Virus record (IMG/VR): IMGVR_UViG_2648501437_000028
DNA length: 15,331 nt
Source: a virus
Lineage: Duplodnaviria; Heunggongvirae; Uroviricota; Caudoviricetes
Reading direction: 5' to 3' (one strand)
Shown here: positions 1 to 15,331 of the stretch, piece by piece
How the letters are laid out: each line of letters opens with the position of its first letter
Position numbering within the stretch: position 1 is the first letter of the stretch
Translations under genes and position numbers: made by a program
Notes under the pieces: model-generated
Databases searched by the model: none
Told to the model about the DNA's origin: nothing
Seen by the model: the letters and a program-made list of their open reading frames with translations, nothing else

Positions 1-165
1 ATGGCAAAGCCGATCATCACGCTCAATGGCCTAAAAATCGTCATTATGTTGGGAATGCTGGTCATTATTCTCTGCGGTATCCGTTTTGCCGCCGAGATCA
101 TCGTGCCGTTTATTCTCGCATTATTTATTGCTGTTATATATAACTTATTTCGCATAACACATTGA
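1..165 (+). pseudogene. tqsA: 5' fragment of tqsA (AI-2 exporter, YdgG); frame diverges after ~codon 45 and stops at 163-165, consistent with interruption by the inserted element
   Basis: Frame +1 from base 1 reads [45 protein letters not shown], which I recognise as the TqsA N-terminus, then IYNLFRITH-stop. Too short to appear in the ORF track. Confidence 0.55.
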
Positions 166-185
166 TTTAATTAAATAATTAACAC

Positions 186-233
186 CGCAAAAAGTGCCAA
201 AAATCGCAAAATGACTACACCAGTGACTACACC
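186..233. repeat. Phased A-tracts (CGCAAAAAGT GCCAAAAATC GCAAAAT) followed by tandem TGACTACACC x2 (212-221, 224-233)
   Basis: Read directly from the sequence; A5-6 tracts recur with 10-bp phase (bent-DNA signature), and a 10-bp direct repeat sits ~80 bp inside the inferred junction. Confidence 0.45.
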
Positions 234-251
234 GTTCGGTGCACTGTATGA

Positions 252-276
252 AACAACGTGGAACAAATAGACACAA
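252..276. promoter_or_regulatory. AACAA repeats phased at 10 bp (AACAACGTGG AACAAATAGA CACAA); the 15-mer AACAACGTGGAACAA is identical to 7715-7729
   Basis: Read directly; the same motif family recurs at 7713-7742 and, reverse-complemented, at 14021-14070. Confidence 0.45.
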
Positions 277-344
277 GAAATATACAGGCGGATCATCTTT
301 CCAGGGGGAAGCACACCAATTCATGAGGGGCGTTAATGTCGATA

Positions 345-609
345 TGGGGATCCCCACCTACCGGAATTTTTTTCCGGTTAAACGTTAATCAGGCTGGTGG
401 GCTTTACCTGTTCGGTAGGTGTTATGATTATCGTAATACCTTTCCCCCAATGGGGTAAAAGCATCAACCGTAACGAAAGTCGTTATGGTTGCCACTGATA
501 CCCCAAATTTGGGTATCACGAGTAAGCCCCAAAATCTGGGTGTTACTCTTACTACCCAAACTACGGGTAGTTTCCGTAGTTTCATGGTCGAGTTGCAGAT
601 CTGCAACTC
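345..609. repeat. Cluster of dyad symmetries: TGGGGATCCCCA (345-356), CCGGAA-T5-TTCCGG (361-377), CCCCCAATGGGG (444-455), GATACCCCAAATTTGGGTATC (497-517), CCCCAAAATCTGGG (527-540), CTACCC-AAACTAC-GGGTAG (552-570), GTAGTTTC x2 (567-583), perfect 20-bp palindrome GAGTTGCAGATCTGCAACTC (590-609)
   Basis: Read directly from the sequence; no ORF here has a credible start or composition. Confidence 0.5.
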
Positions 610-863
610 CCCCATTAACCACAGGCGAATTTCCGCCTTCGGTCATTCCTTAATCATCTGCGTAATCATAATGATTATTCAGCAAGCGCAATTTTGCGCT
701 TTGCTTAAAGTTCAGCGAGTTACCGCGCCGACTTCCTCAAATTGAGGTTTCCGAAAATATCAGCGGGTTAGCGATTAAGCTGACCATTAATTAAACTGCG
801 AAAATGTCGTAGTTGTGAGGGGTGTAGCCAACCCATTTTTGGGCCGTCGGGAATATCAACCAG

Positions 864-1145
864 TTACCGCCGCAACCGCTCCGGCTTCTTCCAGTGGTAC
901 GTTATTTTCTCCTTCTCCCGATACATCTCCACGCGGCGACGGTAGGCCAGCAACTCAAGAACTCTGGTTCGTATGTTGCGCATATCCACGCCATTAAGTT
1001 CTATACCATCACGGCGCATCACCTCAGCAACAACACGCGCATAGTTTTCGGCTGTCACGCTGTCCGGCTGCGTGGCCTGTTCGTCAGCCTGCTGGCTGAT
1101 TCCGGCAACGCGGCGGATTAATCCCGTTATTTCGGCTTCTGTCAT
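864..1145 (-). CDS. Hypothetical 93-aa protein, last gene of the packaging operon
   Basis: ORF track; ATG at 1145 preceded by GAGG; starts 13 bp after the terL stop. No recognisable motif. Confidence 0.5.
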   Translation of the reverse strand: MTEAEITGLIRRVAGISQQADEQATQPDSVTAENYARVVAEVMRRDGIELNGVDMRNIRTRVLELLAYRRRVEMYREKEKITYHWKKPERLRR

Positions 1146-1158
1146 GCTGCTGACCTCA

Positions 1159-2820
1159 TTACACCCCGCTAAATTCTTCCAGTTTCTGGCGGTGGCTGTC
1201 GCTTATATCAAAAGCAAAATCCTCATGCTCTGCCTGGAATGTACCAAACGCCATCAGCGCCGCCACGCTCGGGTCTATCTTGTTCGGTGATTTTTTCTTG
1301 TTCGGCTTGATATTGGCGTTCGCGTCACTCTGCATCACGACGTTACTCATCGACCAGGACAACACCGGATCGCCACGATGCACAATCACCCTGCGGTTAA
1401 CAAAAACTTCGAACGATTTCGCCGCCGGACTGAATCTGAGGTAGGTTTGCGGGAACGGCTCCACCTCAAAACCTGCCCCCTGTAATTGCGTTCTGAGATG
1501 CGTGGCGTTCCACGTATCAAAGCCCACCAGCCTGATATTAAATTTCTCCGCGTCCTGCATGATGTCATCTCTGATCCGGTCGTAATCAATGCAGTCGCCA
1601 GGCGTTGTGCGTATCCAGCCTGCTTTAGCCCACTGACGATAGATGGCGCGGTTTTTATTGGCGGGGTTCTGTAGCTGAAATTCCGGCAGATAGTGACGGG
1701 AAACCAGCATAATGGTTTTACCGACCGGAAAGGCATAGCACACGCTGGAAATATCGCTGGTTGATGATAAGTCCAGCCCCGCGTAACACTCCTGGCCGTG
1801 TAAATCTTCCTCCGTGAACGTTCCGGCACACTCAGCCCATGCGCCGTTACCCATCCACGGGGTAGCCCCCTGGCACCAGATATTAAATCGCTTTGTCATC
1901 ATCTCCACCCACTGCGACGGAATACCCCGCGCTTTCTGGATGGTTGAGGCCAGTTTTTCACGATCGACGGAAACATCAATATTAGGGTTCGCCTTTATCC
2001 ACATCGCCGGATCATCAACCTCGTTTTCGTCGTCCAGTTCGTAAATCAGTACAAAAATTGAATCGTTAACCTCTTCGCCGTCCAGGATCTGGCAGCAATA
2101 ATCATAGTGCTGCTTACAGGCTGAAACGACGTTGCTGCCTGATGTGGTAATGGCAAATAACAGCCCTTCGGGACGTGCGCCCATCCCCAGCTCAAGCGCG
2201 GAATAAACGCCGTTATCGGGGTGCAAGTGGTATTCGTCCACGATGGAAAGGCTGGGGTTTGTTCCCTCGATGGTTGCCGCTTTTGCTGCCAGCGGCTTTA
2301 ACAGGCTGTTGCTTTTCGGGTGTATCACCTTATGCGCCTGAATATTCACCCGCCTGCGTAACGGTCGGGATAAAAGGCACATCTGACGCGCATCATCAAA
2401 GACGATCCGCGCCTGGTCACGGCTCACCGCTGCGGTGTAGATATCCTGCTGACCGTTCTCCATAATCAGAAACCAGTTAGCCAGAATCGCGGCGGTCGTG
2501 GATTTCGCATTTTTGCGCGGCACTTCGATAAAGGCGCTCGTGTATTTGCGCCGTCCGGTGGCCTTAACCTTAAAGCCGAGGATGCACGCAAAGGCGAACT
2601 GCTGCCACGGCTCCAGCTCAATGGGTCTGCCACGCATCGGTCCTTTTACGTGCGGGCACACCCTGGAAAAGGCAATAAACCGCTCCACAACCTCACGATC
2701 GAACGTGTAAAGGGGGCTTTTAAGGTCCGAAAAGTACCGTTTAACGGCCTGTTTCAGCCGTTTACAGGCCGGAATTTTGCCCGTTTTTACGTCTTCTGCG
2801 TACTTATTCCAGGCGGTCAA
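1159..2820 (-). CDS. terL: Terminase large subunit (ATPase plus nuclease)
   Basis: 553 aa; Walker A-like PRKNAKST, Walker B-like LSIVDEYH, overall terminase-like layout. Start is TTG at 2820 with GAGGA 5 nt upstream, overlapping the terS end by 17 bp. Confidence 0.85.
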   Translation of the reverse strand: MTAWNKYAEDVKTGKIPACKRLKQAVKRYFSDLKSPLYTFDREVVERFIAFSRVCPHVKGPMRGRPIELEPWQQFAFACILGFKVKATGRRKYTSAFIEVPRKNAKSTTAAILANWFLIMENGQQDIYTAAVSRDQARIVFDDARQMCLLSRPLRRRVNIQAHKVIHPKSNSLLKPLAAKAATIEGTNPSLSIVDEYHLHPDNGVYSALELGMGARPEGLLFAITTSGSNVVSACKQHYDYCCQILDGEEVNDSIFVLIYELDDENEVDDPAMWIKANPNIDVSVDREKLASTIQKARGIPSQWVEMMTKRFNIWCQGATPWMGNGAWAECAGTFTEEDLHGQECYAGLDLSSTSDISSVCYAFPVGKTIMLVSRHYLPEFQLQNPANKNRAIYRQWAKAGWIRTTPGDCIDYDRIRDDIMQDAEKFNIRLVGFDTWNATHLRTQLQGAGFEVEPFPQTYLRFSPAAKSFEVFVNRRVIVHRGDPVLSWSMSNVVMQSDANANIKPNKKKSPNKIDPSVAALMAFGTFQAEHEDFAFDISDSHRQKLEEFSGV

Positions 2821-3160
2821 GCTCGTCCTCTTCTTCTGTTTCCGGTGGGTTTTTACGGCGGCTTATCGGGTCAAAACCGAGCAAGGAGGCCATTTTTATC
2901 ATCACCCTTTCAGCGTCTGATTTCGCGCTTAATGCGGGGTTTCTGCTCTCGCCGCCCTGACTGTTAACAATGCTGAACCCGCGCGCCGCAAGGTCTGCGA
3001 CGGCTTTCCGGTAAATGGAGTAGTTGACACAATACAGTTCCAGATTGCTCCAGTCGGCGGGGGTCAGGTCTCCCCGTTCCGCAAGCTGCCGCGATTTTTC
3101 CCGCCACTGCTTCACGGCGATGTCATCCAGGTAGGCGGGGGCTTTCGGTGGTCTTGCCAT
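2804..3160 (-). CDS. terS: Terminase small subunit (P27-like size and position)
   Basis: 118 aa directly upstream of and overlapping terL, downstream of HNH; acidic C-terminus. Assigned mainly by position and size. Confidence 0.6.
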   Translation of the reverse strand: MARPPKAPAYLDDIAVKQWREKSRQLAERGDLTPADWSNLELYCVNYSIYRKAVADLAARGFSIVNSQGGESRNPALSAKSDAERVMIKMASLLGFDPISRRKNPPETEEEDELDRLE

Positions 3161-3209
3161 GCTTATTTTTCGTCAGATTATTTTTCAAAAAATTCCCGTG
3201 CATAAAAAT

Positions 3210-3275
3210 TTGAGGAGGCGTTCGGTGCCCGGCGGGGTCGGGTTTGTCCTGAAAACGCCCCCCACCCCGTCATAC
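3210..3275. other. GC-rich block in the HNH-terS intergenic region; candidate cos / terminase recognition site
   Basis: GGTGCCCGGCGGGGTCGGG...ACGCCCCCCACCCCG lies in a ~290-bp gene-free gap between HNH and terS, where HK97-type cos sites sit. Position-based inference only. Confidence 0.25.
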
Positions 3276-3448
3276 AGCCTCATCAGCGATTGCGGAAACA
3301 TTCCATAACCTCGCGGTCACGGTCGGTTAATCGCTTCGCTGTGATGCGTTCTGCGCGTCCTGACGCTTTATCTTTATGCCCTGTTTCCTGTGTCTTCCAT
3401 GCGTCACGCTGCCTTATAAGTCCACGGATAAGGCGGTTTTGTTCCCGC

Positions 3449-3889
3449 TCATTCATCAGCGTCATACATCCAGTTATTGCGGTTAGCGGCCCGTTCTTCC
3501 TCTTCACGAAATCCACCTGCGGCACGCTTGCTTTTTGTTGCCGGATCAAGCCATTTCGTTTTCTGGTTATGACACGCCTGGCACAATGGTTGATGGTTCC
3601 ATTCGGGCCAGAAGAGAACATCATCACCGCCATTAATCGGGATAATGTGATCCACCACCACGGCGGGCGTATATATCCCCTTCTCAAGGCATCGCACGCA
3701 TAACGGGTTTTTACTCAGATACATGGCGCGGTATTTGTCCCACTGTCTGGAATATCCACGCGCGCGGCGGTGTCCTCGTCTGGCATCCTCTGCACGCCAT
3801 GCCGCCCGCCTGTGCTCCTCACACTTGCCGGATTTAACGCGCCTGTTACAGCCTGGTTCTGTGCATCGTCTTAATGGTTGCCACGGCAT
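3449..3889 (-). CDS. HNH endonuclease (packaging-associated)
   Basis: 146 aa; N-terminal Cys cluster CTEPGCNRRVKSGKCEEH and HNH core CVRCL...VVDHIIP...NHQPLCQACHNQK. Its ATG overlaps the connector stop. Confidence 0.85.
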   Translation of the reverse strand: MPWQPLRRCTEPGCNRRVKSGKCEEHRRAAWRAEDARRGHRRARGYSRQWDKYRAMYLSKNPLCVRCLEKGIYTPAVVVDHIIPINGGDDVLFWPEWNHQPLCQACHNQKTKWLDPATKSKRAAGGFREEEERAANRNNWMYDADE

Positions 3890-4185
3890 CAGTACACCCC
3901 CACATCACGGTAAGCCGTCCAGAGTGCGCCTATCGTCATGGGTACGCGTGTTTTTGCGTTATCCGCGACAATCTGGCGATTTTCATACAGGTGAGCGATA
4001 AACATCATGCAGCCAATCTTTATGGCTGGCGTGAACTCCAGCCCGTCATCAAAGCGCCTGCCTATGTGTATCTGGCACGCCTCAAGCGATGCGGCAATGT
4101 ATCCGCTGATTAACTGGTCTTCATCGTCGCCATCGATGCGGCAATGGAGTTTCACTTCTTCCAGGGTGATAAGTTCTTCTGTCAT
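3889..4185 (-). CDS. Head-tail connector (gp6-like) protein
   Basis: 98 aa between adaptor and HNH; ATGA overlap with the adaptor stop. Assigned by size, position and general resemblance. Confidence 0.55.
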   Translation of the reverse strand: MTEELITLEEVKLHCRIDGDDEDQLISGYIAASLEACQIHIGRRFDDGLEFTPAIKIGCMMFIAHLYENRQIVADNAKTRVPMTIGALWTAYRDVGVY

Positions 4186-4520
4186 TTTTCCGCGCCCTCA
4201 CGACAAAGAATTTCAAGGCGTGTCCTGGCGGCATCCGGCAGCGGCTGCCCGATGATATTCAGTACACGCCCCGCCAGCGGCCCCGTACTGACCTTTATCC
4301 GGCTGGTGGCGTTGATGTCCTTCCGGTACCGTATCCAGATCCTTACGGTACCAATCGCCAGCTCTGCGCCCGATGAAATGGCCTCCTTGCTGCTGACCAT
4401 GTTCACGCTTGCCCAGAGTGTGTGACCGTCCTCCCACGTTTCGAGTATTTCGCCGGTTATATCCCTGGTCTGTTTCAGGGTCTGAATCGTTATCCTGTCA
4501 CGCAGTCGCCCTATGTTCAT
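4182..4520 (-). CDS. Head-tail adaptor / head closure protein
   Basis: ORF track gives 4182-4562; I prefer the internal ATG at 4520, which overlaps the portal TGA (ATGA) and gives a ~112-aa product. Identity is by position after portal. Confidence 0.55.
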   Translation of the reverse strand: MNIGRLRDRITIQTLKQTRDITGEILETWEDGHTLWASVNMVSSKEAISSGAELAIGTVRIWIRYRKDINATSRIKVSTGPLAGRVLNIIGQPLPDAARTRLEILCREGAEK

Positions 4521-5728
4521 TCCGGTTTTTCTCCCTCGCTGATTTTTACTTCCTGTTTCCATGCCTGGCTGAACTCATCACCACCATCACGCGGTGACAG
4601 ACCTTCACGTTCGCGGGCTTCGTTCGGACACATAACGCCGGATTTGATGCCGCGCTCATAGGTGGCAAAGCGTTCGCCAGGTGTGGCCCGTAACAGGTCC
4701 GCGCTGTCAAACTCCACCTGATACCGGATACCAGGTACAGGCGAGGCCACCAGCAGGGCGTTTTTTATCTGCTGCTCAAAGTTCGCCAGCCACGGGCGCA
4801 TCGTCATGGTGAGAAATGCGCGGCTTGCCTCGCTGAAATTGCTGTAGGTGCTGTTGCTGTATTCCTGCAAAAAAATCGGCGAGACGTTGAACATTCGGGC
4901 GATGTCTTCAATGGTGAAGCGACGGGAGGCCAGCCATTCAGCATCCTGATTACTCATGCCCAGCTGCTGATAGCTCATACCCCCTTCAAGGATGGGCGTT
5001 TTTCCGGCGTTTCTGGCCCCTTTGTAGCGTTCCAGTGCGGCTAATGCCTGTTTGCCCTTCACGCCGTCCAGCCATTCGCCTGACGTGATAACCCCTGCCG
5101 CCATCATGCCATCACGCATCACGCTCGCGCCGTGGCGTTGTTGGGCCAGCCCAAGCCCCAGCGATTCGCGGCAGATGGTTACAGGTGAGCGCCCCATAAA
5201 GCCGTCATCCGTGGAGTAACGAAGGTGAAGTACTTCCCACGGTAAATAGTTGCGGGTGTTTCCGGTGTAGGCGTCAGTGATGCAGTAGCGCCAGTTGTGT
5301 TCGCCTGTCTGCTCCACGTTCACCGACTGCGGCGGGTAAGGATGTAAAGCCGCCGGAAAACCATCACGCCCCCACTGAATCACCGCATAAGCATTACCGT
5401 TTAACAGGCAGTGGCGGATCATCATTCGCTTAAACTGGTAGGGGGTTTGCCATGCGTTCGGGCGCTCGTTGAGGATGTGATCGACCGGATGAGAATCAAG
5501 CCACTCGCGGGCCTCCTTCCCCTTCTCATTGCGTACCAGGTACAGGTAACACGGCATGGTAGCCACCGCCTCAGAGATGACCGTCACGGCGTTCATGACG
5601 GCGGGCAGTGATTCCGCTGTCCCCGATGATACGTACTCACCCGCCCCCGTGTTCGATGTGCCAGCCAGCGCCATAAATTCATCCAGCGTCATGCTGCGCT
5701 GCTCTTTTTTTCTTCTGAAAGGCCACAT
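4517..5728 (-). CDS. Portal protein, HK97-like
   Basis: 403 aa, typical portal length and composition; GGGGGTG Shine-Dalgarno 5 nt before the ATG at 5728; immediately follows the protease. Confidence 0.8.
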   Translation of the reverse strand: MWPFRRKKEQRSMTLDEFMALAGTSNTGAGEYVSSGTAESLPAVMNAVTVISEAVATMPCYLYLVRNEKGKEAREWLDSHPVDHILNERPNAWQTPYQFKRMMIRHCLLNGNAYAVIQWGRDGFPAALHPYPPQSVNVEQTGEHNWRYCITDAYTGNTRNYLPWEVLHLRYSTDDGFMGRSPVTICRESLGLGLAQQRHGASVMRDGMMAAGVITSGEWLDGVKGKQALAALERYKGARNAGKTPILEGGMSYQQLGMSNQDAEWLASRRFTIEDIARMFNVSPIFLQEYSNSTYSNFSEASRAFLTMTMRPWLANFEQQIKNALLVASPVPGIRYQVEFDSADLLRATPGERFATYERGIKSGVMCPNEAREREGLSPRDGGDEFSQAWKQEVKISEGEKPE

Positions 5729-5729
5729 A

Positions 5730-6302
5730 TCACACCCCCGCTAAATCCACCCACCAGCGGCGATTATCCGCACGCGGCATTTTTTCGGGGTGCTGCTCAT
5801 ACAGGGAACGGCGGGCCAGCTCCACGCCGGAATCGGGGTAAGCCGGTACCGATGTAACGGTAATTTCGTACAGTTCCGCCACCAGCACGGTGCGCACGCA
5901 TGGATCTGTTGTGGTATCCCATACATCCTTACGGGAGCGAAAGCCAAAGCTCATCCCCGAGATGTCCCCACGCTTAACCAGTTCGATAACGTCGCGCCCT
6001 GTACTGGTATCCGGTGGGGTCAGTTCAAAGCGTAACCCTGTTTCGTCCTCTTCCAGTTTCAGCGTGCCGGAACGGGTGCGCCCCAGTAACATGCTGTGGT
6101 CATGCTCATACAGGCCGCGAACGTCATTACCCGCCGCAAGCCACTCAGTAAACGCCCCCCGCTGGAATTTTTCGTGAAACTCCCCCCATAGCAGTTCTGA
6201 AAGCTTATCCCAGCGAACAACGTAGCCCGTCAGCGTACCGGCTCCGCTGGTAGTGATTTCCGATGACCGGATTTCCATACTCTTCATAATTTTTTCACCC
6301 AT
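5730..6302 (-). CDS. Prohead maturation protease, HK97 family
   Basis: 190 aa with the HK97-protease-like stretch GDISGMSFGF and conserved His/Ser context. Start could be 6302 or the internal ATG at 6287. Confidence 0.8.
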   Translation of the reverse strand: MGEKIMKSMEIRSSEITTSGAGTLTGYVVRWDKLSELLWGEFHEKFQRGAFTEWLAAGNDVRGLYEHDHSMLLGRTRSGTLKLEEDETGLRFELTPPDTSTGRDVIELVKRGDISGMSFGFRSRKDVWDTTTDPCVRTVLVAELYEITVTSVPAYPDSGVELARRSLYEQHPEKMPRADNRRWWVDLAGV

Positions 6303-6341
6303 AAAACACTAAAGGGGCTTTTAAGCCCCTTCTGTATGCTG

Positions 6342-7499
6342 TTAATCGTCGTCCTGTGGCAGTTCCAGAATCTTGATCGCGTTCGAATCCACCACGCCAC
6401 CGCCTAAATATTTCTGCGTGAAAATTTTGATGAAGCCCGGCTCTGTGAGGTTGTCCGGTCTGGTGCGAACACCTGTTTCGTGATCAACAATGTAGTAACC
6501 GCGTTTGAAGTCACCCAGGGCAATAACGTTATCCGGCATAAACTCCAGATATTCGACCGGAAGGCCCAGTAACGTATCAGGATCACCCGCCTGTAAACGG
6601 TCGCGCCAGATGTAATCACCGTTCGCGTTCTTCACCTTCTGAAGTTTTGCCGCCGTCGTGGAGTTAACCACCCAGACCGCGTTTTTGCGGTATTTTTTAC
6701 GTAATGCAAATTTCAGGTCGATCAGCGGGTCCGCAGATGTCCACGCCAGAGATTCGGAAGGTTTAATTACCTGCAACGTACCAAAATCACGCTCTTTGTC
6801 GTTCTTCTCTGCACGGGGTACGGATAAAAAGCCTTTTGCTTTTTTGTCACCGTCGCCCACAACCAGATCGCTTTCTTCGGTTTCCGTGAAGTTGTCGCCA
6901 ATCTCGCCCGTCAGCCATGAAAGGATGTCCACATCGGAAAAATCCACGATTTCCTGCGTGGTGCGCGGGTACGCATAGACCGGATACAGCTTAATGCTCA
7001 CCTCGTTAATCTGCGGGGTGCTGGTCTGTTCGCGTGCCTTACCCTCTTCACCGTGGTTAACGGTCGCACCGCCAGCGGAAACAAGCTGCTTAAACTCGTT
7101 GCTGCTGATTTTCTTCACGGTACAGATGCGGCGCATGGTGGATTCATCCGTCAGCATTCGCATGATTTCGGTGTTCAGTTCGGGGATAACGGTATAACCA
7201 CCATCAGCGGGAACGCCTGTACTTAATGCGCGGGTTTCACCTGTCAGAATGTAGTGACGTAGTTCGGCTGGGTCAGTGGTCTGACTGCTTTTACCTGGCT
7301 TGCTGCGCTCTTCGTCTGCAATGGCTTCAAGGCGGGAAATGTCTTTATCGAGGGATTCAGCTTTAGCGCGTAATTCGTCAAATTTTGCGCCCTCAGCATC
7401 GTTAAGACTGCGGTTTTCTTTTTCCGCGTTCTCCAGCATGTCGCGCATCTGATTTTTAATGGCGGTTTTCTGCTGGCGTAATTCGATTATTCTCGGCAT
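6342..7499 (-). CDS. Major capsid protein, HK97 fold, with N-terminal coiled-coil delta/scaffold-like domain
   Basis: 385 aa; charged, coiled-coil-like N-terminal ~100 aa (LRAKAESLDKDISRLEAIADEE) then a capsid-like body; no separate scaffold gene. Confidence 0.85.
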   Translation of the reverse strand: MPRIIELRQQKTAIKNQMRDMLENAEKENRSLNDAEGAKFDELRAKAESLDKDISRLEAIADEERSKPGKSSQTTDPAELRHYILTGETRALSTGVPADGGYTVIPELNTEIMRMLTDESTMRRICTVKKISSNEFKQLVSAGGATVNHGEEGKAREQTSTPQINEVSIKLYPVYAYPRTTQEIVDFSDVDILSWLTGEIGDNFTETEESDLVVGDGDKKAKGFLSVPRAEKNDKERDFGTLQVIKPSESLAWTSADPLIDLKFALRKKYRKNAVWVVNSTTAAKLQKVKNANGDYIWRDRLQAGDPDTLLGLPVEYLEFMPDNVIALGDFKRGYYIVDHETGVRTRPDNLTEPGFIKIFTQKYLGGGVVDSNAIKILELPQDDD

Positions 7500-7712
7500 A
7501 AAAAAAGTCCTGGGGTTAAGTAAGGAACTCCAGGACGCGGCAAAAACTCAACCGTTTTTCATAAGGAAATCAGCAATCGCACCGATCGTTTTCCCGCCTG
7601 GTAATGAATATTGGCGAGAACATTAACAGGCGGAAAAGTGGCCCCAGCGTCCTGGCACCACGGGCGAGAATAATCATGATTCAGTTCGGGTAAAATATGC
7701 CGATCCGCTCAG

Positions 7713-7742
7713 TGAACAACGTGGAACAACCACGAACAAATA
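7713..7742. promoter_or_regulatory. Three 10-bp units GAACAACGTG GAACAACCAC GAACAAATAA upstream of the capsid operon
   Basis: Read directly; shares the 15-mer with 252-266; lies between the terminator after the PerC-like gene and the capsid leader. Confidence 0.45.
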
Positions 7743-7761
7743 ATTTACAAAACATGACAAA

Positions 7762-7779
7762 AAGCCGGATTGCTCCGGC
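7762..7779 (-). terminator. Probable intrinsic terminator after the PerC-like gene
   Basis: AGCCGGA-TTGC-TCCGGCT stem-loop followed on the minus strand by TTTTTGT. Confidence 0.5.
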
Positions 7780-7786
7780 TGTGTGA

Positions 7787-8059
7787 TTATCTGTCCTGGT
7801 AATTTCGCCATATTTCATTACCAGCACCATCCATACCCATTTCGGCATAAGTGCGATCGACCGCCTTTTTCAGGTCTCCGTAGTTATCCGGCGGCTCCGG
7901 TGGCCTCTGTGCCTTCCTGGAACATTCCAGCCGTCGCATCGTGATGTGATGCCGTTCCTTGTCTGTCTCCACCAGTTGCATGACTTCACCCCATCGCGCC
8001 GACGCTCTCCGGTAAAAGCCTTTCGCCTCCAGTTCTTCCGCTATGCGGTCATGTACCAT
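7787..8059 (-). CDS. PerC-family transcriptional regulator-like protein
   Basis: About 90 aa from the ATG at 8059 (the track start at 8068 is GTG); AEELEAKGFYRRASARWGEVM resembles the PerC/Pch N-terminal signature; GAGGGGTGGGG Shine-Dalgarno upstream. Confidence 0.6.
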   Translation of the reverse strand: MVHDRIAEELEAKGFYRRASARWGEVMQLVETDKERHHITMRRLECSRKAQRPPEPPDNYGDLKKAVDRTYAEMGMDGAGNEIWRNYQDR

Positions 8060-8071
8060 CGTCCCCACCCC

Positions 8072-8482
8072 TCAGAACGGAATATCATCACCGTAAGGGT
8101 CATCGCCTCCCGCTGGTGGCTGATTACCCTGTGTGCCTGTGGTCTTGCGTCGGCTCCCACCAGGACGTGCCGCACGGGCACTGATTACGCTGTCTGCAAT
8201 AACCTGATAACCCTGCCGCGTTTCCCCGTTCTGTCCGGTCCACTGGCTGACCTGCATCGTGCCGGATACGCTGGCAACGTCGCCTTTTTGATGTTTAGCC
8301 AGGAAGTCGGCCTGCTTACCAAATGCGATGACCGATAGCCATAACGTCGCCTGTCCATCCTGTGCCTGGCTGCATGGCAGCGATACCGCCATACGCGCCA
8401 GCGTCATCGGTGTACCCTTGCTGGTCTGTTTTACCTGCGGGTCGTCCACCAGCCGCCCGTAAGCTGCTATCTGTGCTGTCAT
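8072..8482 (-). CDS. ssb: Single-stranded DNA-binding protein
   Basis: 136 aa; Gly/Pro/Gln-rich tail ending in the acidic DDIPF motif characteristic of SSB; ATGA overlap with the upstream gene. Confidence 0.8.
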   Translation of the reverse strand: MTAQIAAYGRLVDDPQVKQTSKGTPMTLARMAVSLPCSQAQDGQATLWLSVIAFGKQADFLAKHQKGDVASVSGTMQVSQWTGQNGETRQGYQVIADSVISARAARPGGSRRKTTGTQGNQPPAGGDDPYGDDIPF

Positions 8483-8757
8483 GATTCCACCTCTCCGGTT
8501 TTAACGTTGATGGTTGTTACCTGTTCCGCTTCGGCAATCTCCCGCTCTGTCAGCGTGGCAAAATTTGCCGCCGTCGTGGTCATGAATGCGCTTATCAGTT
8601 CGGGATGTGCTTTCGCGTATCCTTCCCCCGCGTGGCGGTCTATCGTTCTGATTGCCACCTTTAAAGCGTGCTCTGTCATGTCTAACGCGCGATATTTCGG
8701 TTCTGTTCTGTCTCTGCGTTTTTTGAGTGATTTATTAAATTTCCCTGAAGTGTGCAT
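8479..8757 (-). CDS. Hypothetical 92-aa protein, first gene downstream of the putative ori
   Basis: ORF track; ATG at 8757 preceded by GAGGGGG; stop overlaps the ssb start. Confidence 0.5.
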   Translation of the reverse strand: MHTSGKFNKSLKKRRDRTEPKYRALDMTEHALKVAIRTIDRHAGEGYAKAHPELISAFMTTTAANFATLTEREIAEAEQVTTINVKTGEVES

Positions 8758-8804
8758 ATTTATTTTTACCCCCTCGTTTAAAAAGTTTTGAGTTGTGCCT
8801 CCCC

Positions 8805-9030
8805 TTGTCTACCTTATCTACCTTAGTGGCCCTCATACCAGTAATGGCGCGGCTTTCAGCGGGGTAGAGTGCTTTTATCCACTATCTACCCCGTGTCTAC
8901 CTCCCTGTCTGATTCAGGTAAAATCAGGTAGAGAGGGTAGATAGTGGGTAGACAGTAAAAAAAGGTTATCTACCTAACTTAATGCACTGAATTAAATGTA
9001 TTTTTCTTTACTCAGGTAGACAGGGTAGAC
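8805..9030. repeat. Iteron array (about 12 copies of GGTAGAC/GTCTACC-type 7-8-mers in both orientations) with flanking AT-rich stretches; putative replication origin
   Basis: GTCTACC 8805, TATCTACC 8813, GGTAGAG 8861, TATCTACC 8881, GTCTACC 8893, CAGGTAGA 8923, GGGTAGAT 8933, GGGTAGACAG 8944, TTATCTACC 8964, CAGGTAGACAGGGTAGACAG 9011-9030; lies immediately 3' of the primase gene. Confidence 0.6.
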
Positions 9031-9045
9031 AGCAATTACAAAAAA

Positions 9046-10800
9046 TTATAAAAACGCGTCGCACTCGTCTGTTGTTATTGCGTTAGTCTGCGTTACTCCC
9101 TTAACTTTCCGCGTAATATATTCATGTCCGTAAACTTTCGCGGCTGGCTTCATAGCCTTGCCAAAGTCATTTACGTTTAGCGGTTTGCTCCTGCCTGCGT
9201 ACGCCATAAACGCCAGATAGACGCGGTAAAGGCTGTTTCTGGTCGTGTACTTCACTGAATCGCCACCGCCGCCCATCATCAGGCCGCGTGCTTCCTCCAG
9301 AAAATTCAGGAACTGGCAAAACTCAATAACCGGATCCGTCTGTTGCTTTATTGCCAGAGCTTCATCACCGTCACGCTGTTCCAGTAGTAAAGCCCGTGCC
9401 TTCTCAGGGTCGGTAAAGTTCGCCAGCAATCGGCGGATAATGACAGGGATTTCAGCCGCGATCTTTTCCGGTAGCTCCCTGTCTTTTTCGGCCTCACTGA
9501 CGATATTGTCGAAACGGAAAATCACGCGACGACGTGCCACACCTCCGGCCCGTTCGGTGAATATCATCGGGTTATTGTTGGTCGCCAGCACCACCGCCCT
9601 GATTACCGCCGTGAAACGCTTTTCGTATTTCGGGTTAATTTCCACGGGGTCACCGCCCGTGATTTTCTTGATGCCCGTTCCTTCGCCTGTATATTTCGGC
9701 TGGTCAGCCAGGACGATAAGACGACTCCCGACAACCTGCGCACGTCCACCAGCATCATCAAGCGATGTCATTTCAGCGCTTACCGTGTTCTGTTTCCCTG
9801 CCAGAAGGCTGGCTATGTGTGTGAATGTACTTTTACCGCTCCCGCCGTCTCCGGTGGCCTCAATAAACATCTGCCAGTCGTACCGGTTCGCCATAATCAT
9901 GTACAGCGCGGCACATATACGCATCATCTTGCGCGGGTCTTTTCCGGCTGCGTGCTCAAGCCATTTATGAAAGTTTGGCGCGTTATCGCGGATGTTCTCC
10001 CCTGGTGCTGGTGGCGTGTACTCAATGCCGTTGTGCGTGGTGATCCAGTTCTCCGGCGTGTGCGGGGAAAATTCCCCCGTTTTCAGGTCAAGCGCACCAT
10101 TGGCGAACGGCAACAAATCGCCGGACGGCTCGCCCATTGGTTCGGCAATAACTTTTAACGCTTCCACGGCGTTATTGATTACGCGCTTGCTGAAAGTGGC
10201 CCTGTGCTCTGAATAGATCGCCACCATTTCGCGGCTAAGTTCCATTGTGCTGACCGGACACCATACCCCGCCGCGCCATACGTGAACGATTTCACTTTCA
10301 GGATGTACGCAAACGCCATCAAAGCGATCGGCAAGCAGCTGCGCGCGCTCACTGTCCGCCATCTGCGAAAGTTGCGCCTTTTGCTTTACCGGAAGCTCAA
10401 TGACCAGACCATCAGAAAGATTCTGGCGCTCACGGGCCAGATATTCGCGCCAGTTCTCCACCTTCTGACCGTGCATACCATCAGGGTAAAAATTTGCATC
10501 CTGTACGCCTGCCGCCGCCAGCTTCTGACCAATCGCCTTTATCATTACTGGCGCAAGATATCCGGCCCTGAATATGCGCACGGATTTTCTGCCTTCCGGC
10601 ACAATTTGCAGCTTATCCAGTTCGGATAACTGCTGCTCCCCAAGCCACACAGGAGGCTCATTATCTCCGGCCATACGCGCGTCATGTTCCTGCCATTGTT
10701 TTGCGTGTGACCAGGCATCACTACCCGCAAAAATAATGACTTCTGTTTCTTTGTGTTTTATGCCGCGTGACTGCTGTTTTACGTTCGGTGCCAGTTTCAT
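9046..10800 (-). CDS. Primase/helicase, P4-alpha-like (TOPRIM-like N-terminus plus SF3/D5-type NTPase)
   Basis: 584 aa; Walker A GDGGSGKST, Walker B-like LIVLADQ; N-terminal acidic primase-like segment; ATGA overlap with the upstream gene. Confidence 0.8.
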   Translation of the reverse strand: MKLAPNVKQQSRGIKHKETEVIIFAGSDAWSHAKQWQEHDARMAGDNEPPVWLGEQQLSELDKLQIVPEGRKSVRIFRAGYLAPVMIKAIGQKLAAAGVQDANFYPDGMHGQKVENWREYLARERQNLSDGLVIELPVKQKAQLSQMADSERAQLLADRFDGVCVHPESEIVHVWRGGVWCPVSTMELSREMVAIYSEHRATFSKRVINNAVEALKVIAEPMGEPSGDLLPFANGALDLKTGEFSPHTPENWITTHNGIEYTPPAPGENIRDNAPNFHKWLEHAAGKDPRKMMRICAALYMIMANRYDWQMFIEATGDGGSGKSTFTHIASLLAGKQNTVSAEMTSLDDAGGRAQVVGSRLIVLADQPKYTGEGTGIKKITGGDPVEINPKYEKRFTAVIRAVVLATNNNPMIFTERAGGVARRRVIFRFDNIVSEAEKDRELPEKIAAEIPVIIRRLLANFTDPEKARALLLEQRDGDEALAIKQQTDPVIEFCQFLNFLEEARGLMMGGGGDSVKYTTRNSLYRVYLAFMAYAGRSKPLNVNDFGKAMKPAAKVYGHEYITRKVKGVTQTNAITTDECDAFL

Positions 10801-11096
10801 TTTTTACCCCTGAATCCGTTAATCATGGTTTTCAGCTTCTGGATGTTTGCCCGTGCCCTGGCGTTGCTGGTGGACACGTTATGCGGCGCGGTCTGTACCA
10901 GAGAAAAATCACGCCGGAACTGATAAACAGGCATCACGCAATCATATTCGTAACCTTCACGGCGGTAGGTTACGCGCCGTTCTTCCACGCCCTTAATCAT
11001 TACCGTGCCGCCGTACTGGTCGCGGTAAATATCGCCGCGCGTAAATTTAGGGTGAGTGTTGCCACTGGCAGTTAAGCCAGAATATTTAAGTTTCAT
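10797..11096 (-). CDS. Hypothetical 99-aa protein, translationally coupled to the primase
   Basis: ORF track; GGAGA Shine-Dalgarno before the ATG at 11096. Confidence 0.5.
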   Translation of the reverse strand: MKLKYSGLTASGNTHPKFTRGDIYRDQYGGTVMIKGVEERRVTYRREGYEYDCVMPVYQFRRDFSLVQTAPHNVSTSNARARANIQKLKTMINGFRGKK

Positions 11097-11101
11097 TATT
11101 T

Positions 11102-11335
11102 TTATTCTCCGGTGTGCTGTTCTTTATATCTGTCGTGCAATAGATCTATTTCTTGCAGTTCCATTATTACAGGCTCAAGAAGCGTTATTAATGCCGTGGC
11201 AATTCTTGATTTTTGTTTGTCGCGTTCATTGTCGCCAAGTGTTTCAAGCCATATGCGCAATATTTCCAGCATGTTTTCACTGTGAGAAAGTGCAAGAAAT
11301 GCGCGGTCTATTGTTTCGTGGTAAATATCACGCAT
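11102..11335 (-). CDS. Hypothetical 77-aa protein
   Basis: ORF track; GAGGA before the ATG at 11335. Confidence 0.5.
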   Translation of the reverse strand: MRDIYHETIDRAFLALSHSENMLEILRIWLETLGDNERDKQKSRIATALITLLEPVIMELQEIDLLHDRYKEQHTGE

Positions 11336-11401
11336 GGCTTACATCCTCAGGAAATTTTCTTCTATAACGCGCCTCTGCCACATATTCCGCATAATCGGCG
11401 G

Positions 11402-11560
11402 CGATATTCAGTACATCAAGCCCCGTTGATTTATATTCTCTCGTGGAAAGTAAGAAAAAGCCGCTCTAATAAGTTCTGGCATTGACGAAAGCGCATCAGC
11501 CGCATCATCAGGAACGCCGGAAAATTCCTGTTTCAGGGAATTAAAACGATCATCACGCAT
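11402..11560 (-). CDS. Possible 52-aa small protein (below the track length cutoff)
   Basis: ATG at 11560 preceded by AGGGGGG and overlapping the upstream stop (ATGCGTGA); translates MRDDRFNSLKQEFSGVPDDAADALSSMPELIRAAFSYFPRENINQRGLMY. Confidence 0.3.
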
Positions 11561-11918
11561 GTTTACCCCCCTGAATGACCTGATAACCGCAACTGGTCAG
11601 CAACTCGATAAATTCCGGCAGTGTGCCGAAACAGCAATCATCACGCAGCCGTTCACAGGATACCTCGACGCCGTTTTCGTAGTGACTCACCATACATCCG
11701 GTAAAATGCAGATCATCATCGTGATGGCTCGTTGACGGCTTAATCAGTCGCGCACGTTCCGCCAGTTCCAGCAATGCTTCAACGCTTCCGGCAATTGCAC
11801 CATCCGGCAGGTGATAATTACGCACTATGCGCCCGTTCTCCACATTGACCAGCAACTGCCCGGTAAATTTCTCATCAAACTGAATGCTGTTAAGGTCAGA
11901 AATTGACAGATTATGCAT
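11553..11918 (-). CDS. Hypothetical ~121-aa protein
   Basis: ORF track gives 11553-11936; the internal ATG at 11918 has a perfect AGGAGG 7 nt upstream and overlaps the upstream stop. Confidence 0.5.
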   Translation of the reverse strand: MHNLSISDLNSIQFDEKFTGQLLVNVENGRIVRNYHLPDGAIAGSVEALLELAERARLIKPSTSHHDDDLHFTGCMVSHYENGVEVSCERLRDDCCFGTLPEFIELLTSCGYQVIQGGKHA

Positions 11919-12351
11919 GGTGCACCTCCTGCACATCAGCCATGATAATTTTTCCGGCCTTATCCAGTGCCTGATCGGCTTTTAGCTGCACAAATGCTAA
12001 ATGGAAGATGCATTCTGATTCTCTGGCTGCGTGTTTATGCGCCCTGTCAGCAATAACAGAAATATCAATAAGCGCGTGCATCAGCGTAGTGAGCGCGGCG
12101 GCGGCTGCGTCCGGTGTGGTTTTATTGCACATGTACCCCTCCGCATTTTTTTCGTTAGAAATAAGCGTTCTTCTTTCCTGTTCATCGCTCAGGAATACGC
12201 AGACCTCACCGCTAAGGCGTTTAAGTAAGCCGATGATTGCCCCTGATTCGCTGTCGGTCATCATGCTAGGGTAATCCTCTGCCAGTGCGCAAATAACTTC
12301 GATTTGGTGGGCGCGTTCTGCTGCCTGTTGTAGTGTGATTTCCTGGCTCAT
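11911..12351 (-). CDS. Hypothetical 146-aa protein
   Basis: ORF track; ATGA overlap with the upstream 66-aa ORF. Confidence 0.5.
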   Translation of the reverse strand: MSQEITLQQAAERAHQIEVICALAEDYPSMMTDSESGAIIGLLKRLSGEVCVFLSDEQERRTLISNEKNAEGYMCNKTTPDAAAAALTTLMHALIDISVIADRAHKHAARESECIFHLAFVQLKADQALDKAGKIIMADVQEVHHA

Positions 12352-12548
12352 AAGCCTACCCCCTGACGAATACGGGCAGCAAATACCATCACGCAGCCAG
12401 CCGGAGATTGCTGGCGTGCTTCCTGTTCGCTGGTGGCCTCAATGGTAATCACGCGCGGTTGTGCCGTGCTCAGGGCGATAAAACGCCAGATGTATTTATT
12501 CAGGTTGTGCGAGTCCCGCCCTTGCGGGTGTGTGGTATGATTTCTCAT
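12348..12548 (-). CDS. Hypothetical 66-aa protein, first gene of the leftward operon
   Basis: ATG at 12548 preceded by GAGGTAG; it is the 3' part of the 384-aa track ORF, whose upstream extension I reject. Confidence 0.45.
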   Translation of the reverse strand: MRNHTTHPQGRDSHNLNKYIWRFIALSTAQPRVITIEATSEQEARQQSPAGCVMVFAARIRQGVGL

Positions 12549-12583
12549 AGCTACCTCGATACTCTCGTTATCGTTGGTGGTTA

Positions 12584-12724
12584 GAAGCCCCGTTACTGCT
12601 CCAACAGTGCGGGGCTTCGTCGTTTCAATTGCTGAATTGCATGTATCAGCACTTGTGGTATTCACATTACATTTAGGTGAATACCATTTCAAGTCTTTTT
12701 TGGTATTCACTTTTGTATTACACT
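12584..12724. promoter_or_regulatory. Divergent control region: long hairpin GAAGCCCCG...CGGGGCTTC (12584-12618) and operator-like repeats TGGTATTCAC-N11-GTGAATACCA (12656-12686), TGGTATTCAC (12701-12710), GTATTACAC (12715-12723)
   Basis: Read directly; lies between the start of the leftward operon (12548) and the start of the RHH gene (12754). Confidence 0.5.
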
Positions 12725-12753
12725 GCATCCCGTTATTAATGGGAGGTGCAAAC

Positions 12754-13059
12754 ATGTCCAGGAGTTCTGTTAACAATAAGTCACAGCAACTGAATGCCAG
12801 ATTTCCACATGAAGTAGTGAGTGGCATTGAGGCATCCCTACAGTCAGGGGAAACTAAAGCGAATTTTATAGTTACGGCTGTACGCGGTGAGATCGCCCGG
12901 CGCCAGGCAGAAGGAAGTGGAGAAAATCCCCTGGTTTCTTCGCTCGATGCACTGGCGCAGGTGGAAAAACTCGGAATCAAAGCCGCCGAGGAGATCGGGC
13001 AGCTCGTCACTGTCGCACGTGAAGAACTCCAGCGCCGCAAGACCAAAGAACCAGAGTAA
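12754..13059 (+). CDS. Ribbon-helix-helix (CopG/Arc/MetJ-like) DNA-binding protein; candidate repressor of the switch
   Basis: 101 aa from the ATG at 12754 (GGGAGGTG Shine-Dalgarno); N-terminal NARFPHEVVSGIEASLQSGETKANFIVTAVRGEIARR fits a beta-strand/helix/helix pattern; the track ORF starts further upstream at 12574. Confidence 0.55.
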   Translation: MSRSSVNNKSQQLNARFPHEVVSGIEASLQSGETKANFIVTAVRGEIARRQAEGSGENPLVSSLDALAQVEKLGIKAAEEIGQLVTVAREELQRRKTKEPE

Positions 13060-13116
13060 TCACCATCAGCGCCGTGGTGTAAGGTATTACGGCGCATTGC
13101 TATGCAGGACAACACA

Positions 13117-13290
13117 ATGACCGATAAAGAATTGACCAAAACATTATCACCGGCACGGAAAAGACGGCGCAGAAAGATAGAGCATGAATCAGAAAGATTC
13201 GCGCCATGTGCTTTTGCCCTTGAGCAATTCCTTAAAGAGTACAGGGAAAAGCGCTCATTGCAGGTATGGCAACGAACTGAACCAGACTGA
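13117..13290 (+). CDS. Small, highly basic 57-aa protein
   Basis: ATG at 13117 with AGGAC upstream (track ORF starts at 13102); contains the RKRRRRK run; function unknown. Confidence 0.4.
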   Translation: MTDKELTKTLSPARKRRRRKIEHESERFAPCAFALEQFLKEYREKRSLQVWQRTEPD

Positions 13291-13385
13291 TTGCATTGCC
13301 CACCAGCCTGATAACGGCTATCATCCCCGTGCTTATGTTTGGGATCACACACACAAACGGCGCAGCGGGTTATCTGTTCAGAAAG

Positions 13386-13413
13386 GCGGCTCCATTTCGG
13401 GGCCGCTTTTTTT
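13386..13413 (+). terminator. Intrinsic terminator, possibly bidirectional, between the convergent plus-strand pair and alpA
   Basis: GCGGCTCC-ATTTC-GGGGCCGC stem (one G-U pair) followed by TTTTTTT on the plus strand; A-run on the other side. Confidence 0.6.
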
Positions 13414-13559
13414 ATACCTGAAAAACCCCAATTTTGTTGTTTTTCAGTTTCACCAGGGCGAACGAATCCCCGCCCACGTTCTGGCGTATATTCAATCTTC
13501 ATGGTTATAGCTCTGTGTTCAGATGATTGATGTGTGGCGGCTGCGTGCCGCCAGCGTGA

Positions 13560-13748
13560 TTAATGAACTGCCTTGCAGCTATCCTTCCAGGCCAGAACCT
13601 CGGATAAAGACCAGCCAACGGAACGACCGCCAAGTTTACGACGTGATGGGAATTGTCCGGCCTTTTCCAGGCGGTAGCGACACGTACGGCTAAGGCCGGT
13701 TAGTTTTTCGCATTCTTTTTCACGTATAAACCGATCAGTGCTTAACAC
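13560..13748 (-). CDS. alpA: AlpA/Vis-family (excisionase-like) regulator
   Basis: LTGLSRTCRYRLEKAGQFPSRRKLGGRSVGWSLSEVLAWK matches the AlpA-type winged-HTH pattern. I prefer the GTG start at 13748 (AGGGGGG 5 nt upstream, ~62 aa) over the track TTG start at 13829. Confidence 0.7.
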   Translation of the reverse strand: MLSTDRFIREKECEKLTGLSRTCRYRLEKAGQFPSRRKLGGRSVGWSLSEVLAWKDSCKAVH

Positions 13749-14020
13749 TATTGCCCCCCTTTCGTTTCTTAAAGAGTCATCAGGTGTCTTATTGTGTCGT
13801 ATTGTTCCCGCTAGAGTGATGAATGGCAAATACTGAGGATGTATGATTTACAGAAAATGAAACAGTAAGAATAAAATCTTTTAAATTCATGTTAATACAA
13901 AGGCATAAAATATTGTTCCATGCCTTTTTTCTCGCTCTTTAAAGAGTGATTCGCTAGTGTACAAAAAACCAGTAACACATTAAAAATCAGCTACTTATAA
14001 ATCCGTACGCTTTTTCGCCT

Positions 14021-14070
14021 CTTGTTCGTAGTTGTTCCACATTGTTGCTCATTGTTGCACGTTGTATCTG
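14021..14070. promoter_or_regulatory. Five TTGTT-containing 10-bp units in tandem (CTTGTTCGTA GTTGTTCCAC ATTGTTGCTC ATTGTTGCAC GTTGTATCTG)
   Basis: Read directly; TTGTTCCAC is the reverse complement of the GTGGAACAA core at 258-266 and 7721-7729; located in the int-alpA intergenic region. Confidence 0.5.
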
Positions 14071-14080
14071 TTCGCATATC

Positions 14081-14096
14081 CAGTATGCGCATACTG
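14081..14096. promoter_or_regulatory. Perfect 16-bp palindrome CAGTATGCGCATACTG just 3' of the int stop
   Basis: Read directly; no T-tract on the side that would make it an int terminator, so more likely a protein-binding site. Confidence 0.35.
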
Positions 14097-14113
14097 AAAA
14101 AACACGAAAAAAA

Positions 14114-15331
14114 TTATTTTCTTCTGGCTACGGGTAGCGTGGTTACGTTTTCATGTGTTCCCGCCAGTATCCCTAACCGCTCCGTCCACATATCCAGCGC
14201 ATTGCGTTTCGCATCCAGATAACGGGAATGATTATAAACTCGCTGCATTCCTGGCATCTGGTGGCCTGTAAGCTGCTCCACGACATGCGGATCAACGCCT
14301 AAATCGTTCAGCATGGTTGTAAAGGTGCGCCGGATGTCATGCAGTGACCAGTGAGGGTGATTAAGCCTCCTGTGCGCTAATCTTCCATACTGCGATACGC
14401 TGGCCTCCTGTTTCACTTCCCCCAGCAATAAGCCCGTGTGCCTGTTCTGCTCCACCAGCTGCGTGACGAACGGCAGGATCGCTTCCGGTATGGGCCGGAA
14501 TATTGCGACCTTCGTTTTGCTGTGCTCCTTCGGAACGGTCCATAGCATTTCCGTAAAATCCCACTCCCCGATCTCCGATAACCTCAGTTCTACCGTTCTG
14601 GCTCCGAAGACAATCAGGAGGCGGATTAACGCGACGTAGTAAGGGGAGAATATTTTTTTGTCCAGTGCCTGCAATAATTCGCCAAGTTCTTTGTTACTTA
14701 AGACACGTTCGCTTATATCCGGTTTTTTCCCAACGTCCGCAACGTTCAGATCGTCCAGAACGTTGCTGATTGCATAGCGCCGCCTACGGCAGAACTTAAG
14801 CGCCTGTTTGCACGCCTGTAGCACGAATCCGGCAGTAACAGGCGTTCGCTTTGCCACCTGGTCAAAACAGGCCAGCCAGTGCCGTAGCTCGCATTTATCC
14901 AGCGGCATAGCACCAATCTGCTGTATTACGTGATTATTAAGTCGCCTTTTCAGGGCGATATAATCCACGCGGTTTTCCTTTACGTAATACTCAAGCCAGT
15001 AGGTGAGCGCATCGCCAACCGTTACGGGCTTTAACGCTTCCTGTACGGTGTAATTCATCTCATGACGTGGATTTTTCCCCTCAGCCAGCCATGTGCGACA
15101 CTGTGCGGCTTTTTCCCTGGCTGCTTTCAGGCTCAGATCAGGATAACTTCCCAGCTTAATGCGTTCGGGTCGTGTCTCCCTTCCCGTTCCGGCCCTGTAT
15201 GTGAAATACCAGGTCAATTTCCCTGATGTTAAATATTTCACGCTCAGGTTTCCGCCATCACTATAAAACGTGTTTTTCTCCGCTGGCTTACCATGAAGTT
15301 TCCTTAGCAAGGTATCGCTCAGTTTGTTCAT
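14114..15331 (-). CDS. int: Tyrosine integrase (P4-like phage integrase family)
   Basis: 405 aa; C-terminal catalytic signature HDIRRT ... H ... RVYNHSRY (R, H-x-x-R, Tyr nucleophile); ATG is exactly at the window end. Confidence 0.9.
   Translation of the reverse strand: MNKLSDTLLRKLHGKPAEKNTFYSDGGNLSVKYLTSGKLTWYFTYRAGTGRETRPERIKLGSYPDLSLKAAREKAAQCRTWLAEGKNPRHEMNYTVQEALKPVTVGDALTYWLEYYVKENRVDYIALKRRLNNHVIQQIGAMPLDKCELRHWLACFDQVAKRTPVTAGFVLQACKQALKFCRRRRYAISNVLDDLNVADVGKKPDISERVLSNKELGELLQALDKKIFSPYYVALIRLLIVFGARTVELRLSEIGEWDFTEMLWTVPKEHSKTKVAIFRPIPEAILPFVTQLVEQNRHTGLLLGEVKQEASVSQYGRLAHRRLNHPHWSLHDIRRTFTTMLNDLGVDPHVVEQLTGHQMPGMQRVYNHSRYLDAKRNALDMWTERLGILAGTHENVTTLPVARRK

Follow-up and report, generated by a model that had tools for sequence, protein, structure and literature searches.

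The window, that is, the whole 15,331-nt stretch of DNA analysed here, covers a ~15.4-kb island that interrupts the E. coli gene tqsA. It stops short of the last ~190 bp of the island, which hold the integrase start codon and attR, so we judge the completeness of this copy at that end from near-identical genomes. With one exception, the island genes are encoded on the minus strand. The features related to integration are as follows:

1–137, plus strand: 5′ fragment of tqsA (AI-2 transporter); the window begins at the tqsA ATG, and a truncated tqsA is annotated in near-identical genomes
129–137: attL core TGCTGTTAT, 9 bp; repeated at attR, beyond the window end (L001, 23392–23400)
212–233: two tandem copies of TGACTACACC, putative arm-type site for integrase binding; this tandem recurs ~130–150 bp inside attR
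14114–15331, minus strand: tyrosine integrase with Arm-DNA-bind_3 and Phage_integrase domains; the annotated start codon lies 12 nt past the window end

When the flanks were joined via one core copy, the rebuilt empty site matched intact tqsA of other genomes with 100% identity across 297 nt. In genomes with a near-identical copy, the two parts of tqsA enclose the island, mdtJ/ydgV lying to one side and pntB to the other. The island therefore has a site-specific integrase and is a discrete insertion between att repeats, with the 9-bp core at both junctions; integration by the tyrosine integrase through this core was precise. Both limits given by the first-pass annotation had to be moved: the left one from 136 to the att core at 129–137, and the right one from 15331 to a point outside the window, the attR core lying ~188–196 nt beyond it (as seen in L001). 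The TGACTACACC tandem is likely an arm-type binding site, with a presumed role in binding the integrase.

The closest comparison is with EcCIEDL933, the prototype capsid-forming phage-inducible chromosomal island (cf-PICI) of E. coli O157:H7 EDL933, which has been studied by genetics, electron microscopy and cryo-EM (10.1101/2022.09.08.507074; 10.1101/2025.02.11.637232). The head and packaging part of the island reads as follows, with identities given relative to EcCIEDL933:

864–1145, minus strand: 93-aa protein, final gene of the late operon (phrog_1561, function unassigned, E = 2.9e-56; 87% identical to its homologue)
1159–2820, minus strand: TerL, large terminase, TTG start (TerL_ATPase and TerL_nuclease domains; 546/553 identical)
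2804–3160, minus strand: TerS, small terminase of the P27 family (Terminase_4, E = 1.3e-23; 118/118 identical)
3161–3282: intergenic gap between terS and the small gene downstream of HNH, putative cos location
3283–3465, minus strand: 60-aa protein (phrog_3173; 60/60 identical)
3449–3889, minus strand: HNH endonuclease, terminase-associated cos-cleavage cofactor (PF01844; 145/146 identical)
3889–4185, minus strand: gp6-like head-tail connector (PF05135; TIGR01560; 97/98 identical)
4182–4520, minus strand: head-closure/head-tail adaptor, SPP1 gp16 family (PF05521; TIGR01563; 108/112 identical)
4517–5728, minus strand: portal protein (PF04860, E = 2.5e-90; 400/403 identical)
5730–6302, minus strand: HK97-family prohead serine protease, S78 (PF04586, E = 3.6e-48; 184/190 identical)
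6342–7499, minus strand: HK97-fold major capsid protein (PF05065 over residues 100–379; 382/385 identical to PDB 9GYI)

The packaging module (852–7785, 6.9 kb) shares 97.4% nucleotide identity with EcCIEDL933, and gene order is common to the two elements from int through the last late gene. Packaging proteins are all full length and 96–100% identical (capsid protein 99.2%, portal 99.3%, connector 99%, adaptor 96.4%); SSB is 98.5% identical, whereas AlpA, TerS and the 60-aa protein are identical throughout. The island thus has its own major capsid protein and prohead protease (PF05065, PF04586), its own portal, adaptor and connector (PF04860, PF05521, PF05135; TIGR01563, TIGR01560) and its own HNH, TerS and TerL (PF01844, PF05119, PF03354, PF20441; 98.7–100% identical).

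Several details of this module can be read against published work. The capsid protein has a ~92-aa N-terminal scaffold (delta) domain and an SxGxxAD cleavage motif at S93–D99, and the Pfam Phage_capsid match starts at residue 100, which fits the fused scaffold proposed in the first-pass annotation. A terminator-like hairpin (6332–6311) follows the capsid gene. In HK97-type cos phages the order is HNH–cos–terS, and by this analogy the cos site may lie in the gap at 3161–3282; a search for a cosN of the lambda type gave no match. Cf-PICI DNA has cohesive (cos) ends, PDB 9GYI is the cryo-EM capsid of EcCIEDL933, and the mature EcCIEDL933 capsid protein begins at the position of the SxGxxAD motif (10.1101/2025.02.11.637232). 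By gene order, the 60-aa protein is the equivalent of EcCIEDL933 gene 1792, the loss of which severely reduced transfer (10.1101/2022.09.08.507074).

The early part of the island comprises genes for regulation and replication:

7787–8059, minus strand: PerC-family transcriptional activator homologue (PF06069, E = 4.6e-43; 86% identical to the EcCIEDL933 homologue)
8072–8482, minus strand: SSB, single-stranded DNA-binding protein (PF00436; 134/136 identical to EcCIEDL933)
8479–8757, minus strand: 92-aa protein (phrog_1231)
8805–9032: predicted replication origin, ten GGTAGAYAG iterons, five per orientation flanking an AT-rich spacer, just 3′ of the primase-helicase gene
9046–10800, minus strand: primase-helicase replication initiator (D5_N, DUF5906 P-loop, P4-alpha-type C-terminal origin-binding domain)
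10797–11096, minus strand: DUF4222 protein (PF13973, E = 1.6e-24)
11102–12351, minus strand: small early genes, PHROGs families without assigned function
12348–12620, minus strand: Icd-like protein, labelled transcriptional repressor in PHROGs (phrog_6196, E = 1.9e-54; NF033153)
12754–13059, plus strand: YlcI/YnfO-family protein, the sole plus-strand gene of the island (phrog_6522, full length; NF041551)
13560–13748, minus strand: AlpA regulator (PF05930, E = 1.5e-16; 62/62 identical to EcCIEDL933 AlpA)

AlpA is the inducer switch in Gram-negative PICIs, and the island carries this regulator, the PICI type found in Proteobacteria. In EcCIEDL933, mutation of alpA abolished induction and transfer (10.1101/2022.09.08.507074). 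The primase-helicase, which also matches Pox_D5 and TIGR01613 (Pfam, NCBIfam), resembles PDB 7ola (E = 3.8e-15) and 1ka8, the P4 primase C-terminal domain (E = 7e-7). The iteron cluster next to it, already proposed in the first-pass annotation, is real: with up to one mismatch allowed, GGTAGAYAG has 12 matches in the whole window against a chance expectation of 3.2, 10 of them in 8805–9032, and none of 200 shuffles reached 12. By its domains and the adjoining iterons, the island has a primase-replicase with its own putative origin; the role of 8805–9032 in replication is suggested by its position beside the rep gene.

The island departs from EcCIEDL933 in several respects. Only the first ~140 aa of Rep are common to both; the helicase and origin-binding part is swapped, being of the D5/P4-alpha type in the island (584 aa) and of the DUF927 type in EcCIEDL933 (710 aa), and the origin region of the island showed no detected similarity to EcCIEDL933. 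Since the replication module and origin are unlike those of EcCIEDL933, the replication competence of the island is presumed. The integrase is 91% identical, with changes concentrated in the N-terminal third. EcCIEDL933 is integrated in the roxA/phoQ intergenic region through the core GGACATATTT and has a variant tandem, two copies of TTAACTACACC, at both its ends. It also has a 74-aa gene between perC and the capsid gene that the island lacks. The Icd/YlcI segment is mosaic and unlike that of EcCIEDL933, and the YlcI/YnfO gene sits within a stretch (12627–13019) that differs from sister copies. Here a 384-aa minus-strand ORF called earlier (12348–13502) proved composite: only its last ~90 codons, the Icd-like part, match a family, and the ORF overlaps the YlcI/YnfO gene. 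Compared with sister copies, two of the small early genes each lack 1 nt of a homopolymer (at 11455 and 12146); these deletions could be sequencing errors or real defects.

We also asked what the island lacks. Among the annotated and longer ORFs, none belongs to a tail or lysis family (Pfam, PHROGs, NCBIfam), and none of the ten remaining hypothetical ORFs matches a tail or lysis family in PHROGs or any defence model in PADLOC. Two short, unannotated ORFs on the minus strand, 145–357 (70 aa) and 385–615 (76 aa), lie outside the set scanned. Thus, for the ORFs scanned, the earlier claim that tail and lysis genes are missing is borne out, and the tail and holin genes that are forbidden in a cf-PICI are absent. 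Nor do such genes follow beyond the window: in near-identical genomes, the tqsA halves and host genes directly flank the island. An autonomous tailed prophage, which would carry tail, lysis and lysogeny-control modules, can be rejected, as the ORFs scanned in the ~15.4 kb between the att sites include no tail or lysis gene.

Taken together, these data identify the island in the window, almost certainly, as a cf-PICI that belongs to the EcCIEDL933 lineage and has inserted into E. coli tqsA. The 11 core gene classes of cf-PICIs are all found at full length (Pfam, NCBIfam). Every class that the first-pass annotation had listed is there and intact, and its assignment to a cf-PICI-type satellite is supported by the near-identity to the very element that defines the family. 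The core-to-core length calculated from att coordinates, ~15.39 kb compared with ~15.46 kb in EcCIEDL933, matches the published genome of 15.4–15.5 kb that fits a T=4 head. Judged by its sequence, the island is a close variant of the prototype, of a kind already known and well studied rather than new. The data support an element that would build and fill its own small capsids while taking tails and lysis from a helper; its helper dependence we infer from near-identity to EcCIEDL933, for which helper-dependent induction, island-encoded small capsids and transfer requiring helper tails were shown experimentally (10.1101/2022.09.08.507074). This copy is known from sequence alone, and nothing in that sequence speaks against the cf-PICI reading.

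Could the island instead be what is left of a decayed HK97-like prophage, no longer mobile and without its tail and lysis modules? Its head and packaging genes are of phage descent, and the 1-nt deletions in the two early genes would agree with decay. However, the head and packaging genes are all full length, free of truncation or frameshift and 96–100% identical to those of the functionally tested EcCIEDL933, while the att boundaries within tqsA are exact, with host genes immediately outside. The compact architecture also recurs: 410 of 5,426 complete E. coli genomes carry the packaging module, and the head-only gene order is found in Citrobacter (L006), Erwinia (L007) and Gilliamella (L008), where the ORFs scanned downstream of TerL include no tail gene. 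Full-size phages in the phage collection reach at most 40% capsid identity, a putative exception being Klebsiella phage P12620-1, a 106.5-kb record in which a capsid gene with 64.6% identity lies close to the end; the closer capsid matches are mostly 15–16.5-kb records. Moreover, with AlpA, an Icd-like gene and a P4-type primase, the early half is of the PICI/P4 kind and not lambdoid. We therefore consider a decayed prophage very improbable.

That early half would be at home in a P4-like satellite or a classical, non-capsid-forming PICI packaged into helper-made capsids. Common to them are the integrase, AlpA, the Icd-like gene, the P4-family primase C-terminal domain and the P4-alpha origin-binding domain (1ka8); more broadly, classical E. 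coli PICIs (EcCICFT073 type) and P4 have a similar left half, also including DUF4222, a primase-helicase with adjacent origin and SSB. Yet these elements depend on helper capsid proteins and terminase, classical PICIs through Rpp or TerS redirection, whereas the island encodes a complete head and packaging set, including a capsid protein, protease, portal, adaptor, connector and TerL of its own. SatelliteFinder forbids the cf-PICI portal, connector and adaptor in classical PICIs (PMC10085698), and the Pfam and PHROGs scans, looked through for proteins of capsid-size redirection, packaging redirection or helper control, gave no Sid, Psu, Delta or Epsilon family match and no Rpp-labelled match. 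Both classes can hardly apply here. Finally, a domesticated, gene-transfer-agent-like head module packaging host DNA has next to no chance of being correct: although the Rhodobacter gene transfer agent is the next closest solved capsid after 9GYI (6tb9/6tba, E about 1e-46), the island has an integrase, att sites, a putative origin of its own and a set of HNH, TerS and TerL; the DNA of cf-PICIs is packaged with cohesive ends (10.1101/2025.02.11.637232); the ORFs scanned include no tail genes; and, unlike a fixed chromosomal locus, the island varies between strains, being present at the tqsA site in 150 of 5,426 genomes.

If the island is a cf-PICI, its life cycle may be pictured as follows. Silent in the chromosome after integration by the tyrosine integrase via the 9-bp core, it would be roused by a helper siphovirus that turns on alpA, leading to excision and expression, as the identical AlpA of EcCIEDL933 suggests. 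The P4-alpha-like primase-helicase would then copy the excised circle from the adjoining iteron origin, a step proposed from anatomy. The late operon would yield the HK97-fold capsid protein, from which the S78 protease would cut the scaffold domain at Ser93. The resulting ~47-nm heads would be small, of T=4 geometry and able to take up about 15.4 kb. HNH, TerS and TerL encoded by the island itself would cut and package its DNA at cos, head-closure and connector proteins would complete the portal vertex, and the helper would supply tails and cell lysis; released tail-less heads might also gain compatible tails extracellularly. The steps from the late operon onward draw on published experiments with proteins 96–100% identical to those of the island.

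The att-distal non-coding end has two further features:

440–640: palindrome/hairpin cluster with five or six members (RNA fold z = −8.6 for the minus and −10 for the plus strand)
708–870: three ~48-nt repeat units containing ATCARCNNGTTA; EcCIEDL933 has more copies at the same position

The palindrome cluster, which lies outside the core cf-PICI machinery, is also found at the end of other PICI types, whereas EcCIEDL933 lacks it (492–614 in the window copy). It is conceivable, though doubtful, that the cluster and the repeats form a cis-acting DNA site or a small-RNA module not described before; the cluster is common to, and swapped among, classical and capsid-forming E. coli PICIs. Possible roles would be control of late-operon read-through, interaction with a helper protein, or a second packaging or anti-helper site. 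If so, and given also the swapped Rep/origin and the new att specificity for tqsA, the helper range or interference of this copy may differ from that of EcCIEDL933.

Other enterobacterial cf-PICIs (EcCIGN02175, KpCIDSM30104, L006, L007, L008 and L018 from E. coli ST648) have the same pri–capsid–protease–portal–adaptor/connector–HNH–TerS–TerL architecture, but their capsid proteins are only 66–74% identical, the adaptor and connector, which set tail specificity, are divergent, and attachment sites and cargo genes are unlike those of the island. Phage HK97 is similar in its HK97-fold capsid, cleaved N-terminal delta domain, S78 protease and HNH-dependent cos terminase. It differs in low sequence identity, in gene order and in having tail, lysis and lysogeny-control modules, which the island lacks. 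EcCIEDL933 heads are T=4 without covalent cross-link, compared with T=7 in HK97 (10.1101/2025.02.11.637232). A Shigella copy has the same gene order as the island, its downstream ORFs lying outside the tail-gene scan.

Convincing genes in the window all lie on the minus strand, except for the start of the host gene tqsA and one small gene of the island itself. Pfam and NCBIfam searches identified every component that the first-pass annotation had named, namely integrase, AlpA, primase-helicase, SSB and a capsid and packaging set.

Features of the island in the window (minus-strand assignments from Pfam and NCBIfam)
14114-15331, minus: tyrosine integrase with arm-binding domain
13560-13748, minus: AlpA
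12754-13059, plus: YlcI/YnfO-family gene, 101 aa, the island's only plus-strand gene, antisense to a 384-aa frame
12348-12620, minus: Icd-like protein
10797-11096, minus: DUF4222 protein
9046-10800, minus: D5/P4-family primase-helicase, 584 aa
8072-8482, minus: SSB
7787-8059, minus: PerC homologue (E = 4.6e-43)
6342-7499, minus: HK97-family major capsid protein
5730-6302, minus: S78 prohead protease
4517-5728, minus: portal protein
4182-4520, minus: SPP1-gp16-type head-closure protein
3889-4185, minus: gp6-type head-tail connector
3449-3889, minus: HNH endonuclease
2804-3160, minus: P27-family TerS
1159-2820, minus: TerL

PHROGs matches of the ten remaining small ORFs that were scanned are confined to families of unknown function or transcription regulation. 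No tail, holin or endolysin family was found among these ten, a set that leaves aside the unannotated ORFs at 145-357 (70 aa) and 385-615 (76 aa). PADLOC found no defence-system match for the ten small proteins, and defence cargo was therefore rejected. A search of the whole window against Rfam (E ≤ 0.1) returned no match. In the island the gene for the capsid protein comes before those for the protease and the portal, whereas in HK97 the order is reversed. A scan for promoters and terminators gave no enrichment over shuffled sequences; the only convincing terminator-like hairpins on the minus strand are at 7780-7763, after perC, and at 6332-6311, after the capsid gene. The latter could result in a high ratio of capsid protein to downstream products. 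The PerC-family activator homologue sits just upstream of the capsid operon; proteins of this family (Pch) control the LEE virulence island in pathogenic E. coli.

Judged by its sequence, the island is a close variant of EcCIEDL933, the published prototype of capsid-forming PICIs (cf-PICIs), and is already known in that form. Its capsid protein is identical at 382 of 385 residues to PDB entry 9GYI, the cryo-EM structure of the EcCIEDL933 capsid (10.1101/2025.02.11.637232). The EDL933 chromosome has EcCIEDL933 between roxA and phoQ (locus L002), and we compared the two elements directly. Nucleotide identity is 97.4% over 852-7785, 93% over 7759-8733 and 95% over 13062-15328. Proteins of the packaging module are all full length and 96.4-100% identical to those of EcCIEDL933, while AlpA, TerS and the 60-aa gene-1792 homologue are identical. 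The SxGxxAD maturation motif at S93-D99 corresponds to the start of the mature EcCIEDL933 capsid protein. One difference is a 74-aa gene between perC and the capsid gene in EDL933, which the window lacks. In SatelliteFinder, a cf-PICI is defined through 11 core components and must have neither tails nor holins; it found 969 such elements, and cf-PICIs are reported from 13% of Enterobacteriaceae genomes (PMC10085698). All 11 core classes occur in the window, and the forbidden components do not. Together with the near-identity to EcCIEDL933, this bears out the earlier proposal of a cf-PICI-type satellite.

Much is known about the prototype. Induction of EcCIEDL933 by the helpers HK106 and HK446 is alpA-dependent, each of its capsid and packaging genes is needed for its own transfer and not for that of the helper, its small capsids are island-encoded, and its transfer needs helper tail genes (10.1101/2022.09.08.507074). 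The heads have T=4 geometry and a diameter of 47.5 nm, and contain a 15.5-kb genome; the DNA has cohesive ends, and tail-less heads are released that are able to join the tails of other phages, the fit being set by the adaptor and connector proteins (10.1101/2025.02.11.637232). Given the near-identity of the two elements, the copy in the window would presumably depend on a helper as well.

We next consider the boundaries. The window is E. coli chromosome; its first base is that of the tqsA ATG, and its last base lies 12 nt before the annotated start of the integrase and ~190 nt before attR. In E. coli SCU-204 (locus L001), an island 99.7-99.9% identical over the aligned blocks sits between the two halves of tqsA, with mdtJ and ydgV on one side and pntB on the other, and strain 09-02E shows the same arrangement. 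The 9-bp core TGCTGTTAT is present at both junctions (window 129-137, L001 23392-23400), and joining the flanks through a single core yields a 297-nt sequence that matches intact tqsA of other genomes at 100% identity. The island is therefore a discrete insertion of ~15.39 kb, at a site that is uninterrupted in 5,169 of 5,426 genomes. The window contains no detectable tRNA or tmRNA, so the insertion is not tRNA-targeted. Neither the flanking host genes nor the near-identical genomes place tail or lysis genes just outside the island. Inspection of the flanks, proposed at first pass, thus yielded the direct repeat and no such genes, and the claimed absence of tail and lysis functions holds both there and among the scanned ORFs. 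Our literature search, which did not extend to published attB or cf-PICI tables, found no paper on tqsA and PICIs.

It had been recognized at the outset that the capsid and terminase genes might be remnants of a decayed prophage. This is unlikely, as the head and packaging genes are intact and full length and the boundaries are exact. Moreover, at least 80% of the window is carried by 150 of 5,426 complete E. coli genomes, and the packaging module by 410 of them, including one 100% identical copy. The head-only layout recurs in three other genera, Citrobacter, Erwinia and Gilliamella, where a scan of ORFs beyond TerL found no tail genes; a Shigella copy is alike in gene order. Assignment to P4-like satellites or classical PICIs fails, since the island encodes a complete head set of its own and the scans showed no gene for capsid-size redirection. 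A gene transfer agent fails too, given the integrase, att sites and origin, the cohesive (cos) end packaging shown for cf-PICIs and the strain-variable presence of the island.

Relatives of this cf-PICI capsid also appear among sequences filed as phages. In the phage collection, capsid matches above 58% identity are mostly records of 15-16.5 kb, plus a 3.8-kb fragment and a 106.5-kb Klebsiella record, while capsids of the remaining full-size phages are at most 40% identical. Several of the 15-16.5-kb phage-labelled records have capsids 59-66% identical to that of the window and are probably cf-PICIs filed as phages. Satellite-sized examples with related capsids are LR881103.1 (16.5 kb) and OR544139.1 (15.3 kb); in the Klebsiella record (PQ569648.1, 106.5 kb), such a capsid gene is located near the record end.

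The island and EcCIEDL933 differ in att core and integration site: TGCTGTTAT in tqsA here, GGACATATTT between roxA and phoQ there. Their integrases are 91% identical, with the changes concentrated in the N-terminal arm-/core-binding third. Despite the different cores, the arm sequence beside the core is conserved. Both att arms contain tandem 10-bp repeats, two copies of TGACTACACC in each arm of the island (window 212-233 and L001 23242-23264) and two of TTAACTACACC in EDL933 (L002 20283-20307 and 35511-35531); these are probably arm-type integrase sites. As for packaging, a lambda-type cosN (GGGCGGCGACCT, up to three mismatches) is no commoner than chance in the window. By analogy with HK97-type phages, the cos site would lie in the 122-bp gap at 3161-3282, between terS and the small gene downstream of the HNH gene.

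A further difference concerns replication. The motif GGTAGAYAG (≤1 mismatch) has 12 matches in the window against 3.2 expected, and none of 200 shuffles had as many as 12. Ten of the 12 are packed into 8805-9032, five per orientation, immediately 3' of the primase-helicase gene; the iterons proposed for an origin at this place are therefore real. At its C-terminal end, the replication protein matches the solved P4 primase C-terminal domain (1ka8), which we take to be the P4 alpha origin-binding domain. The Rep proteins of the window and EcCIEDL933 have only their first ~140 residues in common (82% identical). Beyond these, the window protein has an unrelated helicase and origin-binding region of the D5/P4-alpha type, where that of EcCIEDL933 is of the DUF927 type; across the downstream origin region, the comparison of the two elements detected no similarity. 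A recombination joint is seen inside the replication gene (window 9046-10800, L002 24039-26171).

The interest of cf-PICIs is that their tail-less, DNA-filled heads can dock onto the tails of different phages, so that genes cross species boundaries. Published work on an almost identical element already covers all of this, and since the island is a close variant of that prototype, the finding is already known and has little novelty. The window's contribution is modest, namely a record of a common variant (~150 of 5,426 complete E. coli genomes at tqsA) in which the conserved head and packaging module is joined to another integrase specificity and another replication module. The variant illustrates modular exchange among PICI families, of which left-half module exchange has already been described (PMC10085698).

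The early region has its own peculiarities. Compared with both sister copies examined, the window has 1-nt homopolymer deletions at 11455 (A5 versus A6) and 12146 (T7 versus T8). A 77-aa early gene is cut short by one of them, and two small genes are merged by the other into a 146-aa ORF at 11911-12351; both may be sequencing errors. The Icd-like/YlcI segment at 12627-13019 is mosaic and differs from EcCIEDL933. It also differs from the sister tqsA copies, which have one to three Icd-like repeats at this position; it is 99.8% identical to segments at varied positions in other E. coli genomes. The region 12348-13502 (minus)/12754-13059 (plus) is a mosaic immunity-like segment. A 384-aa minus-strand ORF spanning 12348-13502 was rejected as a real gene, its family match being limited to the C-terminal ~90 aa (Icd-like) and its middle overlapping the plus-strand YlcI/YnfO gene.

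The attL-side non-coding end also differs from that of EcCIEDL933. The ~720 bp from the last late gene to attL contain no convincing ORF. A cluster of five or six palindromes or hairpins occupies 440-640 (conserved core 492-614) and includes the perfect 20-bp palindrome GAGTTGCAGATCTGCAACTC at 590-609. Both strands fold far more stably than shuffled sequence, with z = -8.6 for the minus strand and -10 for the plus strand. There is no Rfam match for the cluster, and its five homologues vary too little for covariation to tell RNA structure from DNA palindromes. Among 5,426 E. coli genomes, 713 contain the cluster, at roughly one copy each. At the four homologous loci examined (three classical PICIs and one other cf-PICI), it lies just downstream of a homologue of the 93-aa last gene, at the att-distal PICI end. 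A MITE/REP-type mobile repeat was rejected, as this low copy number goes with an occurrence only at PICI ends. Since both EcCIEDL933 and the Shigella copy lack the cluster, it cannot be essential for cf-PICI transfer. Next, at 708-870, come three repeat units of ~48 nt that include ATCARCNNGTTA; some of them have a small hairpin inside, and the last one extends over the stop codon of the 93-aa gene. EcCIEDL933 has five to eight copies in the same place (L002 34745-35182).

Finally, at two other loci, L016 7668-9448 (E. coli O157 FDAARGOS_293) and L017 4153-6542 (E. coli PK8275), a truncated late gene of a prophage lies against the end of a classical PICI. In one case this gene encodes a lambdoid terminase gpA without its N-terminus; in the other it encodes a prophage major capsid protein, likewise without its N-terminus, and an abortive-infection gene lies in between. 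With boundaries that are putative, this suggests satellites inserted inside prophage morphogenesis genes.

Follow-up and report, generated by a model that had tools for sequence, protein, structure and literature searches.

A predicted capsid-forming PICI of the EcCIEDL933 lineage splits tqsA in Escherichia coli

Introduction

The cf-PICI (capsid-forming phage-inducible chromosomal island) family of satellites was reportedly described in 2022–2023. Its prototype is EcCIEDL933, which was mobilised in experiments by the helper phages HK106 and HK446, and E. coli members of the family use six attB sites (10.1101/2022.09.08.507074). The island that we found at the phoQ-roxA site of strain EDL933, ~15.46 kb between its repeats, fits EcCIEDL933 in published size and gene content. 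It is inserted right after the phoQ stop codon (core AAATATGTCC), where nothing is disrupted.

Other mobile elements do disrupt their target, and tqsA is among the genes concerned. It has been listed as a conserved E. coli gene disrupted by prophage integration (Bobay et al. 2013, PMC3603311) and newly put forward as a candidate case of regulated gene integrity (Mageeney et al. 2020, PMC7192596), the supplement of the latter containing the TIGER islands Eco282.16.tqsA, Eco33.11.tqsA and Eco557.15.tqsA, plus Eco160.11.phoQ. As far as the available parts of these two surveys go, their cases match the one described here at the level of the gene, since the same host gene is involved, its UPF0118/AI-2E domain is disrupted without restoration, and the islands are of 11–16 kb at a recurrent site. 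They differ in that, within the same parts, the tqsA site is catalogued without its occupant being named as a cf-PICI. A paper mentioning both tqsA and cf-PICIs was not found in the literature searched, and the explicit link between the two may be a small addition rather than a discovery.

Two further groups of systems are informative. The Stx prophage in mlrA, the phage in comK and the skin element in sigK, for which a role as switches has been proposed or shown, also have site-specific integrases that target the interior of a conserved gene and an attP without gene repair, such that precise excision would restore the target. The tqsA case differs from them in that its predicted occupant is a satellite, an element that normally excises as the helper phage lyses the cell, and in that the target is independently dead in one carrier clone. 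The integrases that use tRNA 3′ ends, or icd in the case of e14 and phage 21, resemble the present one in being arm-binding tyrosine integrases with a short identity core and with arm-type repeats, which are candidate sites in the present case. However, their attP carries a substitute gene end, whereas here the identity is of 9 bp and in-frame stops lie ahead of the core.

In this study, we analysed a 15,331-nt stretch of viral DNA (IMG/VR record IMGVR_UViG_2648501437_000028, Caudoviricetes), hereafter the window, whose first bases belong to tqsA. With a probability of about 0.9, it represents a cf-PICI of the EcCIEDL933 lineage that entered tqsA via site-specific recombination by a tyrosine integrase, splitting the gene without repairing it. 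The split of tqsA is real, and both the kind of element and the integration target are already known; with the target catalogued in 2013 and 2020, no new kind of biology is opened.

Results and Discussion

The island interrupts tqsA within codon 46

Three features mark the left junction:

1–137, plus strand: host tqsA 5′ fragment (codons 1–45 and two bases of codon 46), by identity with K-12.
1–165, plus strand: chimeric 54-aa ORF composed of TqsA residues 1–46 and eight element-encoded residues, by translation.
129–137, no strand: attL core TGCTGTTAT, the 9-bp overlap of the K-12 alignment blocks on FORC_069.

Window positions 1–137 are identical to nt 1–137 of tqsA of K-12 MG1655 (137/137) and were matched in 5,424 of 5,426 complete E. 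coli genomes. Homology to tqsA ends after base 137, within codon 46, which changes from ATT to ATA and still encodes isoleucine. The foreign tail of the chimeric ORF, YNLFRITH, ends at a TGA stop (163–165). The initial annotation had taken the start of this ORF for the TqsA N-terminus, as is confirmed by the equality of residues 1–46, and its estimate of ~45 TqsA codons followed by nine foreign ones was correct to within one codon, the actual numbers being 46 and eight. An unrelated paralogue, which it had raised as a source of the similarity, was rejected on the basis of the 100% identity, the median of one match per genome and the tqsA synteny in the closest genomes. No Pfam family was detected in the 54-aa ORF, which retains the native tqsA promoter and start and corresponds, in the TqsA structure 7NB6, to helix H1 plus the N-terminal half of H2.

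For the right junction, which the window does not reach, we used three close complete genomes, FORC_069 (locus L001), B1_2 (L005) and SCU-204 (L006), which are 99.8% identical to the window and are strains other than the window's own. The best match among complete RefSeq E. coli genomes had 99.8% identity over 97% of the window, and no genome identical to the window was found among them; the mismatch of the best genomes corresponds to a mosaic stretch (12378–13019) that occurs in other islands. All three relatives have the gene order mdtJI, ydgV, tqsA 5′ fragment, island, integrase, tqsA 3′ fragment, pntBA. RefSeq (PGAP) calls both tqsA halves pseudogenes in each of them, the counterpart of 1–137 being a pseudogene without a C-terminus.

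It had also been proposed in the initial annotation that the rest of tqsA lies beyond the integrase and that a short direct repeat should be found at both junctions, and both proposals held. In the closest complete genomes the remaining tqsA restarts just past the integrase, and in the alignment of FORC_069 to K-12 the left flank extends to tqsA nt 137 while the right flank begins at nt 129. The two alignment blocks thus overlap by 9 bp, forming a direct repeat, TGCTGTTAT (tqsA nt 129–137, codons 43–46), at both junctions. The breakpoint was set by this empty-site alignment, without a repeat search, and therefore chance plays no part in it. In FORC_069 the attR copy is at L001 35846–35854 and window base 15331 corresponds to L001 35658, by which homology attR is expected 188–196 nt past the window end, so that the island is estimated to measure ~15,390 bp (~15.4 kb) from repeat to repeat. 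The repeat is identical across the three relatives and occurs once in the empty site, attB, of K-12 and of MS8324, the latter being identical to the former at this site. Such a distribution, with one copy on either side of the island and a single copy in the uninterrupted gene, is characteristic of site-specific recombination. An assembly artefact was rejected, the same junctions being present in ~200 independent complete genomes.

The mechanism that we favour would involve crossover within the 9-bp core TGCTGTTAT. Integration would leave the 54-aa chimeric stub under the tqsA promoter and, ~15.4 kb away beside the integrase gene, a 3′ fragment (codons 44–344) expected to have neither promoter nor start, so that AI-2 export by TqsA would be lost during residence of the island.

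Comparison with EcCIEDL933 points to a re-targeted integrase

The window island resembles EcCIEDL933 in its whole layout. The two share the gene order int, alpA, icd-like, rep, ssb, perC, major capsid protein, protease, portal, two connectors, HNH, TerS, TerL and a 93-aa ORF, as well as a size of ~15.4 kb. Identity is 97.4% over the 6.9-kb capsid and packaging module (window 852–7785) and 95% from alpA to int. They differ in the replication protein, which has a DUF927 domain in EDL933 versus a D5_N/DUF5906 primase here, and above all in the site, EcCIEDL933 being located after phoQ and the window island inside tqsA.

The two integrases are identical at 374 of 409 residues (91%), and 30 of the 36 differences are within the first 200 residues, a region that contains the arm-binding (4–91) and central (127–196) Pfam domains. 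The attP arms are ~94% identical, yet exactly 30 bp at the attP centre differ, GCTGTTATATATAACTTATTTCGCATAACA being present here versus ATGTCCTTTTATCACCACAGCAAGGCAACC in EDL933. Both arms contain tandem (A)GTGACTACACC pairs as candidate arm-type sites for an integrase with an Arm-DNA-bind_3 domain; a repeat search placed them as follows:

212–233, plus strand: tandem TGACTACACC, two copies with a period of 12, candidate arm-type integrase sites of the P′ arm.
L001 35694–35717, beyond the window: matching pair of AGTGACTACACC, two copies, candidate sites of the P arm.

Together, the conserved arms, the 91% identical integrase and the swapped 30 bp indicate that tqsA is the proper site of a re-targeted integrase and not an off-target accident. 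The pair of EcCIEDL933 and the tqsA island, judged from their sequences, has the look of an uncomplicated natural example of an integrase that changed its target, and would make a handy natural system for studying target change in tyrosine integrases. The loci compared were window 129–170 and 14114–15331, and EDL933 (L008) 9348–9357 and 23408–24818. An unlikely further reading is that the lineage gave up the neutral phoQ-roxA site for tqsA because the satellite or its host would profit from losing TqsA.

Some variation was seen around this lineage. At the phoQ-roxA site the O157:H7 strain NE92 has, instead of EcCIEDL933, an ~11-kb island (L003 17973–29200) with a different small terminase, a lambda-like capsid protein, a decoration protein and the same integrase type; therefore, different satellite types share this integrase and site. 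In B1_2 (L005 14228–15628) a RepA-family helicase replaces the D5-type primase, the island, site and junctions being otherwise the same. The replication module is freely exchanged within the lineage, in which a primase, a RepA helicase and a DUF927 protein have been found. A scan of species-representative genomes for the integrase, which is uninformative on the use of tqsA outside E. coli, gave one locus only, at 91% identity in Shigella flexneri, where the ORF list suggests an interrupted integrase frame.

Split tqsA genes recur and are unlikely to form a reversible switch

A K-12 query of 280 bp with the core at its midpoint was uninterrupted in 5,170 of the 5,426 complete genomes, and full-length tqsA matched 5,677 places in 5,423 genomes. 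The latter numbers imply ~254 genomes with two partial places, and hence that tqsA is split at this point in ~254 of 5,426 complete E. coli genomes (4.7%). The same counts give no indication of an intact second tqsA copy, a circumstance under which the initial annotation would have failed. Its description of the target as unusual should be softened: protein-coding genes destroyed by integration are a minority case among integrases, but tqsA is a recurrent (~4.7%) and already catalogued target.

Among the split genomes, 196 have the left end of the window island, and the window is covered to 80% or more in 150. Identical junctions are shared by at least three island variants (the primase version, the RepA-helicase version of B1_2 and variants in the Icd-like region). 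These variants are spread over two or more host allele backgrounds, between which the tqsA 3′ fragments differ by 17–18 nt. About 1 in 20 complete E. coli genomes probably is without functional TqsA through this satellite. Numerous carriers belong to a human extra-intestinal clone, one strain of which has the label ST1193, and loss of TqsA is to be weighed when strains are compared for AI-2 export or biofilm.

That clone is distinguished by a second lesion. The tqsA 3′ fragment of SCU-204 has a nonsense mutation, S298* (L006 17655–17657), and a 63-mer containing it was found in 57 complete genomes of one clone, the ST1193-labelled strain being one of them. Comparison of genome lists showed that at least 29 of these genomes carry the island and that at least 11 have an uninterrupted tqsA, ten with exactly the same allele and the eleventh with 99.9% identity. 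The internal stop was read directly in MS8324, which has an empty site (L007 1640–2674), and over the 906 positions that follow the core this strain has 0 differences from SCU-204, whose site is filled. Filled and empty sites with identical flanks indicate that the island was gained or lost precisely within one clone. As tqsA is dead in this clone with or without the island, excision could restore nothing there.

These observations bear on the alternative that survives best, namely that the island is a reversible switch of the kind termed regulated gene integrity or active lysogeny, in which precise excision restores tqsA and couples AI-2 export and biofilm to the state of the satellite. As in regulated gene integrity, the target is split without restoration and would be inactivated as a result. 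Recombination between the two 9-bp repeats would re-form tqsA without any change of sequence, neither int nor alpA is damaged, filled and empty sites exist in one clone with tqsA alleles that are otherwise identical, and tqsA is among the candidates that are listed in the available part of Mageeney et al. (2020, PMC7192596). However, the filled and empty sites fit simple gain equally well, and in that clone the S298* mutation is present regardless of the island (57 genomes), leaving nothing to restore. In addition, the near-identical sister EcCIEDL933 resides at a harmless site after the phoQ stop codon, which suggests that the choice of target is not tied to tqsA biology, and PICI excision normally leads to packaging and lysis of the cell by the helper, with no repaired cell surviving. 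We therefore regard as unlikely a switch of this kind, in which the island would excise under defined conditions such as helper-phage infection or SOS. If the switch were true, a resident cf-PICI would silence AI-2 export and alter quorum signalling and biofilm formation.

The split gene is not repaired and TqsA is most probably inactive

Under the preferred reading of a splitting, unrepaired insertion, the far junction should not supply tqsA with a new 5′ end. In the initial annotation the gene was considered split unless such an end existed, with a restored tqsA ORF at the right junction as the point to check; no restored ORF is present and the element gives no new in-frame 5′ end. At attR, translation in the tqsA frame gives ...K * * N A V I L N..., the two stops being TGA and TAA, which lie two codons ahead of the right repeat. 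An ATG overlapping the right repeat is in another frame and opens a 25-aa ORF, MLLFLTRWCNTWSAGECRVYWRCRF. The earliest in-frame starts of the 3′ fragment are GTG at codon 51 and ATG at codon 54, neither preceded by a recognisable Shine-Dalgarno-like sequence. A crude consensus scan of 900 bp around attR (L001 35300–36200) found no sigma-70-like promoter. Window 1–1200 has one weak promoter-like and one terminator-like site, below the counts in shuffled controls, and neither of the two scans revealed an obvious outward promoter. The attP, which has only the 9-bp core and no substitute 5′ end, therefore leaves tqsA split and unrepaired.

The consequences for the protein can be gauged from its domain and structure. 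Intact TqsA scored 268.8 bits against Pfam AI-2E_transport (profile positions 2–326) and the best possible 3′ product 232.2 bits (positions 43–326), the domain thus being shortened by 41 profile positions, whereas the 5′ stub had no match. In the TqsA cryo-EM structure (7NB6) the five protomers of the pentamer contact each other on the cytoplasmic side mainly through helix H1 (T7–F29), and H2 (A31–W57) is one long helix embedded in the membrane. With a break at codon 46, H1 is taken away and H2 is cut in mid-helix, and for this reason tqsA is very probably inactive. Loss of TqsA function, and with it of AI-2 export, is thus most probably the state of the cell while the island is resident.

It is very unlikely that tqsA nevertheless stays functional through translation of the 3′ fragment from GTG51 or ATG54, with the product exporting AI-2 either alone or as a split protein together with the 54-aa stub. 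That fragment does keep 291 of 344 residues and 232 bits against AI-2E_transport and has no further lesions in FORC_069 and B1_2, and the stub has a native promoter and start. Against this, the candidate starts are without a promoter-like site or Shine-Dalgarno sequence, H1 would be on a separate peptide with H2 halved and followed by eight foreign residues, and both halves are pseudogenes according to RefSeq (PGAP).

Beyond the window, RefSeq annotates a 60-aa hypothetical ORF (WP_001332680.1, L001 35658–35840, plus strand), which starts opposite the integrase start, on the other strand. This ORF shares its frame with the tqsA 3′ fragment, from which it is separated by TGA, TAA and two codons. 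This sharing of frame is probably fortuitous.

Gene content assigns the island to the cf-PICIs

All genes of the island are on the minus strand. The principal features are the following:

138–15331, minus strand: body of the integrated, predicted cf-PICI, by gene content, with ~187 nt more past the window to attR.
864–1145, minus strand: conserved 93-aa hypothetical protein, the last island gene (phrog_1561, E 2.9e-56, unknown function).
1159–2820, minus strand: large terminase subunit (TerL), with TerL_ATPase and TerL_nuclease domains (PF03354, PF20441).
2804–3160, minus strand: small terminase subunit (TerS) of the P27/Terminase_4 type (PF05119, E 1.3e-23).
3449–3889, minus strand: HNH endonuclease of the packaging module (PF01844, E 1.8e-8).
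3889–4185, minus strand: gp6-like head-tail connector (PF05135).
4182–4520, minus strand: head completion (head closure) protein (PF05521), with limits according to RefSeq for FORC_069.
4517–5728, minus strand: portal protein (PF04860, E 2.5e-90).
5730–6302, minus strand: HK97-type prohead protease (PF04586, E 3.6e-48).
6342–7499, minus strand: HK97-fold major capsid protein (PF05065, E 1.5e-61).
7787–8068, minus strand: PerC-family transcriptional activator, accessory (PF06069, E 4.6e-43).
8072–8482, minus strand: single-stranded DNA-binding protein, SSB (PF00436).
9046–10800, minus strand: primase/replication initiator (D5_N, DUF5906, Pox_D5; phrog_864 DNA primase, E 1e-175).
13560–13829 (RefSeq 13560–13748), minus strand: AlpA-family regulator/excisionase (PF05930, E 1.5e-16; phrog_2790).
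14114–15331, minus strand: tyrosine integrase (Arm-DNA-bind_3, Phage_integrase).

The integrase has a PF00589 score of 60.2 bits and the motifs ARTVELR, HDIRRT, GHQ and RVYNHSRY, in the context R...HxxR...H...Y. The window ends at its ATG, and RefSeq places the start at a GTG 12 nt past the window end. Between AlpA and the primase there are an Icd-like/repressor-like ORF and several small ORFs.

The arrangement is that of the cf-PICIs: the integrase is at one end and is followed by alpA and then by a primase/rep module; the island has its own capsid genes (PF05065, PF04586, PF04860, PF05521 and PF05135, all above the curated cut-offs) and its own HNH, TerS and TerL; and it is tail-less, lysis-less and ~15.4 kb in length, the class measuring about 10–16 kb. 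Within the sensitivity of a profile search, the 20 ORFs scanned against Pfam included no tail or lysis family, and those left unassigned by Pfam matched only repressor/Icd-like or unknown-function families when re-scanned against PHROGs. On these sequence features the insert is classified as a cf-PICI. A known phage was rejected as its identity, the phage collection having given only 75–79% matches, to terminase and portal segments.

Induction of Gram-negative PICIs requires alpA (10.1101/2022.09.08.507074). By analogy, we infer that a helper would induce the window island via AlpA and that its DNA would be packaged in its own small capsids, to which borrowed helper tails would be added; an active integrase and helper-dependent mobilisation with stolen tails would be part of this life cycle.

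A further alternative, that the insert is no satellite but what is left of a prophage after decay of its tail and lysis genes, is very unlikely, for although every structural gene has phage homologues and the RefSeq annotation uses generic phage names, the tail-less layout of ~15.3–15.7 kb has all its ORFs intact and is found in at least 150 genomes at tqsA and elsewhere in EDL933, the capsid and packaging module is 97.4% identical to that of EcCIEDL933, an experimentally proven helper-dependent satellite, and none of 50,697 phage records shared more than 13% of the island.

Further observations were made on individual parts of the island. The PerC gene is conserved in EcCIEDL933 and in the O157 PICI, both of which also have the 93-aa ORF; PerC homologues are regulators of the LEE pathogenicity island in attaching-effacing E. 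coli. Window 12348–13502 (minus strand) contains an unbroken 384-aa ORF. In relatives this locus is occupied by two or three Icd-like pieces, with a YlcI/YnfO gene encoded on the other strand. Only residues 295–382 of the 384-aa ORF match a known family (phrog_6196, repressor/Icd-like). In the window, the mosaic stretch 12378–13019 has a combination that is absent from every complete RefSeq E. coli genome.

An Rfam scan of the whole window gave no family at gathering score, and thus neither a tRNA or sRNA target nor a known RNA in the left end of the island is indicated. This left end (window 166–863) consists of ~700 bp of non-coding DNA that contains a 33-nt imperfect inverted repeat (499–531/537–569) and a 19-nt imperfect inverted repeat (581–599/600–618). 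Three TCAGCGAGTTACCGC-like 15-mers are at 712, 760 and 856, with a spacing of 48 and 96. Parts of the left end, 156–493 and 707–876, are conserved in EcCIEDL933 and in the classical O157 PICI.

Follow-up and report, generated by a model that had tools for sequence, protein, structure and literature searches.

PICIs and capsid-forming PICIs carry virulence and defence genes between enterobacteria, and to our knowledge PICI integration and excision have so far been handled as a black box. In phage lambda, the P arm of attP comprises P1, H1, P2, X1/X1.5/X2, F and H2. The attP of helper-embedded PICIs (HE-PICIs) carries a doubled motif, tgTGTATTGCantgTGTATTGCa, in two co-oriented copies lying 81 ± 2 and 132 ± 2 nt from the centre (PMC10111431), and this motif was reported to be absent from other PICIs (PMC10111431, NAR Genom Bioinform 2023). 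In the attL of KplE1, Int arm sites have been mapped beside three TorI sites that recur with a 10-nt period (PMC2951348, PLoS Genet 2010). Phage 186 encodes a directionality factor, Apl, whose binding sites, at att as well as at promoters, are repeats in helical phase (PMC7498355); for PICIs, the cited AlpA homologue is P4 Vis (PMC6092414). AlpA of EcCICFT073 activates its own promoter and, when overproduced, leads to int-dependent excision (PMC6092414); it leaves the activity of Pint unchanged (Fillol-Salom 2018, PMC6092414). Sp7, a relative of the element described below, excises and circularises in vivo and is packaged (PMC2669165). A search of open-access texts found no paper mapping Int, AlpA or IHF sites for the PICI integrase clade considered here, and in the open-access literature we found no report of AlpA binding to att in any PICI.

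The DNA analysed, referred to as the window, is a stretch of 15,331 nt that begins in the 5' fragment of tqsA, an AI-2 transporter gene of E. coli split by the insertion (positions 1-137, plus strand). Of 5426 complete E. coli genomes, 5424 contain this fragment. Uninterrupted tqsA matches it without a difference as far as base 137 in thousands of E. coli genomes, and in the sampled ones with an uninterrupted gene the match ends there precisely. The tqsA reading frame runs on into element DNA to a TGA stop at 163-165, and the insertion inactivates the gene here. The FORC_069 island (15.7 kb) is 99.95% identical to the window over positions 1-12377 and 99.78% over 13020-15331; the ~640 nt in between (12378-13019) are the part of the window that differs from it. 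Its annotation lists an integrase, an AlpA-type regulator, primase, SSB, PerC, major capsid protein, prohead protease, portal, connectors, HNH endonuclease and the small and large terminase subunits (TerS, TerL), and tail and lysis genes are absent from it. Since this counterpart combines an int-alpA-primase set with a capsid and terminase set in ~15 kb, the element is a capsid-forming PICI satellite, of 15.7 kb, inserted in E. coli tqsA. It is collinear with the Sakai prophage-like element Sp7, a 15.5-kb element with the same gene content as EcCIEDL933, at 87-97% identity in most blocks.

The genes of the element are all oriented leftward, and the ATG of int forms the end of the window; the int start annotated in relatives is a GTG 12 nt past the window end. 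The gene (14114-15331, minus strand) encodes a tyrosine integrase (Int; Pfam Phage_integrase, 2.9e-16) with an N-terminal arm-DNA-binding domain at residues 4-91 (PF13356, Arm-DNA-bind_3, 1.4e-18). The alpA gene (13560-13748, minus strand) encodes a 62-aa winged-helix regulator and putative excisionase (Pfam Phage_AlpA, 1.5e-16) that is 89-94% identical to the AlpA of CFT073 and of three other relatives at the yifB and smrA sites. An integrase search of genome contigs returned a single close Shigella locus and no diversity. The tRNA and Rfam scans of the window gave no match, so that a tRNA-type att site was rejected and no known RNA was recognised either; the small ORFs at 145-357, 385-615 and 485-745, which overlie the region treated below, are without a Pfam match and were set aside as non-coding.

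The crossover core was located by comparing both junctions of the FORC_069 element with the empty site. AttP and attB share an identity block at 129-137, TGCTGTTAT, which is found again at the int-proximal junction of the FORC_069 element (99.9% identical). The excised form is represented by two contigs: L011, an 11,098-nt IMG/VR contig whose ends overlap by 119 nt, as is typical of circular assembly, and L015, an 11,271-nt metagenome contig in which the attP junction is internal. Both read ...AACACTAAATGATAAAATGCTGTTATATATAACT..., that is, the proximal arm, the core TGCTGTTAT and the distal arm; as the two junctions come from independent assemblies, the proximal and distal arms are contiguous in excised DNA. 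The circular junction expected for the present element is GATAAAATGCTGTTATATATAAC. An exact search of viral contigs for this predicted junction gave no match, and a degenerate pattern had to be used instead. Among 10 metagenome contigs retrieved by a search for pairs of doubled motifs 200-230 nt apart, L015 is the only real attP, the other nine being unrelated low-complexity tandem repeats resembling ACTACACC.

Both junctions were also read for six further relatives, at phoQ|roxA, smrA|abgR, clpS|cspD and yifB. All five att families display the sequence (G/T)ATAAA(A/T), a 7-nt spacer and then an imperfect inverted copy, and these 7 nt always fall inside the attP/attB identity block. From this symmetry, taken with the occupied and empty sites and the attP contigs, we infer that the 7-nt overlap (strand-exchange) region is TGCTGTT, at 129-135. 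The same symmetry defines a candidate core-type Int site, C' (ATATATA, 136-142), as the inverted partner of the C site (G/T)ATAAA(A/T); its counterparts in relatives read ATTTATA, TTTTATC or ATTTATG. Assigning the overlap to these 7 nt places the arm features at identical distances in all the att families.

The initial annotation had flagged positions 166-300 as lying immediately inside an insertion point, and the junctions agree with this: tqsA identity ends at 137, 29 nt to the left of 166, and the core, placed at 129-137 by the FORC_069 comparison and by the excised junctions of L011 and L015, adjoins the flagged stretch rather than lying far from it. With the core at this position the flagged stretch runs from +31 to +168 nt relative to the overlap centre, and thus lies inside an attP arm. 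Its limits can be drawn more closely by homology. SRY149, TUM1881 and VL40, whose downstream cargo is unrelated, remain homologous to the window up to about position 278 and diverge after the third of the boxes described below, while homology with Sp7 and CFT073, which have another core, starts at 156, at the IHF site. These limits put the functional arm at ~138-278, slightly unlike the 166-300 first annotated. Of the two arms then suggested, P or P', the stretch corresponds to the int-distal one, which is P-type by lambda convention and part of attR by PICI convention. We consider it likely that 138-278 is the int-distal att arm of a capsid-forming PICI, with sites for Int, IHF and AlpA. The region is an ordinary kind of recombination site, but an unusually regular one.

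The int-proximal arm lies outside the window and was read from FORC_069 (99.8-99.95% identical), where it extends between the int start and the core as GAAAAAGTGACTACACCAGTGACTACACCG...GTGAAACAAGCTGGAACAAGG...ATCACAAAT. It contains the same doubled motif followed by an AACAA-type array, in the same orientation as at 210-276 of the window. Local alignment of the proximal with the distal arm scores 67, against 18.9 ± 2.4 for shuffled sequences with a maximum of 30 (n = 1000), and the two modules are direct repeats ~76-80% identical. Each side of the core thus has its copy of the module. In the proximal arm, four ACA-centred boxes spaced 10 nt apart were also read by eye as a second run, nearer the core.

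Between the core and the distal module lie two elements predicted to bend DNA. The first is an IHF consensus site at 155-167 (minus strand), AATCAATGTGTTA (WATCAANNNNTTR), a perfect match that is followed by an A/T-rich stretch at 168-185. Exact IHF consensus matches number two in the 15.3-kb window, where 0.62 would be expected, and the form YAA-N4-TTGAWW occurs in seven of seven distal arms, exactly or, in some relatives, with one mismatch. This bend element was absent from the list in the initial annotation, which had instead described phased A-tracts at 186-213. Three such tracts are indeed present (189-211, plus strand), with coordinates corrected to A5 at 189-193, A5 at 199-203 and A4 at 208-211. 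The 10-nt periodicity of AA in a 45-nt window from 173 is the highest in the 15.3 kb (99.99th percentile), and predicted curvature peaks at 199 with the second-highest value in the window (99.95th percentile) in an approximate wedge-model profile with the parameters of Bolshoy 1991. Tracts two and three (AAAAATCGCAAA) are kept in six of the seven aligned distal arms, Sp7 reading AAAAACAGCAAA at this position, a two-base difference; the first tract is kept in only three of the seven, and L011 and L015 interrupt the A5 run of one tract (CCATAAATCG). The claim of bent DNA is reasonable as far as the high predicted curvature goes, but it is weakened by the conservation of only two of the three tracts. 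Since, in addition, L011 and L015 break one of them, the intrinsic A-tract bend may be dispensable, and the predicted IHF site is the better-conserved bending element.

The doubled arm motif occupies 210-233 (plus strand) as two 12-nt units, aaTGACTACACC and agTGACTACACC, in exact tandem copy, and occurs on both arms. The tandem 10-bp direct repeat noticed at the outset was found again as TGACTACACC at 212-221 and 224-233, with a period of 12, so that GACTACACC x2 represents a 12-nt motif doubled at 212-233. An exact short-offset repeat of at least 10 nt arose in 16 of 2000 dinucleotide shuffles of 166-300, and only two repeats of this size are found in the whole window. The sequence ACTACACC is invariant across seven relatives, with two copies per arm, and no exact copy was found elsewhere in the window, including the alpA promoter region; it is confined to the att arm. 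The 5' flank of the motif varies together with the N-terminal domain of Int: the flank (A/G)TGACT accompanies the Int sequence 'SVKYLTSGKL' in the window, E203449 and L011, and the flank ATTAACT accompanies 'SVRHSTSGLL' in CFT073, Sp7, SRY149, TUM1881 and CREC-629. This covariation, which involves two flank variants, speaks for recognition of the doubled motif by Int, and E203449, which combines a CFT073-type AlpA with a window-type flank, indicates that the flank tracks Int and not AlpA. The doubled motifs are thus probably Int arm-type sites, and the four ACTACACC half-sites per attP match the tetrameric state of the recombinase.

The reverse assignment, in which AlpA or another protein reads ACTACACC and the arm domains of Int recognise the AACAA boxes or some other sequence, deserves to be weighed, since for the equivalent doubled motif of HE-PICIs the authors left the choice between Int, AlpA and another protein open (PMC10111431), and since a regulator could act at the proximal doubled motif, ~25 nt ahead of the ribosome site of int. 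We regard this assignment as unlikely: four half-sites suit a tetrameric recombinase, the flank variant of E203449 goes with the Int N-domain and not with AlpA, and the alpA promoter region that responds to AlpA in EcCICFT073 contains AACAA arrays and lacks an exact ACTACACC. Short direct repeats in helical phase are, moreover, the usual sites of directionality factors (PMC2951348, PMC7498355).

Such repeats are what follows the doubled motif, which on the probable assignment is left to Int. Three AACAA-type boxes, GAAACAA, GGAACAA and GACACAA, lie at 250-256, 260-266 and 270-276 (plus strand), with AACAA at 252-256 and 262-266 and CACAA at 272-276; the AACAA array annotated at 252-276 thus consists of three boxes exactly 10 nt apart, and these are conserved. 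Pairs of the form RAACAA-N4-RAACAA (at most one mismatch) occur seven times in the window against 0.53 expected, a number reached in none of 200 shuffles. By these measures chance does not account well for any of the three features noted at the outset. Besides the matching arrays on the proximal arm, an array of 5-6 AACAA boxes with a 10-nt period lies between int and alpA (14022-14075, minus strand), two more AACAA-type boxes lie just upstream of the alpA start (13792-13807, minus strand), and three (TTGTTC in gene sense) lie upstream of the capsid operon (7714-7739, plus strand). By eye, the last of the capsid-operon boxes forms the -35 element of a promoter-like TTGTTC-16-TATTTT that follows the perC terminator. 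The counterpart of the int-alpA region in CFT073 (EcCICFT073) has 6-7 boxes. The AlpA of clpS-type relatives is 63% identical, and their boxes have the sequence CGAAC(A/C), both ahead of alpA and in the distal arm and the two proximal arrays, so that box and AlpA vary together, as far as one diverged AlpA can tell.

The boxes are not specific to att, and their presence at promoters points to AlpA rather than Int as the protein that would bind them. Because they occur at promoters too and their variants are paired with AlpA variants, we assign them to AlpA, and they are probably AlpA boxes that serve this protein as regulator and as directionality factor. One observation counts against the assignment, namely that AACAA boxes are present upstream of int in EcCICFT073 despite the insensitivity of its Pint to AlpA.

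The positions of these features were compared in seven distal and seven proximal arms from five sites (tqsA, yifB, phoQ|roxA, smrA|abgR and clpS|cspD), the clpS distal arm being taken from VL40 and the clpS proximal arm from CREC-629. The arm geometry of the element is shared across all five insertion-site families. Measured from the overlap centre, an IHF-like site lies at +23 in seven of seven distal arms, and ACTACACC lies at +82/+94 on the distal and at -151/-139 on the proximal arm in seven relatives, without exception; the near edges of the doubled motifs are 80 nt (distal) and 131 nt (proximal) from the centre in all seven. The ACAA boxes are found at +121/+131/+141 in six distal arms and at +111/+121/+131 in VL40, in the same helical register. 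The relatives compared are close (Int 75-91% identical), and conservation by itself is weak evidence. The initial annotation had interpreted the direct repeats as integrase arm-type and directionality-factor sites, a proposal consistent with the doubled motif and AACAA array at fixed positions on both arms and also with the gene content, in which an Int with a Pfam arm domain is accompanied by an alpA gene.

It may be asked whether both modules matter. Modules ~76-80% identical can recombine, and the tandem junction of CREC-629 is indeed a proximal/distal hybrid, so that the distal module might be a passive duplicate, the scar of a tandem insertion or of homologous exchange, with only the int-proximal copy being of consequence. 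This we consider very unlikely: the distal copy sits exactly at +82 relative to five different overlaps, with an IHF consensus at +23; it is kept beside unrelated cargo, homology stopping right after it; and the same two-copy geometry with an unrelated motif in HE-PICIs argues for selection over a shared scar. The distal module as a remnant of the int end of a second element was also considered, and was rejected on the grounds that homology is confined to the module and that its position is exact relative to five cores.

That the motifs are instead transcription signals, at the end of the leftward operon or in a rightward antisense promoter, or part of a small gene (ORF 145-357, minus strand), is barely credible, for although a promoter-like TAGACA-17-GATCAT is present at 268-296 (plus strand) and a 70-codon ORF overlaps the region, the sigma-70 consensus scan gave only one weak match in 1-1200 against 2.3 in shuffles, the ORF is without a Pfam match and unannotated in FORC_069, and neither a transcription nor a coding role would explain a duplicated module at fixed distances from the core. 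Upstream of int, too, the sigma-70 scans showed no convincing promoter.

We propose a model for recombination at this att site in which four Int protomers would contact the four ACTACACC half-sites through their N-terminal arm-binding domains. With the aid of the A/T-rich stretch and the phased A-tracts, IHF at 155-167 would fold the arm back and so bring arm-bound Int to the core sites flanking TGCTGTT. AlpA would bind cooperatively to the 10-nt-phased AACAA boxes beside each doubled motif and would act both as a transcription activator, upstream of the capsid operon and in the alpA promoter region, and as the directionality factor for excision. More tentatively, and as a possibility that we hold with distinctly less confidence than the identity of the arm, a cassette of two Int arm sites and phased AlpA boxes would flank the core on either side, co-oriented and at rigid distances, AlpA induced by the helper would at once activate genes and license excision, and the motif would have been re-written between PICI Int clades with the geometry kept. 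If this is true, imperfect direct repeats of about 76-85 nt would border the integrated element, and recombination between them could produce tandem arrays whose junctions are hybrid, as in CREC-629.

The analysis provides a predicted base-level map of the overlap, the core sites, the IHF site, the four arm sites and the AlpA boxes. It would extend the doubled-motif architecture at 81 and 132 nt from helper-embedded to classical and capsid-forming PICIs at no fewer than five chromosomal sites, and suggests a general attP design with swappable recognition sequences. It also offers a simple explanation of how overproduction of AlpA could lead to excision with int transcription unchanged. A caution follows as well, in that the long terminal repeats of these islands would be arm modules and not the att core.

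Compared with known directionality factors, the predicted role of AlpA resembles that of phage 186 Apl (also P2 Cox and P4 Vis), a small DNA-binding protein with direct repeats one helical turn apart; Apl represses promoters, whereas the AlpA of PICIs activates its own. The IntS/TorI system of KplE1 (CPS-53) resembles the present one in that its attL overlaps the int upstream region and in that it needs IHF, for which a site is predicted here; the core of the TorI sites, GTTCG, is complementary to the CGAAC boxes in clpS-type relatives. It differs in that its sites were mapped by experiment, whereas those described here are predicted; in that TorI sites have been described on attL only, whereas the boxes are present on both arms here; and in that TorI and IntS repress PintS, whereas AlpA is without effect on Pint in EcCICFT073.

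Lambda has, as is predicted for the element, a heterobivalent integrase, an IHF bend between core and arm sites and, in the Xis sites, a short phased array on the arm far from int. The two arms of lambda differ in how many arm sites they carry, two on P and three on P', and in how these are oriented, and the Xis sites are on one arm only. Unlike lambda, the element repeats a whole module of two putative Int sites and three to four putative boxes, co-oriented, on both arms.

The closest parallel is with HE-PICIs, which are likewise Gram-negative PICIs with int followed by alpA. In both, an 8-nt core is doubled in tandem at a 12-nt period and occurs in two co-oriented copies per attP, ~81 nt from the centre on the int-distal and ~132 nt on the int-proximal side in HE-PICIs and, at the near edges, 80 and 131 nt here, a match that assumes measurement from the near edge, the HE-PICI paper giving no measuring convention. 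The motif itself is TGTATTGC there and the unrelated ACTACACC here, the integrase is of another clade, and the targets are prophage late genes there and chromosomal genes here. Adjacent AACAA arrays and an IHF consensus do not figure in the HE-PICI paper, whereas both are present at this locus. As judged by motif spacing and copy number, the predicted attP architecture is shared with HE-PICIs, and the putative recognition sequence within it is clade-specific.

The element interrupts tqsA after codon 45 without regenerating an intact copy (window 1-165): the truncated open reading frame stops at a TGA at 163-165, and in the near-identical element of FORC_069 the 3' part of tqsA is annotated as a pseudogene. 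Carriers of the element are probably without TqsA, and this left end is found in approximately 188 of 5426 complete genomes. At the other end of the FORC_069 element, the int-proximal arm (L001, the FORC_069 locus, 3450-3632) is annotated by PGAP as a 60-aa "hypothetical protein" (WP_001332680.1), whose reading frame covers the proximal att arm between a point just inside the core and the start of int. PGAP has probably predicted a spurious gene here, in a putative protein-binding region.

E. coli CREC-629 carries a tandem pair of identical PICIs with a period of 10,487 nt. The internal junction (L009, the CREC-629 locus, 7519-7640) does not have the structure of an attP: it lacks a core and is a hybrid in which proximal-arm sequence extends as far as the first AACAA box and then gives way to distal-arm sequence. 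This suggests that homologous exchange between the two arm modules produced the junction.

AACAA boxes also occur away from the att site. On the minus strand of the int-alpA interval, five to six boxes of this type lie at 14022-14075 and two at 13792-13807, and the counterpart arrays in CFT073 contain six to seven boxes (L007, the CFT073 locus, 16700-16780) and three boxes (16480-16510). On the plus strand, three boxes (TTGTTC in the gene sense) with a 10-nt period are located at 7714-7739 (context 7680-7745), immediately past the perC terminator hairpin and upstream of the capsid gene. The final box gives, as read by eye, the promoter-like TTGTTC-16-TATTTT, and this site may be an AlpA-dependent late promoter. 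A second promoter-like match, TAGACA-17-GATCAT (268-296, plus strand), overlaps the third AACAA box of the distal arm and faces the interior of the element, in antisense orientation relative to the element's genes; it is considered weak because the promoter scan overall yields fewer matches than its shuffles do. An imperfect, inverted copy of the arm motif, TGGCTACACCCCTCACAAC (812-830, minus strand), lies approximately 690 nt from the core and may be due to chance; with one mismatch allowed, ACTACACC matches the window 15 times versus 6.8 expected.

Immediately 3' of the last gene are three 18-nt direct repeats resembling AATATCAGCGGGTTAGCG (708-725, 756-773 and 852-869), spaced 48 and 96 nt apart, and the sole other exact IHF consensus in the window (854-866). 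They may mark a packaging or replication site. Nested inverted repeats are dense at 450-620 (for example, 499-531/537-569 and 581-599/600-618) and gave no match in Rfam; a portion of this set is also present in the CREC-629 PICI, which has unrelated cargo (L009 8000-8100).

The integrase of E. coli E203449, which targets yifB (L010, the E203449 locus, 16815-18041), is a mosaic when compared with window 14117-15331: its first ~45 residues match the window Int (KPAEKNTFYSDGGNLSVKYLTSGKL), and from about alignment residue 110 onward it resembles the smrA-targeting type. Judged from this mosaicism, the arm-binding and core-specifying parts of Int seem to have been exchanged separately. The two contigs with an assembled attP junction, IMG/VR UViG_3300045988_152974 (L011) and CYGL01000683.1 (L015), contain the same tqsA-targeting int/attP module as the window, borne on a classical PICI of ~11 kb in which lambda-type capsid and decoration genes take the place of the cargo typical of capsid-forming elements. 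Different types of PICI share this integration module.

Follow-up and report, generated by a model that had tools for sequence, protein, structure and literature searches.

The window, a stretch of 15,331 nucleotides from the Caudoviricetes record IMGVR_UViG_2648501437_000028, is a capsid-forming phage satellite (cf-PICI) related to EcCIEDL933 and integrated in tqsA, and the hairpin-rich block close to its left end is the untranslated tail of this island, located between the last gene, which encodes 93 aa (864-1145), and attL. Within this tail a short core (528-612) keeps a constant position at the end of the island operon, is gained and lost as a module, is conserved at 95% identity or more in hundreds of genomes, is combined with different att, ori and cos systems and is dispensable in the prototype EcCIEDL933. 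It may be a structured element that would act where convergent transcription meets.

Organization of the island tail

The cf-PICI genes are all on the minus strand, and the operon ends at 864. The tail beyond it is a mosaic of three parts, 156-~493, 494-649 and 620-869, and the features referred to below are as follows.

1-165, plus strand: 5' fragment of tqsA, the host gene into which the island is inserted (the identical locus is annotated in strain FORC_069; O26:H11 11368 is a further carrier of this island)
~150-175: island end attL; homology with other PICI tails begins at ~156
156-493, no strand: block tracking the integrase subtype, with the directly read palindrome TGGGGATCCCCA at 345-356, a hairpin at 360-378 (ACCGGAA-T5-TTCCGGT) and a Chi site at 393-400
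212-233, plus strand: direct repeat TGACTACACC, two copies, probable arm-type integrase site
451-505, no strand: hairpin 1, long, with a core stem at 465-476/480-491 and extended arms at 451-476/480-505
494-649, no strand: portable block of 156 bp containing the core and one small hairpin, missing from the otherwise collinear tails of the EcCIEDL933 and NE122 PICIs (alignment)
497-517, no strand: helix a, GATACCC-N7-GGGTATC, with a variable centre; replaced in L006, L011, L032 and L118
520-548, no strand: helix b, GAGTAA/TTACTC around CCCA-AAATC-TGGG
528-612, no strand: universal 'PICI tail core', matched in 664 of 5,426 complete E. coli genomes
549-582: invariant stretch TTACTACCC (549-557), helix c, AAACTA-CGGG-TAGTTT (558-573), and a 9-nt duplicate (574-582)
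590-609: helix d, 20-bp palindrome GAGTTGCA-GATC-TGCAACTC, with almost invariant arms and GATC, AATC or AATT at the centre
620-869, no strand: four degenerate units of ~48 nt, each a short hairpin (624-637, 686-699, 735-747 and 832-843) and then ..AATATCAnCnAGTTACCG
864-1145, minus strand: last island gene, encoding a small basic helical protein of 93 aa, the constant neighbour of the tail (PHROGs phrog_1561, a family of unknown function)

A preliminary description of the window had drawn attention to its palindromes and dyads, and direct reading of the sequence located those listed at 444-455 (CCCCCAATGGGG), 502-513 (CCCAAATTTGGG), 527-540 (CCCCAAAATCTGGG), 555-567 (CCCAAACTACGGG), 590-609 (the perfect 20-bp palindrome GAGTTGCAGATCTGCAACTC), 664-676 (AATCATAATGATT) and 681-705 (AGCAAGCGCAATTTTGCGCTTTGCT). 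The alternative pairings CTACCC/GGGTAG and AAACTAC/GTAGTTT and the duplication of GTAGTTTC are likewise present. A fifth dyad, CCCATTTTTGGG, also exists, but at 832-843 and not at 829-840 as first given. The CCCAAA-N-GGG dyads had been regarded as one family, which the comparative data dissolve, since the copies are parts of different helices; the copy at 502-513 reads CCCTTTATTTGGG in most relatives, and that at 555-567 has lost its GGG in one lineage. Control by Dam is not supported, as 17 of the 53 variants have AATC or AATT in place of the central GATC of the 20-bp palindrome.

A repeat search disclosed 12 inverted repeats within 150-900, arms of 33 and 26 nt among them, and the exceptional density of structure claimed at the outset was confirmed as far above chance. 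The fold of 440-640 amounts to -85 kcal/mol versus -45 +/- 4 in dinucleotide shuffles (z = -10.0 for the plus strand, -8.6 for the minus strand and -9.7 with DNA parameters). When the whole window was scanned in 200-nt sliding windows (mean z -0.63, sd 1.7), the two most extreme of ~150 were 501-700 (z -9.8) and 401-600 (z -7.9), and 401-700 is the most structure-prone stretch of the window. A search for tRNA and tmRNA found none. The block had been said to contain no credible ORF, and it is indeed non-coding or nearly so, although a plus-strand frame of 86 aa (485-745) is open in nearly all variants and gives a weak signal in a coding test.

In alignment, the segment 156-~493 is nearly base-for-base common to the EDL933 and NE122 PICIs. 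Because it is shared with the NE122 element, whose integrase is 91% identical to that of the window, it is probably an attP arm. In L003 and L004 (integrases 75-77% identical) little of the compared sequence preceding the core can be aligned, and L002, which uses a different att site, has a different repeat, AGGATACC, twice at the equivalent place. Co-variation with integrase subtype beside the crossover site, the behaviour of an attP arm, was found for 156-~493 only and not for 494-649. Hairpin 1 overlaps the left arm of helix a and is present without the core in O157:H7 PICIs (87% identity). On the minus strand its mismatched stem is followed, after a gap of 3-4 nt, by GCTTTT, and it was not called in the terminator scan.

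On the other side of the core, the units at 620-869 are decayed gene-end copies that each include a small hairpin. They were found by a motif scan and had been missed by Tandem Repeats Finder; the last of them and the stop codon of the 93-aa gene overlap, CTGCGTAATCATAATGATTATTCAG lies inside the stretch at 658-682, and EDL933 has at least six units by the same scan and about seven on visual inspection of the alignment. The stem letters of the small hairpins differ while the shape is kept (GGCG/CGCC, ACGC/GCGT, GTGC/GCAC, CCTC/GAGG and GCGC/GCGC), and these changes are compensatory, but between paralogous copies. TTTC, TTTG or TTATC follows the small hairpins on the plus strand only, and the GC hairpin of L007 was read directly and has no U-tract. 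As for the 93-aa protein, no match was found in Pfam, NCBIfam or PDB sequences, and its AlphaFold2 model is weak (pLDDT 66), the best fold match having E = 2.8. A protein search returned near-identical E. coli hypothetical proteins only, and a scan of genome contigs returned Shigella only.

Distribution and variation of the core

About 12% of the complete E. coli genomes contain a match to the core, in 754 places, and in 646 of the 5,426 genomes the identity is at least 95%; the expectation that the region is conserved across related islands therefore holds for this part of the block. Every context inspected was a PICI tail, with the core in one fixed orientation downstream of the 93-aa last gene. 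The elements comprise cf-PICIs, Rpp-type PICIs, protease-capsid-fusion PICIs, a helper-embedded satellite and a circular 10.8-kb copy, with varying integrase subtypes, ori iterons and packaging types. The functional, transferable prototype EcCIEDL933 keeps the 93-aa gene and lacks the core, which fits an accessory, non-essential role.

Cargo genes on the left side of the core, which encode Abi (253 aa) and a DNA methyltransferase (352 aa), are plus-strand genes and thus convergent with the operon. Left boundaries are nested in L011, L032, L006 and L118, and L012, L020, L032 and L046 have two core copies ~435 bp apart with an inserted iteron cluster between them. Alignment at the sharp edges 493/494 and 649/650 showed no terminal inverted repeats or target duplications. 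A MITE/REP-like mobile repeat was considered and rejected, as the inspected contexts are all PICI tails in one orientation and neither TIR nor TSD was seen. A blastn search of the phage collection gave no match, and the matches in the plasmid collection were mislabelled chromosome pieces and one circular PICI only. No paper was found in a literature search with 16-20-mers of the core, the searched passages of PICI papers do not mention the element, and this hairpin module of ~85-120 bp is undescribed in the literature so covered.

Among 53 unique variants, changes fall in the loops and not in the arms. The best-conserved stretch is TTACTACCC, a predicted unpaired linker without a single change, and this invariance is not explained by a simple terminator or stabiliser and points to sequence-specific recognition. 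The segment 549-582 can also be read as four 9-bp AAACTACSS units, two direct and two inverted, whose copy number differs by exactly one (9-nt indel in L005, L008, L023 and L024); the 9-mer is not enriched elsewhere in the island.

Paired cells are Watson-Crick in 753 cases versus 12 G-U. Cells remain paired in 95.8% of cases versus 94.8% in shuffles, and double changes affect 4 of 31 pairs versus 2.5 expected from shuffles, most pairs never varying. The sole true compensatory change among the core helices, A-T to C-G with intermediates, is in helix a. A545G creates a plus-strand U-G pair in 15 variants and G520A a minus-strand G-U pair in 13-17, and a plus-strand bias of G-U pairs, apparent with few sequences, was gone with 53 variants.

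Possible roles of the core

Comparison of the islands indicates that the core is neither an att arm nor an origin, crr or cos site, because it is found with different integrases, ori iterons and packaging modules. The options named in the preliminary description included an immunity RNA of the P4/P1 antisense type, a packaging signal and a second origin of replication. The dense hairpins and the duplicated motif plus its complement would speak for them, and so would the second iteron cluster that another PICI lineage has in its tail, adjoining the core. All three are very improbable. The covariance-model scan that the same description had asked for gave only noise (Rfam, E<=10, 150-900), and at the gathering score no Rfam family, C4-type or other, matched the window or six related loci. 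The block is a 3' tail and not a leader, and it has no complementary target in the rest of the island above chance level (exact matches of at least 11 nt for 440-720: three, versus 1.8 expected). A better candidate region for an immunity-type RNA is 12480-12720, which adjoins Icd-like genes.

Against a packaging signal, a cos or pac site should be specific to one terminase system, and the core is common to cf-PICIs with HNH/TerS/TerL and to Rpp PICIs with lambda-type cos, and is absent from the transferable EcCIEDL933. The lambda-type cos of Rpp-type PICIs lies upstream of rpp (PMC9026076), and the cos of the cf-PICI itself is expected between the HNH gene and terS, at about 3160-3283. Against an origin, the iterons 3' of the primase gene differ among islands (GGTAGAYA, TGTTCACC, TAACCCGC) while the core is unchanged, a comparison that also ruled out a crr-like site. 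The window's own iterons (GGTAGA) cluster at 8808-9024, with none in 150-870, and the known PICI ori is 3' of pri-rep (PMC6092414).

We tentatively prefer, at somewhat below even probability, a structured element that lies in the convergent-transcription zone behind the island operon and serves as terminator, insulator or RNA stabiliser. The core would be part of the 3' untranslated region of the helper-induced operon and, in cargo-bearing islands, would also lie downstream of plus-strand cargo genes that face it. Its stacked hairpins might stop or slow RNA polymerase arriving from either side, protect RNA 3' ends and separate island transcription from that of cargo or host; a stable 3'-derived RNA may be a further product. 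Paired cells that are nearly all Watson-Crick are what is expected if the hairpins must form in transcripts of both strands. Consistent with such an element are the constant position, the convergent cargo, the kept shape of the gene-end hairpins, the fixed arms with variable loops, the extreme folding of both strands and the independence from the other island systems. It also agrees with the L002-type tail, where a canonical minus-strand terminator (11 pairs, then TACTTATTGT) stands just beyond the core, which is thus placed between stop codon and terminator. The weak covariation, the lack of strand preference and the L007 hairpin without U-tract count against it, as do the terminator scans. 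These called no canonical terminator on either strand inside the block; the only terminator-like match in 150-1200 is at the end of the 93-aa gene (861-878), and promoter and terminator hits in the window are no more frequent than in shuffles.

A DNA repeat array accounts for the variation by a single 9-bp unit no less well than a structured RNA does. As a serious alternative of lower probability, the core could be an array of double-stranded sites for one or more sequence-specific proteins, such as the 93-aa protein, a host factor or a further protein of the island or helper, with GAGTTGCA-N4-TGCAACTC as putative dimer operator alongside GATACCC-N7-GGGTATC and the four AAACTACSS units. Perfect palindromes with nearly invariant half-sites around freely variable centres suggest this, together with the unchanging TTACTACCC, the near lack of G-U pairs, the absence of strand asymmetry and the conserved small basic protein always encoded beside the tail. 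However, that protein has no recognisable DNA-binding fold or family and its gene is kept in EcCIEDL933 without the core, the 9-mer is not enriched in other parts of the island, and the compensatory change of helix a, with its intermediates, is unexpected of a fixed half-site. Both a structured RNA and a multi-protein DNA site, the general alternatives named at the start, are possible. That 528-612 is a dedicated satellite element of an undescribed kind, either a trans-acting RNA with the invariant UUACUACCC/GGGUAGUAA stretch as seed or a cis site for a conserved island, helper or host protein, is rather unlikely; if true, its role would lie outside excision, replication and packaging, for instance in control of cargo or defence genes or in how the satellite interacts with its helper phage.

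We consider it unlikely that a transcript of the plus strand, antisense to the operon, starts at ~430-440 and ends at the small hairpins with T-rich tails; it would be either a small RNA or a structured mRNA encoding a small protein. An extended -10-like sequence, TGTTATGAT, at 420-428 is conserved in EDL933 and NE122, yet the promoter scan calls nothing there. Substitutions in hairpin 1 give plus-strand G-U pairs in the window, EDL933 and L006, and TTTC/TTTG/TTATC is seen on this strand only, but the core shows no net asymmetry between the strands. As to coding, the frame is open in nearly all variants and, compared with the EDL933 ORF MFVVVALMVCVVIMTI..., a hydrophobic ORF of 57 aa reminiscent of type I toxins, the 156-bp block is inserted in frame; by hand count, codon changes between L007 and L002 are 8 synonymous and 12 non-synonymous. 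Conversely, a conserved start codon and ribosome-binding site are absent, the C-terminal parts differ wholly between tail types, the frame has no Pfam or NCBIfam match, and the 52 extra codons of the window break the hydrophobic ORF.

It is equally doubtful that the core has no island function, being a recombination linker or selfish mini-element, with palindromes and gene-end copies as scars left at the cargo boundary by recombination, illegitimate or site-specific, that took place repeatedly. Presence or absence among close relatives, the sharp edges, the nested left boundaries, the paired copies around an iteron cluster and the tandem decayed gene-end copies are in keeping with this, and near-identity (at least 95%) suggests recent spread. 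On the other hand, no terminal repeats or target duplications were recognised, the core is found in PICI tails only, with a constant orientation towards the last gene, and it stays at least 95% identical where the flanks diverge or are replaced, which suggests selection.

Significance and relation to known systems

Much work is devoted to PICIs and cf-PICIs as vehicles of gene transfer and phage defence, but their non-coding tails had not been dissected before. The module of 85-120 bp sits at the boundary between island backbone and cargo region, and its movement is not tied to the modules for integration, replication and packaging. It is a candidate regulatory or insulating element, a candidate marker for PICI ends and cargo hotspots, and a part to keep or remove in synthetic PICI engineering; the finding would be an ordinary one if the core is no more than a terminator or a scar of recombination.

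Among known systems, the tail resembles 3' UTR stem-loop clusters and bidirectional terminators of convergent bacterial genes (e.g. mRNA stabilisers of REP/BIME type) in being untranslated and following the last gene of an operon, and the core resembles REP/BIME-type clusters in its stacked, almost exclusively Watson-Crick palindromes, its non-essential nature and its variable copy number. Unlike in these clusters, the sequence of the core and not its shape alone is conserved (at least 95%, unpaired linker included), the core is limited to one family of mobile elements and the window has no U-tracts. The core is not known to resemble the E. coli REP consensus.

The block shares with P4 CI RNA and the P1/P7 C4 RNAs a satellite or phage context, hairpins and a repeated motif with its complement, but it has no covariance-model match and no island targets, and a 3' tail is not the leader of a regulated operon. 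Like the P4 crr and PICI ori arrays, the core combines short direct and inverted repeats in a cis element distant from the replication gene; its repeats, however, differ from the island's iterons and are unchanged when the iteron type changes. With the lambda-type cos of Rpp PICIs and the cos of HNH phages it has in common a cis position near packaging genes, whereas it occurs in islands with unrelated terminases, is missing from EcCIEDL933 and is distinct in place from the known cos, which lies upstream of rpp (PMC9026076). Operator- or centromere-like arrays (F sopC; heptads of ribbon-helix-helix repressors) are similar in their contiguous direct and inverted units, unit-number variation and adjoining gene for a small basic protein. 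They differ in that the neighbouring protein here, a candidate partner only, has no recognisable DNA-binding fold and occurs without the array.

The island and its tail

Bases 1-900 of the window have an exact counterpart on the chromosomes of E. coli FORC_069 and many other strains, and the annotation of the FORC_069 locus places there a 15.7-kb island with its insertion site inside tqsA. All island genes are on the minus strand of the window, in the following order.

Gene order of the island
Minus strand, first part: integrase, AlpA-like regulator, Icd-like genes, DUF4222 protein, P4-type primase, SSB, PerC
Minus strand, second part: major capsid protein, prohead protease, portal, head closure and connector proteins
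Minus strand, third part: HNH endonuclease, TerS, TerL, then the 93-aa protein (864-1145)

This gene set is that of a capsid-forming phage-inducible chromosomal island, cf-PICI (10.1101/2022.09.08.507074). As the packaging end (HNH, TerS, TerL and the 93-aa gene) is collinear with that of EDL933, the island is regarded as related to the prototype EcCIEDL933. The excised form of a PICI is seen in a complete copy deposited as a circular 'plasmid' (L004, NZ_CP148328.1, 10,790 bp), in which the order is last gene, core, terminator hairpin, attP and int, all co-directional. The 93-aa protein, 63-82% identical between tail types, is in phrog_1561, a family of unknown function; it had no match in Pfam, NCBIfam or PDB sequences, and a fold search with its AlphaFold2 model (three helices, pLDDT 66) returned nothing better than E = 2.8.

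The palindrome-dense block at 345-720 is located in a tail of ~700 bp devoid of annotated genes, with attL on one side and the last gene on the other. All the palindromes listed in the preliminary description are present, at most 3 bases from where they had been placed, and a repeat search disclosed two further long imperfect inverted repeats (451-476/480-505 and 499-531/537-569). The fold energy of 440-640 was -85 kcal/mol, compared with -45 +/- 4 in dinucleotide shuffles. When ~150 sliding windows were folded across the entire window (z mean -0.63, sd 1.7), the two most extreme were 501-700 (z -9.8) and 401-600 (z -7.9).

Fold z-scores of 440-640
Plus strand, RNA parameters: -10.0
Minus strand, RNA parameters: -8.6
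Plus strand, DNA parameters: -9.7

On comparison with other islands, the tail divides into four modules. The segment 156-~493 is nearly base-for-base common to the EDL933 cf-PICI tail and that of an Rpp-type PICI of O157:H7 strain NE122, whose integrase is 91% identical to that of the window, while islands with an integrase only 75-77% identical align poorly upstream of the core over the stretch compared. The direct repeats near att differ as well, TGACTACACC occurring twice at 212-233 in the window and AGGATACC twice in L002, a related locus with a different att site. On these grounds, 156-~493 probably behaves like an attP arm. It includes a palindrome (345-356), a hairpin (360-378) and a Chi site (393-400). 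The palindrome, (T)GGGGATCCCC(A), is followed by a CAGGC(C/T)..CCCACCAG/CTGGTGGG element (window 345-356, L002 8803-8812); both recur in the att-arm regions of PICIs at different att sites, and together may be a common accessory-factor site of attP.

At the other end, 620-869 consists of four degenerate units of ~48 nt, each a short hairpin followed by ..AATATCAnCnAGTTACCG. Because the last one extends over the stop codon of the 93-aa gene, the series resembles a tandem array of decayed gene ends (last codons and stop), each with the downstream hairpin. The hairpin stems change between copies with complementarity kept (GGCG, ACGC, GTGC, GCGC, CCTC, CCCA). The EDL933 tail (L065 3400-3835) has at least six such units by motif scan, and about seven by eye.

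The portable core and its variation

The preliminary observation of a palindrome-dense block was real, and is now narrowed to a defined, portable and highly conserved module of E. coli PICI tails. The 156 bp at 494-649 are absent from the EDL933 and NE122 tails, which are otherwise collinear with that of the window. Identity over the 123 bp at 492-614 is ~93-95% in a 10.8-kb circular copy filed as a plasmid and in the inspected PICIs at other chromosomal sites. These sites adjoin a tRNA-Ile gene, clpS and thiM, or fall within a prophage capsid gene. The universal part, 528-612, was matched in 664 of 5,426 complete E. coli genomes, in 646 of them at 95% identity or more. The orientation of the core is constant, always downstream of the 93-aa gene, and its left boundaries are nested in four loci (L011, L032, L006 and L118), such that the minimal shared element is 548-609. 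Within the literature searched the element is apparently undescribed.

E. coli genomes, IMG/VR contigs and metagenomes together supplied 53 distinct variants of the core, and their comparison revealed that loops are free to vary and arms are nearly fixed. Helix a (497-517) has at least five loop versions, the tetraloop of helix c (558-573) reads CGGG, CCTG, CAGG or CTGG, and the loop of helix d (590-609) is GATC, AATC or AATT. With regard to the mutually exclusive pairings proposed earlier, AAACTA/TAGTTT is formed in 99% of cells counted, with isolated mismatches only, whereas one lineage breaks CTACCC/GGGTAG. Only helix a shows true compensatory change, with A-T replaced by C-G in three variants and single-step intermediates present. 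Variation across the 53 variants is small, with 95.8% of cells paired versus 94.8% in shuffles and 4 double-change pairs versus 2.5 expected. Strand support is split, with 15 variants carrying A545G, which favours the plus strand, and 13-17 carrying G520A, which favours the minus strand; a plus-strand G-U bias suggested by an early, smaller sample was gone in the larger one.

Replication, packaging and immunity sites

Replication iterons are found 3' of the primase gene. They read GGTAGAYA in the window and TGTTCACC in five other islands, the latter being the type I repeat of P4; a sixth island combines TAACCCGC with a replication protein of the DUF927 family. Where the iterons are TGTTCACC, the primase gene itself contains a further, inverted pair. 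In islands with TAACCCGC iterons a second cluster is present in the tail, with 5-6 iterons arranged as two opposed sets, and in L012, L020, L032 and L046 this cluster lies between two direct core copies ~435 bp apart; it may be a crr-like or second-origin cassette, and the window has no second cluster of this kind. Chi sites (GCTGGTGG) number 14 in the 15.3-kb window (6 plus, 8 minus), against a mean of 0.42 in shuffles, none of 200 reaching 14; their abundance suggests selection for protecting linear or concatemeric island DNA from RecBCD. In L002-type tails a Chi site is directly right of the 20-bp palindrome (CACCCACCAGCC).

Origin, iteron clusters and Chi sites
8800-9035: replication origin 3' of the primase gene, ~12 iterons GGTAGAYA, two inverted sets around an AT-rich centre
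L006 12528-12653; L012 4680-4825; L020 1197-1342; L032 9710-9855; L046 1195-1340: second iteron clusters
393-400, 1524-1531, 4302-4309 ... 14452-14459, both strands: examples of Chi sites

The immunity RNA, packaging signal and second origin proposed in the preliminary description are largely excluded for this island, and that the core is any of these is highly improbable. As an origin or P4 crr-like site it was rejected, being unchanged across islands with different iteron types, and the tail of the window contains none of its own iterons; according to PMC6092414 the functional PICI ori is 3' of pri-rep. The core is common to islands with unrelated packaging modules and absent from the transferable prototype EcCIEDL933, which argues against packaging; for Rpp PICIs, PMC9026076 places the lambda-type cos upstream of rpp. 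Its occurrence with differing integrases likewise excludes an integrase-specific (att) sequence. No Rfam family matched at gathering score in the window and six related loci, an E<=10 scan of 150-900 in the window gave only noise, and no complementary target beyond chance was found within the island, which argues against a P4/P1-style cis immunity RNA. The link of the 20-bp palindrome to Dam did not hold, its central GATC reading AATC or AATT in 17 of the 53 variants.

Elsewhere in the window, the second most structured spot is 12480-12720 on the minus strand (z -6.1 in the scan, -5.6 refolded), inside or beside the Icd-like genes, with three GTGAATACC copies (two direct, one inverted) and a strong GC hairpin. 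Rfam gave only sub-threshold noise there; a search for a candidate P1 C4/P4 CI-like immunity RNA would do better at this spot than in the tail. A 120-bp gap (3160-3283), between a 60-aa ORF after the HNH gene and terS, is where the predicted cf-PICI cos site would be expected by analogy with HK97-type HNH phages.

Transcriptional context and competing explanations

Tails of the common L002 type have a canonical minus-strand terminator just beyond the core, which places the core there within the 3' untranslated region of the island operon. In the window no terminator was called inside 345-720, and across 150-1200 the single terminator-like match falls at 861-878, where the 93-aa gene ends; GCTTTT follows hairpin 451-505 on the minus strand. 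Left of the core, cargo genes for an Abi protein and a DNA methyltransferase run on the plus strand, converging with the operon, and the small gene-end hairpins have T-rich tails on the plus strand only. From this arrangement, the core appears to be bracketed by signals facing both directions. The reading put forward, tentatively, is that of a putative transcribed structure in the convergent-transcription zone ending the island operon, where it would serve as a terminator, insulator or stabiliser and possibly give rise to a 3'-derived RNA.

The helices are almost purely Watson-Crick (753 cells versus 12 G-U), as expected if hairpins form in the transcripts of both strands and equally expected of palindromes in double-stranded DNA. 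A protein-binding array in double-stranded DNA is a serious though less likely candidate. The predicted unpaired TTACTACCC (549-557) is unchanged in 53 of 53 variants, and a possible reading of 549-582 is as an uninterrupted run of four 9-bp units AAACTACSS (two direct, two inverted), whose number shifts by exactly one in several lineages; both features point to recognition by sequence, not by shape alone. It is doubtful that the module is a functionless recombination linker or scar.

Equally doubtful is a putative plus-strand small RNA or small-ORF transcript. The plus frame 485-745 is open in nearly all variants, and the 156-bp block is an in-frame insertion (52 codons) that keeps and extends it; however, it lacks a conserved start and ribosome-binding site, its C-terminal part is unrelated from one tail type to the next, synonymous changes are only weakly in excess, and neither Pfam nor NCBIfam gave a match. 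In NE122 there is a shorter version of the EDL933 hydrophobic ORF with a shared C-terminus (...DFLKLRFPKISAG), and the frame annotated by PGAP is another one. In EDL933 itself (L065 3328-3501, plus strand) the same frame as in the window would encode a 57-aa hydrophobic peptide (MFVVVALMVCVVIMTIPKNNIFVVFLCP...) starting inside hairpin 1 (451-505 in the window), an arrangement similar to that of a type I toxin.

Follow-up and report, generated by a model that had tools for sequence, protein, structure and literature searches.

A probable cos site in the HNH-terS spacer of an Escherichia coli capsid-forming PICI

The window analysed here is a stretch of 15,331 nt (IMG/VR record IMGVR_UViG_2648501437_000028) in which all relevant genes lie on the minus strand. 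Listed from the integrase towards the terminase genes, they are the following.

14114-15331, minus strand: integrase (Pfam)
13560-13829, minus strand: AlpA (Pfam)
9046-10800, minus strand: D5-like primase (Pfam)
8072-8482, minus strand: SSB (Pfam)
7787-8068, minus strand: PerC (Pfam)
6342-7499, minus strand: major capsid protein (Pfam)
5730-6302, minus strand: prohead protease (Pfam)
4517-5728, minus strand: portal protein (Pfam)
4182-4562, minus strand: head completion protein (Pfam)
3889-4185, minus strand: connector (Pfam)
3449-3889, minus strand: HNH endonuclease, 146 aa (PF01844, E = 1.8e-8; phrog_144, E = 8e-45)
3283-3465, minus strand: 60-aa protein of phrog_3173 (PGAP WP_000174068.1; phrog_3173, E = 7.5e-37)
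2804-3160, minus strand: TerS, 118 aa, of the P27/Terminase_4 family (PF05119, E = 1.3e-23; phrog_83)
1159-2820, minus strand: TerL, 553 aa (PF03354 and PF20441)

The window represents an EcCIEDL933-like capsid-forming PICI (cf-PICI) of E. coli. Elements of the EcCIEDL933 type span ~10-18 kb and carry an integrase, AlpA and a replication module together with capsid, protease, portal, connector, HNH, terS and terL genes in that order, without tail or lysis genes (bioRxiv 10.1101/2022.09.08.507074). The Pfam assignments reproduce this gene set and order, and over the whole window they include neither tail nor lysis genes. The 1.1-kb HNH-terS stretch, as searched, is 100% identical to the chromosome of E. 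coli FORC_069, where the element is integrated in tqsA, and it is present in 515 of the 5,426 complete E. coli genomes; in the HNH-terS region, identity to the window is 97.8% for strains of O157:H7, the serotype to which EDL933 belongs. According to published work, cf-PICIs package their DNA with cohesive ends, and helper-phage induction, satellite-encoded small capsids and the use of helper tails have been reported only for EcCIEDL933, KpCIDSM30104 and their relatives (bioRxiv 10.1101/2022.09.08.507074; 10.1101/2025.02.11.637232). At the far end of the window, between the ORF at 864-1145 and the tqsA remnant, the non-coding region 145-860 is densely packed at 451-618 with imperfect inverted repeats nested in one another, with arms at 499-531/537-569, 451-476/480-505 and 581-599/600-618 and including the palindrome CCCAAATTTGGG. 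The repeat region has no Rfam match and could represent att/integrase arm sites, an origin-like region or a structured RNA.

The HNH protein shares 39% identity with HK97 gp74 and 37% with SfV orf53, and by this sequence relationship it appears to be the packaging-associated HNH that lies upstream of cos. An HNH-dependent cos would be expected between the HNH and terS genes, and the window presents the HNH gene (3449-3889), a spacer, TerS (2804-3160) and TerL (1159-2820) in this order. The preliminary description had placed a candidate cos in the interval between HNH and TerS, taken to be about 290 bp long and gene-free. The flanking genes are indeed HNH and TerS and the distance between them is 288 bp; the interval is not gene-free, as a conserved 60-aa gene at 3283-3465 on the minus strand occupies ~63% of it and overlaps the 3' end of the HNH gene by 17 nt. 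Because 3283-3465 is coding, the true non-coding spacer is reduced to 122 bp, at 3161-3282. A longer TerS that would shorten the spacer from the other side was considered and is ruled out by an in-frame TGA at 3175-3173.

The 60-aa protein is conserved in ~20 of the 31 related species loci, in which both its N-terminus and its ..RDRE..ECFRNR C-terminus are kept, and the relatives in Aeromonas, Citrobacter and Xenorhabdus lack the gene. The only phage records that contain it are cf-PICI-like ones. In the satellite it lies between HNH and cos, a place where SfV has no such gene. The protein is basic and may be a satellite-specific packaging accessory.

The GC-rich block at 3225-3270 that had drawn attention to the interval is real, with 71.7% GC as compared with 51.2% window-wide, a GC content reached by just 0.4% of 46-nt windows. 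An AT-rich stretch follows at 3161-3214 (27.8% GC). The anatomy of the spacer was resolved by comparing 33 TerS-encoding loci from species-representative genomes (among them Klebsiella, Citrobacter, Enterobacter, Kosakonia, Serratia, Erwinia, Pantoea, Xenorhabdus, Pectobacterium, Aeromonas and others), with a further 160 IMG/VR loci added to the spacer comparison. The blocks below are read on the minus strand with +1 at 3214, and their identities are mean pairwise values over 24 Enterobacterales/Aeromonas species in an ungapped register (the sequences were also aligned).

3268-3256, minus strand: G-box, GGGGTGGGGGGCG, about -54..-42 relative to the predicted left end; identity 0.81
3255-3243, minus strand: TTTTCAGGACAAA block adjoining the G-box, -41..-29; identity 0.78
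3242-3231, minus strand: hypervariable 12-nt segment of fixed length, CCCGACCCCGCC, -28..-17; identity 0.40
3230-3225, minus strand: GGGCAC, -16..-11; identity 0.80, a value that includes the last hypervariable base
3224-3215, minus strand: C-rich 10-mer CGAACGCCTC, the predicted cohesive end, -10..-1; identity 0.82
3214-3203, minus strand: CTCAAATTTTTA, +1..+12; identity 0.95
3202-3196, minus strand: TGCACGG, +13..+19; identity 0.82
3195-3176, minus strand: GAATTTTTTGAAAAATAATC, +20..+39; identity 0.79

The conserved boxes thus range from 0.78 to 0.95 in identity, as against 0.87, 0.90 and 0.55 for the first, second and third codon positions of TerS. The 12-nt hypervariable segment (0.40) varies even more than the third codon positions, yet its register is kept. 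The spacing on both sides is similarly constrained: of the 147 unique sequences, 104 have the base that interrupts the G-box at exactly -50, and in 127 the second T-tract begins at +22. The boxes show no 3-nt codon periodicity (0.85/0.79/0.83 by phase), and therefore the constraint acts on the DNA itself. In identity, periodicity and spacing alike the spacer behaves as a non-coding sequence under purifying selection with fixed spacing, and both conserved motifs occur once in the window, where 0 are expected by chance. In many elements the hypervariable segment is rich in C, and in some its sequence complements the G-box (window 3231-3242 and the same columns in loci L084-L113). The G-box was also considered as an inverted copy of the cohesive end, a relationship that is perfect over 8 nt in SfV and partial in the window; this was set aside since it shows no clear covariation.

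It is extremely unlikely that the conservation stems from a small overlapping ORF running across the spacer, such as the one at 3185-3301 (minus strand; 38 aa, 47 aa in Klebsiella). Such a frame, GVGEVFRT...LKFLRT.., does stay open through the boxes in 86 of the 118 unique sequences, but G/C-rich frames with T-tracts stay open by composition alone. The third position is not relaxed, and +1..+12 is ~95% identical at every position. Starts and stops are inconsistent, the most open frame lacks a start codon in 35 of the 118 sequences, and Xenorhabdus relatives retain the boxes with the frame closed.

The closest counterparts of the spacer are the cos regions of the SfV group of phages. BLAST of the spacer against phage records retrieves only cf-PICI-like records and one 1.6-kb fragment, and its likeness to SfV, ST64B and HK97 becomes visible only when the ends of the records are read directly. 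The cohesive end of SfI was defined by run-off sequencing of its virion DNA, in which a gap of 10 nt, TGCCCGCCCC, remained (PMC3636060). The packaging genes and cos of SfI match those of SfV, and direct reading of the record ends locates TGCCCGCCCC at the ST64B junction and, in the SfV record, at nt 8-17. Arranged in the same way, the cos regions read as follows.

ST64B: GGGAAGGGGCGGG, 31 nt, TGCCCGCCCC, CTCGAATTTTTATACCCGCG
SfV: GGGGAGGGGCGGG, 31 nt, TGCCCGCCCC, ATCGTTTTTTTA
KpCIDSM30104 (homologous cf-PICI): GGGGTGGGGGAGG, 31 nt, CACCCGCCCC, CTCAAATTTTTTCGCACGG
Window: GGGGTGGGGGGCG, 31 nt, CGAACGCCTC, CTCAAATTTTTATGCACGG

The phage order of a G-run, 31 nt, TGCCCGCCCC and CTCGAATTTTTA, seen in ST64B, SfV and SfI, is colinear with the cf-PICI order of GGGGTGGGGGAGG, 31 nt, C[AG]CCCGCCCC and CTCAAATTTTTA. 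In ST64B CTCGAATTTTTA takes the place of the satellite's CTCAAATTTTTA, and the layout that SfV/ST64B-type phages and satellites have in common can be summarised as a G-run, ~31 nt, a C-rich 10-mer and a C/ATC(G/A)A/T-tract. The SfI sequence together with its ST64B/SfV flanks aligns with window positions 3224-3215 and with the cf-PICI consensus for the 10-mer, C[AG]CCCGCCCC. The GC-rich block, which had been regarded as typical of a cohesive-end region, is only in part of this nature: its C-rich portion does align with the SfI end, but the block as a whole is a composite of G-box, variable spacer and cohesive end.

The HNH gene lies just upstream of cos in the SfV group (SfV, SfI, SfII, SfIV and ST64B), as it does in the satellite, and the SfV gene order across its joined ends (HNH, cos, terS, terL) is that of the window. 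The TerS proteins of ST64B, SfV and SfI belong to the same phrog_83/PF05119 family as the satellite protein, which is 36% identical to SfV TerS. There are also differences. The window 10-mer departs from the SfI sequence at four of ten positions, and from +13 onwards phage and satellite part company, TGCACGGGAATTTTTTGAAAAATAA in the former standing against TACCCGCGAAAAATGAAATTTAACC in the latter. Of SfV TerS (164 aa), only residues 55-144 can be aligned with the satellite protein (118 aa), which is without ~41 N-terminal residues of its phage counterpart and begins with a short basic MARPPK arm. The difference from +13 onwards would allow a TerS specificity separate from that of SfV/ST64B-type phages.

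A second, more distant parallel is offered by HK97, whose gene order of HNH (gp74), cos, terS (gp1) and terL (gp2) is the same as that of the satellite. HK97 generates a 10-nt 3' overhang and its TerS binds at +15..+29, a region that includes an A-tract from +23 (PMC11331095). An HK97 G-run lies ~32 nt before the terminal 10 nt, and the G-runs of the satellite, SfV and ST64B are found at the same distance. The satellite likewise has an A/T-tract with a preceding G/C at about +21..+30, where HK97 TerS binds, although its GA-T-tract begins one base earlier than that of HK97. The cohesive-end sequence and +1..+14 of HK97 are, however, unrelated to those of the satellite. The window TerS has no detectable sequence similarity to HK97 gp1 (E = 2.4) and falls in a different PHROG. 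Because the TerS proteins are unrelated in sequence, the resemblance between the two cos regions is one of design and not of family. Specific binding of TerS downstream of the cut and stimulation of TerL cleavage by HNH are known only for HK97, and the HK97 binding-site model may be carried over to the satellite TerS by analogy only.

Physical ends are available for a homologous satellite. The record LR881103 (LR881103.1, locus L002 in the comparison), deposited under the name 'Escherichia phage vB_KppS-Ant', is the cf-PICI KpCIDSM30104; the accompanying paper calls it a filamentous ssDNA prophage (PMC8006926), and the 2.3-kb gene after terL is annotated as a tape measure protein. The DNA came from a lysate/particle preparation on K. 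pneumoniae DSM 30104, and its sequence from a Nextera XT library assembled with SPAdes (PMC8006926). Its gene order is terS, terL ... int ... capsid ... HNH and a small ORF; with terS first and HNH last, it therefore represents the excised form, permuted through att. The record is linear and breaks exactly in the HNH-terS spacer, ending in the block beside the G-box at ...TTTTCAGGAC and restarting at ACGAAAAGG, so that exactly 69 bp of the spacer are missing. On both sides of the gap it matches the copy in the chromosome of K. pneumoniae ATCC 13883 (= DSM 30104) at 100% identity. By homology, the gap would place the cut at the window equivalent of 3245-3174. With the cut at its predicted position, the two ends of vB_KppS-Ant would be short by 21-31 nt and 38-48 nt. 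Tagmentation libraries are expected to lose a few tens of bases at each linear DNA end. In principle the 69-bp gap might have arisen during assembly. From a circular or permuted template one would expect a terminal overlap and not a gap.

Contig ends were also scanned in IMG/VR, using the TerS protein and the Box-2 DNA pattern, and in public assemblies, using TerS; integrated copies make up nearly all of the hits. None of the 120 viral-contig matches, which are mostly integrated copies, ends at the predicted site. The only two matches that lie near a locus end (L170 and L211) prove on reading to be cut elsewhere than at the predicted site.

A rival proposal is that the spacer is a pac site, at which packaging starts and is followed by headful cutting to give permuted, terminally redundant ends. 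TerS recognition sites near terS are typical of pac phages too, and the cos assignment for the window element is made by homology. Against this, the vB_KppS-Ant assembly has unique ends and a gap where a pac mechanism would leave terminal overlap, and the packaged DNA of KpCIDSM30104 is reported to re-anneal into concatemers via cohesive ends (bioRxiv 10.1101/2025.02.11.637232). As an HNH partner is moreover a hallmark of HK97-type cos terminases and the C-rich 10-mer aligns with the mapped cohesive end of SfI, a pac site is very unlikely.

Only slightly less improbable is the idea that the boxes govern terS-terL transcription, as a promoter, operator, terminator or antiterminator site, and that cos lies elsewhere. 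The spacer is directly upstream of terS and has A/T-rich tracts, and in the window element a weak hairpin can be drawn between 3233-3242 and 3260-3269. The 3' arm of this hairpin falls in the hypervariable segment, and the hairpin was consequently rejected as a conserved feature, being specific to the window. The gene strand of the spacer has no promoter-like or terminator-like site, its fold is no better than that of shuffled sequence (z = -0.59) and no Rfam family matches it. Transcription signals would also leave unexplained why the genomes of SfV and HK97 have the same architecture at their physical ends and why packaged KpCIDSM30104 DNA breaks within the spacer.

The conserved boxes, the colinear phage cos regions, the SfI end and the break in KpCIDSM30104 together bear out by homology the earlier placement of cos in the HNH-terS spacer. 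The 122 bp at 3161-3282 are thus probably the cos of the cf-PICI, HNH-dependent and of the SfV/ST64B type with an HK97-like layout. There is a similarly good likelihood that cos lies within 3174-3268. The alignment to TGCCCGCCCC of SfI is the reason for taking the C-rich 10-mer at 3224-3215 as the satellite cohesive end, and the chance that it is the exact end is about even. The window 10-mer departs from the family consensus at three of ten positions and is polymorphic within E. coli, where CGAACGCCTC, CGACCGCCTC and CGACCGCCCC all occur, and for this reason the exact nick sites are uncertain. By analogy with the phages, the polarity would be that of a 10-nt 3' overhang.

In the mechanism proposed here, the satellite TerS would, after excision and replication, bind the A/T-rich block at about 3214-3176, just upstream of terS; the block (+1..+39) is accordingly a putative TerS-binding, cosB-like region. 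TerL, stimulated by HNH, would then introduce staggered nicks around 3224-3215 (CGAACGCCTC) to create 10-nt 3' cohesive ends. Packaging would proceed from the terS side, around the unit-length element and into satellite-made capsids, and would stop at the next cos, with the G-box acting as an upstream element some three helical turns before the cut. The G-box may serve in termination as a cosQ-like sequence or may position HNH/TerL. The nick positions, the assignment of boxes to proteins and the direction of packaging are all deduced in this scheme. Like P4, SaPIbov5 and the Rpp-type E. coli PICIs, the element would be a satellite packaged at unit length and bounded by cos; those satellites use the helper's cos or a redirected helper TerS with the helper terminase, whereas the window element has its own HNH, TerS and TerL.

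A search of the literature and of sequence records found no mapped cos for any cf-PICI, EcCIEDL933 included. Published work already implies that cf-PICIs have a private cos on which their own HNH, TerS and TerL act; what is new here is its refined location and a testable architecture, not its existence, and the understanding of cf-PICIs is not altered by the location of cos. The cf-PICIs spread between species through self-packaging and borrow only tails, and cos is the signal that makes self-packaging specific. A location of ~100 bp with a predicted 10-nt end offers a direct target for mutagenesis, and a site of this size could serve as a minimal cassette for cos-plasmid transduction or for engineered delivery particles. 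The signature that runs from the G-box to CTCAAATTTTTA can furthermore be used to search for such satellites and to recognise where their virome contigs truly end.

A broader and rather doubtful reading joins two propositions. According to the first, a tripartite layout is general to HNH-dependent cos sites and common to HK97 and to phages and satellites with a P27-family TerS: a G-box, a ~31-bp spacer constrained in length and free in sequence, a C-rich cohesive end of 10 nt and an A/T-tract in phase. The G-box would here be an element recognised by the HNH protein or a termination element. According to the second, the satellite would have kept a helper-like cut-site core while diverging at +13..+39 and shortening the N-terminus of its TerS, which would make its packaging and that of SfV/ST64B-like phages mutually exclusive.

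A close relative of the window TerS also turns up in a much larger record. Positions 90644-90958 of PQ569648.1 (Klebsiella phage P12620-1, 106.5 kb) encode an unannotated TerS that is 80% identical to that of the window, and which may be a satellite sequence that was co-assembled with the phage record or is carried in it.

Follow-up and report, generated by a model that had tools for sequence, protein, structure and literature searches.

What decides when a phage satellite makes its own capsids? The question is raised by the DNA just ahead of the major capsid gene in the window (the whole 15,331-nt viral stretch analysed here), where the original prediction described three mutually complementary elements followed by a run of U and the capsid AUG. 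Capsid-forming PICIs (cf-PICIs) build their own small capsids and take the tails alone from helper phages. The cf-PICI literature consulted describes no regulation of the capsid operon beyond a requirement for AlpA, and no account of the capsid leader was found in the literature on cf-PICIs, OI-51/RgdR or EHEC sRNAs. The region 7500-7660 is the 5' untranslated leader of the cf-PICI capsid/packaging operon. It belongs to a widespread, so far undescribed family of folded RNA leaders, in which the capsid ribosome-binding site (RBS) can be hidden in one pairing and left accessible in another.

Gene content and occurrence

Judged from its sequence, the window is an EcCIEDL933-like cf-PICI. Its genes lie on a single strand and run from an integrase, AlpA, a D5-type primase, SSB and a PerC-family protein into the packaging genes (Pfam, PHROGs). 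The packaging operon has the order capsid, protease, portal, head completion protein, connector, HNH, TerS and TerL, and no tail or lysis families were matched in the 15.3-kb window with Pfam and PHROGs. The first gene of this operon encodes the HK97-type major capsid protein (7499-6342; Pfam Phage_capsid, E 1.5e-61) and starts with the ATG at 7499-7497; the PerC-family ORF lies upstream (8068-7787). These genes and all the leader features described below are on the minus strand, and their coordinates are given in descending order. Leaders of the window type are present in 361 of 5,426 complete E. coli genomes (~7%), among them EDL933, whose leader is 98.3% identical to that of the window. This leader type is carried by the O157:H7 EDL933 island OI-51.

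Three complementary elements in the leader

The three elements, the U run and the capsid AUG were all confirmed on reading the minus strand, and the repeats were recovered independently. Element 1 (CCAGGACGC, 7655-7647) was read from the sequence and from the repeat search. Element 2 (GCGTCCTGG, 7538-7530), the anti-RBS segment, is complementary to it at 9/9 positions (repeat I5). Element 3 (CCAGGAC, 7513-7507) pairs with element 2 in a hairpin of 11 nt that is 91% complementary and has a loop of 8 nt (repeat I3). Element 2 (GCGUCCUGG) has two possible partners, element 1 over 9 bp or element 3 over 7+3 bp (repeats I5 and I3). Within element 3 there is a probable Shine-Dalgarno sequence, AGGA (7511-7508), which the original prediction had missed.

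This arrangement is real and not a product of chance. The 165-nt leader was shuffled 20,000 times with its dinucleotides preserved. Perfect inverted repeats of at least 9 bp arose in 3.3% of these shuffles, and the full three-element arrangement, defined as a 9-bp inverted repeat plus a copy of its first arm of at least 7 nt ending no more than 12 nt from the ATG, occurred in 3 (0.015%). Seven near-copies of CCAGGACGC are present in the window, which is not above expectation (12/200 shuffles reach 7).

Putative promoter and upstream sites

The upstream replication/perC unit ends in an intrinsic terminator (7780-7763) with a 7-bp stem (5 G-C), a 4-nt loop and a TTTTTGT tail, located by the terminator scan 7 nt past the stop codon of the PerC-family ORF; it is predicted to insulate the capsid operon. 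A putative sigma-70 promoter lies at 7694-7667, with a -35 box TTTACC (7694-7689), a 16-nt spacer and a -10 box TATTCT (7672-7667). No variation is seen across 70 non-redundant leaders in the TT(T) of the -35 or in T-12, A-11 and T-7 of the -10, and the spacer is 16 nt without indels and itself variable in sequence. The consensus promoter scan does not call this promoter, because only 8/12 positions match. Two other readings were rejected. TATAT as an RNA element or as the start of an upstream ORF was set aside because the invariant T, A and last T and the fixed 16 nt to TTTAC fit a -10 box better, and a sigma-54 promoter (TGGCAC in hairpin P1, described below) was dismissed by eye, since there is no -12 element and the window sequence is TGGTGC. 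We infer that transcription starts at ~7661-7658; with a start at ~7660 the transcribed leader is probably ~160 nt long, shorter than the ~250 nt originally assumed.

A TGTAAAT box (7749-7743) lies ~85 nt upstream of the putative transcription start. It is invariant in the alignments of divergent islands, and its distance to the capsid ATG is conserved in most of 78 distinct upstream regions. It is a candidate activator site or second promoter element, and a related box (TCTGTAAATCAT) is found at 13854-13843, just upstream of alpA. Three direct TTGTTC repeats with 10 bp spacing follow (7739-7714), with centres at about -76, -67 and -57 from the putative start. In the 15.3-kb window, periodic TGTT-N6-7 x3 arrays occur only here, upstream of the capsid leader, and in inverted orientation at 14058-14020, upstream of alpA. 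The TTGTTC repeats are a putative activator binding array, possibly for the Xis-like AlpA. Searches of other contigs for the alpA-adjacent array, by exact k-mers and by a strict periodic pattern, both failed outside the window.

The closed fold

Structure prediction gives, as the MFE form of the full leader, a fold in which elements 2 and 3 pair over the Shine-Dalgarno sequence, in agreement with the hairpin originally expected at the start codon. The segment 7790-7480 folds with a z-score of -5.2, and the leader contains three hairpins. P1 (GUGGU-G-CCAG-GACG-CUGG-G-GCCAC, 7661-7638) is a 5'-terminal hairpin with an invariant GACG loop and a predicted free energy of -15.6 kcal/mol; among 70 leaders it is 97.9% paired, and 5 of its 9 pairs have changed on both sides. 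Its 5' arm and loop are element 1. Element 1 is indeed complementary to element 2, but it is not free as a pairing partner, being locked in this conserved 5'-terminal hairpin, and so the proposed switch would have four parts. P2 (UUUUCCGCCUG...CAGGCGGGAAAA, 7637-7590; repeat I1, 17 nt, 88% complementary) is a long hairpin whose sequence is highly variable between islands, with compensatory changes in 11 of 12 basal pairs in the family alignment. P3 (GUCCUGG-A-GUU-(8-nt loop)-AAC-C-CCAGGAC, 7536-7507) unites elements 2 and 3, with a predicted free energy of -13 to -14.1 kcal/mol and pair probabilities of at least 0.99 in the full leader. Its 3' arm holds the AGGA, which is paired at a probability of at least 0.99 in the dominant fold. 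In two leaders (L001 and L022) the sequence is UCAGGAC, so that the innermost pair of the 7-bp P3 stem is a G.U.

Comparison between leaders supports this fold. In 70 non-redundant leaders P1, P2 and P3 together are 90.9% paired, both sides have changed in 21 of 34 pairs, and covariation is 0.257 vs 0.145 in shuffles (0/500 reach it) and at most 0.089 in slid controls. RNAalifold independently recovers all three helices, and P2 and P3 have strong RNA-type covariation, including G.U intermediates. A relic-like start region (UUAUGAAAAAC, 7562-7548) is also present, readable as the mini-ORF AUG AAA AAC GGU UGA. This region is similar to the start of the capsid gene in other islands (CAUGAAAAAAC) and is missing from the divergent E. 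coli relative L001 in an alignment with L001 and L368.

Alternative pairing of elements 1 and 2

The claim that the middle element can pair with either neighbour was borne out, and both pairings look functional: beside the 2:3 hairpin of the full leader, the 1:2 helix is the MFE form of nascent transcripts, and only of those ending between 7530 and 7515. Stepwise folding passes from P1 to the 1:2 helix and then to P1+P3, and in 8 of 12 leaders a transcript truncated before the 3' arm of P3 has the 1:2 helix as its MFE. This helix shares the 5' arm of P3 and is mutually exclusive with it. At equilibrium the closed state is favoured by 6-14 kcal/mol, and the probability of the open form is ~1e-4.

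Further backing comes from the retention of 1:2 complementarity in three sequence-divergent clades and from two leader types of unrelated sequence, described below. The GACG:CGUC core of the pairing is invariant across clades, and the CGUC of element 2 is found in all 70 leaders. Column pair 60:182 is U-A in 58 leaders, G-C in 8 and C-G in 4 (paired in 70/70), and column pair 62:180 is A-U in 66 and G-C in 4 (paired in 100%). Column 60 covaries also with its P1 partner, column 55, and there is three-way covariation at columns 55/60/182 and at columns 53/62/180. For the 1:2 helix as a whole, covariation is 0.120 vs 0.050 in shuffles and at most 0.051 in slid controls, a value drawn from only about three independent lineages and from a helix whose core never varies. 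No G.U pair was seen inside its 8-9 bp core. RNAalifold applied to main-class leaders truncated after element 2, where the 1:2 helix was expected, kept P1 instead. A kissing loop or pseudoknot between GACG and CGUC was judged unlikely by inspection, as a 4-nt loop cannot fully pair with a strand that is already helical.

A family of structured capsid leaders

By sequence comparison, the window leader is placed as a divergent member of a family of structured 5' leaders with P1, P2 and an RBS-adjacent P3. The family was defined by a P1 with a GACG loop, followed by a long variable P2, upstream of a capsid start codon. The P1 motif is present in at least 120 viral contigs; 118 of 120 matches lie upstream of a capsid gene, 118-144 nt before its start. 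Citrobacter, Erwinia and Rosenbergiella are among the several genera that carry the family. Using 31 main-class leaders and leaving out the window clade, we built a covariance model, which matches the window at 7662-7560 (26.3 bits, E 4.4e-7) with P1 and P2 aligned, and the match ends at the relic AUG (7562-7560); the next best match has an E value of 0.71. The family-consensus P3 (GGUUUC-A-CGU...ACG-GAAACC) was not aligned in the window by this model. In the window clade, P3 (GUCCUGG/CCAGGAC) joins other alignment columns than the main-class P3 does and is not in register with it. In the main class the hairpin at the same position covers the RBS GGA at -12 to -10, located in the 3' arm of P3, and the window P3 appears to be a remodelled sequence doing the same job.

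The three-element layout recurs with unrelated sequence in two other leader types, as CAUGCAG / CUGCAUG / CAUGCAGGAG (L052 and L055) and as AGAUAUG / CAUAUCU / AGAUAUG-AAA, AUG included (L008 and L090). In both, the third copy runs across the Shine-Dalgarno sequence or the AUG, and such decoy / anti-RBS / RBS triples arise in 0.3% of shuffled leaders. P1-P3 are entirely missing from the short leaders of about 35 related islands, which shows that capsid expression can do without the module.

A search of Rfam 15 with the whole window (E <=1) gave a single chance-level RsaJ match, outside the leader, and the window leader alone and a main-class leader (E <=5) gave only noise. CsrA sites (CAGGA in elements 1 and 3) are absent from the main class and therefore not general. 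A trans-acting antisense RNA from the island was also rejected: no complementary match of at least 12 nt to the leader was found elsewhere in the window, and 10-11-mers occur at chance level.

The U tract and the fold-back at the start region

In the window, a U7 tract (7506-7500) separates P3 from the AUG. P3 and U7 form an intrinsic-terminator-like unit, a G+C-rich hairpin with the U tract directly 3'; P3 was not called in the terminator scan, because its stem is interrupted. The tract is limited to the E. coli/Shigella clade. Of the 8 nt that precede the AUG, 7-8 are U in 4/4 window-clade representatives, against 0-3 in 66 main-class leaders, and a terminator U tract is not conserved in the homologous leaders (these 66 and the other leader types). 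L001 and L368, with ~73-80% leader identity to the window, retain U7 and both arms of P3, and the flanking linker has strongly diverged. When E. coli was searched for window-type leaders of greater divergence, the L001 type was again the only one to appear, which leaves little usable covariation within the clade. Because the U tract is found only in this clade, the conserved role of the leader is most likely that of a translational gate acting by RBS occlusion, with termination as a possible clade-specific addition. The original proposal of an attenuator or a translational gate is thus partly supported: the gate is the likelier conserved role, and the terminator is not general.

No conserved ORF for a leader peptide was found, and 36 of 66 leaders lack any AUG. 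The window ATG at 7678 opens a 35-codon ORF, but it is replaced elsewhere (CAGA, ATC) and lies upstream of the putative transcription start, and leader-peptide attenuation was rejected on these grounds. No Q- or N-like antiterminator is encoded in the window (Pfam, PHROGs), and no sensing device was found in the leader.

There is also an 11-bp fold-back at the capsid start region. Its 5' arm (GAUUAUUCUCG, 7675-7665) is complementary to capsid codons 2-5, the arms 7675-7665 and 7495-7485 match at 11/11 positions (repeat I2), and the helix is part of the MFE fold of 7790-7480. Since the 5' arm overlaps the -10, the fold-back would form only in transcripts reading through from upstream; with a start at the TGTAAAT box instead, it would be in every transcript. 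Other leader classes have an analogous 14-15 bp complementarity to the start-codon region, with weak covariation, and in the short-leader class the fold-back is 92.8% paired vs at most 60.6% in slid controls. The covariation of the fold-back is not above that of shuffles, though the complementarity is conserved. The 11-bp fold-back may silence read-through transcripts from the replication module.

Proposed mechanism and alternative explanations

On balance, we lean towards the view that the capsid leader is a cis-acting RNA switch that gates the capsid operon, and that it probably controls the time at which the satellite's own capsids are made. Transcription would begin at ~7660 from a weak sigma-70 promoter downstream of the direct-repeat array. 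In the closed form, which prediction and comparison bear out, P1 holds element 1, P2 forms, and P3 (elements 2 and 3) buries the AGGA. In the window clade, with U7 after P3, this form would keep ribosomes from binding, and transcription may end at the start codon as well. In the open form, element 1 would leave P1 and pair with element 2, preventing P3 and exposing the RBS; element 1 would be in effect a decoy copy of the RBS segment. The open form is predicted to be lowest in energy only with the polymerase at 7530-7515, after which the closed form is ahead by at least 6 kcal/mol. This brief advantage implies that expression would be set by co-transcriptional kinetics, or by a factor that destabilises P1 or stabilises the 1:2 helix. 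The fold-back of 7675-7665, upstream of the putative start, with 7495-7485 may act as a second safeguard. The P1 hairpin is near-invariant in the family. A more tentative idea, which we consider rather unlikely, is that P1 (GGCACUCAGACGUGAGCC, or the CCAG-GACG-CUGG version in the window) and CACGUC form a sensor platform for a trans-acting factor present only after helper induction, with a small RNA, a late protein of the helper or one of the satellite's own proteins as candidates. If so, capsid production would begin only once helper tails are coming, and the leader would be the first RNA-level checkpoint timing a satellite against its helper, and a new riboregulator class.

Other explanations share part of this evidence. 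P3 and U7 could be a true intrinsic terminator at 7506-7500 that yields an RNA of ~160 nt, with the 1:2 helix as antiterminator and control mainly transcriptional. The hairpin of -13 to -14.1 kcal/mol with seven U directly 3' fits such a terminator, as does the retention of the U tract and both arms in L001 and L368 despite the divergence of the linker; the 1:2 helix is the MFE at just the stage when the polymerase has passed element 2 and not yet element 3, and the layout is like that of a lambdoid late promoter with its proximal terminator. However, the U tract is absent in 66/66 main-class leaders and in the other types, where the RBS hairpin is nonetheless kept, and attenuation of this kind seems unlikely to be the main control. 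There is moreover no conserved leader peptide, no Q-/N-like antiterminator is encoded in the window (Pfam, PHROGs), the interrupted stem of P3 escaped the terminator scan, and U-rich spacers before an AUG also simply favour translation. The leader might instead be a static structured 5' UTR that serves mRNA stability, 5' protection by a hairpin, or RNase III/E processing, with a 1:2 complementarity that has no switching role. A 5'-end hairpin would be expected to protect an mRNA, and P1 stands at the putative 5' end; the closed fold dominates the equilibrium ensemble, RNAalifold keeps P1 on truncated leaders, and the invariant 1:2 core could be conserved for another reason. We hold this to be improbable in view of the three-way covariation at columns 55/60/182 and 53/62/180, the recurrence of the decoy / anti-RBS / RBS layout in two other leader types vs 0.3% of shuffles, and the rarity of the window arrangement (0.015% of shuffles). 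Some way of opening is also required if the Shine-Dalgarno sequence of the protein needed in greatest abundance is buried in a hairpin.

At the DNA level, elements 1 and 2 could be inverted protein sites ~110-125 bp apart, downstream of the promoter and bound by a looping repressor, and the concerted change of the two copies would then reflect co-evolution with the protein. The elements are exact inverted copies that change together between clades, an inverted pair of protein sites would yield the same pattern, and inside the 8-9 bp core there is no G.U that would prove RNA pairing. Such an operator is nevertheless very improbable. The region sits between helices with strong RNA-type covariation and G.U intermediates in P2 and P3, element 1 covaries also with its partner inside P1, and the third copy over the Shine-Dalgarno sequence or AUG in other leader types suits RNA, not an operator.

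For the RNA switch that we favour, the analysis provides a concrete handle on capsid timing, in the form of a conserved promoter and a leader with mutable nucleotides. If the switch works as proposed, it would set the particle yield of the satellite and thereby affect the horizontal transfer of island-borne genes, and it would be a compact, portable translation gate that is off by default.

Comparison with known systems

In translational riboswitch platforms such as E. coli thiM, as in the cf-PICI leader, a hairpin adjacent to the start buries the Shine-Dalgarno sequence, and an upstream segment that is itself held in a competing local helix pairs alternatively with the anti-Shine-Dalgarno strand. 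Unlike in the thiM type, no ligand-binding aptamer or other sensor and no Rfam match were found for the cf-PICI leader, the RBS segment is copied literally in its upstream segment, as a decoy, and it belongs to the structural operon of a phage satellite. The window clade resembles the E. coli trp and pyrBI attenuators in its overlapping alternative helices, with a middle segment shared with the antiterminator, and in a 3'-most G+C-rich hairpin with a U run just before the first gene. The cf-PICI leader differs from these attenuators in that it has no conserved leader peptide and the U run is missing in most members. Its hairpin also covers the Shine-Dalgarno sequence, so translation would be affected regardless of termination.

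The 11-bp fold-back is comparable to the hairpins in early transcripts of the phage T4 genes e (lysozyme), soc and I-TevI and to the fold-back of IS10, where the 5' arm is likewise upstream and overlaps the gene's own promoter. With the arm in this position, only read-through transcripts would hide the start region and transcripts from the own promoter would escape. In contrast to T4 e and IS10, the window fold-back covers codons 2-5 and not the Shine-Dalgarno sequence, its transcription start is a putative one, and its covariation is weak. Finally, the window clade shares with the lambdoid pR'-tR' region (6S RNA; the StxS sRNA of Stx phages) the succession of a promoter, ~160 nt and a terminator-like hairpin with a U run, and in both this unit lies immediately ahead of late structural genes. 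Unlike in pR'-tR', neither a Q gene nor a recognisable Q-binding or pause element was found in the window, and its U run is not conserved in the family; read-through would come from alternative pairing of the RNA itself, and not from modification of the polymerase.

Island gene content

Every long ORF in the window lies on the minus strand (ORF listing). Searches of Pfam and PHROGs identified a tyrosine integrase (15331-14114), AlpA (13829-13560) followed by several small proteins, a 99-aa DUF4222 protein (10797-11096), a D5-type primase (10800-9046), an SSB (8482-8072) and, immediately before the leader, a PerC-family protein (8068-7787). A 287-nt gap separates perC from the HK97-type major capsid protein (7499-6342), after which come, in order, a prohead protease, portal, head-completion protein, connector, HNH endonuclease, TerS and TerL. 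In gene set and size the window is a capsid-forming PICI (cf-PICI) as defined in the cf-PICI papers, which report that induction requires AlpA. The leader is present in 361 of 5,426 complete E. coli genomes, and the EDL933 copy, 98.3% identical, falls inside the published coordinates of island OI-51/CP-933C. The PerC-family protein corresponds to the PchE-type protein described for OI-51, and the DUF4222 protein, going by its length, its occurrence in this island type and the literature, may be RgdR, the type III secretion regulator reported for the same EDL933 island. The papers on cf-PICIs and on OI-51/CP-933C state nothing on control of the capsid operon. A 384-aa ORF (12348-13502) has no Pfam match, while its C-terminal ~90 residues match PHROG "transcriptional repressor" families; it may encode the master repressor of the island.

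The region next to the leader varies among related islands. In relatives including O157-type islands, a small gene of ~74-87 aa (phrog_1957, with a conserved MPxT...DHHGF motif) stands between perC and the leader (related loci L003:3115-3463, L001:2712-2972 and L002:2730-2978). The window is without it, with an apparent ~354-bp deletion at ~7786, and other islands have accessory genes inserted between the phrog_1957 gene and the leader. In some E. coli islands with the same promoter and first leader hairpin, a ProQ/FinO-domain RNA-binding protein replaces PerC just upstream of the leader (L002:2209-2739) and is a possible RNA-level partner.

Leader structure and its conservation

Sequence reading and a repeat search located the three elements of the original prediction exactly, all on the minus strand: element 1, CCAGGACGC (7655-7647); element 2, GCGUCCUGG (7538-7530); and element 3, CCAGGAC (7513-7507), followed by U7 (7506-7500) and the AUG at 7499. 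Between elements 1 and 2, 9/9 positions are complementary, and elements 2 and 3 form an 11-nt hairpin (91% complementary, 8-nt loop). Among 20,000 dinucleotide shuffles of the leader, 3.3% contained a perfect inverted repeat of at least 9 bp, and 0.015% the complete three-element arrangement adjoining an AUG. The whole intergenic RNA folds much better than its shuffles (z-score -5.2). Two details had been missed: element 3 contains AGGA (7511-7508), likely the Shine-Dalgarno sequence, and a local hairpin has element 1 as its 5' arm and loop. A fourth CCAGGAC copy occurs in the last codons of perC (7793-7799), upstream of a terminator; only a read-through transcript would let it pair with element 2, and the copy may be due to chance.

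Approximately 240 related loci were gathered through capsid homologues (64-100% amino-acid identity) from E. coli, Shigella, Citrobacter, Erwinia, Rosenbergiella, Gilliamella and IMG/VR contigs, most of them 13-18 kb. They have a common plan: an invariant TGTAAAT box, short direct repeats, TTT(A/T)C, exactly 16 nt, TATNNT, then hairpin P1 with an invariant GACG loop, the long hairpin P2 (very variable in sequence from island to island), a linker, hairpin P3 with the GGA of the ribosome-binding site (RBS) in its 3' arm, and the AUG. An 18-nt P1 motif was found in at least 120 viral contigs, and 118 of 120 matches are followed after 118-144 nt by a capsid-like start. Neither the window leader nor a leader of the main class (P1-P3 leaders from outside the window's E. 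coli/Shigella clade) matches any Rfam family.

In 70 leaders less than 94% identical pairwise, P1, P2 and P3 were 90.9% paired, with both sides changed in 21 of 34 pairs and a covariation of 0.257, against 0.145 for shuffles (0/500 reached 0.257) and at most 0.089 for slid partners. RNAalifold, unguided, returned the same three helices. A covariance model built from 31 main-class leaders, with the window's clade left out, matched window positions 7662-7560 (E 4.4e-7; next best E 0.71) and aligned P1 and P2. The match stops on an AUG (7562-7560, UUAUGAAAAAC) similar to the capsid start of other islands, so that the 3' third of the window leader (elements 2 and 3 and the U tract) is a remodelled P3 and not a positional homologue. 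The segment around it, 7548-7562 (UUAUGAAAAACGGUUGA), is similar to the sequence at which the capsid gene starts in other islands (CAUGAAAAAAC); it can also be read as a mini-ORF of 4 codons whose end lies 10 nt upstream of element 2. Possibly an old start survives here from a rearrangement that gave rise to elements 2 and 3 in their present form, to the U7 tract and to the MPRII N-terminus.

Some loci have another organization. A short-leader class (L045, L047, L048, L050, L053, L054, L057, L123 and ~25 more, e.g. L045:2927-3021) combines the TGTAAAT box, a T-run hairpin and a fold-back segment with a leader of only ~40-50 nt that lacks P1-P3 and shows no obvious Shine-Dalgarno sequence.

Alternative pairing and proposed control of the capsid start

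In the main class, element 1 is AGACGUGA (P1 loop and 3' arm) and element 2 is UCACGUCU; in a group of loci around L079 they are GACGGGA and UCCCGUC. The GACG:CGUC core is invariant in the 70-sequence alignment. Flanking it, column pair 60:182 (U-A 58, G-C 8, C-G 4) and column pair 62:180 (A-U 66, G-C 4) are paired in 70/70 leaders. Column 60 additionally covaries with column 55 within P1, a three-way pattern (55/60/182) as expected for one strand with two partners. Covariation of the 1:2 pairing scored 0.120, while shuffles gave 0.050 and slid controls no more than 0.051; this is suggestive and not conclusive, because it is based on about three lineages. More telling are two further leader types with the same layout of decoy, anti-RBS and RBS in unrelated sequences. 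L052, L055 and L234 have CAUGCAG, CUGCAUG and CAUGCAGGAG ~150 nt before the capsid start, the last copy overlapping the Shine-Dalgarno sequence, and the Gilliamella-type leaders (L008, L080, L090) have AGAUAUG, CAUAUCU and AGAUAUGAAA, with the AUG within the last copy. Exact triples of this kind occurred in 0.3% of shuffled leaders. The upstream copy appears to behave as a decoy of the ribosome-binding segment.

For the putative transcript 7661-7470, the minimum-free-energy fold (-66.0 kcal/mol) consists of P1, P2 and P3, and forcing the 1:2 helix costs 6 kcal/mol (equilibrium probability ~1e-4). When the RNA was lengthened base by base, P1 was the best fold up to completion of element 2, the 1:2 helix for 3' ends from 7530 to 7515, and P1 with P3 after element 3 emerged. 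Among 12 leaders truncated before the P3 3' arm, the 1:2 helix was the best fold in 8, reaching ~15 bp and stacking on P2. RNAalifold on truncated main-class leaders kept P1 and not the 1:2 helix; at this length, then, the two forms differ little in energy. The leader would thus be closed by default, and would open transiently during synthesis or through a helping factor.

Two outcomes of this switch can be weighed, termination before the capsid gene and occlusion of its RBS. P3 followed by seven U is predicted at -13 to -14.1 kcal/mol and resembles an intrinsic terminator, as originally proposed for the window. It is kept in L001 and L368, the only divergent relatives of the window's clade, where the linker differs strongly and elements 1, 2, 3 and the U run are unchanged except for one C-to-U giving a G.U pair. 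However, the last 8 nt before the AUG contain 0-3 U in the 66 main-class leaders, and the other leader types also have no U run. The paired ribosome-binding segment is common to all leader types and the U run is not; therefore a translational gate is ranked first, with termination as a plausible extra feature of the E. coli/Shigella clade. The proposal that capsid production is gated by a middle element with two partners is thus supported in substance, with element 1 caged in P1 and the conserved effect on the RBS instead of on termination. No conserved leader peptide was found.

Putative promoter, upstream sites and read-through

Upstream of P1, the columns that never vary are TT(T) of a -35 and bases 1, 2 and 6 of a -10, with a spacer constant in length and variable in sequence. 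They place a putative promoter at TTTACC (7694-7689) and TATTCT (7672-7667), and transcription would start at ~7660, the first base of P1. A promoter scan gave no call there; the consensus match is weak (8/12 positions), which fits an activator-dependent promoter. The TGTAAAT box (7743-7749, minus strand), which does not vary across genera, lies ~215-250 nt ahead of the capsid ATG; it could serve as an activator site or as a second promoter's -10. Just ahead of the alpA ORF (13843-13854) is a related box, TCTGTAAATCAT. Three TTGTTC repeats with 10-bp spacing precede the capsid promoter (7714-7739, minus strand), and a pattern search found four equally spaced inverted repeat copies between int and alpA (14020-14058). 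The window contains no further periodic array of this kind. The second array is near alpA, which makes the Xis-like AlpA an obvious candidate binder, and both may be its binding sites. Simple searches did not recover the periodic pattern in other contigs. In many main-class islands (L005, L007, L062 and others; e.g. L005:2816-2850), a G+C hairpin and its T run (CCCCUGUCUCUGACGGGGGUUUUCUUU) overlap the -35 position. This is probably a further terminator that limits read-through, and nothing equivalent occurs at that position in the window.

Segments upstream of the putative start are complementary to the capsid start region. Positions 7675-7665, overlapping the -10, are perfectly complementary over 11 bp to capsid codons 2-5 (7495-7485), and UCGGCAUA (7703-7696) over 8 bp to UAUGCCGA (7500-7493). 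Only transcripts that read through the terminator at 7780-7763 would carry such segments. Other leader classes have like complementarity (92.8% paired; slid controls reach at most 60.6%), for example CAUAGUGUU/AACACUAUG in L050 and GGCGUU/AACGCC in L204, with covariation not above shuffles. On these complementarities, it looks like read-through transcripts would be silenced by folding back onto the capsid start region. Transcripts reading through into the T4 lysozyme gene and IS10 are likewise silenced by fold-back. The leader family is undescribed, but its kind is familiar.

Follow-up and report, generated by a model that had tools for sequence, protein, structure and literature searches.

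Recombination directionality factors (RDFs) bind tandem, head-to-tail direct repeats that lie one helical turn apart (PMC7498355), and several of them (Apl, Cox, Vis, RdfS and TorI) also regulate promoters (PMC7498355, PMC11963761, PMC2951348). 186 Apl and P2 Cox recognise direct repeats both at att and at promoters, with five to seven units at a spacing of 10-11 bp, and in each case one small protein links excision to transcription (PMC7498355). The locus described here likewise has direct repeats at att and at candidate promoters, and we propose the same design for it; it differs in the protein family (AlpA, PF05930), in the repeated word (TTGTT) and in having one array before a capsid operon. 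Apl and Cox, moreover, repress the promoters of the lysogenic/lytic switch, whereas AlpA is a genetic activator (PMC6092414).

In the E. coli PICI EcCICFT073, AlpA activates PalpA and leaves Pint and int expression unchanged, and its overexpression without a helper phage leads to Int-dependent excision and replication (PMC6092414). PICI AlpA is remotely related to P4 Vis, and its role has been described as control of induction rather than excision (PMC6092414). Vis, which another E. coli satellite encodes and which is distantly homologous to AlpA, is required for excision (PMC6092414) and bends att DNA (PMC7498355). TorI, a winged-helix RDF acting at KplE1 attL, has five sites in two blocks beside the Int arm sites; three close sites abut the -35 of the intS promoter and have the cores GTTCG, GATCG and GTCCG (PMC2951348). 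These cores resemble TTGTTCG, a frequent unit in the element studied here, in which an array likewise sits just upstream of int. TorI sites are known from attL alone, whereas here there are internal arrays too, and TorI represses intS, unlike AlpA in EcCICFT073. RdfS of ICEMlSymR7A, also a winged-helix RDF, binds attP upstream of intS as well as its own promoter and oligomerises along DNA (PMC11963761). It has no consensus motif and represses its own promoter, whereas the arrays reported here show a clear pentamer and AlpA autoactivation has been published (PMC6092414).

Two further systems invite comparison. The P. aeruginosa antiterminator AlpA, which we liken to the island protein by their common name and not by Pfam family, works with a promoter DNA element and an intrinsic terminator that precedes the first gene (PMC7969949). 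The capsid leader of our element similarly has a candidate terminator (hairpin plus U7) before its first gene. The P. aeruginosa binding element, however, is GGGACG-N5-GGTA and lies between -35 and -10 (PMC7969949); we saw no sequence likeness between it and the TTGTT units, three to five of which lie upstream of or overlap a candidate -35 here, with the proximal site at alpA overlapping a candidate -10. Helper-embedded PICIs (HE-PICIs), in turn, carry a doubled attP motif, tgTGTATTGCantgTGTATTGCa, in two co-oriented copies ~81 and 132 bp from the attP centre (PMC10111431). This resembles the arrangement in the circular form of our element, where a doubled motif would lie ~144 bp from the core on the int side and ~89 bp from it on the far side, and one relative, L053, carries the exact HE-PICI motif. 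The HE-PICI study reported no helically phased pentamer arrays and stated the doubled motif to be absent from other PICIs (PMC10111431), whereas we found a related doubled motif and TTGTT arrays in PICIs as well as cf-PICIs of E. coli. The searchable literature yielded no account of where AlpA binds in either kind of element, and the array set presented below is, as far as we found, undescribed for this element; its design would be of the already known Apl/Cox/Vis/TorI/RdfS kind, with phased operators at att and at promoters.

The element and its phased pentamer arrays

The window analysed here is a 15,331-nt stretch of DNA recorded as a Caudoviricetes virus (IMG/VR record IMGVR_UViG_2648501437_000028). 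Judged by its sequence, it is an EcCIEDL933-like capsid-forming PICI (cf-PICI) in E. coli, inserted in tqsA; its gene content and size match those described for EcCIEDL933 (10.1101/2022.09.08.507074). Pfam and RefSeq annotation identified int, alpA, a primase gene and the element's own capsid and packaging set within ~15 kb, with neither tail nor lysis genes. Every gene judged real lies on the minus strand (Table 1). The annotated start codon of int is 12 nt past the window end; alpA is followed by small Icd-like and hypothetical genes and a DUF4222 gene, ssb lies between the primase gene and perC in minus-strand order, and beyond the major capsid gene the packaging operon runs through prohead protease, portal, head closure, connector, HNH, TerS and TerL. 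The window opens with the first ~46 codons of tqsA. In FORC_069 (L001) the remainder of tqsA lies beyond the island, and tqsA fragments are annotated on both sides.

Among islands that are otherwise identical, the 'Bro/Icd' zone varies. Positions 12348-13502 of the window form one 384-aa ORF, and FORC_069 (L001 14524-16003) has split or pseudogenised Icd-like genes here, together with an opposite-strand YlcI/YnfO gene and ~330 extra bp relative to the window.

A first-pass annotation of the window had noted a 10-bp-phased AACAA/TTGTT repeat at three control points (the left junction region, the leader of the capsid operon and the int-alpA intergenic region) and had proposed these as plausible binding arrays for AlpA that tie excision to capsid gene expression. 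All three arrays are real. The 15-mer AACAACGTGGAACAA is the same at 252-266 and 7715-7729; AACAA recurs once per helical turn at 7715, 7725 and 7735 and at 252 and 262; and the reverse-complemented core fills five 10-bp units at 14022-14066, with TTGTT at 14022, 14032, 14042 and 14052 and TTGTA at 14062. Three control points proved to be an undercount, as there are five sites in all. Overlooked were a weaker proximal array, GGAACAAtacgaCACAA, at 13792-13808 and a fourth full array just upstream of int, which in FORC_069 (L001 17900-17934) maps 70-100 bp outside the window's right end, as well as a third unit, CACAA at 272-276, in the left array.

Table 1 Features of the window, in order of position; promoters, arm sites and control elements are candidates.
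Feature	Position	Strand	Description
att core identity block TGCTGTTAT	129..137		junction with the 5' tqsA fragment; 9-mer repeated at L001 18020-18028
doubled 12-bp motif ATGACTACACC-A-GTGACTACACC	211..233	+	putative Int arm-type sites, P' arm
P'-arm array	252..276	+	three units, AACAA, AACAA and CACAA; 10-bp period; kept at the far end of relatives
major capsid gene	6342..7499	-	PF05065, E 1.5e-61; opens the packaging operon
hairpin + U7	7500..7536	-	ends at the capsid AUG; Shine-Dalgarno AGGA in the 3' arm
two directly adjacent leader-RNA hairpins	7590..7661	-	first with a GACG loop
candidate weak promoter TTGTTC-16 nt-TATTTT	7692..7719	-	last repeat unit as -35; read from sequence
capsid-leader array	7715..7739	-	TTGTT x3 on the coding strand, 10-bp period
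conserved box TTTTGTAAATTAT	7740..7752	-	directly 5' of the array
intrinsic terminator after perC	7758..7780	-	just 5' of box and array; hairpin -13.2 kcal/mol
perC	7787-8068	-	
D5-type primase gene	9046-10800	-	
alpA	13560..13748	-	62 aa, GTG start (RefSeq/PGAP); PF05930, E 1.5e-16
proximal weak array GGAACAAtacgaCACAA	13792..13808	-	overlaps the -10 of the candidate alpA promoter
candidate PalpA TTGCCA-17 nt-AACAAT	13801..13829	-	found by consensus scan; both hexamers kept in L007 and L008
distal int-alpA array	14022..14066	+	five units, TTGTT x4 and TTGTA on the + strand; AACAA in gene direction
int	14114..15331	-	P4-type tyrosine integrase with arm-binding domain; PF13356 and PF00589

The pair AACAA-N5-AACAA occurs six times in the window, always at the three named places, as compared to 0.07 times in shuffled sequences (0 of 200 shuffles reached six). 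Triple-unit arrays, called at ≥13 of 15 positions, also number six and are all at the three named sites, against 0.035 in shuffles. The first-pass annotation had proposed a count of the motif in host DNA as a check of specificity. In ~161 kb of non-island E. coli DNA, composed of host flanks and a CFT073 prophage region, we found two pairs and no triples; arrays are hence not common in the sampled DNA, and isolated pairs do occur. The density of pairs was 0.39 per kb in islands versus 0.019 per kb in host flanks, a ~20-fold difference, and a simple frequency model gave ~0.03 chance triples per 5-Mb E. coli genome. When viral contigs were searched with TTGTT-N5-TTGTT-N5-TTGTT, PICIs made up 3 of 120 among the matches listed, which were mostly chance occurrences in AT-rich DNA (median GC 36%) and are uninformative on specificity within E. 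coli.

GGAACAA at 13913-13919 was treated as a chance occurrence and not as an array unit, because it sits in a hairpin loop and is not kept in L007 or L008. An identity of the arrays as replication-origin iterons was rejected since other repeats, of the GGTAGA type (8924-9032), occupy the probable origin and the TTGTT arrays lie elsewhere. The repeat TCAGGTAGAGAGGGTAGATAG, with its GGTAGA-type units, occurs twice (8924-8944 and 9012-9032) in the intergenic region that follows the primase gene, and these copies are probably the iterons of a replication origin.

We followed the arrays through relatives in complete E. coli genomes (L001, L007, L008, L009, L068 and L190, the last being EcCICFT073), in a Shigella flexneri genome (L002) and in 58 IMG/VR contigs found via the capsid protein; an AlpA-based search of genome contigs returned five loci, four of them too distant for use. 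The survey was seeded by two exact TTGTT units, and most arrays found have three or more. Arrays are conserved across ~50 relatives and are placed consistently with respect to the doubled motif, int, alpA and the capsid gene. They fall almost exclusively into five classes: upstream of int, at the far end, between int and alpA, in the capsid leader and shortly after alpA, the last of these seen only in L022. Within orthologous arrays the TTGTT cores are constant while the 5-nt spacers diverge, and the 10-bp register is exact over three to six units. The unit reads roughly TTGTT-C-S-N-C-G, with the information content of its core inflated by the TTGTT seeding.

This pattern bears on whether the arrays have a dedicated binder at all. 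They might instead be a phased DNA-bending sequence or a remnant of shuffling or duplication, with the 15-mer reflecting a recent copy and not selection. The islands are highly mosaic, the 15-mer is identical at 252-266 and 7715-7729, and chance triple arrays do exist in AT-rich viral DNA at database scale, all of which would suit such an origin; cores that stay constant while spacers diverge, an exact 10-bp register over three to six units, consistent placement across ~50 elements and an expectation of ~0.03 chance triples per E. coli genome all argue against it. We consider it highly improbable that the arrays lack a dedicated binder.

Doubled motif and arrays in the attachment arms

Both island ends carry a common, co-oriented 76-nt repeat that consists of a doubled 12-bp motif plus an array, with the layout GTGACTACACC twice, a spacer of ~18 nt and the AACAA array. 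The distance from doubled motif to array is 8-19 nt in both arms. Tandem pairs of the 12-bp motif are confined to the two element ends, and the internal array sites are without it. On the int side, the array is placed between the core and the doubled motif. The sites of lambda Xis also lie between arm sites and core.

The doubled motif varies with the clade of the N-terminal, arm-binding domain of Int, whereas the TTGTT arrays are constant across E. coli Int clades. It reads GGTGTAGTCAC in the window, GGTGTAGTTAAT in L007, L008, L009, L068 and L190, GTGTGGTCAG in L022 and L049, and TGTATTGC in L053. Comparison of individual islands separated the two proteins: L009 and L049 have identical AlpA and differ in Int and in doubled motif, while L022 and L049 have Int clade and doubled motif in common and differ in AlpA. 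The two doubled motifs provide four half-sites, which fits an Int tetramer. Given that the motif tracks the Int clade and that its four half-sites fit a tetramer, we assigned it to Int, for which it is probably the arm site, and the arrays to another binder. Integrase arm sites are expected to track the arm-binding domain and to occur in the att arms only; this is what we observed for the doubled motif and not for the TTGTT arrays.

The assignment could in principle be reversed, such that the TTGTT arrays are the arm-type sites of Int, their internal copies decoys or Int-dependent regulators, and the doubled motif the site of AlpA. Int does have an arm-binding domain (PF13356), arrays are present in both arms, and the HE-PICI authors left open whether Int or AlpA binds the doubled motif (PMC10111431). 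Yet it is the doubled motif and not the array that follows the clade of the Int N-terminus; L009 and L049 differ in Int and doubled motif despite an identical AlpA; the four half-sites are those fitting an Int tetramer; and Int is not known as a regulator of alpA, near which, as at the other internal sites, the doubled motif is missing. The reversed assignment therefore appears very unlikely to us.

AlpA as the proposed binder of the arrays

Structure prediction shows AlpA to have an excisionase-type winged-helix fold (model pLDDT 86). The best match of the model is the GIsul2 excisionase 8C3T (TM 0.79/0.85), a PDB entry for which we found no citing paper in the literature, and further matches are RdfS (8DGL) and Pukovnik Xis. 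The arrays, for their part, have the hallmarks of RDF operators: they are head-to-tail repeats with an exact 10-bp period and three to six units per site, they are placed in the att arms beside putative Int arm sites, and the element that carries them encodes a small winged-helix RDF, as judged by predicted fold.

EcCICFT073, located at roxA-phoQ, connects the arrays to published genetics. Its Int and AlpA are the same proteins as in L007, its AlpA shares 94% identity with the window's, and it has arrays upstream of int, between int and alpA (distal and proximal) and at the far end. It follows from the EcCICFT073 genetics that AlpA must act on the region of the alpA promoter and, in the simplest view, on att as well, and the arrays are the only repeated motif that we found common to these two regions. 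From this combination of sequence, predicted fold and genetics we infer AlpA to be the binder, and we regard it as reasonably likely that the TTGTT/AACAA arrays form an operator set bound by this protein.

AlpA types A, 9 and 9b (58-66% identical, with type 9 at 66%) go with the same TTGTT core and are similar in the recognition-helix region; with one core shared by all three, protein and site show no fine covariation. L053, whose AlpA is ~50% identical and has a different recognition helix, is without TTGTT arrays, and its Int has diverged too. The idea of plausible AlpA operator arrays is supported in part, by RDF geometry, by the AlpA fold, by the presence of arrays in both arms and by their independence of Int clade, and is weakened by the type-9 islands (L009, L044, L049 and L068), which have no TTGTT array upstream of alpA. 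Type-9 islands have arrays at the arms and, where they are cf-PICIs, at the capsid leader as well. No array was found upstream of alpA in L022 either, and arrays appear to have been repositioned between lineages.

In the int-alpA region of type-9 islands, the TTGTT array is replaced by AATATC x3 at a 10-bp period just after int (L044 1292-1317, L068 12830-12870). L022, a cf-PICI with AlpA type 9b, has TTGTT x3 at 2551-2575, just after alpA and ~45 bp upstream of the next gene. The window itself contains a perfect 16-bp palindrome, CAGTATGCGCATACTG, at 14080-14095, with the int stop codon on one side and the distal array on the other; no conservation of this palindrome was found in L007 or L008.

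Between int and alpA, the distal array has three to six units, with variable spacers, in nearly all type-A AlpA relatives. It counts against the AlpA assignment that this array runs, relative to transcription, in the reverse direction to the int and capsid arrays and is ~130-190 bp away from the candidate promoters. At the proximal site, CACAA units with a 10-bp period are kept in L007, L008 and L190. AlpA monomers would be expected to bind head to tail, one per 10-bp unit and all on a single helix face, and to bend the DNA. In the att arms, AlpA at the array beside an Int-bound doubled motif would help to assemble the excisive complex; upstream of alpA, the known positive autoregulation would run through the distal five-unit array and the weak proximal one.

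The arrays might instead be bound by something other than AlpA, for example a host winged-helix response regulator of the same type as PhoP, OmpR, PhoB or CpxR, the factor with which a helper phage induces alpA, or an island protein such as DUF4222 or, at the capsid leader, PerC; the Icd-like and YlcI/YnfO proteins, likewise conserved in the islands, may be binders as well. Response regulators bind direct repeats overlapping the -35, and the TTGTT core is identical whatever the AlpA type. The PhoP box, however, is TGTTTA with an 11-bp period and the CpxR box is GTAAA, both unlike TTGTT at a 10-bp period. As to island proteins, DUF4222 is present in every island examined and perC lies directly upstream of the capsid-leader array, but the arm arrays are kept in L068, which has no annotated perC, and in the decayed islands L008 and L009, which have lost it; PerC was consequently rejected as a general binder. 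The mode by which helper phages activate alpA is undescribed (PMC6092414), leaving room for an inducer that binds the arrays, whereas AlpA alone, without helper phage, triggers excision in EcCICFT073 (PMC6092414). Finally, arrays in both att arms beside Int sites occupy the position expected of an RDF. Taken together, a binder other than AlpA seems unlikely.

The capsid-operon leader

Only three of the E. coli-type cf-PICI leaders compared lack the capsid-leader array, which accompanies every AlpA type. Of the seven distinct cf-PICI leader types that were aligned, six clearly have the box directly 5' of the array, and L058 has a degenerate form of it. The box is kept even where the downstream repeats differ between lineages: it is followed by TTGTT x3 in the window, by TACCC x3 in L057 and by TTACCC x2 in L050 and L052, the latter two then having a terminator. 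The repeats in the L058 leader are TTCAC and resemble origin iterons.

These lineages limit what can be generalised from the leader. The TACCC repeats of L057 were absent from the regions checked near int and the RDF-like gene. As the TACCC/TTACCC word of the L057, L050 and L052 leaders did not turn up close to int or to the RDF-like gene, repeats in a leader are not necessarily RDF sites, and an extension of that equation to other cf-PICI lineages failed (TACCC in L057, TTCAC in L058). Neither of the two classical PICIs examined, EcCICFT073 (AlpA type A) and L068 (AlpA type 9), has an array in front of its lambda-type capsid genes, implying that the array belongs to the packaging module described here.

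The last repeat unit of the array coincides with the -35 of a candidate promoter, and the divergent leader of L056 retains the TTGTTC and TATTTT hexamers and their spacing. A consensus promoter scan did not detect TTGTTC-16-TATTTT; any such promoter would therefore need an activator. From its sequence, the capsid leader looks like an activator-dependent promoter with direct repeats in place of the -35. In pho boxes, direct repeats stand in for the -35, and P4 Vis also binds near the P4 late promoters. At the capsid operon, the three units would reach the -35 of the weak promoter, and AlpA might switch on or license late transcription.

Such control of the capsid operon by AlpA in the E. coli lineage is plausible and is the least secure part of our proposal. 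The tie between excision and capsid expression that the first-pass annotation had drawn is weakened by the lack of a capsid array in EcCICFT073 and L068 and by the different word in L057. We accordingly put forward the coupling of excision to capsid expression as a hypothesis.

The leader RNA (~190 nt) is strongly structured (fold z-score -3.57). An alignment of the leaders of the window, L049, L056, L050, L051, L052 and L057 revealed compensatory changes across cf-PICI lineages in 8 of the 20 pairs of the twin hairpins. No Rfam family matched the twin-hairpin leader, and no match to the capsid leader was found in the phage collection searched. The twin hairpins may be a cis-acting RNA element, possibly put-like. 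The hairpin abutting the capsid AUG (-14.1 kcal/mol, z-score -4.16) is kept with a compensatory change in L056 and could be a terminator or a hairpin for translational control.

On a different reading, the leader would be a self-contained antitermination cassette that gates the whole packaging operon at elongation, made up of the box, lineage-specific repeats (TTGTT here, TACCC elsewhere), the twin hairpins and the AUG-abutting terminator. AlpA loaded at the array might then act as a processive antiterminator, Q-like or like P. aeruginosa AlpA, or the twin hairpins might act as a put-like RNA that renders RNA polymerase resistant to terminators. We think such a cassette, taken as a whole, quite unlikely.

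For the island family, the preferred reading of the arrays as AlpA operators matters in several ways. Genetics has defined AlpA as the master switch of Gram-negative PICIs, and the arrays offer it defined candidate DNA targets; a pentamer array at five places, while unsurprising to a specialist, is directly and cheaply testable. Together with the doubled motif, the arrays separate probable RDF sites from probable Int arm sites in attP, and they give this group of PICIs a sequence signature by which its att arms and regulatory regions can be annotated. Their distribution suggests that in a capsid-forming satellite one small protein may couple excision, autoinduction and late gene expression.

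Follow-up and report, generated by a model that had tools for sequence, protein, structure and literature searches.

An iteron array downstream of pri is very probably the replication origin of a capsid-forming PICI of Escherichia coli

In this study we analyzed a DNA stretch of 15,331 bp, called the window below, and conclude that positions 8806-9031 are very probably the vegetative replication origin of a capsid-forming PICI of Escherichia coli. The block is a dense array of short repeats that is conserved among E. coli variants and homologous to an experimentally tested origin. The adjacent gene pri encodes an initiator with homology to the helicase and the origin-binding domain of P4 alpha, and across loci this domain covaries with the repeat word. 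The origin family as such was already described and tested in 2018 (Fillol-Salom et al.). What is added here is modest: the covariation of domain and iteron, a near base-for-base match to the layout of the P4 ori, and an initiator with no recognisable primase domain.

Results

The repeat array

The hexamer GGTAGA occurs 12 times in the window when both strands are considered, with 11 copies at 8808-9029 and the twelfth at 14589. Shuffled sequences contained 3.7 copies on average and 10 at most, and none of 200 reached 12. The 11 exact GGTAGA/TCTACC cores form an array of 226 bp (8806-9031) that also holds each of the nine exact TRTCTACC 8-mers of the window; no second 8-mer cluster was found in the window, and one-mismatch matches outside 8806-9031 were dispersed. 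Copies reading TRTCTACC on the plus strand start at 8806, 8815, 8883, 8894, and 8967, and copies reading GGTAGAnn on this strand start at 8863, 8927, 8936, 8947, 9015, and 9024. The array fills the gap between the gene for a 584-aa initiator (10800..9046, minus strand) and the next gene, beginning 15 bp past the pri stop codon, which is located at 9046 on the minus strand. Its GC content is 0.39-0.45 compared to 0.52-0.60 in the flanks. The first-pass annotation had described about twelve motif copies in both orientations, packed into ~230 bp with AT-rich spacers directly 3′ of the primase/helicase gene, and this description proved accurate, the 11 exact cores being joined by one degenerate copy in the central spacer. 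The parts of the array are listed from the pri-proximal to the distal end:

9015..9031, minus strand: proximal 8-mer pair (two direct copies of TGTCTACC, spaced 9 bp) in the direction of pri; cores invariant in 11 E. coli variants
8975..9014, no strand: AT-rich spacer (~78% AT), putative first melting site, judged from its stability and from its position, which is that of the AT-rich gap of the P4 ori and of the Ant element
8967..8974, plus strand: single inverted 8-mer, TATCTACC (8-mer search)
8927..8954, minus strand: three direct 8-mers (TGTCTACC, TATCTACC, TCTCTACC), spaced 11 and 9 bp (core search, layout)
8902..8926, no strand: central spacer, approximate dyad centre of the array (inverted repeats I1-I4)
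8905-8912, no strand: degenerate twelfth 8-mer, TGTCTGAT; a better copy is found at the same place in variants L004 and L005
8883..8901, plus strand: pair of 8-mers (TATCTACC, TGTCTACC), 11 bp apart, inverted relative to pri (8-mer search)
8863..8870, minus strand: single 8-mer with intact core, GGTAGAGT on the plus strand (core search, CFT073 comparison)
8838..8859, no strand: 22-mer that is not an iteron, TCAGTAATGGCGCGGCTTTCAG, within the GC-rich distal gap; nearly invariant in 11 E. coli variants
8806..8822, plus strand: distal 8-mer pair (TGTCTACC, TATCTACC; spacing 9 bp), opposite in orientation to pri (8-mer search)

Read from the pri stop codon, two direct copies (9 bp apart) are followed by a single inverted copy at a start-to-start distance of 48 bp across the AT-rich gap, by three direct copies after another 20 bp start to start (11 and 9 bp), and then by two inverted copies, one direct copy, a gap of ~46 bp, and two inverted copies. 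The 8-mers occur in pairs and one triplet at distances of 9-11 bp, about one helical turn. A block presented in the first-pass annotation as an example of head-to-head copies, CAGGTAGAGAGGGTAGATAGTGGGTAGACAG, in fact contains three copies in direct, head-to-tail orientation at spacings of 9 and 11 bp. Among the 40-mers of the window, only three are less stable than 8966-9005 (78% AT), which lies ~3 SD below the mean.

Single-strand folding of the two gaps of the array yielded nothing above shuffled controls, an Rfam scan of the whole window gave no matches, and a DNA search of the phage collection using the pri-downstream gap gave none either. For the 22-mer TCAGTAATGGCGCGGCTTTCAG no hairpin, promoter, or Rfam match was found; it has no counterpart in Ant and P4, whose corresponding gap is AT-rich.

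Other assignments of the repeats were considered and rejected. Against integrase arm sites stand the distance of ~5 kb between the array and int and the presence of a single core near this gene. RepA-type plasmid origins contain direct repeats of 17-22 bp and conserved DnaA boxes and are served by a non-helicase Rep protein; the array described here is made up of 8-mers pointing both ways, next to a gene for a helicase. A single near-consensus DnaA box between the iterons (TTATCCACT, 8875-8883) was dropped as a candidate element; it is present in CFT073 and missing from the more divergent variants.

Conservation was assessed in an alignment of 11 E. coli variants of the gap that are 70-100% identical. 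The core columns were 93% conserved (53 of 66 invariant), whereas the other columns of the array were 70% conserved (33 of 160 invariant; Mann-Whitney test against the cores, p = 6e-14). This difference suggests that the repeat cores are under selection and supports the interpretation of the block as an origin. At 8927-8954, the more divergent E. coli variants have an extra inverted copy in place of the third direct copy of the triplet; in these variants individual copies turn over while the word persists. Outside the array, the sequence GTTTAAAAAGTTTT at 8777-8790, which shortly precedes the ribosome-binding site of the gene for the 92-aa protein, is invariant in 11 of 11 E. coli variants.

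Genetic context

The genes around the array are all encoded on the minus strand, in the order pri, a gap of 288 bp (9045-8758) that contains the array, a gene for a 92-aa protein, ssb, and perC. The features of this region are as follows:

10797-11096: DUF4222 gene overlapping the pri start codon, conserved throughout the E. coli loci examined
9046..10800, minus strand: pri (pri-rep), 584-aa initiator (Pfam; TIGR01613; identity to P4 alpha; length equal to that of c1495)
9064..9339, minus strand: coding region of the origin-binding domain (Pri residues 488-579), the predicted iteron reader (1ka8 match; covariation with the iteron word)
8479..8757, minus strand: 92-aa gene, phrog_1231, first gene after the array, counterpart of c1496 (PHROG, locus comparison)
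8072..8482, minus strand: ssb, satellite-encoded single-strand DNA-binding protein (Pfam SSB)
7787..8068, minus strand: perC (Pfam/PHROG)

The DUF4222 gene has the same position as the gene located just upstream of alpha in P4 (ORF106), which we take to be the copy-number gene cnr.

Searches with Pfam and PHROG identified int, alpA, an Icd-like gene, DUF4222, pri, ssb, and perC in the window, together with genes for an HK97-type capsid, a prohead protease, a portal, head-tail connectors, HNH, TerS, and TerL. No tail or lysis genes were found by these searches in the ~15-kb element. In E. coli FORC_069 and further strains, tqsA is split by a ~15.7-kb island that matches the queried sequence around the gap with 100% identity; in FORC_069 the limits of the island lie within tqsA, and the island also has no tail genes. 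The same gene set has been described for capsid-forming PICIs (bioRxiv 10.1101/2022.09.08.507074). We assign the element to the capsid-forming PICIs of E. coli and not to the P4-type satellites. Homologues of the gap are present in 565 of 5426 complete E. coli genomes (~10%), always on the chromosome, and the same array accompanies pri in islands with quite different downstream modules and unrelated packaging modules.

The initiator Pri

Pri begins with a TOPRIM-like fold (residues 1-135), continues with D5_N and an SF3-type helicase core (DUF5906), and has a Pox_D5 winged helix at its C-terminus. Profile matches were obtained for D5_N, DUF5906, and Pox_D5 in Pfam and for TIGR01613, the C-terminal domain of P4-family primases. 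Residues 141-579 share 40% identity with residues 324-762 of P4 alpha, and residues 488-579 match the origin-binding domain of P4 alpha as solved by crystallography (1ka8, E 7e-8). A further structure, 7ola, matches residues 194-432. In the first 160 residues Pfam found no match, and neither a Zn-ribbon nor a Toprim primase domain was detected by Pfam in Pri. The earlier designation as a P4-alpha-like primase/helicase is justified for the helicase and origin-binding parts but not for the primase domains. Recognisable primase motifs were not found in Pri, which, as far as the priming step is concerned, we regard as a point against the interpretation of the block as an origin.

A homologous origin tested in EcCICFT073

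The gap is 94% identical to positions 1383942-1384309 of CFT073, the gap between c1495 (pri) and c1496 of EcCICFT073, and all 11 cores are present at matching positions in this copy. The CFT073 segment is flanked by a primase-family gene of 584 aa and a gene of 85 aa, in agreement with the lengths given for c1495 (584 aa) and c1496 (85 aa) in the supplement of Fillol-Salom et al. 2018 (ISME J, PMC6092414). In that study, the region 3′ of the initiator gene was described as an AT-rich region with a set of iterons on either side (Fig. 2a), and a plasmid carrying pri-ori of EcCICFT073 replicated in DH5alpha, as evident from colonies at the restrictive temperature, but not when pri was deleted (Fig. 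2b). Deletion of ori led to significantly fewer colonies and was not reported to abolish colony formation (PMC6092414). When the published primers were mapped, the pri-ori insert was found to end at the start of c1496 and the pri-Δori insert at the pri stop codon; given these primer-defined ends, the deleted “ori” is the equivalent of positions 8737-9041 of the window.

The first-pass annotation had proposed that the block is a satellite origin beside its initiator gene and that it should be cloned with this gene and assayed for autonomous replication. This experiment has in effect been performed with the EcCICFT073 copy, and its outcome supports the proposal. The demonstration of pri-dependent autonomous replication belongs to the CFT073 homologue, and for the copy in the window the same behavior is predicted by homology. 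The block shares with the origins of EcCICFT073 and other Gram-negative PICIs the position immediately 3′ of pri and the iteron sets on both sides of an AT-rich gap, and it is homologous to the tested ori. The element in the window differs from EcCICFT073 in having its own HK97-type head and terminase genes and in being inserted in tqsA.

Covariation of the repeat word and the origin-binding domain

A scan of one genome per species yielded 80 loci, and covariation was analyzed over ~55 loci from many genera. The repeat class of a locus was defined as the dominant 6-mer in the 420 bp after the initiator gene, and the words were distributed as follows:

GGTAGA: 17 loci
GGTGAACA: 14 loci
GATGTATAG: 12 loci
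ATGAACAC: 3 loci
AACTGTCCG: 3 loci
CAGTGAC: 2 loci
other repeat words: singletons

Loci sharing a word had much closer origin-binding domains than other loci at matched helicase identity, e.g., 59% versus 37% in the 60-70% bin. The regression term for covariation was +0.17, and 0 of 2000 label permutations exceeded 0.04, a result that is supportive but does not represent a true probability because the locus pairs are not phylogenetically independent. In the case of L015 and L018, the helicases are 84% identical, whereas the binding domains are only 31% identical and the words differ. Conversely, L078 and L080 share 45% identity in the helicase and 66% in the binding domain and have the word in common. 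An exception is L030 from Escherichia ruysiae, which combines GGTAGAC-type repeats with an origin-binding domain of the type found with other words. These comparisons indicate that the repeat word tracks the origin-binding domain rather than the helicase.

The orientation string of the array, >><>>><<><<, was found exactly in nine sequences including the window, from the genera Escherichia, Shigella, Raoultella, Klebsiella, Citrobacter, and Symbiopectobacterium. In Xenorhabdus (L022 and L031), full-length alpha-like proteins of ~800 aa are encoded with GGTAGA arrays directly downstream. Across loci L014-L093 many iteron words fit the template TGTNNACC, as TGTATACC of L017 does along with TGTTCACC of P4 and TGTCTACC of the window.

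Discussion

The block at 8806-9031 is most convincingly explained as a replication origin. After induction, the 584-aa Pri would bind to the TRTCTACC 8-mers via its C-terminal winged-helix origin-binding domain. Cooperative binding on either side of the AT-rich gap could then melt the gap and allow loading of the helicase, and copying of the excised circle would fall to the SSB encoded by the satellite and to host enzymes, among which DnaG probably provides the primers.

The repeats might alternatively serve mainly as operators by which a regulator or Pri itself controls the downstream operon (the 92-aa gene, ssb, perC, and capsid), with no replication starting there. The array is located in the 288 bp that precede the next gene, the invariant GTTTAAAAAGTTTT block lies near the ribosome-binding site of this gene, and a terminator scan found none after pri, all of which would suit an operator region. 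However, a promoter scan detected no sigma-70-like promoter on the gene strand, deletion of the homologous gap of EcCICFT073 impairs plasmid replication, the repeat word covaries with the origin-binding domain of the initiator, and the same array follows pri beside quite different downstream modules. We therefore consider it very unlikely that operator function is the main role of the repeats. As the block is also situated upstream of the next operon, it may have a second, regulatory role.

Even less plausible is an equivalence of the block to the P4 crr, i.e., a cis-acting helper of an origin located elsewhere in the element. The first-pass annotation had stated that in P4 as in PICIs the origin is an iteron array next to the initiator gene. 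This applies to PICIs but not to P4, in which alpha is directly followed by the crr array, with the ori ~4.7 kb away. In addition, the distal half of the block resembles the end of a P4 crr unit, with one direct copy, a gap of ~43-46 bp, and two inverted copies. Against a crr-like helper function stand the single 8-mer cluster in the window, the proximal half of the block with the full layout of the P4 ori including the AT-rich gap, and the finding that pri and the homologous gap of EcCICFT073 suffice for replication. A role as cos or pac site in packaging by the terminase of the satellite itself can practically be dismissed: the satellite does encode HNH, TerS, and TerL, and repeat arrays can be TerS binding sites, but the array travels with pri in islands having unrelated packaging modules, ori and cos are separate features in EcCICFT073 (Fillol-Salom 2019), and terS is ~6 kb from the block.

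With the block read as an origin, the main value of the analysis lies in a correct annotation, namely, that the gap downstream of pri is the origin of a satellite family present in ~10% of complete E. coli genomes. Since, in the locus comparison, the 8-mer word changes along with the last ~100 residues of the initiator, origin/initiator compatibility of co-resident satellites could be predictable from sequence.

Comparison with known systems

SaPI origins (SaPIbov1, SaPI1) are, like the block in the window, located immediately 3′ of the initiator gene and consist of two iteron sets flanking an AT-rich region (PMC6092414), but they show no sequence similarity to it and have other iteron words. 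The Gram-positive PICI initiator represented by structure 7ola is an SF3-type helicase like Pri; with 797 aa it is much longer, and the alignment is limited to the helicase core.

P4 (NC_001609) and the window share homologous helicase and origin-binding parts and 8-mer iterons in both orientations. In the direction of alpha, the P4 ori reads 2 (10) - 43 - 1 inverted - 22 - 3 (11, 10), and the proximal module of the window reads 2 (9) - 48 - 1 inverted - 20 - 3 (11, 9), each distance being within 5 bp of its P4 counterpart. The 8-mers TGTTCACC of P4 and TGTCTACC of the window differ at positions 4-5 only; TGTTCACC is absent from the window, and GGTAGA is absent from P4. Whereas the iterons of P4 are split between ori and a duplicated crr ~4.7 kb apart, those of the window form one 226-bp block, and P4 alpha carries the Zn-ribbon and Toprim primase domains that Pfam does not detect in Pri. 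Of the features of a P4-type replicon, the window has the alpha-type helicase and the winged-helix origin-binding domain but lacks the TGTTCACC iteron, two separate cis regions, and the Zn-ribbon and Toprim domains.

Another element with this layout is “Escherichia phage vB_KppS-Ant” (LR881103; L012, 4284-4513), a 16.5-kb genome from induced particles, whose Pri is 41% identical to that of the window. Directly after pri it has the 11-iteron layout of the window, >><>>><<><<, and a capsid gene follows. Ant differs from the window in using P4's own 8-mer, TGTTCACC, and in that both of its gaps are AT-rich. Although deposited as a phage, LR881103 has the appearance of a capsid-forming satellite.

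A literature search for the string TGTTCACC returned unrelated primer lists only, and a search for work linking P4 iterons with PICIs found no further papers. Our cross-locus comparison brings the replicons of PICIs and P4 closer together than is stated in the literature. The block in the window is probably a compact homologue of the P4 replicon, in which a P4-ori-type module and a crr-like module are fused within 226 bp, the 8-mers largely follow the TGTNNACC template, and changes of the 8-mer, often in its middle bases, would switch specificity together with a swappable origin-binding domain.

Follow-up and report, generated by a model that had tools for sequence, protein, structure and literature searches.

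Seven small genes precede the primase of a predicted capsid-forming PICI in tqsA, among them an Icd-like gene and rgdR

What do the small genes upstream of a satellite primase encode, and which role do they have in the element? The question is raised by the window studied here, a stretch of 15,331 nucleotides of viral DNA (IMGVR_UViG_2648501437_000028), in which an earlier note had marked six small ORFs at 10797-12548. The note described them as an operon of unknown proteins in the most likely place for new biology in the element, possibly with helper-sensing, helper-interference or accessory defence functions.

Judged by gene content, the element in the window is a capsid-forming PICI (cf-PICI) inserted in tqsA. 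A cf-PICI was recognized by the presence of int, alpA and pri-rep together with its own capsid, protease, portal, connector, HNH, TerS and TerL genes, by the absence of tail and lysis genes and by a size of about 10-18 kb. This gene content is found in the RefSeq annotation of a 99.8%-identical locus of ~15.2 kb that is bounded by tqsA fragments. The gene order there is int, an AlpA-type regulator, an Icd-like gene, five hypotheticals, DUF4222, primase, ssb and PerC, and the later genes encode capsid, protease, portal, connectors, HNH, TerS and TerL. In the window, AlpA, the early-gene activator in Gram-negative PICIs, is encoded at 13560-13757 (minus strand; PF05930, E 6e-17). The gene that follows the small ORFs in the operon, at 9046-10800 on the same strand, encodes a D5/P4-type primase-helicase (pri-rep) of 584 aa with D5_N, DUF5906 and Pox_D5 domains (TIGR01613, 109.1 bits; phrog_864, E 1e-175). 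The 1.75 kb of the small genes is also present in a second element, for which a major capsid and a head decoration protein are annotated and portal and terminase are not, as in EcCICFT073.

The element thus belongs to a described satellite family, of the type EcCIEDL933/OI-51, and PICIs of the EcCICFT073 type share its early module. EcCIEDL933 is the prototype cf-PICI in the PICI literature and the only one for which helper-dependent induction and transfer with helper tails have been demonstrated. As many sequenced E. coli genomes already have the region annotated and the family is described, it is less promising as a place for new biology than the earlier note expected; the middle genes are uncharacterized.

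Among the closest published systems is OI-51 (CP-933C, Sp7) of E. coli O157:H7, which comprises ECs1577-ECs1582 with ECs1581 as rgdR (Flockhart et al. 2012, PMC3378721). It shares with the window, in identical order, int, an Icd-like gene, small overlapping genes, a gene 5-like gene (ECs1580, distantly related to gene 5 of the window) and rgdR, followed by a primase of the P4/D5 type, ssb and a PerC/PchE-like regulator. The two elements differ in several respects. Sakai has ECs1578, which is absent in the window, but no genes 2b, 3 and 4; identity between the Icd-like proteins is only 53%; the primase has 710 aa in Sakai versus 584 aa in the window; the Sakai element is integrated next to roxA, whereas that of the window lies in tqsA; and two genes are frameshifted in the window. 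EcCICFT073 and the ED1a element likewise have an AlpA-activated early operon with pri-rep, and the reports on them assign no function to what lies between alpA and rgdR (PMC6092414). The ED1a element occupies the same site as the window element, between ydgD and ydgG (tqsA), but its RgdR carries R20C whereas that of the window keeps R20, and EcCICFT073 differs from the window in having no full capsid and terminase module. A similar layout is found in the left operon of satellite P4, where small early genes, including the one for the helper derepressor epsilon, precede the related alpha primase-helicase. A tblastn search of 50,697 phage records with the Icd-like protein, RgdR and the five concatenated middle proteins returned no P4 record, on the assumption that P4 was included.

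Six real ORFs can be read on the minus strand of the window, namely 12348-12548 (66 aa), 11911-12351 (146 aa), 11553-11918 (121 aa), 11408-11560 (50 aa), 11102-11335 (77 aa) and 10797-11096 (99 aa). Of the size range of 52-146 aa given earlier, the upper value stands and the lower becomes 50 aa. A G-rich Shine-Dalgarno (SD) sequence lies 5-10 nt upstream of every start, and most junctions overlap (-4, -8, -8, +72, +5 and -4 nt in order, the last one into the primase), both as previously described. The ORFs are tightly coupled and run into the satellite primase, which agrees with their placement in the first part of the main operon. Three copies of the motif CATGC[AG]T[AG]A were counted over 4.6 kb, all of them at gene junctions, where ~0.07 occurrences are expected. 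No terminator-like sites were found on the coding strand inside the region. A structured leader (12549-12660, minus strand) is located directly upstream of the Icd-like gene: the RNA fold of 12480-12660 has -54 kcal/mol (z -4.2), and none of 200 shuffles folds as well. An Rfam search of the leader up to E = 1 gave no C4 or other RNA family, apart from a spurious RsaJ match. No sigma-70 promoter-like site was detected in the interval from the start of the Icd-like gene to the divergent YlcI/YnfO gene, the promoter and terminator scan performing at chance level.

The count of six ORFs is correct for the window as it reads, but near-identical elements carry seven genes. Compared over 1,752 bp with NZ_CP054236, the window shows only two differences, both 1-bp homopolymer deletions. 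The first, A8 to A7 at 12153, joins the 76-aa gene 2a and the 73-aa gene 2b into the ORF of 146 aa. The second, T6 to T5 at 11460, cuts gene 4 from 77 to 50 aa and produces the sole long intergenic gap; past this frameshift, the other frame stays open for 42 codons, up to the conserved junction. The intact operon, as deduced from this comparison, has seven genes, of which two or three are altered in the window's copy. The frameshift alleles are rare: their exact 71-mers were found in 2 of 257 (A8 to A7) and 2 of 678 (T6 to T5, gene 4) complete genomes. In public assemblies 23 contigs carry the fused 146-aa protein and 734 the 50-aa protein, while the intact genes each occur on at least 1000. 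Because they recur in public assemblies, the frameshift alleles are probably real lineage alleles, with sequencing error as the less probable source. The frameshifts alter two or three middle genes, which the element can therefore probably do without. We rejected programmed -1 frameshifting at the run of eight A: gene 2b is in the +1 frame, so that a fusion of 2a and 2b requires a 1-nt deletion or transcriptional slippage. The practical yield for the window consists of such corrections: seven genes instead of six, two or three of them altered by frameshifts and two in known families.

We consider the ORFs genuine genes and not chance ORFs, based on the RefSeq annotation of near-identical loci, on a PHROG family match for each ORF (E 1e-18 to 1e-45) and on pairwise dN/dS values of 0.08-0.85, mostly <0.5. 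The description as six unknown proteins without a recognizable motif applies to the middle genes, for which no function is known, and fails for the first and last ORF. Gene 1 (12348-12548, minus strand) encodes a basic protein of 66 aa (pI 10.7) that matches NF033153 (phage_ICD_like) with 69.9 bits (E 1.4e-19; cut-off 25), where Icd of phage P1 itself scores 52.6 bits. A single BLASTP comparison of gene 1 with P1 Icd gave a short match, 35% identity over 43 aa (E 2e-6). The gene is preceded by the SD sequence GAGG, overlaps the next gene by ATGA and heads the operon in every related locus examined. By family, it is an Icd-type cell-division inhibitor, and inhibition of division is predicted accordingly. 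The P1 immI operon (c4 RNA, icd, ant1/2) is organized alike, with a homologous icd as first cistron after a structured regulatory RNA and an ATGA overlap into the next gene. In contrast to P1, the window has no C4 RNA detectable with Rfam and its downstream genes are not Ant homologues; the P1 operon controls antirepressor synthesis, whereas the operon in the window leads into the replicase.

Gene 6 (10797-11096, minus strand), whose stop overlaps the primase start (ATGA), encodes an RgdR orthologue of 99 aa with pI 10.2. It covers the whole PF13973 (DUF4222) model with 85.7 bits (gathering threshold 27; E 1.6e-24) and is 80% identical to ECs1581 over residues 1-99, a protein of 99 aa with pI 10.09 (PMC3378721). 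RgdR raises LEE1 expression and lowers motility, as shown for ECs1581 and C1493 of CFT073, and binds DNA weakly and non-specifically; its RGD motif is needed for activation of type III secretion and for DNA binding (PMC3378721). The RgdR of the window falls in the same 90% cluster as CFT073 AAN79962.1, which we infer to be C1493, and its RGD motif is intact (R20-G21-D22). Across the DUF4222 family G21 and D22 are invariant and R20 is found in only 21 of 40 members, which rules out LEE activation as the family's core function. All analyzed E. coli PICIs are said to encode RgdR.

Between these two ends lie genes 2a, 2b, 3, 4 and 5. Gene 2a (12122-12351, minus strand) encodes an acidic protein of 76 aa when intact (WP_000076675) that matches phrog_1478 over residues 2-62 and is 52% identical to Sakai ECs1579. 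Alone among the middle genes, it is distantly related to genes of true temperate phages, both in Klebsiella phages and in the Fels-1 early-left operon. Gene 2b (11911-12132, minus strand; 73 aa; phrog_5146, E 1.2e-40) has kept its own ATG and frame and is read in the window as the C-terminal half of the fusion. Gene 3 (11553-11918, minus strand; phrog_340, E 1.7e-28), starting at an SD-preceded ATG, encodes an acidic protein of 121 aa that consists of two tandem copies of a unit of ~55 aa with a beta-hairpin plus helix. Its AlphaFold model, built on an alignment of 34 sequences, is poor (pLDDT 51) and was not used for a fold search, but the secondary structure appears twice; a search against PDB sequences gave no match. 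The matches to gene 3 form 70 clusters, the named ones being only from E. coli, E. albertii and Salmonella, and the gene occurs in single-repeat and repeat-recombined forms. Gene 4 (11328-11560, minus strand; phrog_24341, E 4e-18) has 77 aa when intact. Gene 5 (11102-11335, minus strand; phrog_2196, E 8e-42) encodes an acidic protein of 77 aa and is the most persistent middle gene, usually directly upstream of rgdR. An exhaustive search among 1.84 billion proteins yielded only 9 representatives of it, and divergent homologues take the same position in two minimal operons (L009 and L010) and in Sakai (ECs1580).

Together, the middle genes form a block of exchangeable small acidic proteins, one to five per element, that is almost confined to satellites. 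In every annotated related E. coli locus examined, the Icd-like gene is first, DUF4222 is last and one to five genes lie between them. Natural in-frame fusions occur (2b::4, 3::4, Icd::3N and AntA::3C); in O157:H7, gene 2b is fused to gene 4 in a protein of 154 aa, which accounts for the shared phrog_2512 matches. Paralogy among the seven proteins was ruled out by all-against-all BLASTP. Pfam, NCBIfam and PADLOC contain no family for genes 2a, 2b, 3, 4 and 5, PHROGs only families of unknown function, and PDB sequence and profile searches with the 2a/2b fusion, gene 3, gene 5 and DUF4222 returned nothing below E 0.4. A cf-PICI preprint likewise describes that a gene located downstream of alpA is variable and has no known function.

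On balance, we favor the reading that an AlpA-dependent early operon begins with this region, in a cf-PICI of the EcCIEDL933/OI-51 family. For EcCICFT073 it was demonstrated experimentally that helper phages induce alpA and that AlpA activates the downstream genes, and PICIs are reported not to induce their helpers (PMC6092414). Following this precedent, a helper would switch on alpA and AlpA would activate the early genes. A single transcript would extend from the structured leader through these genes, and the overlaps of 4 and 8 nt suggest that translation is handed from gene to gene by overlapping stop and start codons. The Icd-like protein may then halt host division or growth during replication and packaging of the satellite, as its homology to P1 Icd and a system in strain ECOR61, described below, would suggest. 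For the one to five small acidic proteins, binding to proteins of helper or host and modulation of induction, toxicity or interference would be the most probable roles. RgdR, a predicted small basic beta-barrel plus helix, would alter transcription, and the primase-helicase would replicate the excised element. Against this reading, the effects published for RgdR concern host genes and no functions of the satellite.

An unlikely alternative is that the block is primarily an abortive-infection or superinfection-exclusion system, in which one or several of the small proteins sense a phage protein and release an Icd-like toxin that arrests or kills the cell, its position in the early operon being incidental. 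It draws on the 'prophage-encoded superinfection exclusion system' of ECOR61 (Silas et al., bioRxiv 10.1101/2023.04.06.535777). In that system, expression of the phage accessory protein orf24 reportedly leads to growth arrest or death, and Tn5 suppressors of this death map to an Icd-like gene and two adjacent small genes. Reconstitution is weak there and needs all six linked genes, primase included; without the Icd-like gene the effect is lost. Like the window, ECOR61 has an Icd-like gene first, small overlapping genes and a DNA primase, a likeness set by gene order, lengths and overlaps and not by sequence. The passages on this system do not call the locus a PICI and do not mention RgdR. With reported lengths of 186 and 192 nt and overlaps of 8 and 1 nt, the two suppressor genes of ECOR61 equal ECs1578/ECs1579 of Sakai Sp7; its middle genes are probably Sakai-type, unlike those of the window.

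In a second case, P22 Abc1 reportedly triggers death through a P4-type satellite of ECOR15, and fast-evolving, exchangeable and nearly satellite-confined middle genes are as expected of specificity determinants. The earlier suggestion of helper-sensing or defence functions is partly supported, in so far as a same-layout operon of ECOR61 reportedly arrests growth on a phage protein, but no PADLOC model matches any of the proteins (PADLOC-DB, seven intact-form proteins, E <= 0.1). Neither the PICI literature covered nor our analysis yielded a capsid-size or helper-interference activity of these genes. The genes also sit in the operon from which all related elements express their replicase, and two middle genes are frameshifted in the window. 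Moreover, both published toxicities needed the primase, and the ECOR15 suppressors lie in int and AlpA as well as in the Icd-like gene, a hypothetical gene and the primase. The need for the primase in ECOR61 implies that toxicity could stem from runaway replication rather than from Icd, and the overall pattern fits satellite induction with runaway replication, itself harmful (PMC6092414).

A doubtful, bolder combination of the early-operon reading with the exclusion system is that the satellite early operon contains a module for phage-triggered growth arrest, made up of the Icd-like gene, the exchangeable small genes and rgdR. In such a module, the small acidic proteins would recognize proteins of helper or competitor phages as swappable determinants of specificity, the Icd-like protein would be the effector, and RgdR a miniature CarD-like RNA-polymerase cofactor with a Tudor-like barrel and a basic DNA-contacting helix. 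If true, a CarD-like RgdR would explain its pleiotropic effects on host genes, and one satellite operon would have been seen from two sides, as the published 'exclusion system' of ECOR61 and as the virulence regulator RgdR.

The ECOR61 system, RgdR of OI-51 and the PICI early operon are probably one unit, which would join three separate literatures, and the module includes RgdR, by which type III secretion is raised in EHEC. Should the ECOR61 link hold, the exchangeable middle genes would offer a tractable model of how satellites vary their sensing or targets.

It is improbable that the small proteins are ordinary replication accessory factors of the satellite, such as origin-binding proteins, helicase loaders or primase cofactors. 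The genes do lie directly upstream of the replicase, to which rgdR is ATGA-coupled, RgdR binds DNA non-specifically (PMC3378721), and in phage vB_EcoS-733R5 an unannotated DUF4222 ORF of 59 aa overlaps the start of a lambda-O-type replication gene. However, RgdR proteins of 96-98% identity are coupled to unrelated replicases, the D5-type primase here and RepA-type helicases at two other loci (L005 and L007), and more divergent relatives precede DUF927 proteins. The number of middle genes before D5-type primases varies from one to five, and in published variant mapping it is the gene downstream of alpA that varies among Klebsiella cf-PICIs, not their replication genes. Searches of Pfam, NCBIfam, PHROG and PDB showed no homology to routine accessory proteins of replication, which the earlier note, together with no effect on helper phages, had set against its own proposal, and no likeness to loaders, initiators or any solved structure.

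That most middle ORFs are decaying or functionless passengers kept by linkage only is highly improbable: the two frameshifts, some pairwise dN/dS values of 0.7-0.85 and the tiny, taxonomically narrow families with many truncated or fused variants would fit, but most dN/dS values are 0.1-0.5, SD sequences and coupling junctions are conserved, intact genes are common on public contigs and the frames stay open after both frameshifts.

The early operon of a satellite, the reading we prefer, belongs to a module that is widespread in the species: 1,820 of 5,426 complete E. coli genomes contain at least part of the segment's satellite module, and a search of genome contigs with RgdR returned at least two loci.

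The window as a whole matches E. coli chromosomes at 99.8%, and there it is bounded by two fragments of tqsA (ydgG). Annotation of this locus runs from an integrase, an AlpA-type regulator and a YlcI/YnfO protein on the opposite strand, through an Icd-like gene, five hypothetical genes, a DUF4222 gene and a DNA primase, to ssb and PerC, and then to the major capsid, prohead protease, portal, head closure, connector, HNH, and small and large terminase genes. Judged by this gene content, the element is a capsid-forming PICI, a type of phage satellite. The element of strain ED1a sits between ydgD and ydgG, an integration site that it shares with the window element (PMC3378721). The 1.75-kb block recurs in a second element, whose annotation lists a major capsid protein and a head decoration protein and neither portal nor terminase; the latter two are likewise absent from EcCICFT073. 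In EcCICFT073, alpA is induced by helper phages, and AlpA in turn switches on excision, replication and the genes downstream of it (PMC6092414); by analogy, AlpA may control the operon studied here. One record deposited as a phage, LR881103.1 ('Escherichia phage vB_KppS-Ant', 16.5 kb), has a capsid-forming PICI gene set, namely int, an Icd-like gene, two small genes, primase, capsid, portal, connectors and terminases. Among the 'phage' records, it alone gave a tblastn match to the Icd-like protein; its small genes did not match DUF4222.

The region 10797-12548 (-) contains six ORFs: the Icd-like gene 1 (66 aa, 12348-12548), a 146-aa ORF in which genes 2a and 2b are fused (11911-12351), gene 3 (121 aa, 11553-11918, with an ATG start preceded by GGAGG), a shortened gene 4 (50 aa, 11408-11560), gene 5 (77 aa, 11102-11335) and gene 6, which encodes RgdR (99 aa, 10797-11096). 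The Shine-Dalgarno sequences and frequent stop/start overlaps described in the earlier note are borne out, as a G-rich Shine-Dalgarno precedes all six ORFs and the junctions are spaced by -4, -8, -8, +72, +5 and -4 nt, the last leading into the 584-aa primase. Its count of six holds for the ORFs in the window; alignment to NZ_CP054236 gives seven genes for the intact operon. No terminator-like site was found on the coding strand of the region. The small ORFs are annotated by RefSeq in near-identical loci, each ORF matches a PHROG family (E 1e-18 to 1e-45), and dN/dS in pairwise comparisons with diverged copies ranges from 0.08 to 0.85, with most values under 0.5; the ORFs are therefore genes rather than chance readings.

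Part of the region is matched in 1,820 of 5,426 complete E. coli genomes, and at least 80% of it in 129. The related E. coli loci examined that carry annotation all have the Icd-like gene first and the DUF4222 gene last, overlapping the replicase start, with one to five genes in varied combinations between them. The minimal arrangement is Icd, a gene-5-like gene and RgdR; the Nissle arrangement is without gene 3; and one O157:H7 element combines a single-repeat gene 3 with a 154-aa in-frame fusion, 2b::4, which is modeled by phrog_2512. Further natural in-frame fusions are 3::4, Icd::3N, AntA::3C and DUF4222::3. Three window junctions (11919, 11561 and 11336, minus strand) share the motif CATGC[AG]T[AG]A, which encodes a ...His-Ala end and whose stop overlaps the next ATG. 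It does not recur elsewhere in 4.6 kb (expectation ~0.07 occurrences). The motif is a plausible microhomology for gene swapping between elements and may also be a translational coupling signal.

The middle genes 2a, 2b, 3, 4 and 5 encode small acidic proteins (2b near neutral), none of which matched Pfam, NCBIfam, PADLOC or PDB sequences. Gene 5 has nine representatives among 1.84 billion proteins. The matches of gene 3 fall into 70 clusters, and those that are named come only from E. coli, E. albertii and Salmonella. Its protein is built from a beta-hairpin-plus-helix unit present twice, and many single-repeat and repeat-recombined variants exist. Of the five, gene 2a alone is distantly related to genes of true temperate phages, namely among the small early-left-operon genes of Fels-1, and in Klebsiella phages; a search of 50,697 phage records returned no relatives of genes 2b to 5. 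For these five genes no function is known, and their moderate interest lies mainly in a probable link to the ECOR61 phenotype discussed below.

Gene 1 matches NF033153 (Icd-like) with 69.9 bits. The Icd of phage P1 also matches this model, and gene 1 aligns with it directly (E 2e-6, 35% identity over 43 aa). The P1 icd gene lies behind the c4 regulatory RNA and has an ATGA overlap with ant1. The leader upstream of the Icd-like start (12480-12660, minus strand) is predicted to be strongly structured (-54 kcal/mol, z -4.2), with GAAGCCCCG...CGGGGCUUC as a long hairpin; CCCGC-AAGG-GCGGG forms another within the first codons of the gene. No Rfam family, C4 included, matched this leader; it might act as a riboregulator akin to P1 c4 or P4 CI. 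Other E. coli genomes carry the initial ~50 nt of the Icd-like ORF with 100% conservation, and this stretch is annotated as 'ash family protein' in the one related satellite locus compared. Antisense to the leader lies the YlcI/YnfO-family gene (101 aa, 12754-13056, plus strand). The 402-bp segment that carries this gene (12627-13028) is swapped for a different one of ~270 bp in otherwise 99.8%-identical elements, so the 'switch' region is itself mosaic. A 384-aa ORF with the Icd-like domain at its C-terminal end (12348-13502, minus strand) is probably a read-through across the leader and the YlcI/YnfO antisense. PGAP labels pieces of it 'Icd-like pseudogene' or an N-terminally extended Icd-like protein of 123-133 aa; the extension is without a Shine-Dalgarno, and its protein is not conserved in the one related locus compared.

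A functional precedent comes from Silas et al. (bioRxiv 10.1101/2023.04.06.535777). This preprint describes an ECOR61 'prophage' system that causes cell death upon expression of phage orf24, with Tn5 suppressors in an Icd-like gene and two adjoining small genes; the effect is lost when the Icd-like gene is removed. The two small genes measure 186 and 192 nt with overlaps of 8 and 1 nt, and the same lengths and overlaps are found for ECs1578/ECs1579 of Sakai Sp7 (OI-51 of O157:H7), where ECs1580, rgdR and primase follow, six genes in all. Gene 2a shares 52% identity with ECs1579. From this exact match, the six-gene count and the ECs1579 likeness, we infer that the ECOR61 system is an early operon belonging to a satellite of the OI-51 type. 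The same preprint reports that P22 Abc1 triggers death via a P4-type satellite of ECOR15; suppressors there fell in int, AlpA, an Icd-like gene, a hypothetical gene and the primase.

The identity of the element, its gene families and its operon anatomy are established. For the role of the operon, we lean towards early expression induced by the helper, with translation coupled from gene to gene. In this reading the Icd-like protein would arrest division or growth, the exchangeable acidic proteins would modulate helper or host partners, RgdR would change transcription, and the replicase would then amplify the element. A dedicated abortive-infection module is a less probable and rather doubtful reading of the operon: the published toxicity required the primase and, in ECOR15, int and AlpA too, which also fits runaway satellite replication, itself known to be harmful (PMC6092414).

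RgdR matches Pfam DUF4222 with 85.7 bits and is 80% identical to Sakai ECs1581 over the full 99 residues. The earlier note had described six unknown proteins without a recognizable motif, which is true of the five middle genes and wrong for genes 1 and 6; its observation and its interpretation each hold in part, and the element and these two genes had already been described. ECs1581 is RgdR (Flockhart et al., PMC3378721), which turns on LEE1/ler and type III secretion, represses motility, binds DNA weakly and non-specifically, and requires R20 of its RGD motif, the ED1a variant R20C being inactive. R20-G21-D22 is present in the window RgdR, whose 90% cluster includes AAN79962.1 of CFT073, presumably C1493, a variant also tested by Flockhart et al. 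In a 40-sequence alignment of the family, G21, D22 and I23 are invariant and R20 occurs in just 21, which makes LEE activation unlikely as the ancestral role. The AlphaFold model (pLDDT 75 overall, ~90 at residues 20-66) predicts a small five-strand beta-barrel, coinciding with the conserved core 20-68 noted in PMC3378721, followed by a basic helix at 77-96. The window satellite carries two families of LEE-activating regulators, RgdR and PerC/PchE, the latter encoded at 7787-8068 (-), downstream of ssb.

The replicases behind closely similar RgdR copies are unrelated: a D5-type primase follows the window protein, and RepA-type helicases follow copies 96-98% identical to it in two comparison loci (L005 and L007). 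More divergent relatives precede DUF927 proteins. In phage vB_EcoS-733R5 (ON470608.1), an unannotated 59-aa DUF4222 ORF (3980-4159, plus strand) overlaps the true start of the lambda-O-type replication protein O gene; the record annotates an opposite-strand ORF instead. RgdR is thus tied to the pre-replicase position rather than to one replicase, which argues against a specific replicase cofactor. That the operon encodes routine replication accessory factors is improbable, since one RgdR type goes with different kinds of replicase and loci differ in how many middle genes they have.

Over the 1,752 bp, the window differs from E. coli EcPF5 (NZ_CP054236) at exactly two positions, each a 1-bp homopolymer deletion in the window. 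At 12153, A8->A7 brings the 76-aa gene 2a in frame with the downstream 73-aa gene 2b, whose own frame is intact; because of this fusion, the 146-aa ORF matches two different PHROGs end to end. At 11460, T6->T5 shortens gene 4 from 77 to 50 aa, which opens the sole long gap, where 42 codons remain open in the other frame up to the usual 8-nt overlap with gene 5. Decaying passenger genes are a very improbable explanation of the operon in view of purifying selection, conserved coupling and open frames. No complete genome matched 10797-12548 perfectly, and the exact alleles occur in 2/257 (A7) and 2/678 (T5) of them. The exact 146-aa and 50-aa proteins recur on 23 and 734 public contigs, respectively, and both frameshifts are thus probably genuine lineage alleles, with sequencing error as the alternative. 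One of the two exact A7 genomes is a Nissle derivative assembly, whereas the Nissle 1917 reference has A8; this split suggests recurrent slippage, transcriptional slippage or an error in sequencing. The length of this A run (12146-12153), at the 3' end of gene 2a, sets whether 2a and 2b are separate (A8) or fused (A7).

Follow-up and report, generated by a model that had tools for sequence, protein, structure and literature searches.

A putative repressor switch nested in a proposed immunity region of a phage satellite

We analyzed a 15,331-nucleotide stretch of viral DNA (Caudoviricetes; IMG/VR record IMGVR_UViG_2648501437_000028), referred to below as the window. By its Pfam hits, the window is a capsid-forming PICI (cf-PICI) satellite, with int, alpA, and a primase, its own capsid, protease, portal, connectors, HNH, TerS, and TerL, and no tail genes (definition from 10.1101/2022.09.08.507074). 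Leftward genes encode TerL, TerS, HNH, head-tail connector, head-completion protein, portal, prohead protease, major capsid protein, PerC, and SSB, followed by a P4-type primase, a DUF4222 protein, and an Icd-like protein. The genes alpA and int lie at the right end and are also leftward. An Escherichia coli O157:H7 chromosome carries the same stretch at 99% identity next to roxA/pepT, which is the attachment site of EcCIEDL933 and EcCICFT073, and the int-alpA side is 95% identical to that of EcCIEDL933. The DUF4222 protein (10797-11096, - strand) carries an RGD motif (KFTRGDIY) and therefore resembles RgdR, the OI-51 activator of LEE/type III secretion in EHEC (PMC10877973).

We focused on the region between the icd-like gene and a small gene on the opposite strand. 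A first-pass annotation of positions 12549 to 12753 had described an inverted repeat, a third direct copy, a degenerate fourth copy, and a 9+4 bp hairpin immediately before the ribosome-binding site of the leftward operon. It read them as a repressor-controlled bistable switch, comparable to SaPI Stl or a lambda-type immunity region, run by a ribbon-helix-helix (RHH) protein and distinct from the usual description of E. coli PICIs as AlpA activated. The features of the region are as follows.

12348-12548, - strand, icd/kil-like gene (66 amino acids), first cistron of the leftward operon
12533-12541, + strand, candidate promoter of an antisense RNA (extended -10, TGgTATGAT)
12548-12626, + strand, predicted cis-antisense RNA of about 80 nt, with stem-loop 1 at 12549-12583 (anti-SD in its apical part), a terminator hairpin at 12584-12618, and a T-rich tail at 12619-12626
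12633-12643, - strand, weak fifth site, one period left of site A (the 10-mer TGAATTGCAT matches 8 of 10)
12655-12665, + strand, putative operator site A, GTGGTATTCAC, covering the -10 edge and predicted start of the leftward promoter PL
12664-12692, - strand, predicted leftward promoter PL, with -35 TTGAAA (12692-12687), a 17-nt spacer, -10 TAATGT (12669-12664), and a predicted start near 12657
12677-12687, - strand, putative operator site B (ATGGTATTCAC on the - strand), in the PL spacer next to the -35
12700-12710, + strand, putative operator site C, TTGGTATTCAC, in the spacer of the predicted rightward promoter PR
12719-12724, + strand, predicted -10 (TACACT) of PR, the regulator's own promoter, with no clear -35, only a T-tract, and a predicted start near 12731
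12722-12732, - strand, degenerate site D, at the position where relatives have a fourth site, overlapping the PR -10 and predicted start
12754-13059, + strand, RHH-type regulator gene (predicted), 101 amino acids, YlcI/YnfO family (long form), predicted beta-strand SQQLNARFP
13117-13290, + strand, second small rightward gene (57 amino acids)
13382-13417, + strand, terminator-like hairpin (GGCGGC...GCCGC followed by TTTTTTT), inferred from sequence alone to end the rightward two-gene unit
12348-13559, - strand, eta-like stop-free frame, starting right after the alpA stop codon, with its first ATG at 13502, running through antisense orf2, antisense RHH, and the operators and continuing in frame into icd
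13560-13748, - strand, alpA (AlpA-family regulator/excisionase; Pfam Phage_AlpA, 1.5e-16), with coordinates taken from the PGAP annotation of the 99%-identical locus

The repeats and the hairpin are present as the first-pass annotation had described them, with some corrections of detail. Exact TGGTATTCAC lies at 12656-12665 (+), 12677-12686 (-), and 12701-12710 (+), with no other exact copy in the window. A chance origin of the repeats was considered and rejected, as the best repeat family in the 113 nt upstream of the rightward gene was reached by 0 of 100 dinucleotide shuffles. In the hairpin, GAAGCCCCG (12584-12592) pairs with CGGGGCTTC (12610-12618), plus an inner ACTG/CAGT. The architecture of related loci places the degenerate fourth site at 12722-12732 (ACTGCATCCCG, inverted), whereas the candidate fourth copy named earlier, TTGTATTACAC (about 12714-12724), aligns with the -10 region of the rightward promoter in relatives. 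The hairpin is not immediately next to the ribosome-binding site, since a second small conserved hairpin (12557-12573) lies between it and the SD at 12554-12557.

The rightward gene product matches the NCBIfam YlcI_YnfO_N model (NF041551) at 2e-16 and 59.8 bits against a cutoff of 30, and PGAP gives the same name in identical loci. Evidence that it is an RHH protein is indirect. The Pfam PSK_trans_fac score is 17.8 bits against a threshold of 28.3, and Pfam RHH hits, likewise below threshold, occur in 18 of 24 relatives. An hhalign comparison, run with a manually entered P22 Arc sequence, places residues 8 to 30 on Arc residues 5 to 27 (E 0.004 but a probability of 8.5%), with SQQLNARFPHEV on Arc's PQFNLRWPREV, so that Q12/N14/R16 correspond to Arc Q9/N11/R13. 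The AlphaFold monomer shows two helices after a low-confidence N-terminal segment that leaves the strand region disordered, and structure searches returned nothing informative. No helix-turn-helix family hit was found. The C-terminal half is a long predicted helix. Relative to a 59-amino-acid short form, the long form has an insertion of about 42 residues (residues 45 to 86; 12886-13010), which weakly matches the helix-hairpin-helix motif of Hef/XPF (E 0.005) and is predicted by AlphaFold as one long helix. A tblastn search of the regulator against 50,697 phage records gave no match, and the Icd-like protein gave one hit. The second small rightward gene encodes a basic protein with no family hit, identical to a PGAP-annotated protein of EcCICFT073. 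Together with the regulator gene, it looks like a two-gene unit convergent with alpA.

To test the operator idea, we compared about 100 related loci. Relatives of the regulator (about 50 to 99% identical, Enterobacterales) differ mainly in the N-terminal strand. Loci were collected by a scan of genome contigs (10 loci), look-ups of nine homologues, and an IMG/VR scan seeded only with the Icd-like protein. The synteny is constant: int, alpA, an optional Bro/AntA gene, the small gene on the opposite strand, about 190 to 217 nt, icd-like, and then DUF4222 and a primase. The upstream regions align into one architecture. A de novo search in 19 loci found sites at about -99, -76, -54, and -31 from the regulator ATG in alternating orientation, and several relatives also have a fifth near -120; for most loci, 0 to 3 of 100 shuffles reached the observed family. 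Each allele has its own 11-bp GTG-N5-CAC site, repeated 3 to 5 times at fixed positions with a period of about 22 bp. The site center tracks residues 12 and 14 of the predicted DNA-contacting strand, whereas Arg16 and the outer GTG/CAC are invariant. The pairings of residues 12, 14, and 16 with sites are as follows.

QNR, GTG[GC][TG]ATTCAC, in 101- and 59-amino-acid forms
STR, GTGTAAG[AC]CAC, in both forms
LTR, GTGTGTTTCAT, in E. coli and in Xenorhabdus/Photorhabdus
QSR, GTGTGATTYA
AKR, GTGTGGCCCAC
KER, GTGGCTGACAC
KQR, GTGGATTCCAC

This covariation is partly confounded by the physical linkage of operator and gene start, and the loci are related, so that cell counts overstate the number of independent events. 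Even so, the concerted change of all sites within each locus is what a shared binding protein predicts. The repeats are very likely the binding sites of the small Arc-like protein. It is very unlikely that the repeats instead bind AlpA, the primase/Rep as iterons, or a helper-phage protein, with the small gene unrelated to them. Phased repeats with a period of about 22 bp can also be iterons, and binding by the RHH protein is inferred from sequence alone. However, the repeats change together with the small gene, while alpA stays 95 to 99% identical and the primase type varies independently, and the sites sit on predicted promoter elements.

On the - strand, the best sigma-70 match in the 140 nt upstream of the small gene lies at the same place in 13 of 16 loci; in the window, this match is PL. 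The predicted rightward -10 (TATACT/TATAAT in aligned relatives) lies between sites C and D, and the two-hexamer scan gave no consistent result for this strand. The geometry indicates repression of both promoters, although this is a prediction: a strict sigma-70 and terminator consensus scan of 12300-13200 found no promoter (and missed the hairpin, with its long loop and weak tail), PL in the window matches only 8 of 12 positions, and PR has no recognizable -35. As site D is degenerate here, self-repression may be weak.

The hairpin, in contrast, is not supported as a leader hairpin of the leftward mRNA. The first 107 nt of a query spanning 12520-12790 match 1,331 E. coli genomes, whereas the repeat part reaches at least 80% coverage in only 44 genomes. 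A profile of the leader found it in nearly all icd loci, giving 61 unique sequences. In the stem of the hairpin, non-Watson-Crick cells are 95 G·T against 1 A·C, and G·T pairs as G·U only in + strand RNA. The mean MFE is -34.7 (+) against -23.2 (-), with the + strand more stable in 59 of 59 sequences, and RNAalifold energies are -13.75 against -1.66. On 24 diverse sequences, RNAalifold found 19 pairs, 10 of them with compensatory changes. In total, 96.2% of cells are paired, which 0 of 500 shuffles reached (slid controls gave 39 to 48%). On the + strand, the stem is followed by a T-rich run, although the tail in the window is T-poor (GTCGTTTC). A TAnnnT hexamer lies 4 to 10 nt left of the icd start codon and, as judged by eye rather than by a scripted count, is present in all 61 unique leaders, although the encoded icd residues vary (H-T, S-I, S-N, D-T). 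We therefore read the hairpin as the terminator of a predicted cis-antisense RNA of about 80 nt over the icd/kil translation start. A small hairpin (CCCGC-CCTT-GCGGG, 12514-12527) also lies inside the first codons of icd, and other lineages have a different hairpin at the same place (CACAAAGGCCGTTTGTG), suggesting a further conserved structure just upstream of the candidate antisense promoter.

Nor is the region simple intergenic DNA. A - strand frame, in phase with alpA, is stop-free from the alpA stop codon (13560-13562) to the icd stop (12348). In 14 of 20 loci, the distance between the two start codons is 187, 190, 193, 196, 205, 208, or 217 nt, always 1 mod 3, with no stops; the per-locus chance is 0.005 to 0.06 for the spacer alone. 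Across 75 unique loci, 72 have a frame open for at least 460 nt through the operators and the small gene, ending either at the icd stop or at fixed points in the leader, including the TAA inside the conserved TCTAACC. One such open reading frame (ORF) begins with a Bro-N domain. A GC-rich hairpin (TGGCGGC-ACGCA-GCCGCCA on the - strand, 13535-13553) lies immediately after the alpA stop codon and before the first ATG. Gene callers and PGAP sometimes annotate only the long ORF (a 247-amino-acid protein in EDL933 and 428- and 495-amino-acid ORFs in two other loci), but the possibility that it is the only real gene, with the rightward ORF and the repeats as by-products of its coding sequence, appears remote. 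The two frames share wobble positions, yet replacements are fewer and more conservative in the rightward frame in 65 of 66 allele pairs (BLOSUM +0.14 against -1.04). The rightward product matches a curated family above cutoff, whereas the antisense peptide is rich in Ser, Arg, Cys, and Ala and has no family hit. Selection therefore acts on the RHH protein sequence and, in the leftward frame, only on openness.

The arrangement is not peculiar to this island. The window, EcCICFT073, and EcCIEDL933 share flanks at 95 to 99% identity but carry different regulators and different repeats at the same place. The window is 98.7% identical to CFT073 over 12061-12590 and 95.7% identical over 13029-13308, with no match in between. 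EcCICFT073 carries a 59-amino-acid YlcI/YnfO gene with GTGTGGCCCAC sites, plus the same second gene of 57 amino acids. EcCIEDL933 has an unannotated 43-amino-acid RHH-like ORF (MRISPELKEQFDKEAQSDGISLANWLKELGRTELKRRGIEPKG; about 2866-2997 on the + strand of our EcCIEDL933 locus), preceded by two AGGTGACCAC repeats and lying antisense under the annotated 247-amino-acid hypothetical protein WP_001304194; it gives only subthreshold HicB/RHH_5 hits. Most icd loci in IMG/VR show one of three small regulator types at this place, and an equivalent regulator-plus-sites cassette occurs in nearly all related E. coli satellites.

Taken together, the interpretation in the first-pass annotation is partly supported: a divergently transcribed small RHH-type protein with its own operator array over two back-to-back promoters fits the covariation and the promoter geometry, while the leader hairpin, the simple intergenic setting, and the uniqueness of the island are not supported. 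Our preferred reading, held with moderate confidence, is that 12533-12753 is the control center of a P4-like immunity region. In this view, the Arc-like protein is made from PR and binds as dimers to the phased array (A, B, and C strong; D and the fifth site weak). Sites A and B would allow it to silence PL, an internal promoter that would otherwise drive icd/kil, the RgdR-like gene, the primase, and the capsid genes, and sites C and D would allow it to limit its own expression. The antisense RNA, complementary to the icd/kil leader, SD, and start codon, would block translation of any PL transcript that escapes. When the helper phage turns on alpA, transcription would enter from the alpA side, and ribosomes would translate through the antisense regulator gene, the operators, and the antisense-RNA target, which is proposed to bypass both blocks and to interfere with regulator expression. 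The regulator core, the operators, and the terminator loop (about 12591-13028) would form an exchangeable cassette giving each satellite its own immunity specificity. Against this reading, published data show that alpA is necessary for induction and report no repressor phenotype (PMC6092414; 10.1101/2022.09.08.507074). Our sequence comparisons establish the repeats, the covariation of site and protein, the promoter geometry, the strand-specific conservation of RNA structure, the conserved open frame, and the cassette exchange, whereas binding, transcription from the three predicted promoters, repression, existence of the RNA, bypass by translation, and any bistability or derepression upon loss of the regulator are inferred.

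Two alternatives share much of this evidence but seem unlikely. In the first, as originally proposed, the RHH protein is an Stl- or CI-like master repressor whose deletion alone would cause spontaneous excision and replication, with the hairpin as a leader structure on the leftward mRNA. The operator evidence is the same and the layout resembles divergent immunity regions, but the wobble pairs work only on the + strand, int and alpA lie outside the controlled unit and have no such sites, alpA is required for induction in EcCIEDL933 and EcCICFT073, and the operon can also be reached from the alpA side through the open frame. In the second, the regulator, the antisense RNA, and icd/kil form a self-contained toxin-control or addiction module that only keeps the cell division inhibitor silent, with no part in satellite induction or immunity. 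Icd/Kil proteins such as P1 Icd and P4 Kil are toxic cell division inhibitors, a cis-antisense RNA over the ribosome-binding site of a small toxic protein is the type I toxin-antitoxin layout, and RHH proteins are common antitoxin-type autoregulators; HicB- and PSK-like hits below threshold were also seen. However, icd is the first gene of the whole replication and packaging operon, so its promoter controls all of it, cassette exchange between otherwise identical islands looks like immunity specificity, and conservation of the open frame points to read-through from alpA.

Among described systems, the P4 and P22 immunity regions are closer analogues than SaPI Stl or lambda CI. Phage P4 has the same gene order, with alpA/vis, a long ORF (eta) whose in-frame 3' end is an Icd/Kil-like gene, and primase genes, and has an internal promoter (PLE) inside the ORF, as is predicted here. 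P4 Kil hits the same NCBIfam model (phage_ICD_like) at 1.6e-21, compared with 1.4e-19 for the icd-like gene of the window. P4 eta is reported to be translated only from an upstream late promoter, which is proposed to bypass CI-RNA immunity (PMC10111431, citing Forti 1999, PMC94026). The window lacks a CI/C4/isrK RNA and seqA-type sites: Rfam gave no match at gathering score in the whole window and no credible family at E up to 10 in 12300-13700, and the leader profile is absent from P4. In their place are an antisense-strand protein gene with putative operators and a predicted cis-antisense RNA. Phage P22 immI (Mnt and Arc, Pant/Pmnt, and sar) shares with the arrangement predicted here a small Arc-like RHH repressor, divergent overlapping promoters with operators on core promoter elements, and a short antisense RNA over the ribosome-binding site of the controlled gene, and the motif QLNARFPHEV resembles Arc's QFNLRWPREV. 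However, the Rfam sar model (RF00262) matches at only 16.8 bits against a gathering score of 43 (E 3.7) and on the - strand, the controlled gene is icd/kil plus a replication and packaging operon rather than ant, the sites are 11 bp with a 22-bp period rather than one 21-bp operator, and the regulator has an extra C-terminal helical or HhH-like part. SaPI Stl and lambda CI share a divergent regulator gene facing the replication/packaging operon, with repeated operators, but they are helix-turn-helix proteins with int on the repressor side; here, the protein is RHH-like, int and alpA are co-oriented with the operon, and induction needs AlpA. Type I toxin-antitoxin loci such as SymR/symE share an RNA of about 80 nt (here only inferred) opposite the 5' end of a small toxic protein gene, covering the SD and start codon, but the target here is also the entry to a 10-kb operon and lies in an upstream frame that is proposed to be translated.

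The founding description of Gram-negative PICIs reports unidirectional transcription, AlpA as the activator, and no clear global repressor (PMC6092414), and the cf-PICI preprint mentions no repressor (10.1101/2022.09.08.507074). A paper on the Bro zone discusses eta and CI RNA but no antisense gene, and a 2026 survey lists YlcI/YnfO only as an accessory "prophage-associated protein" (PMC13612085). In the open-access literature, we found no functional description of YlcI/YnfO or DUF3950, of CopG proteins or antisense RNAs in PICIs, or of OI-51 sRNAs. A conserved, allele-specific repressor/operator cassette between alpA and the replication operon would explain how these islands stay silent, why near-identical islands differ exactly there, and how several satellites could coexist in one genome. 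A bolder reading is possible but tentative: Gram-negative PICIs and related P4-like satellites would have a dedicated immunity system that has gone unnoticed, consisting of the nested cassette and the cis-antisense RNA over icd/kil, with cassette types defining heteroimmunity groups among coresident satellites and AlpA-driven, translated read-through as the way the helper phage overrides the block. As the same predicted promoter would drive the RgdR-like gene, whose homologue regulates type III secretion in EHEC (PMC10877973), the switch may also set virulence regulator levels. The arrangement is an unusual case of three overlapping codes in about 700 bp (a protein gene, operators and promoters, and an antisense frame selected only to stay open), and the predicted residue-to-base pairing rules are directly testable and could provide orthogonal repressor/operator pairs.

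The N-terminal domain of the family is also used outside satellites. The namesake YnfO in the Qin prophage of E. coli K-12 lies in a different, lambdoid setting, divergent from nohA and next to ydfO, with no icd-like gene or leader nearby, and so gives no functional lead. Within the window, TGTGGTAT occurs both in operator site A (12654-12661) and over the candidate antisense promoter (12531-12538), but EcCICFT073 has the same promoter sequence with different operators, so this is probably coincidence. Six of the IMG/VR loci (L037, L051, L054, L056, L100, and L106 in our numbering) hold two copies of the leader element about 750 to 1100 nt apart. Where we checked, each copy has its own small regulator gene of a different specificity type, which would make them tandem switch modules in one element.

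Follow-up and report, generated by a model that had tools for sequence, protein, structure and literature searches.

The window analysed here, a stretch of 15,331 nucleotides, carries two adjacent plus-strand genes which we interpret, with a probability of roughly 0.6, as a protein-based immunity (maintenance) operon of a Gram-negative phage-inducible chromosomal island (PICI). The first gene encodes a probable ribbon-helix-helix (RHH) protein that would act as the repressor, the second a basic protein of 57 amino acids that would be an accessory product, and a long eta-like reading frame antisense to both would provide the toggle. The evidence comes from gene families, from operator-like motifs that covary with the repressor type, and from the conservation of the locus among related islands.

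Organization of the locus

The window is a capsid-forming PICI (cf-PICI-type) satellite, a phage-parasitic island in E. coli, and contains the gene set of int, alpA, a P4-family primase, an HK97 capsid, portal and terminase; satellites of this kind have been described (10.1101/2022.09.08.507074). The preliminary description of this DNA had stated that the two plus-strand genes oppose the rest of the element, and every other credible gene (int, alpA, icd-like, primase, SSB, capsid, portal and terminase) indeed lies on the minus strand. The genes and structures of the locus are as follows.

12348..12551, minus strand: icd-like gene, nested, 67 aa, with its own SD GAGG; matches NF033153 (1.4e-19) and is annotated by RefSeq in one related locus (L001)
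12584..12618, strand not assigned: conserved hairpin between the operators and the icd-like start
12754..13059, plus strand: RHH-like gene (Arc/Mnt-like, YlcI/YnfO family), 101 aa, putative repressor
13069..13095, plus strand: intercistronic hairpin GCGCCGT...ACGGCGC between the RHH and 57-aa genes, read from the sequence
13117..13290, plus strand: gene for the 57-aa basic protein, pI 9.9, a conserved ORF with sense-frame constraint
13380..13416, plus strand: intrinsic terminator of the RHH-57aa operon, hairpin at 13380–13412 plus a U-run
13560..13829, minus strand: alpA (activator/excisionase family; Pfam Phage_AlpA, 1.5e-16), convergent with the RHH-57aa pair

Both plus-strand ORFs are preceded by an SD sequence with the ATG 7 nt further on, GGGAGG at 12741–12746 for the RHH gene and AGGA at 13106–13109 for the 57-aa ORF; an alternative ATG of the latter at 13102 lacks one. 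A gap of 57 nt separates the two genes and contains the intercistronic hairpin, and the hairpin is kept even next to the divergent second genes of two loci (L173 and L174), which also have terminator-like plus-strand hairpins 3′ of the second gene. The strong terminator that had been noted at the end of the pair is confirmed, in that the plus-strand hairpin and U-run give −21.7 kcal/mol (z = −6.5, equalled by 0 of 200 shuffles), compared with just −12.3 kcal/mol and a poor tail when the hairpin is read on the minus strand. On the other side of the locus, the icd-like gene and the next gene share an ATGA overlap, and the stem of the hairpin at 12584..12618 covaries among islands, with compensatory changes at 10 pairs. 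A putative small antisense RNA that may cover the icd start was also noticed.

The two plus-strand ORFs are real and not a chance pair. That both are shadows of the minus-strand ORF was considered and rejected because of their family matches and the operator covariation described below. A PADLOC search returned no defence-system match for the RHH protein, the 57-aa protein or the products of the neighbouring genes.

Operator-like repeats and RHH specificity groups

Three perfect copies of a 10-bp motif, TGGTATTCAC, are clustered between the icd-like and RHH genes, together with candidate promoter elements.

12656..12665, plus strand: operator-like site O1, TGGTATTCAC, overlapping the −10 and start of the leftward promoter
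12664..12692, minus strand: candidate leftward sigma-70 promoter toward the icd-like gene, identified by consensus match; −35 TTGAAA at 12692–12687, 17-nt spacer, −10 TAATGT at 12669–12664
12677..12686, minus strand: operator-like site O2, TGGTATTCAC, in the leftward promoter spacer
12701..12710, plus strand: operator-like site O3, TGGTATTCAC, in the spacer of the rightward RHH promoter
12719..12724, plus strand: tentative −10 TACACT of the RHH promoter, the positional counterpart of TATACT or TATATT in other types

When up to one mismatch is allowed there are six matches to the motif in the window, a number reached in 0 of 200 shuffles. Related islands fall into 14 RHH specificity groups, each with its own motif of 8–13 bp, whose repeats occupy corresponding positions over two back-to-back promoters. 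A group's own 8-mer is present in two to four copies in 13 of the 14 groups, at positions −125 to −15, and the 8-mer of one group has no copies in the others, except for a core common to two near-identical groups. Groups with the same beta-strand have the half-site GTGAAT in common. The promoter-like scaffold is also conserved; a leftward −35 (TTGAC or TTGAA) is located at −62 from the RHH ATG in 12 of the 14 groups, and the leftward promoter scores 7–10 of 12, reaching at least 8 in 11 of those 12 groups. Islands of Klebsiella, Yersinia and Serratia have the same layout. The rightward RHH promoter is weak in the window (6 of 12), and a promoter scan tool listed neither of the two.

From this comparison among islands, the RHH protein is predicted to bind short repeats near its own promoter, and the covariation of motif and RHH type suggests a repressor of immunity type that would control both the leftward icd/replication operon and its own gene. 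The earlier suggestion that the pair might be the repressor and co-repressor of the switch is thus upheld for the RHH gene only, whose N-terminal type covaries with the repeated motifs over the divergent promoters. Copies of the RHH operator were also looked for near the alpA promoter and none was found, so the RHH protein is probably without direct control of alpA.

The RHH protein and its C-terminal cassette

By its sequence, the first gene product is a member of the YlcI/YnfO family. It matches NCBIfam NF041551 (YlcI_YnfO_N) over residues 9–50 with 59.8 bits (cutoff 30; E 2e-16) and phrog_6522 at 1.6e-45, and RefSeq labels its homologs YlcI/YnfO, with one source labelling a homolog as CopG family; tblastn against 50,697 phage records gave no match. 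The RHH superfamily is recognized by an alternating-polar beta-strand, helix A, a G-x-S/T turn and helix B. In an hhalign comparison the beta-strand and helix A are in register with those of Arc (E 0.003, probability 10%), with the pattern QQLNARFPHEVV...SGETKANF aligning with Arc PQFNLRWPREVL. Pfam RHH models were below threshold for the window protein; the interchangeable RHH types that partner the 57-aa protein give sub-threshold matches to Arc (0.038) and HicB (5e-4), and a match to DUF3950 above the cutoff. Differences among the RHH types are concentrated in the strand. The GTGTTGAACAC type is another, heterologous RHH allele. An AF2 monomer model has helices at residues 19–28, 35–53 and 59–98, and shows residues 8–16 as helix where a strand is expected.

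Residues ~8–51, plus-strand gene product: predicted N-terminal DNA-binding part, followed by a 42-aa helical cassette at residues ~52–93

The cassette occurs or is missing with the same N-terminal RHH type and is therefore optional, and most RHH partners of the 57-aa protein are 57–65 aa long with a basic tail and no cassette. It has a weak match to the Hef HhH motif (E 0.0076), where AF2 instead models one long helix. The preliminary description had proposed an N-terminal DNA-binding fold with a ~45-aa extension like that of RHH antitoxins. The first part is supported, in that the protein is a putative DNA-binding regulator whose N-terminal type covaries with operator-like motifs; the second is not, the extension being an optional cassette predicted to form a single long helix.

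An antisense eta-like reading frame

A minus-strand frame of 384 codons running antisense through both genes had gone unremarked in the preliminary description.

12348..13502, minus strand: eta-like long ORF, 384 codons, antisense to both genes and in frame with alpA and the nested icd-like gene

In the window this ORF and alpA are in the same frame with a single stop between them. This is not always so: the shared frame belongs to one spacer configuration, and elsewhere another frame is open. Across 125 unique regions the stop-free minus frame has a median length of 359 codons, and when the plus-strand noncoding parts are shuffled it remains open in at most 1% of cases; these parts provide the strong signal, and synonymous shuffling inside the RHH genes gives modest support for stop avoidance. 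The ORF is 229–428 aa long in other genera and variants and lies beside every RHH type and beside the variant second gene; in Yersinia and Serratia it shares 4 nt with the upstream gene. Constraint on the protein encoded by the minus ORF is weak or absent downstream of the 57-aa gene (variable sites by codon position 9/7/13; pN/pS 0.48, from few sites).

This leader ORF has the P4-type eta/kil layout, being linked to alpA, ending in an Icd-like domain and containing a nested C-terminal gene. The Icd-like domain is at residues 337–380 (2.4e-18), and that of P4 eta, which extends from 8168 to 8812 and overlaps vis, scores 1.4e-20; homology between the two ORFs is limited to this C-terminal domain, the rest being unalignable, and a BLASTP comparison of the long ORF with P4 eta gave an E value of 0.51. 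The similarity of layout extends further. In both elements an alpA/vis-family gene is followed by an overlapping or abutting long ORF with an Icd-like end (NF033153 in both), a gene is nested at its C-terminal end (kil in P4, icd-like here), a leftward promoter lies inside the long ORF (a candidate promoter here), and a P4-family primase is found downstream. In the passage of PMC10111431 that cites Forti et al. 1999, translation of P4 eta from the upstream vis (alpA homolog) transcript is described as preventing termination and so giving read-through, which would explain why the antisense frame is kept open here.

The two elements differ in that P4 immunity is conferred by the CI RNA with seqA and seqC and the strand opposite eta encodes nothing, whereas here a plus-strand RHH operon and its type-specific operators lie inside the eta-like ORF. 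Because the pair is antisense inside the eta/kil counterpart, P4 RNA immunity appears to have been replaced by a protein repressor. A search of the whole window with Rfam up to E = 1 gave no C4 or isrK match and no CI-type RNA; a sub-threshold RsaJ match on a hairpin was discarded as spurious.

The 57-amino acid protein

The second gene product matches phrog_21027 (1.2e-15) and contains the RKRRRRK run reported previously. Structure prediction of both proteins, which had been proposed as a check, returned the helical cassette for the RHH protein and, for the 57-aa protein, a disordered Arg/Lys-rich N-terminal tail and one amphipathic helix with the core ERFAPCAFALExFLKEY; a hydrophobic segment is absent. 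Its ORF is intact together with its ATG in 164 of the 166 loci examined, and a small RHH-like ORF is present upstream on the same strand wherever the upstream DNA is readable. This RHH-like ORF is itself intact except in five loci, in which a frameshifted RHH gene is followed by an intact 57-aa ORF (a homopolymer sequencing error is possible in three of these). The search of homologous islands for the conserved pair, which had also been proposed, shows the RHH gene occurring alone in other genera. Only nine representatives of the 57-aa protein were found among 1.84e9 proteins, a scan of GTDB species representatives yielded a single locus, in Shigella flexneri, and a tblastn search of 50,697 phage records gave no match. 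It is confined to satellites of Escherichia and Shigella and is lacking in the relatives from Klebsiella, Yersinia and Serratia. The 57-aa protein does not covary with alpA allele or with RHH type, the latter arguing against a partnership in which it determines specificity, and the RHH and 57-aa genes recombine independently. We regard it as a real protein, accessory to the repressor operon that encodes it and limited to the Escherichia/Shigella lineage, and it would most likely be a docking or nucleic-acid-binding modulator made in the quiescent island.

Alternative explanations

The pair could instead be organized like Arc and Ant, with the 57-aa protein as the effector (an anti-activator, an anti-repressor, or a helper-phage or host factor) coupling the island to E. 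coli helper phages, and the RHH protein mainly throttling it. The 57-aa protein is conserved independently of RHH type and alpA allele, as if its target lay outside the module; it occurs in Escherichia/Shigella satellites alone and gave no match in the phage records, its basic charge is conserved though the position of the charge moves, and its short conserved helix FALExFLK resembles a docking motif. It is also co-transcribed with the repressor, like many genes expressed in lysogeny, examples of which are lambda rexAB and P22 arc-ant. We nevertheless consider this explanation unlikely. The 57-aa protein has no homolog of known function, and the RHH protein is present without a second gene in other genera. 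Moreover, RHH operators are found on the leftward operon promoter as well, so throttling the second gene would not be the whole role of the RHH protein.

A second explanation is that the RHH protein acts alone and that the 57-aa ORF is non-functional, remaining open as a shadow of the eta-like ORF or of an RNA or DNA element. As the sense and antisense frames are in wobble alignment, constraint acting on either is mirrored in the other, and the antisense frame is selected to stay open. Variable sites show weak third-position enrichment (16/14/21 by codon position), and sense-frame constraint is moderate; frameshifts are tolerated in the C-terminal tail, the ORF is often missing from RefSeq annotation, and the RHH gene is solitary elsewhere. 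Against this, pN/pS is lower in the sense frame (0.38) than in any of the other five frames (0.63 in the open antisense frame), and an ATG with an SD-like AGG is present in all versions, including those that are ~50% diverged. When three divergent versions are compared, the P, A, F and L residues that they have in common are encoded by differing synonymous codons, and the residues read from the antisense strand are not kept; in an otherwise unrelated 69-aa variant at the same position the core motif alone is kept (hhalign E 4e-4). With the ORF intact in all but two of the loci examined, we regard a non-functional ORF as improbable.

The proposal in the preliminary description that the pair is an addiction or toxin-antitoxin-like module, taken here as a type II module with the RHH protein as antitoxin and autorepressor and the basic protein as an island-stabilising toxin, is poorly supported and very improbable: the RHH gene comes first with a small partner second and autoregulatory repeats upstream, as in ParD-ParE, omega-epsilon-zeta and VapB-like systems, a weak Pfam PSK_trans_fac match (VapB-like; E 0.0063, below cutoff) and a near-threshold HicB match for a partner RHH type were obtained, and the 57-aa gene is never seen without an upstream RHH gene, but the 57-aa protein belongs to no toxin family in Pfam, NCBIfam or PADLOC, has no PDB relative and is modelled as a single helix with a disordered tail in place of a globular fold, the supposed toxin-binding extension is the optional cassette lacking from most partners, the 57-nt gap with its hairpin means that the genes neither overlap nor are closely coupled, and they do not travel as a unit, as seen from the solitary RHH genes of Klebsiella, Yersinia and Serratia, the five loci with a frameshifted RHH gene, and the lack of covariation between the two proteins.

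Comparison with known immunity systems

One close parallel to the proposed RHH-based immunity operon is the immI region of P22 with Mnt and Arc-Ant, which likewise has small RHH repressors, short repeated operators (binding here being predicted) and closely spaced divergent promoters, and in which the operon continues with a second gene after that of the RHH protein. Mnt has a C-terminal helical oligomerisation extension comparable to that of the 101-aa form in the window, and Arc-sized forms of 57–65 aa are found here too. However, homology at the sequence level consists of the weak in-register Arc match alone (E 0.003), the second gene encodes a 57-aa peptide here and Ant in P22, and the predicted target is the icd-like and replication operon of a satellite where in P22 it is the antirepressor. 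In addition, the entire operon here is antisense inside another ORF.

There are also similarities to SaPI Stl and Gram-positive PICI Rpr, which are satellite repressors divergent from an excision, replication and packaging operon, located near the integrase end and allelically diverse. Stl and Rpr differ in being HTH proteins of larger size, where the repressor here is of RHH type, and their repression is lifted when they bind proteins of the helper phage; Gram-negative PICIs, unlike these systems, also need the AlpA activator (PMC6092414). The immI region of P1 (c4 RNA, icd and ant) resembles the locus in having an icd-family gene that opens a tightly controlled operon and whose translation is coupled to that of the gene after it; control in P1 is by the trans-acting C4 RNA, whereas here it is predicted to be by the divergent RHH repressor.

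A model for maintenance of the island

Under the immunity operon reading that we favour, the RHH repressor would bind the three TGGTATTCAC sites O1–O3 (12656–12710) over the back-to-back promoters. Occupancy of O1 and O2 would switch off the leftward promoter and with it the icd-like and replication genes, and probably those for packaging as well, and occupancy of O3 would limit expression from the repressor's own promoter. The many allelic pairs of repressor and operator would then constitute distinct specificities, as in phage heteroimmunity groups. On the precedent of P4, AlpA-driven leftward transcription, accompanied by translation, is expected across the pair; it would counter repressor expression through convergent transcription and RNA pairing. 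Since read-through would oppose repressor expression, the arrangement would act as a toggle.

The global repressor of Gram-negative PICIs has been called unclear (PMC6092414). The control published for these islands is AlpA activation, and the RHH-57aa operon goes unmentioned in that account (PMC6092414), so the operon could be dispensable for induction. A broader and more tentative proposal is that the RHH alleles are master repressors of Gram-negative PICIs in general, defining heteroimmunity groups and serving as the point of helper derepression, with the locus forming a dual-coded convergent toggle. As the repressor operon is antisense in an eta-like leader that would be translated, ribosome-protected read-through driven by AlpA would erase repressor expression. 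The 57-aa Arg-rich peptide might then be a new small modulator, for example a Nun/N-like RNA-binding or docking protein, tuning read-through or the interaction with the helper.

Gram-negative PICIs are widespread, and these satellites mobilise virulence and defence genes. The putative RHH repressors, a family in which each type has operators to match, offer a testable candidate both for the PICI global repressor and for satellite immunity types, and their placement in an eta-like leader ties PICI regulation to the P4 immunity region, with a protein repressor in place of an RNA. The RHH-57aa module has matches in 1319 of 5426 complete E. coli genomes. In current annotation this stretch is inconsistently labelled as a pseudogene of Icd-like or BRO-N type, on the wrong strand, and the 57-aa gene is often omitted.

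Genome organization

The window is a phage satellite of E. coli of the capsid-forming PICI type. It adjoins tqsA, and its gene arrangement agrees with that published for cf-PICIs (10.1101/2022.09.08.507074). Its sole credible plus-strand genes are those for the RHH protein and the 57-aa protein. The claim in the preliminary description that they oppose the rest of the element and end at a strong terminator is confirmed; each ORF has an SD, and a stable hairpin follows the pair.

Features of the satellite.
14114-15331, minus: int
13560-13829, minus: alpA (Pfam Phage_AlpA, 1.5e-16)
12348-13502, minus: 384-codon ORF antisense through both plus-strand genes, in frame with alpA
12348-12551, minus: nested icd-like gene
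12754-13059, plus: RHH gene (101 aa), GGGAGG 7 nt 5' of the ATG
13117-13290, plus: 57-aa gene, AGGA 7 nt 5' of the ATG
13380-13412, plus: strong terminator after the 57-aa gene (-21.7 kcal/mol, z -6.5)
minus: string of small genes, then DUF4222
minus: P4-family primase and SSB
minus: HK97-type capsid, protease, portal, connectors, HNH, small and large terminase

The hairpin at 13380-13412 is weak if read on the minus strand. The 57-nt gap between the two genes holds a GCGCCGT/ACGGCGC hairpin, and an alternative ATG for the 57-aa gene at 13102 is without an SD.

RefSeq labels for the RHH/57-aa stretch differ among related loci (L001 14383-14943, L002 2848-3441, L175 1836-2091, L177 1561-2008); those on the minus strand are an 'Icd-like' pseudogene, a 'BRO-N' pseudogene and a hypothetical protein. 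The 57-aa gene is frequently uncalled, and other genomes have the plus-strand pair called instead. Elsewhere in the satellite, a 93-aa ORF (7787-8068, minus) is the counterpart of an L001 gene named PerC family transcriptional regulator in RefSeq; repression of LEE by a PerC-like PICI gene has been reported (PMC11773190). A 241-aa ORF (9245-9970, plus) that runs opposite the primase gene is probably a shadow ORF due to chance.

Operators and promoters

We compared 166 loci encoding the 57-aa protein, drawn from metagenomes, IMG/VR and genomes. Wherever the DNA upstream was readable, the gene there encodes a small RHH-like protein, and its many N-terminal types were sorted into 14 specificity groups. 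A separate 8-13 bp motif characterises each group; it is present in 2-4 copies in 13 of the 14, placed at approximately -100, -76 and -30 relative to the RHH start. No copies of one group's motif occur in other groups, except for two near-identical groups with a common core; the half-site GTGAAT is common to groups having an identical beta-strand (QQLNARFPH). The window motif, TGGTATTCAC, has clustered perfect copies at 12656 (O1), 12677 (O2, inverted) and 12701 (O3), and the six matches in the window at one mismatch or fewer were a count reached by none of 200 shuffles.

A leftward promoter-like scaffold is kept in 12 of the 14 groups, with a minus-strand -35 (TTGAC/TTGAA) at -62 and a -10 (TAnnnT) 17-18 nt after it (scores 7-10 of 12, at least 8 in 11 of the 12 groups); a plus-strand -10 resembling TATACT is also part of the conserved scaffold between the motifs. 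In the window, O2 lies within the spacer of the candidate leftward promoter and O1 on its -10/start, while O3 lies within the spacer of the candidate RHH promoter. This is the layout classically seen where an allele-specific repressor controls back-to-back promoters, and from the sequence arrangement we infer binding and repression. A fourth, one-mismatch copy of the motif (TGGTAATCAC; 12443-12452, plus), within the icd-like gene and ∼200 bp from O1, may represent an auxiliary site or have arisen by chance.

The RHH protein

From its sequence, though not from structure, the first gene product is predicted to be an RHH protein. It scores above the curated NCBIfam cutoff for YlcI_YnfO_N (2e-16) and matches phrog_6522, and a homolog is named a CopG-family protein by one source. 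A profile of 32 homologs aligns with Arc with the strand and helix A in register (E 0.003, low probability); for partner types from the same genomic slot, matches to Arc and HicB are sub-threshold and one to DUF3950 is above cutoff. The AF2 monomer (mean pLDDT 74.5) has helices at residues 19-28 and 35-53 and a long helix at 59-98; the N-terminal segment was not built as a strand, and fold searches gave nothing informative.

The C-terminal extension, at first likened to that of RHH antitoxins, proved to be an optional 42-aa cassette (AEGSGENPL...REELQ) inserted between EI(A/K)RRQ and RRKAKEPE. It is present or absent beside the same N-terminal RHH type, and the RHH partners of the 57-aa protein are mostly just 57-65 aa. 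The cassette is helical by prediction with a weak HhH-like match, and Mnt-like oligomerisation or a DNA-contact role is more plausible for it than toxin binding.

The small basic protein

The 57-aa family comprises 36 clusters, all from E. coli or Shigella, with nine representatives in 1.84 billion proteins and one positive GTDB species representative; none was found in the 50,697 phage records searched. We conclude from sequence comparison that the ORF encodes a real protein, as the preliminary description had supposed, because it is intact in 164 of the 166 loci, its alignment has an invariant core (E..ERFAPC.F.LE..LK) with variable ends and in-frame indels, and pN/pS is lowest in the sense frame (0.38, versus 0.63 for the open antisense frame). 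Moreover, two variants hold the same position: a ∼50% diverged member (L173) and a 69-aa second gene (L174 2054-2263, plus) that follows the same 101-aa RHH type, is confined to E. coli (3 clusters) and keeps only PAPTKFALDEFLNK of the family. Across the three, conserved P, A, F and L are encoded by differing synonymous codons while antisense residues are altered.

AF2 predicts that the basic N-terminus is disordered and that residues 29-54 form a single helix (pLDDT up to 92). All versions are basic (pI 9.7-10.3), the basic run being shifted to the C-terminus in one. The protein is an accessory product of the operon rather than an obligatory partner, since it shows no covariation with either RHH type or alpA allele and is missing in Klebsiella, Yersinia and Serratia, where RHH homologs fill the same slot. 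Because of this independence and its host restriction, our preferred reading is that it acts on a target outside the module, as a modulator or effector.

The other function first proposed for the pair, a toxin-antitoxin or addiction module with the RHH protein as antitoxin, is very improbable. None of the defining features examined was found: the second protein has no toxin family match or toxin fold, the antitoxin-type tail is optional, and the genes are uncoupled and not passed on as a unit. In addition, a frameshifted RHH gene lies beside an intact 57-aa ORF in five loci (L099, L121, L131, L051 and L070). A lineage in genuine decay, phase variation or sequencing error could explain these five; sequencing error could account for the three that have the same change in an A7 run.

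An eta-like ORF on the opposite strand

Between alpA and the 384-codon ORF, only the alpA stop codon interrupts the frame. The Icd-like domain in which the ORF ends (NF033153, 2.4e-18) also forms a nested gene of 67 aa, for which there is a separate SD. In 125 unique regions, the median length of the stop-free minus-strand span is 359 codons, and the frame is open across RHH types, spacer configurations and second genes, in L173, and in Klebsiella, Yersinia and Serratia. When the plus-strand noncoding parts alone were shuffled, it stayed open in at most 1% of trials (25 sampled configurations). Sense and antisense frames are wobble-aligned, and dual use of both strands is therefore feasible.

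In satellite P4, eta is a long ORF translationally coupled to vis, an alpA homolog; it contains the constitutive promoter PLE, and kil is nested in its final part. When eta is translated from the upstream late promoter, termination is prevented and transcription reads through (PMC10111431, citing Forti et al. 1999). In the P4 record, a 214-aa eta ORF overlaps vis and has the same Icd-like domain (1.4e-20). The 384-codon ORF is therefore best explained as a counterpart of P4 eta/kil, a known kind of leader. P4, however, has no gene pair opposite eta, whereas this island does, and unlike in P4 no CI/C4/isrK RNA was found in the window. The simplest interpretation is that the RNA immunity of P4 has been replaced, inside the same leader, by a module based on a protein repressor.

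A GC-rich hairpin without a U-tail (GGCGGC...GCCGCC, -13.9 kcal/mol; 13539-13557, minus) lies directly behind the alpA stop codon and ahead of the eta-like ATG.

A model for the switch

In quiescence the RHH operon would be on, with RHH protein on O1-O3 blocking the leftward promoter and limiting its own, and the 57-aa protein would be produced together with it. Upon induction, helper infection would switch on alpA, an activator of its own promoter (PMC6092414). Leftward transcripts, protected from polarity by translation in the eta-like frame, would run over the terminator, both plus-strand genes and the operators into icd-like and the replication genes, and this transcription would simultaneously oppose the convergent repressor operon.

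A global repressor in Gram-negative PICIs has been stated to be unclear (PMC6092414). Eta-like leaders are of an already known kind, and so are RHH repressors that have operator alleles. In the literature searched, no description was found of their combination: an allelic RHH immunity operon that lies antisense within the eta-like ORF of Gram-negative PICIs and includes a small basic partner specific to Escherichia.

A candidate plus-strand RNA

Within 12533-12630 (plus), for which Rfam gave no family match, an extended -10-like element, TGGTATGAT, lies in the first codons of icd-like and is kept as TGGTATGAT or TGGTATAAT although the encoded residues vary. It is followed by an invariant stem-loop and then by a hairpin at 12584-12618 with 10 covarying pairs and a T-rich tail. 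The elements could jointly specify an ∼80-nt RNA antisense to the SD and start codon of icd-like.
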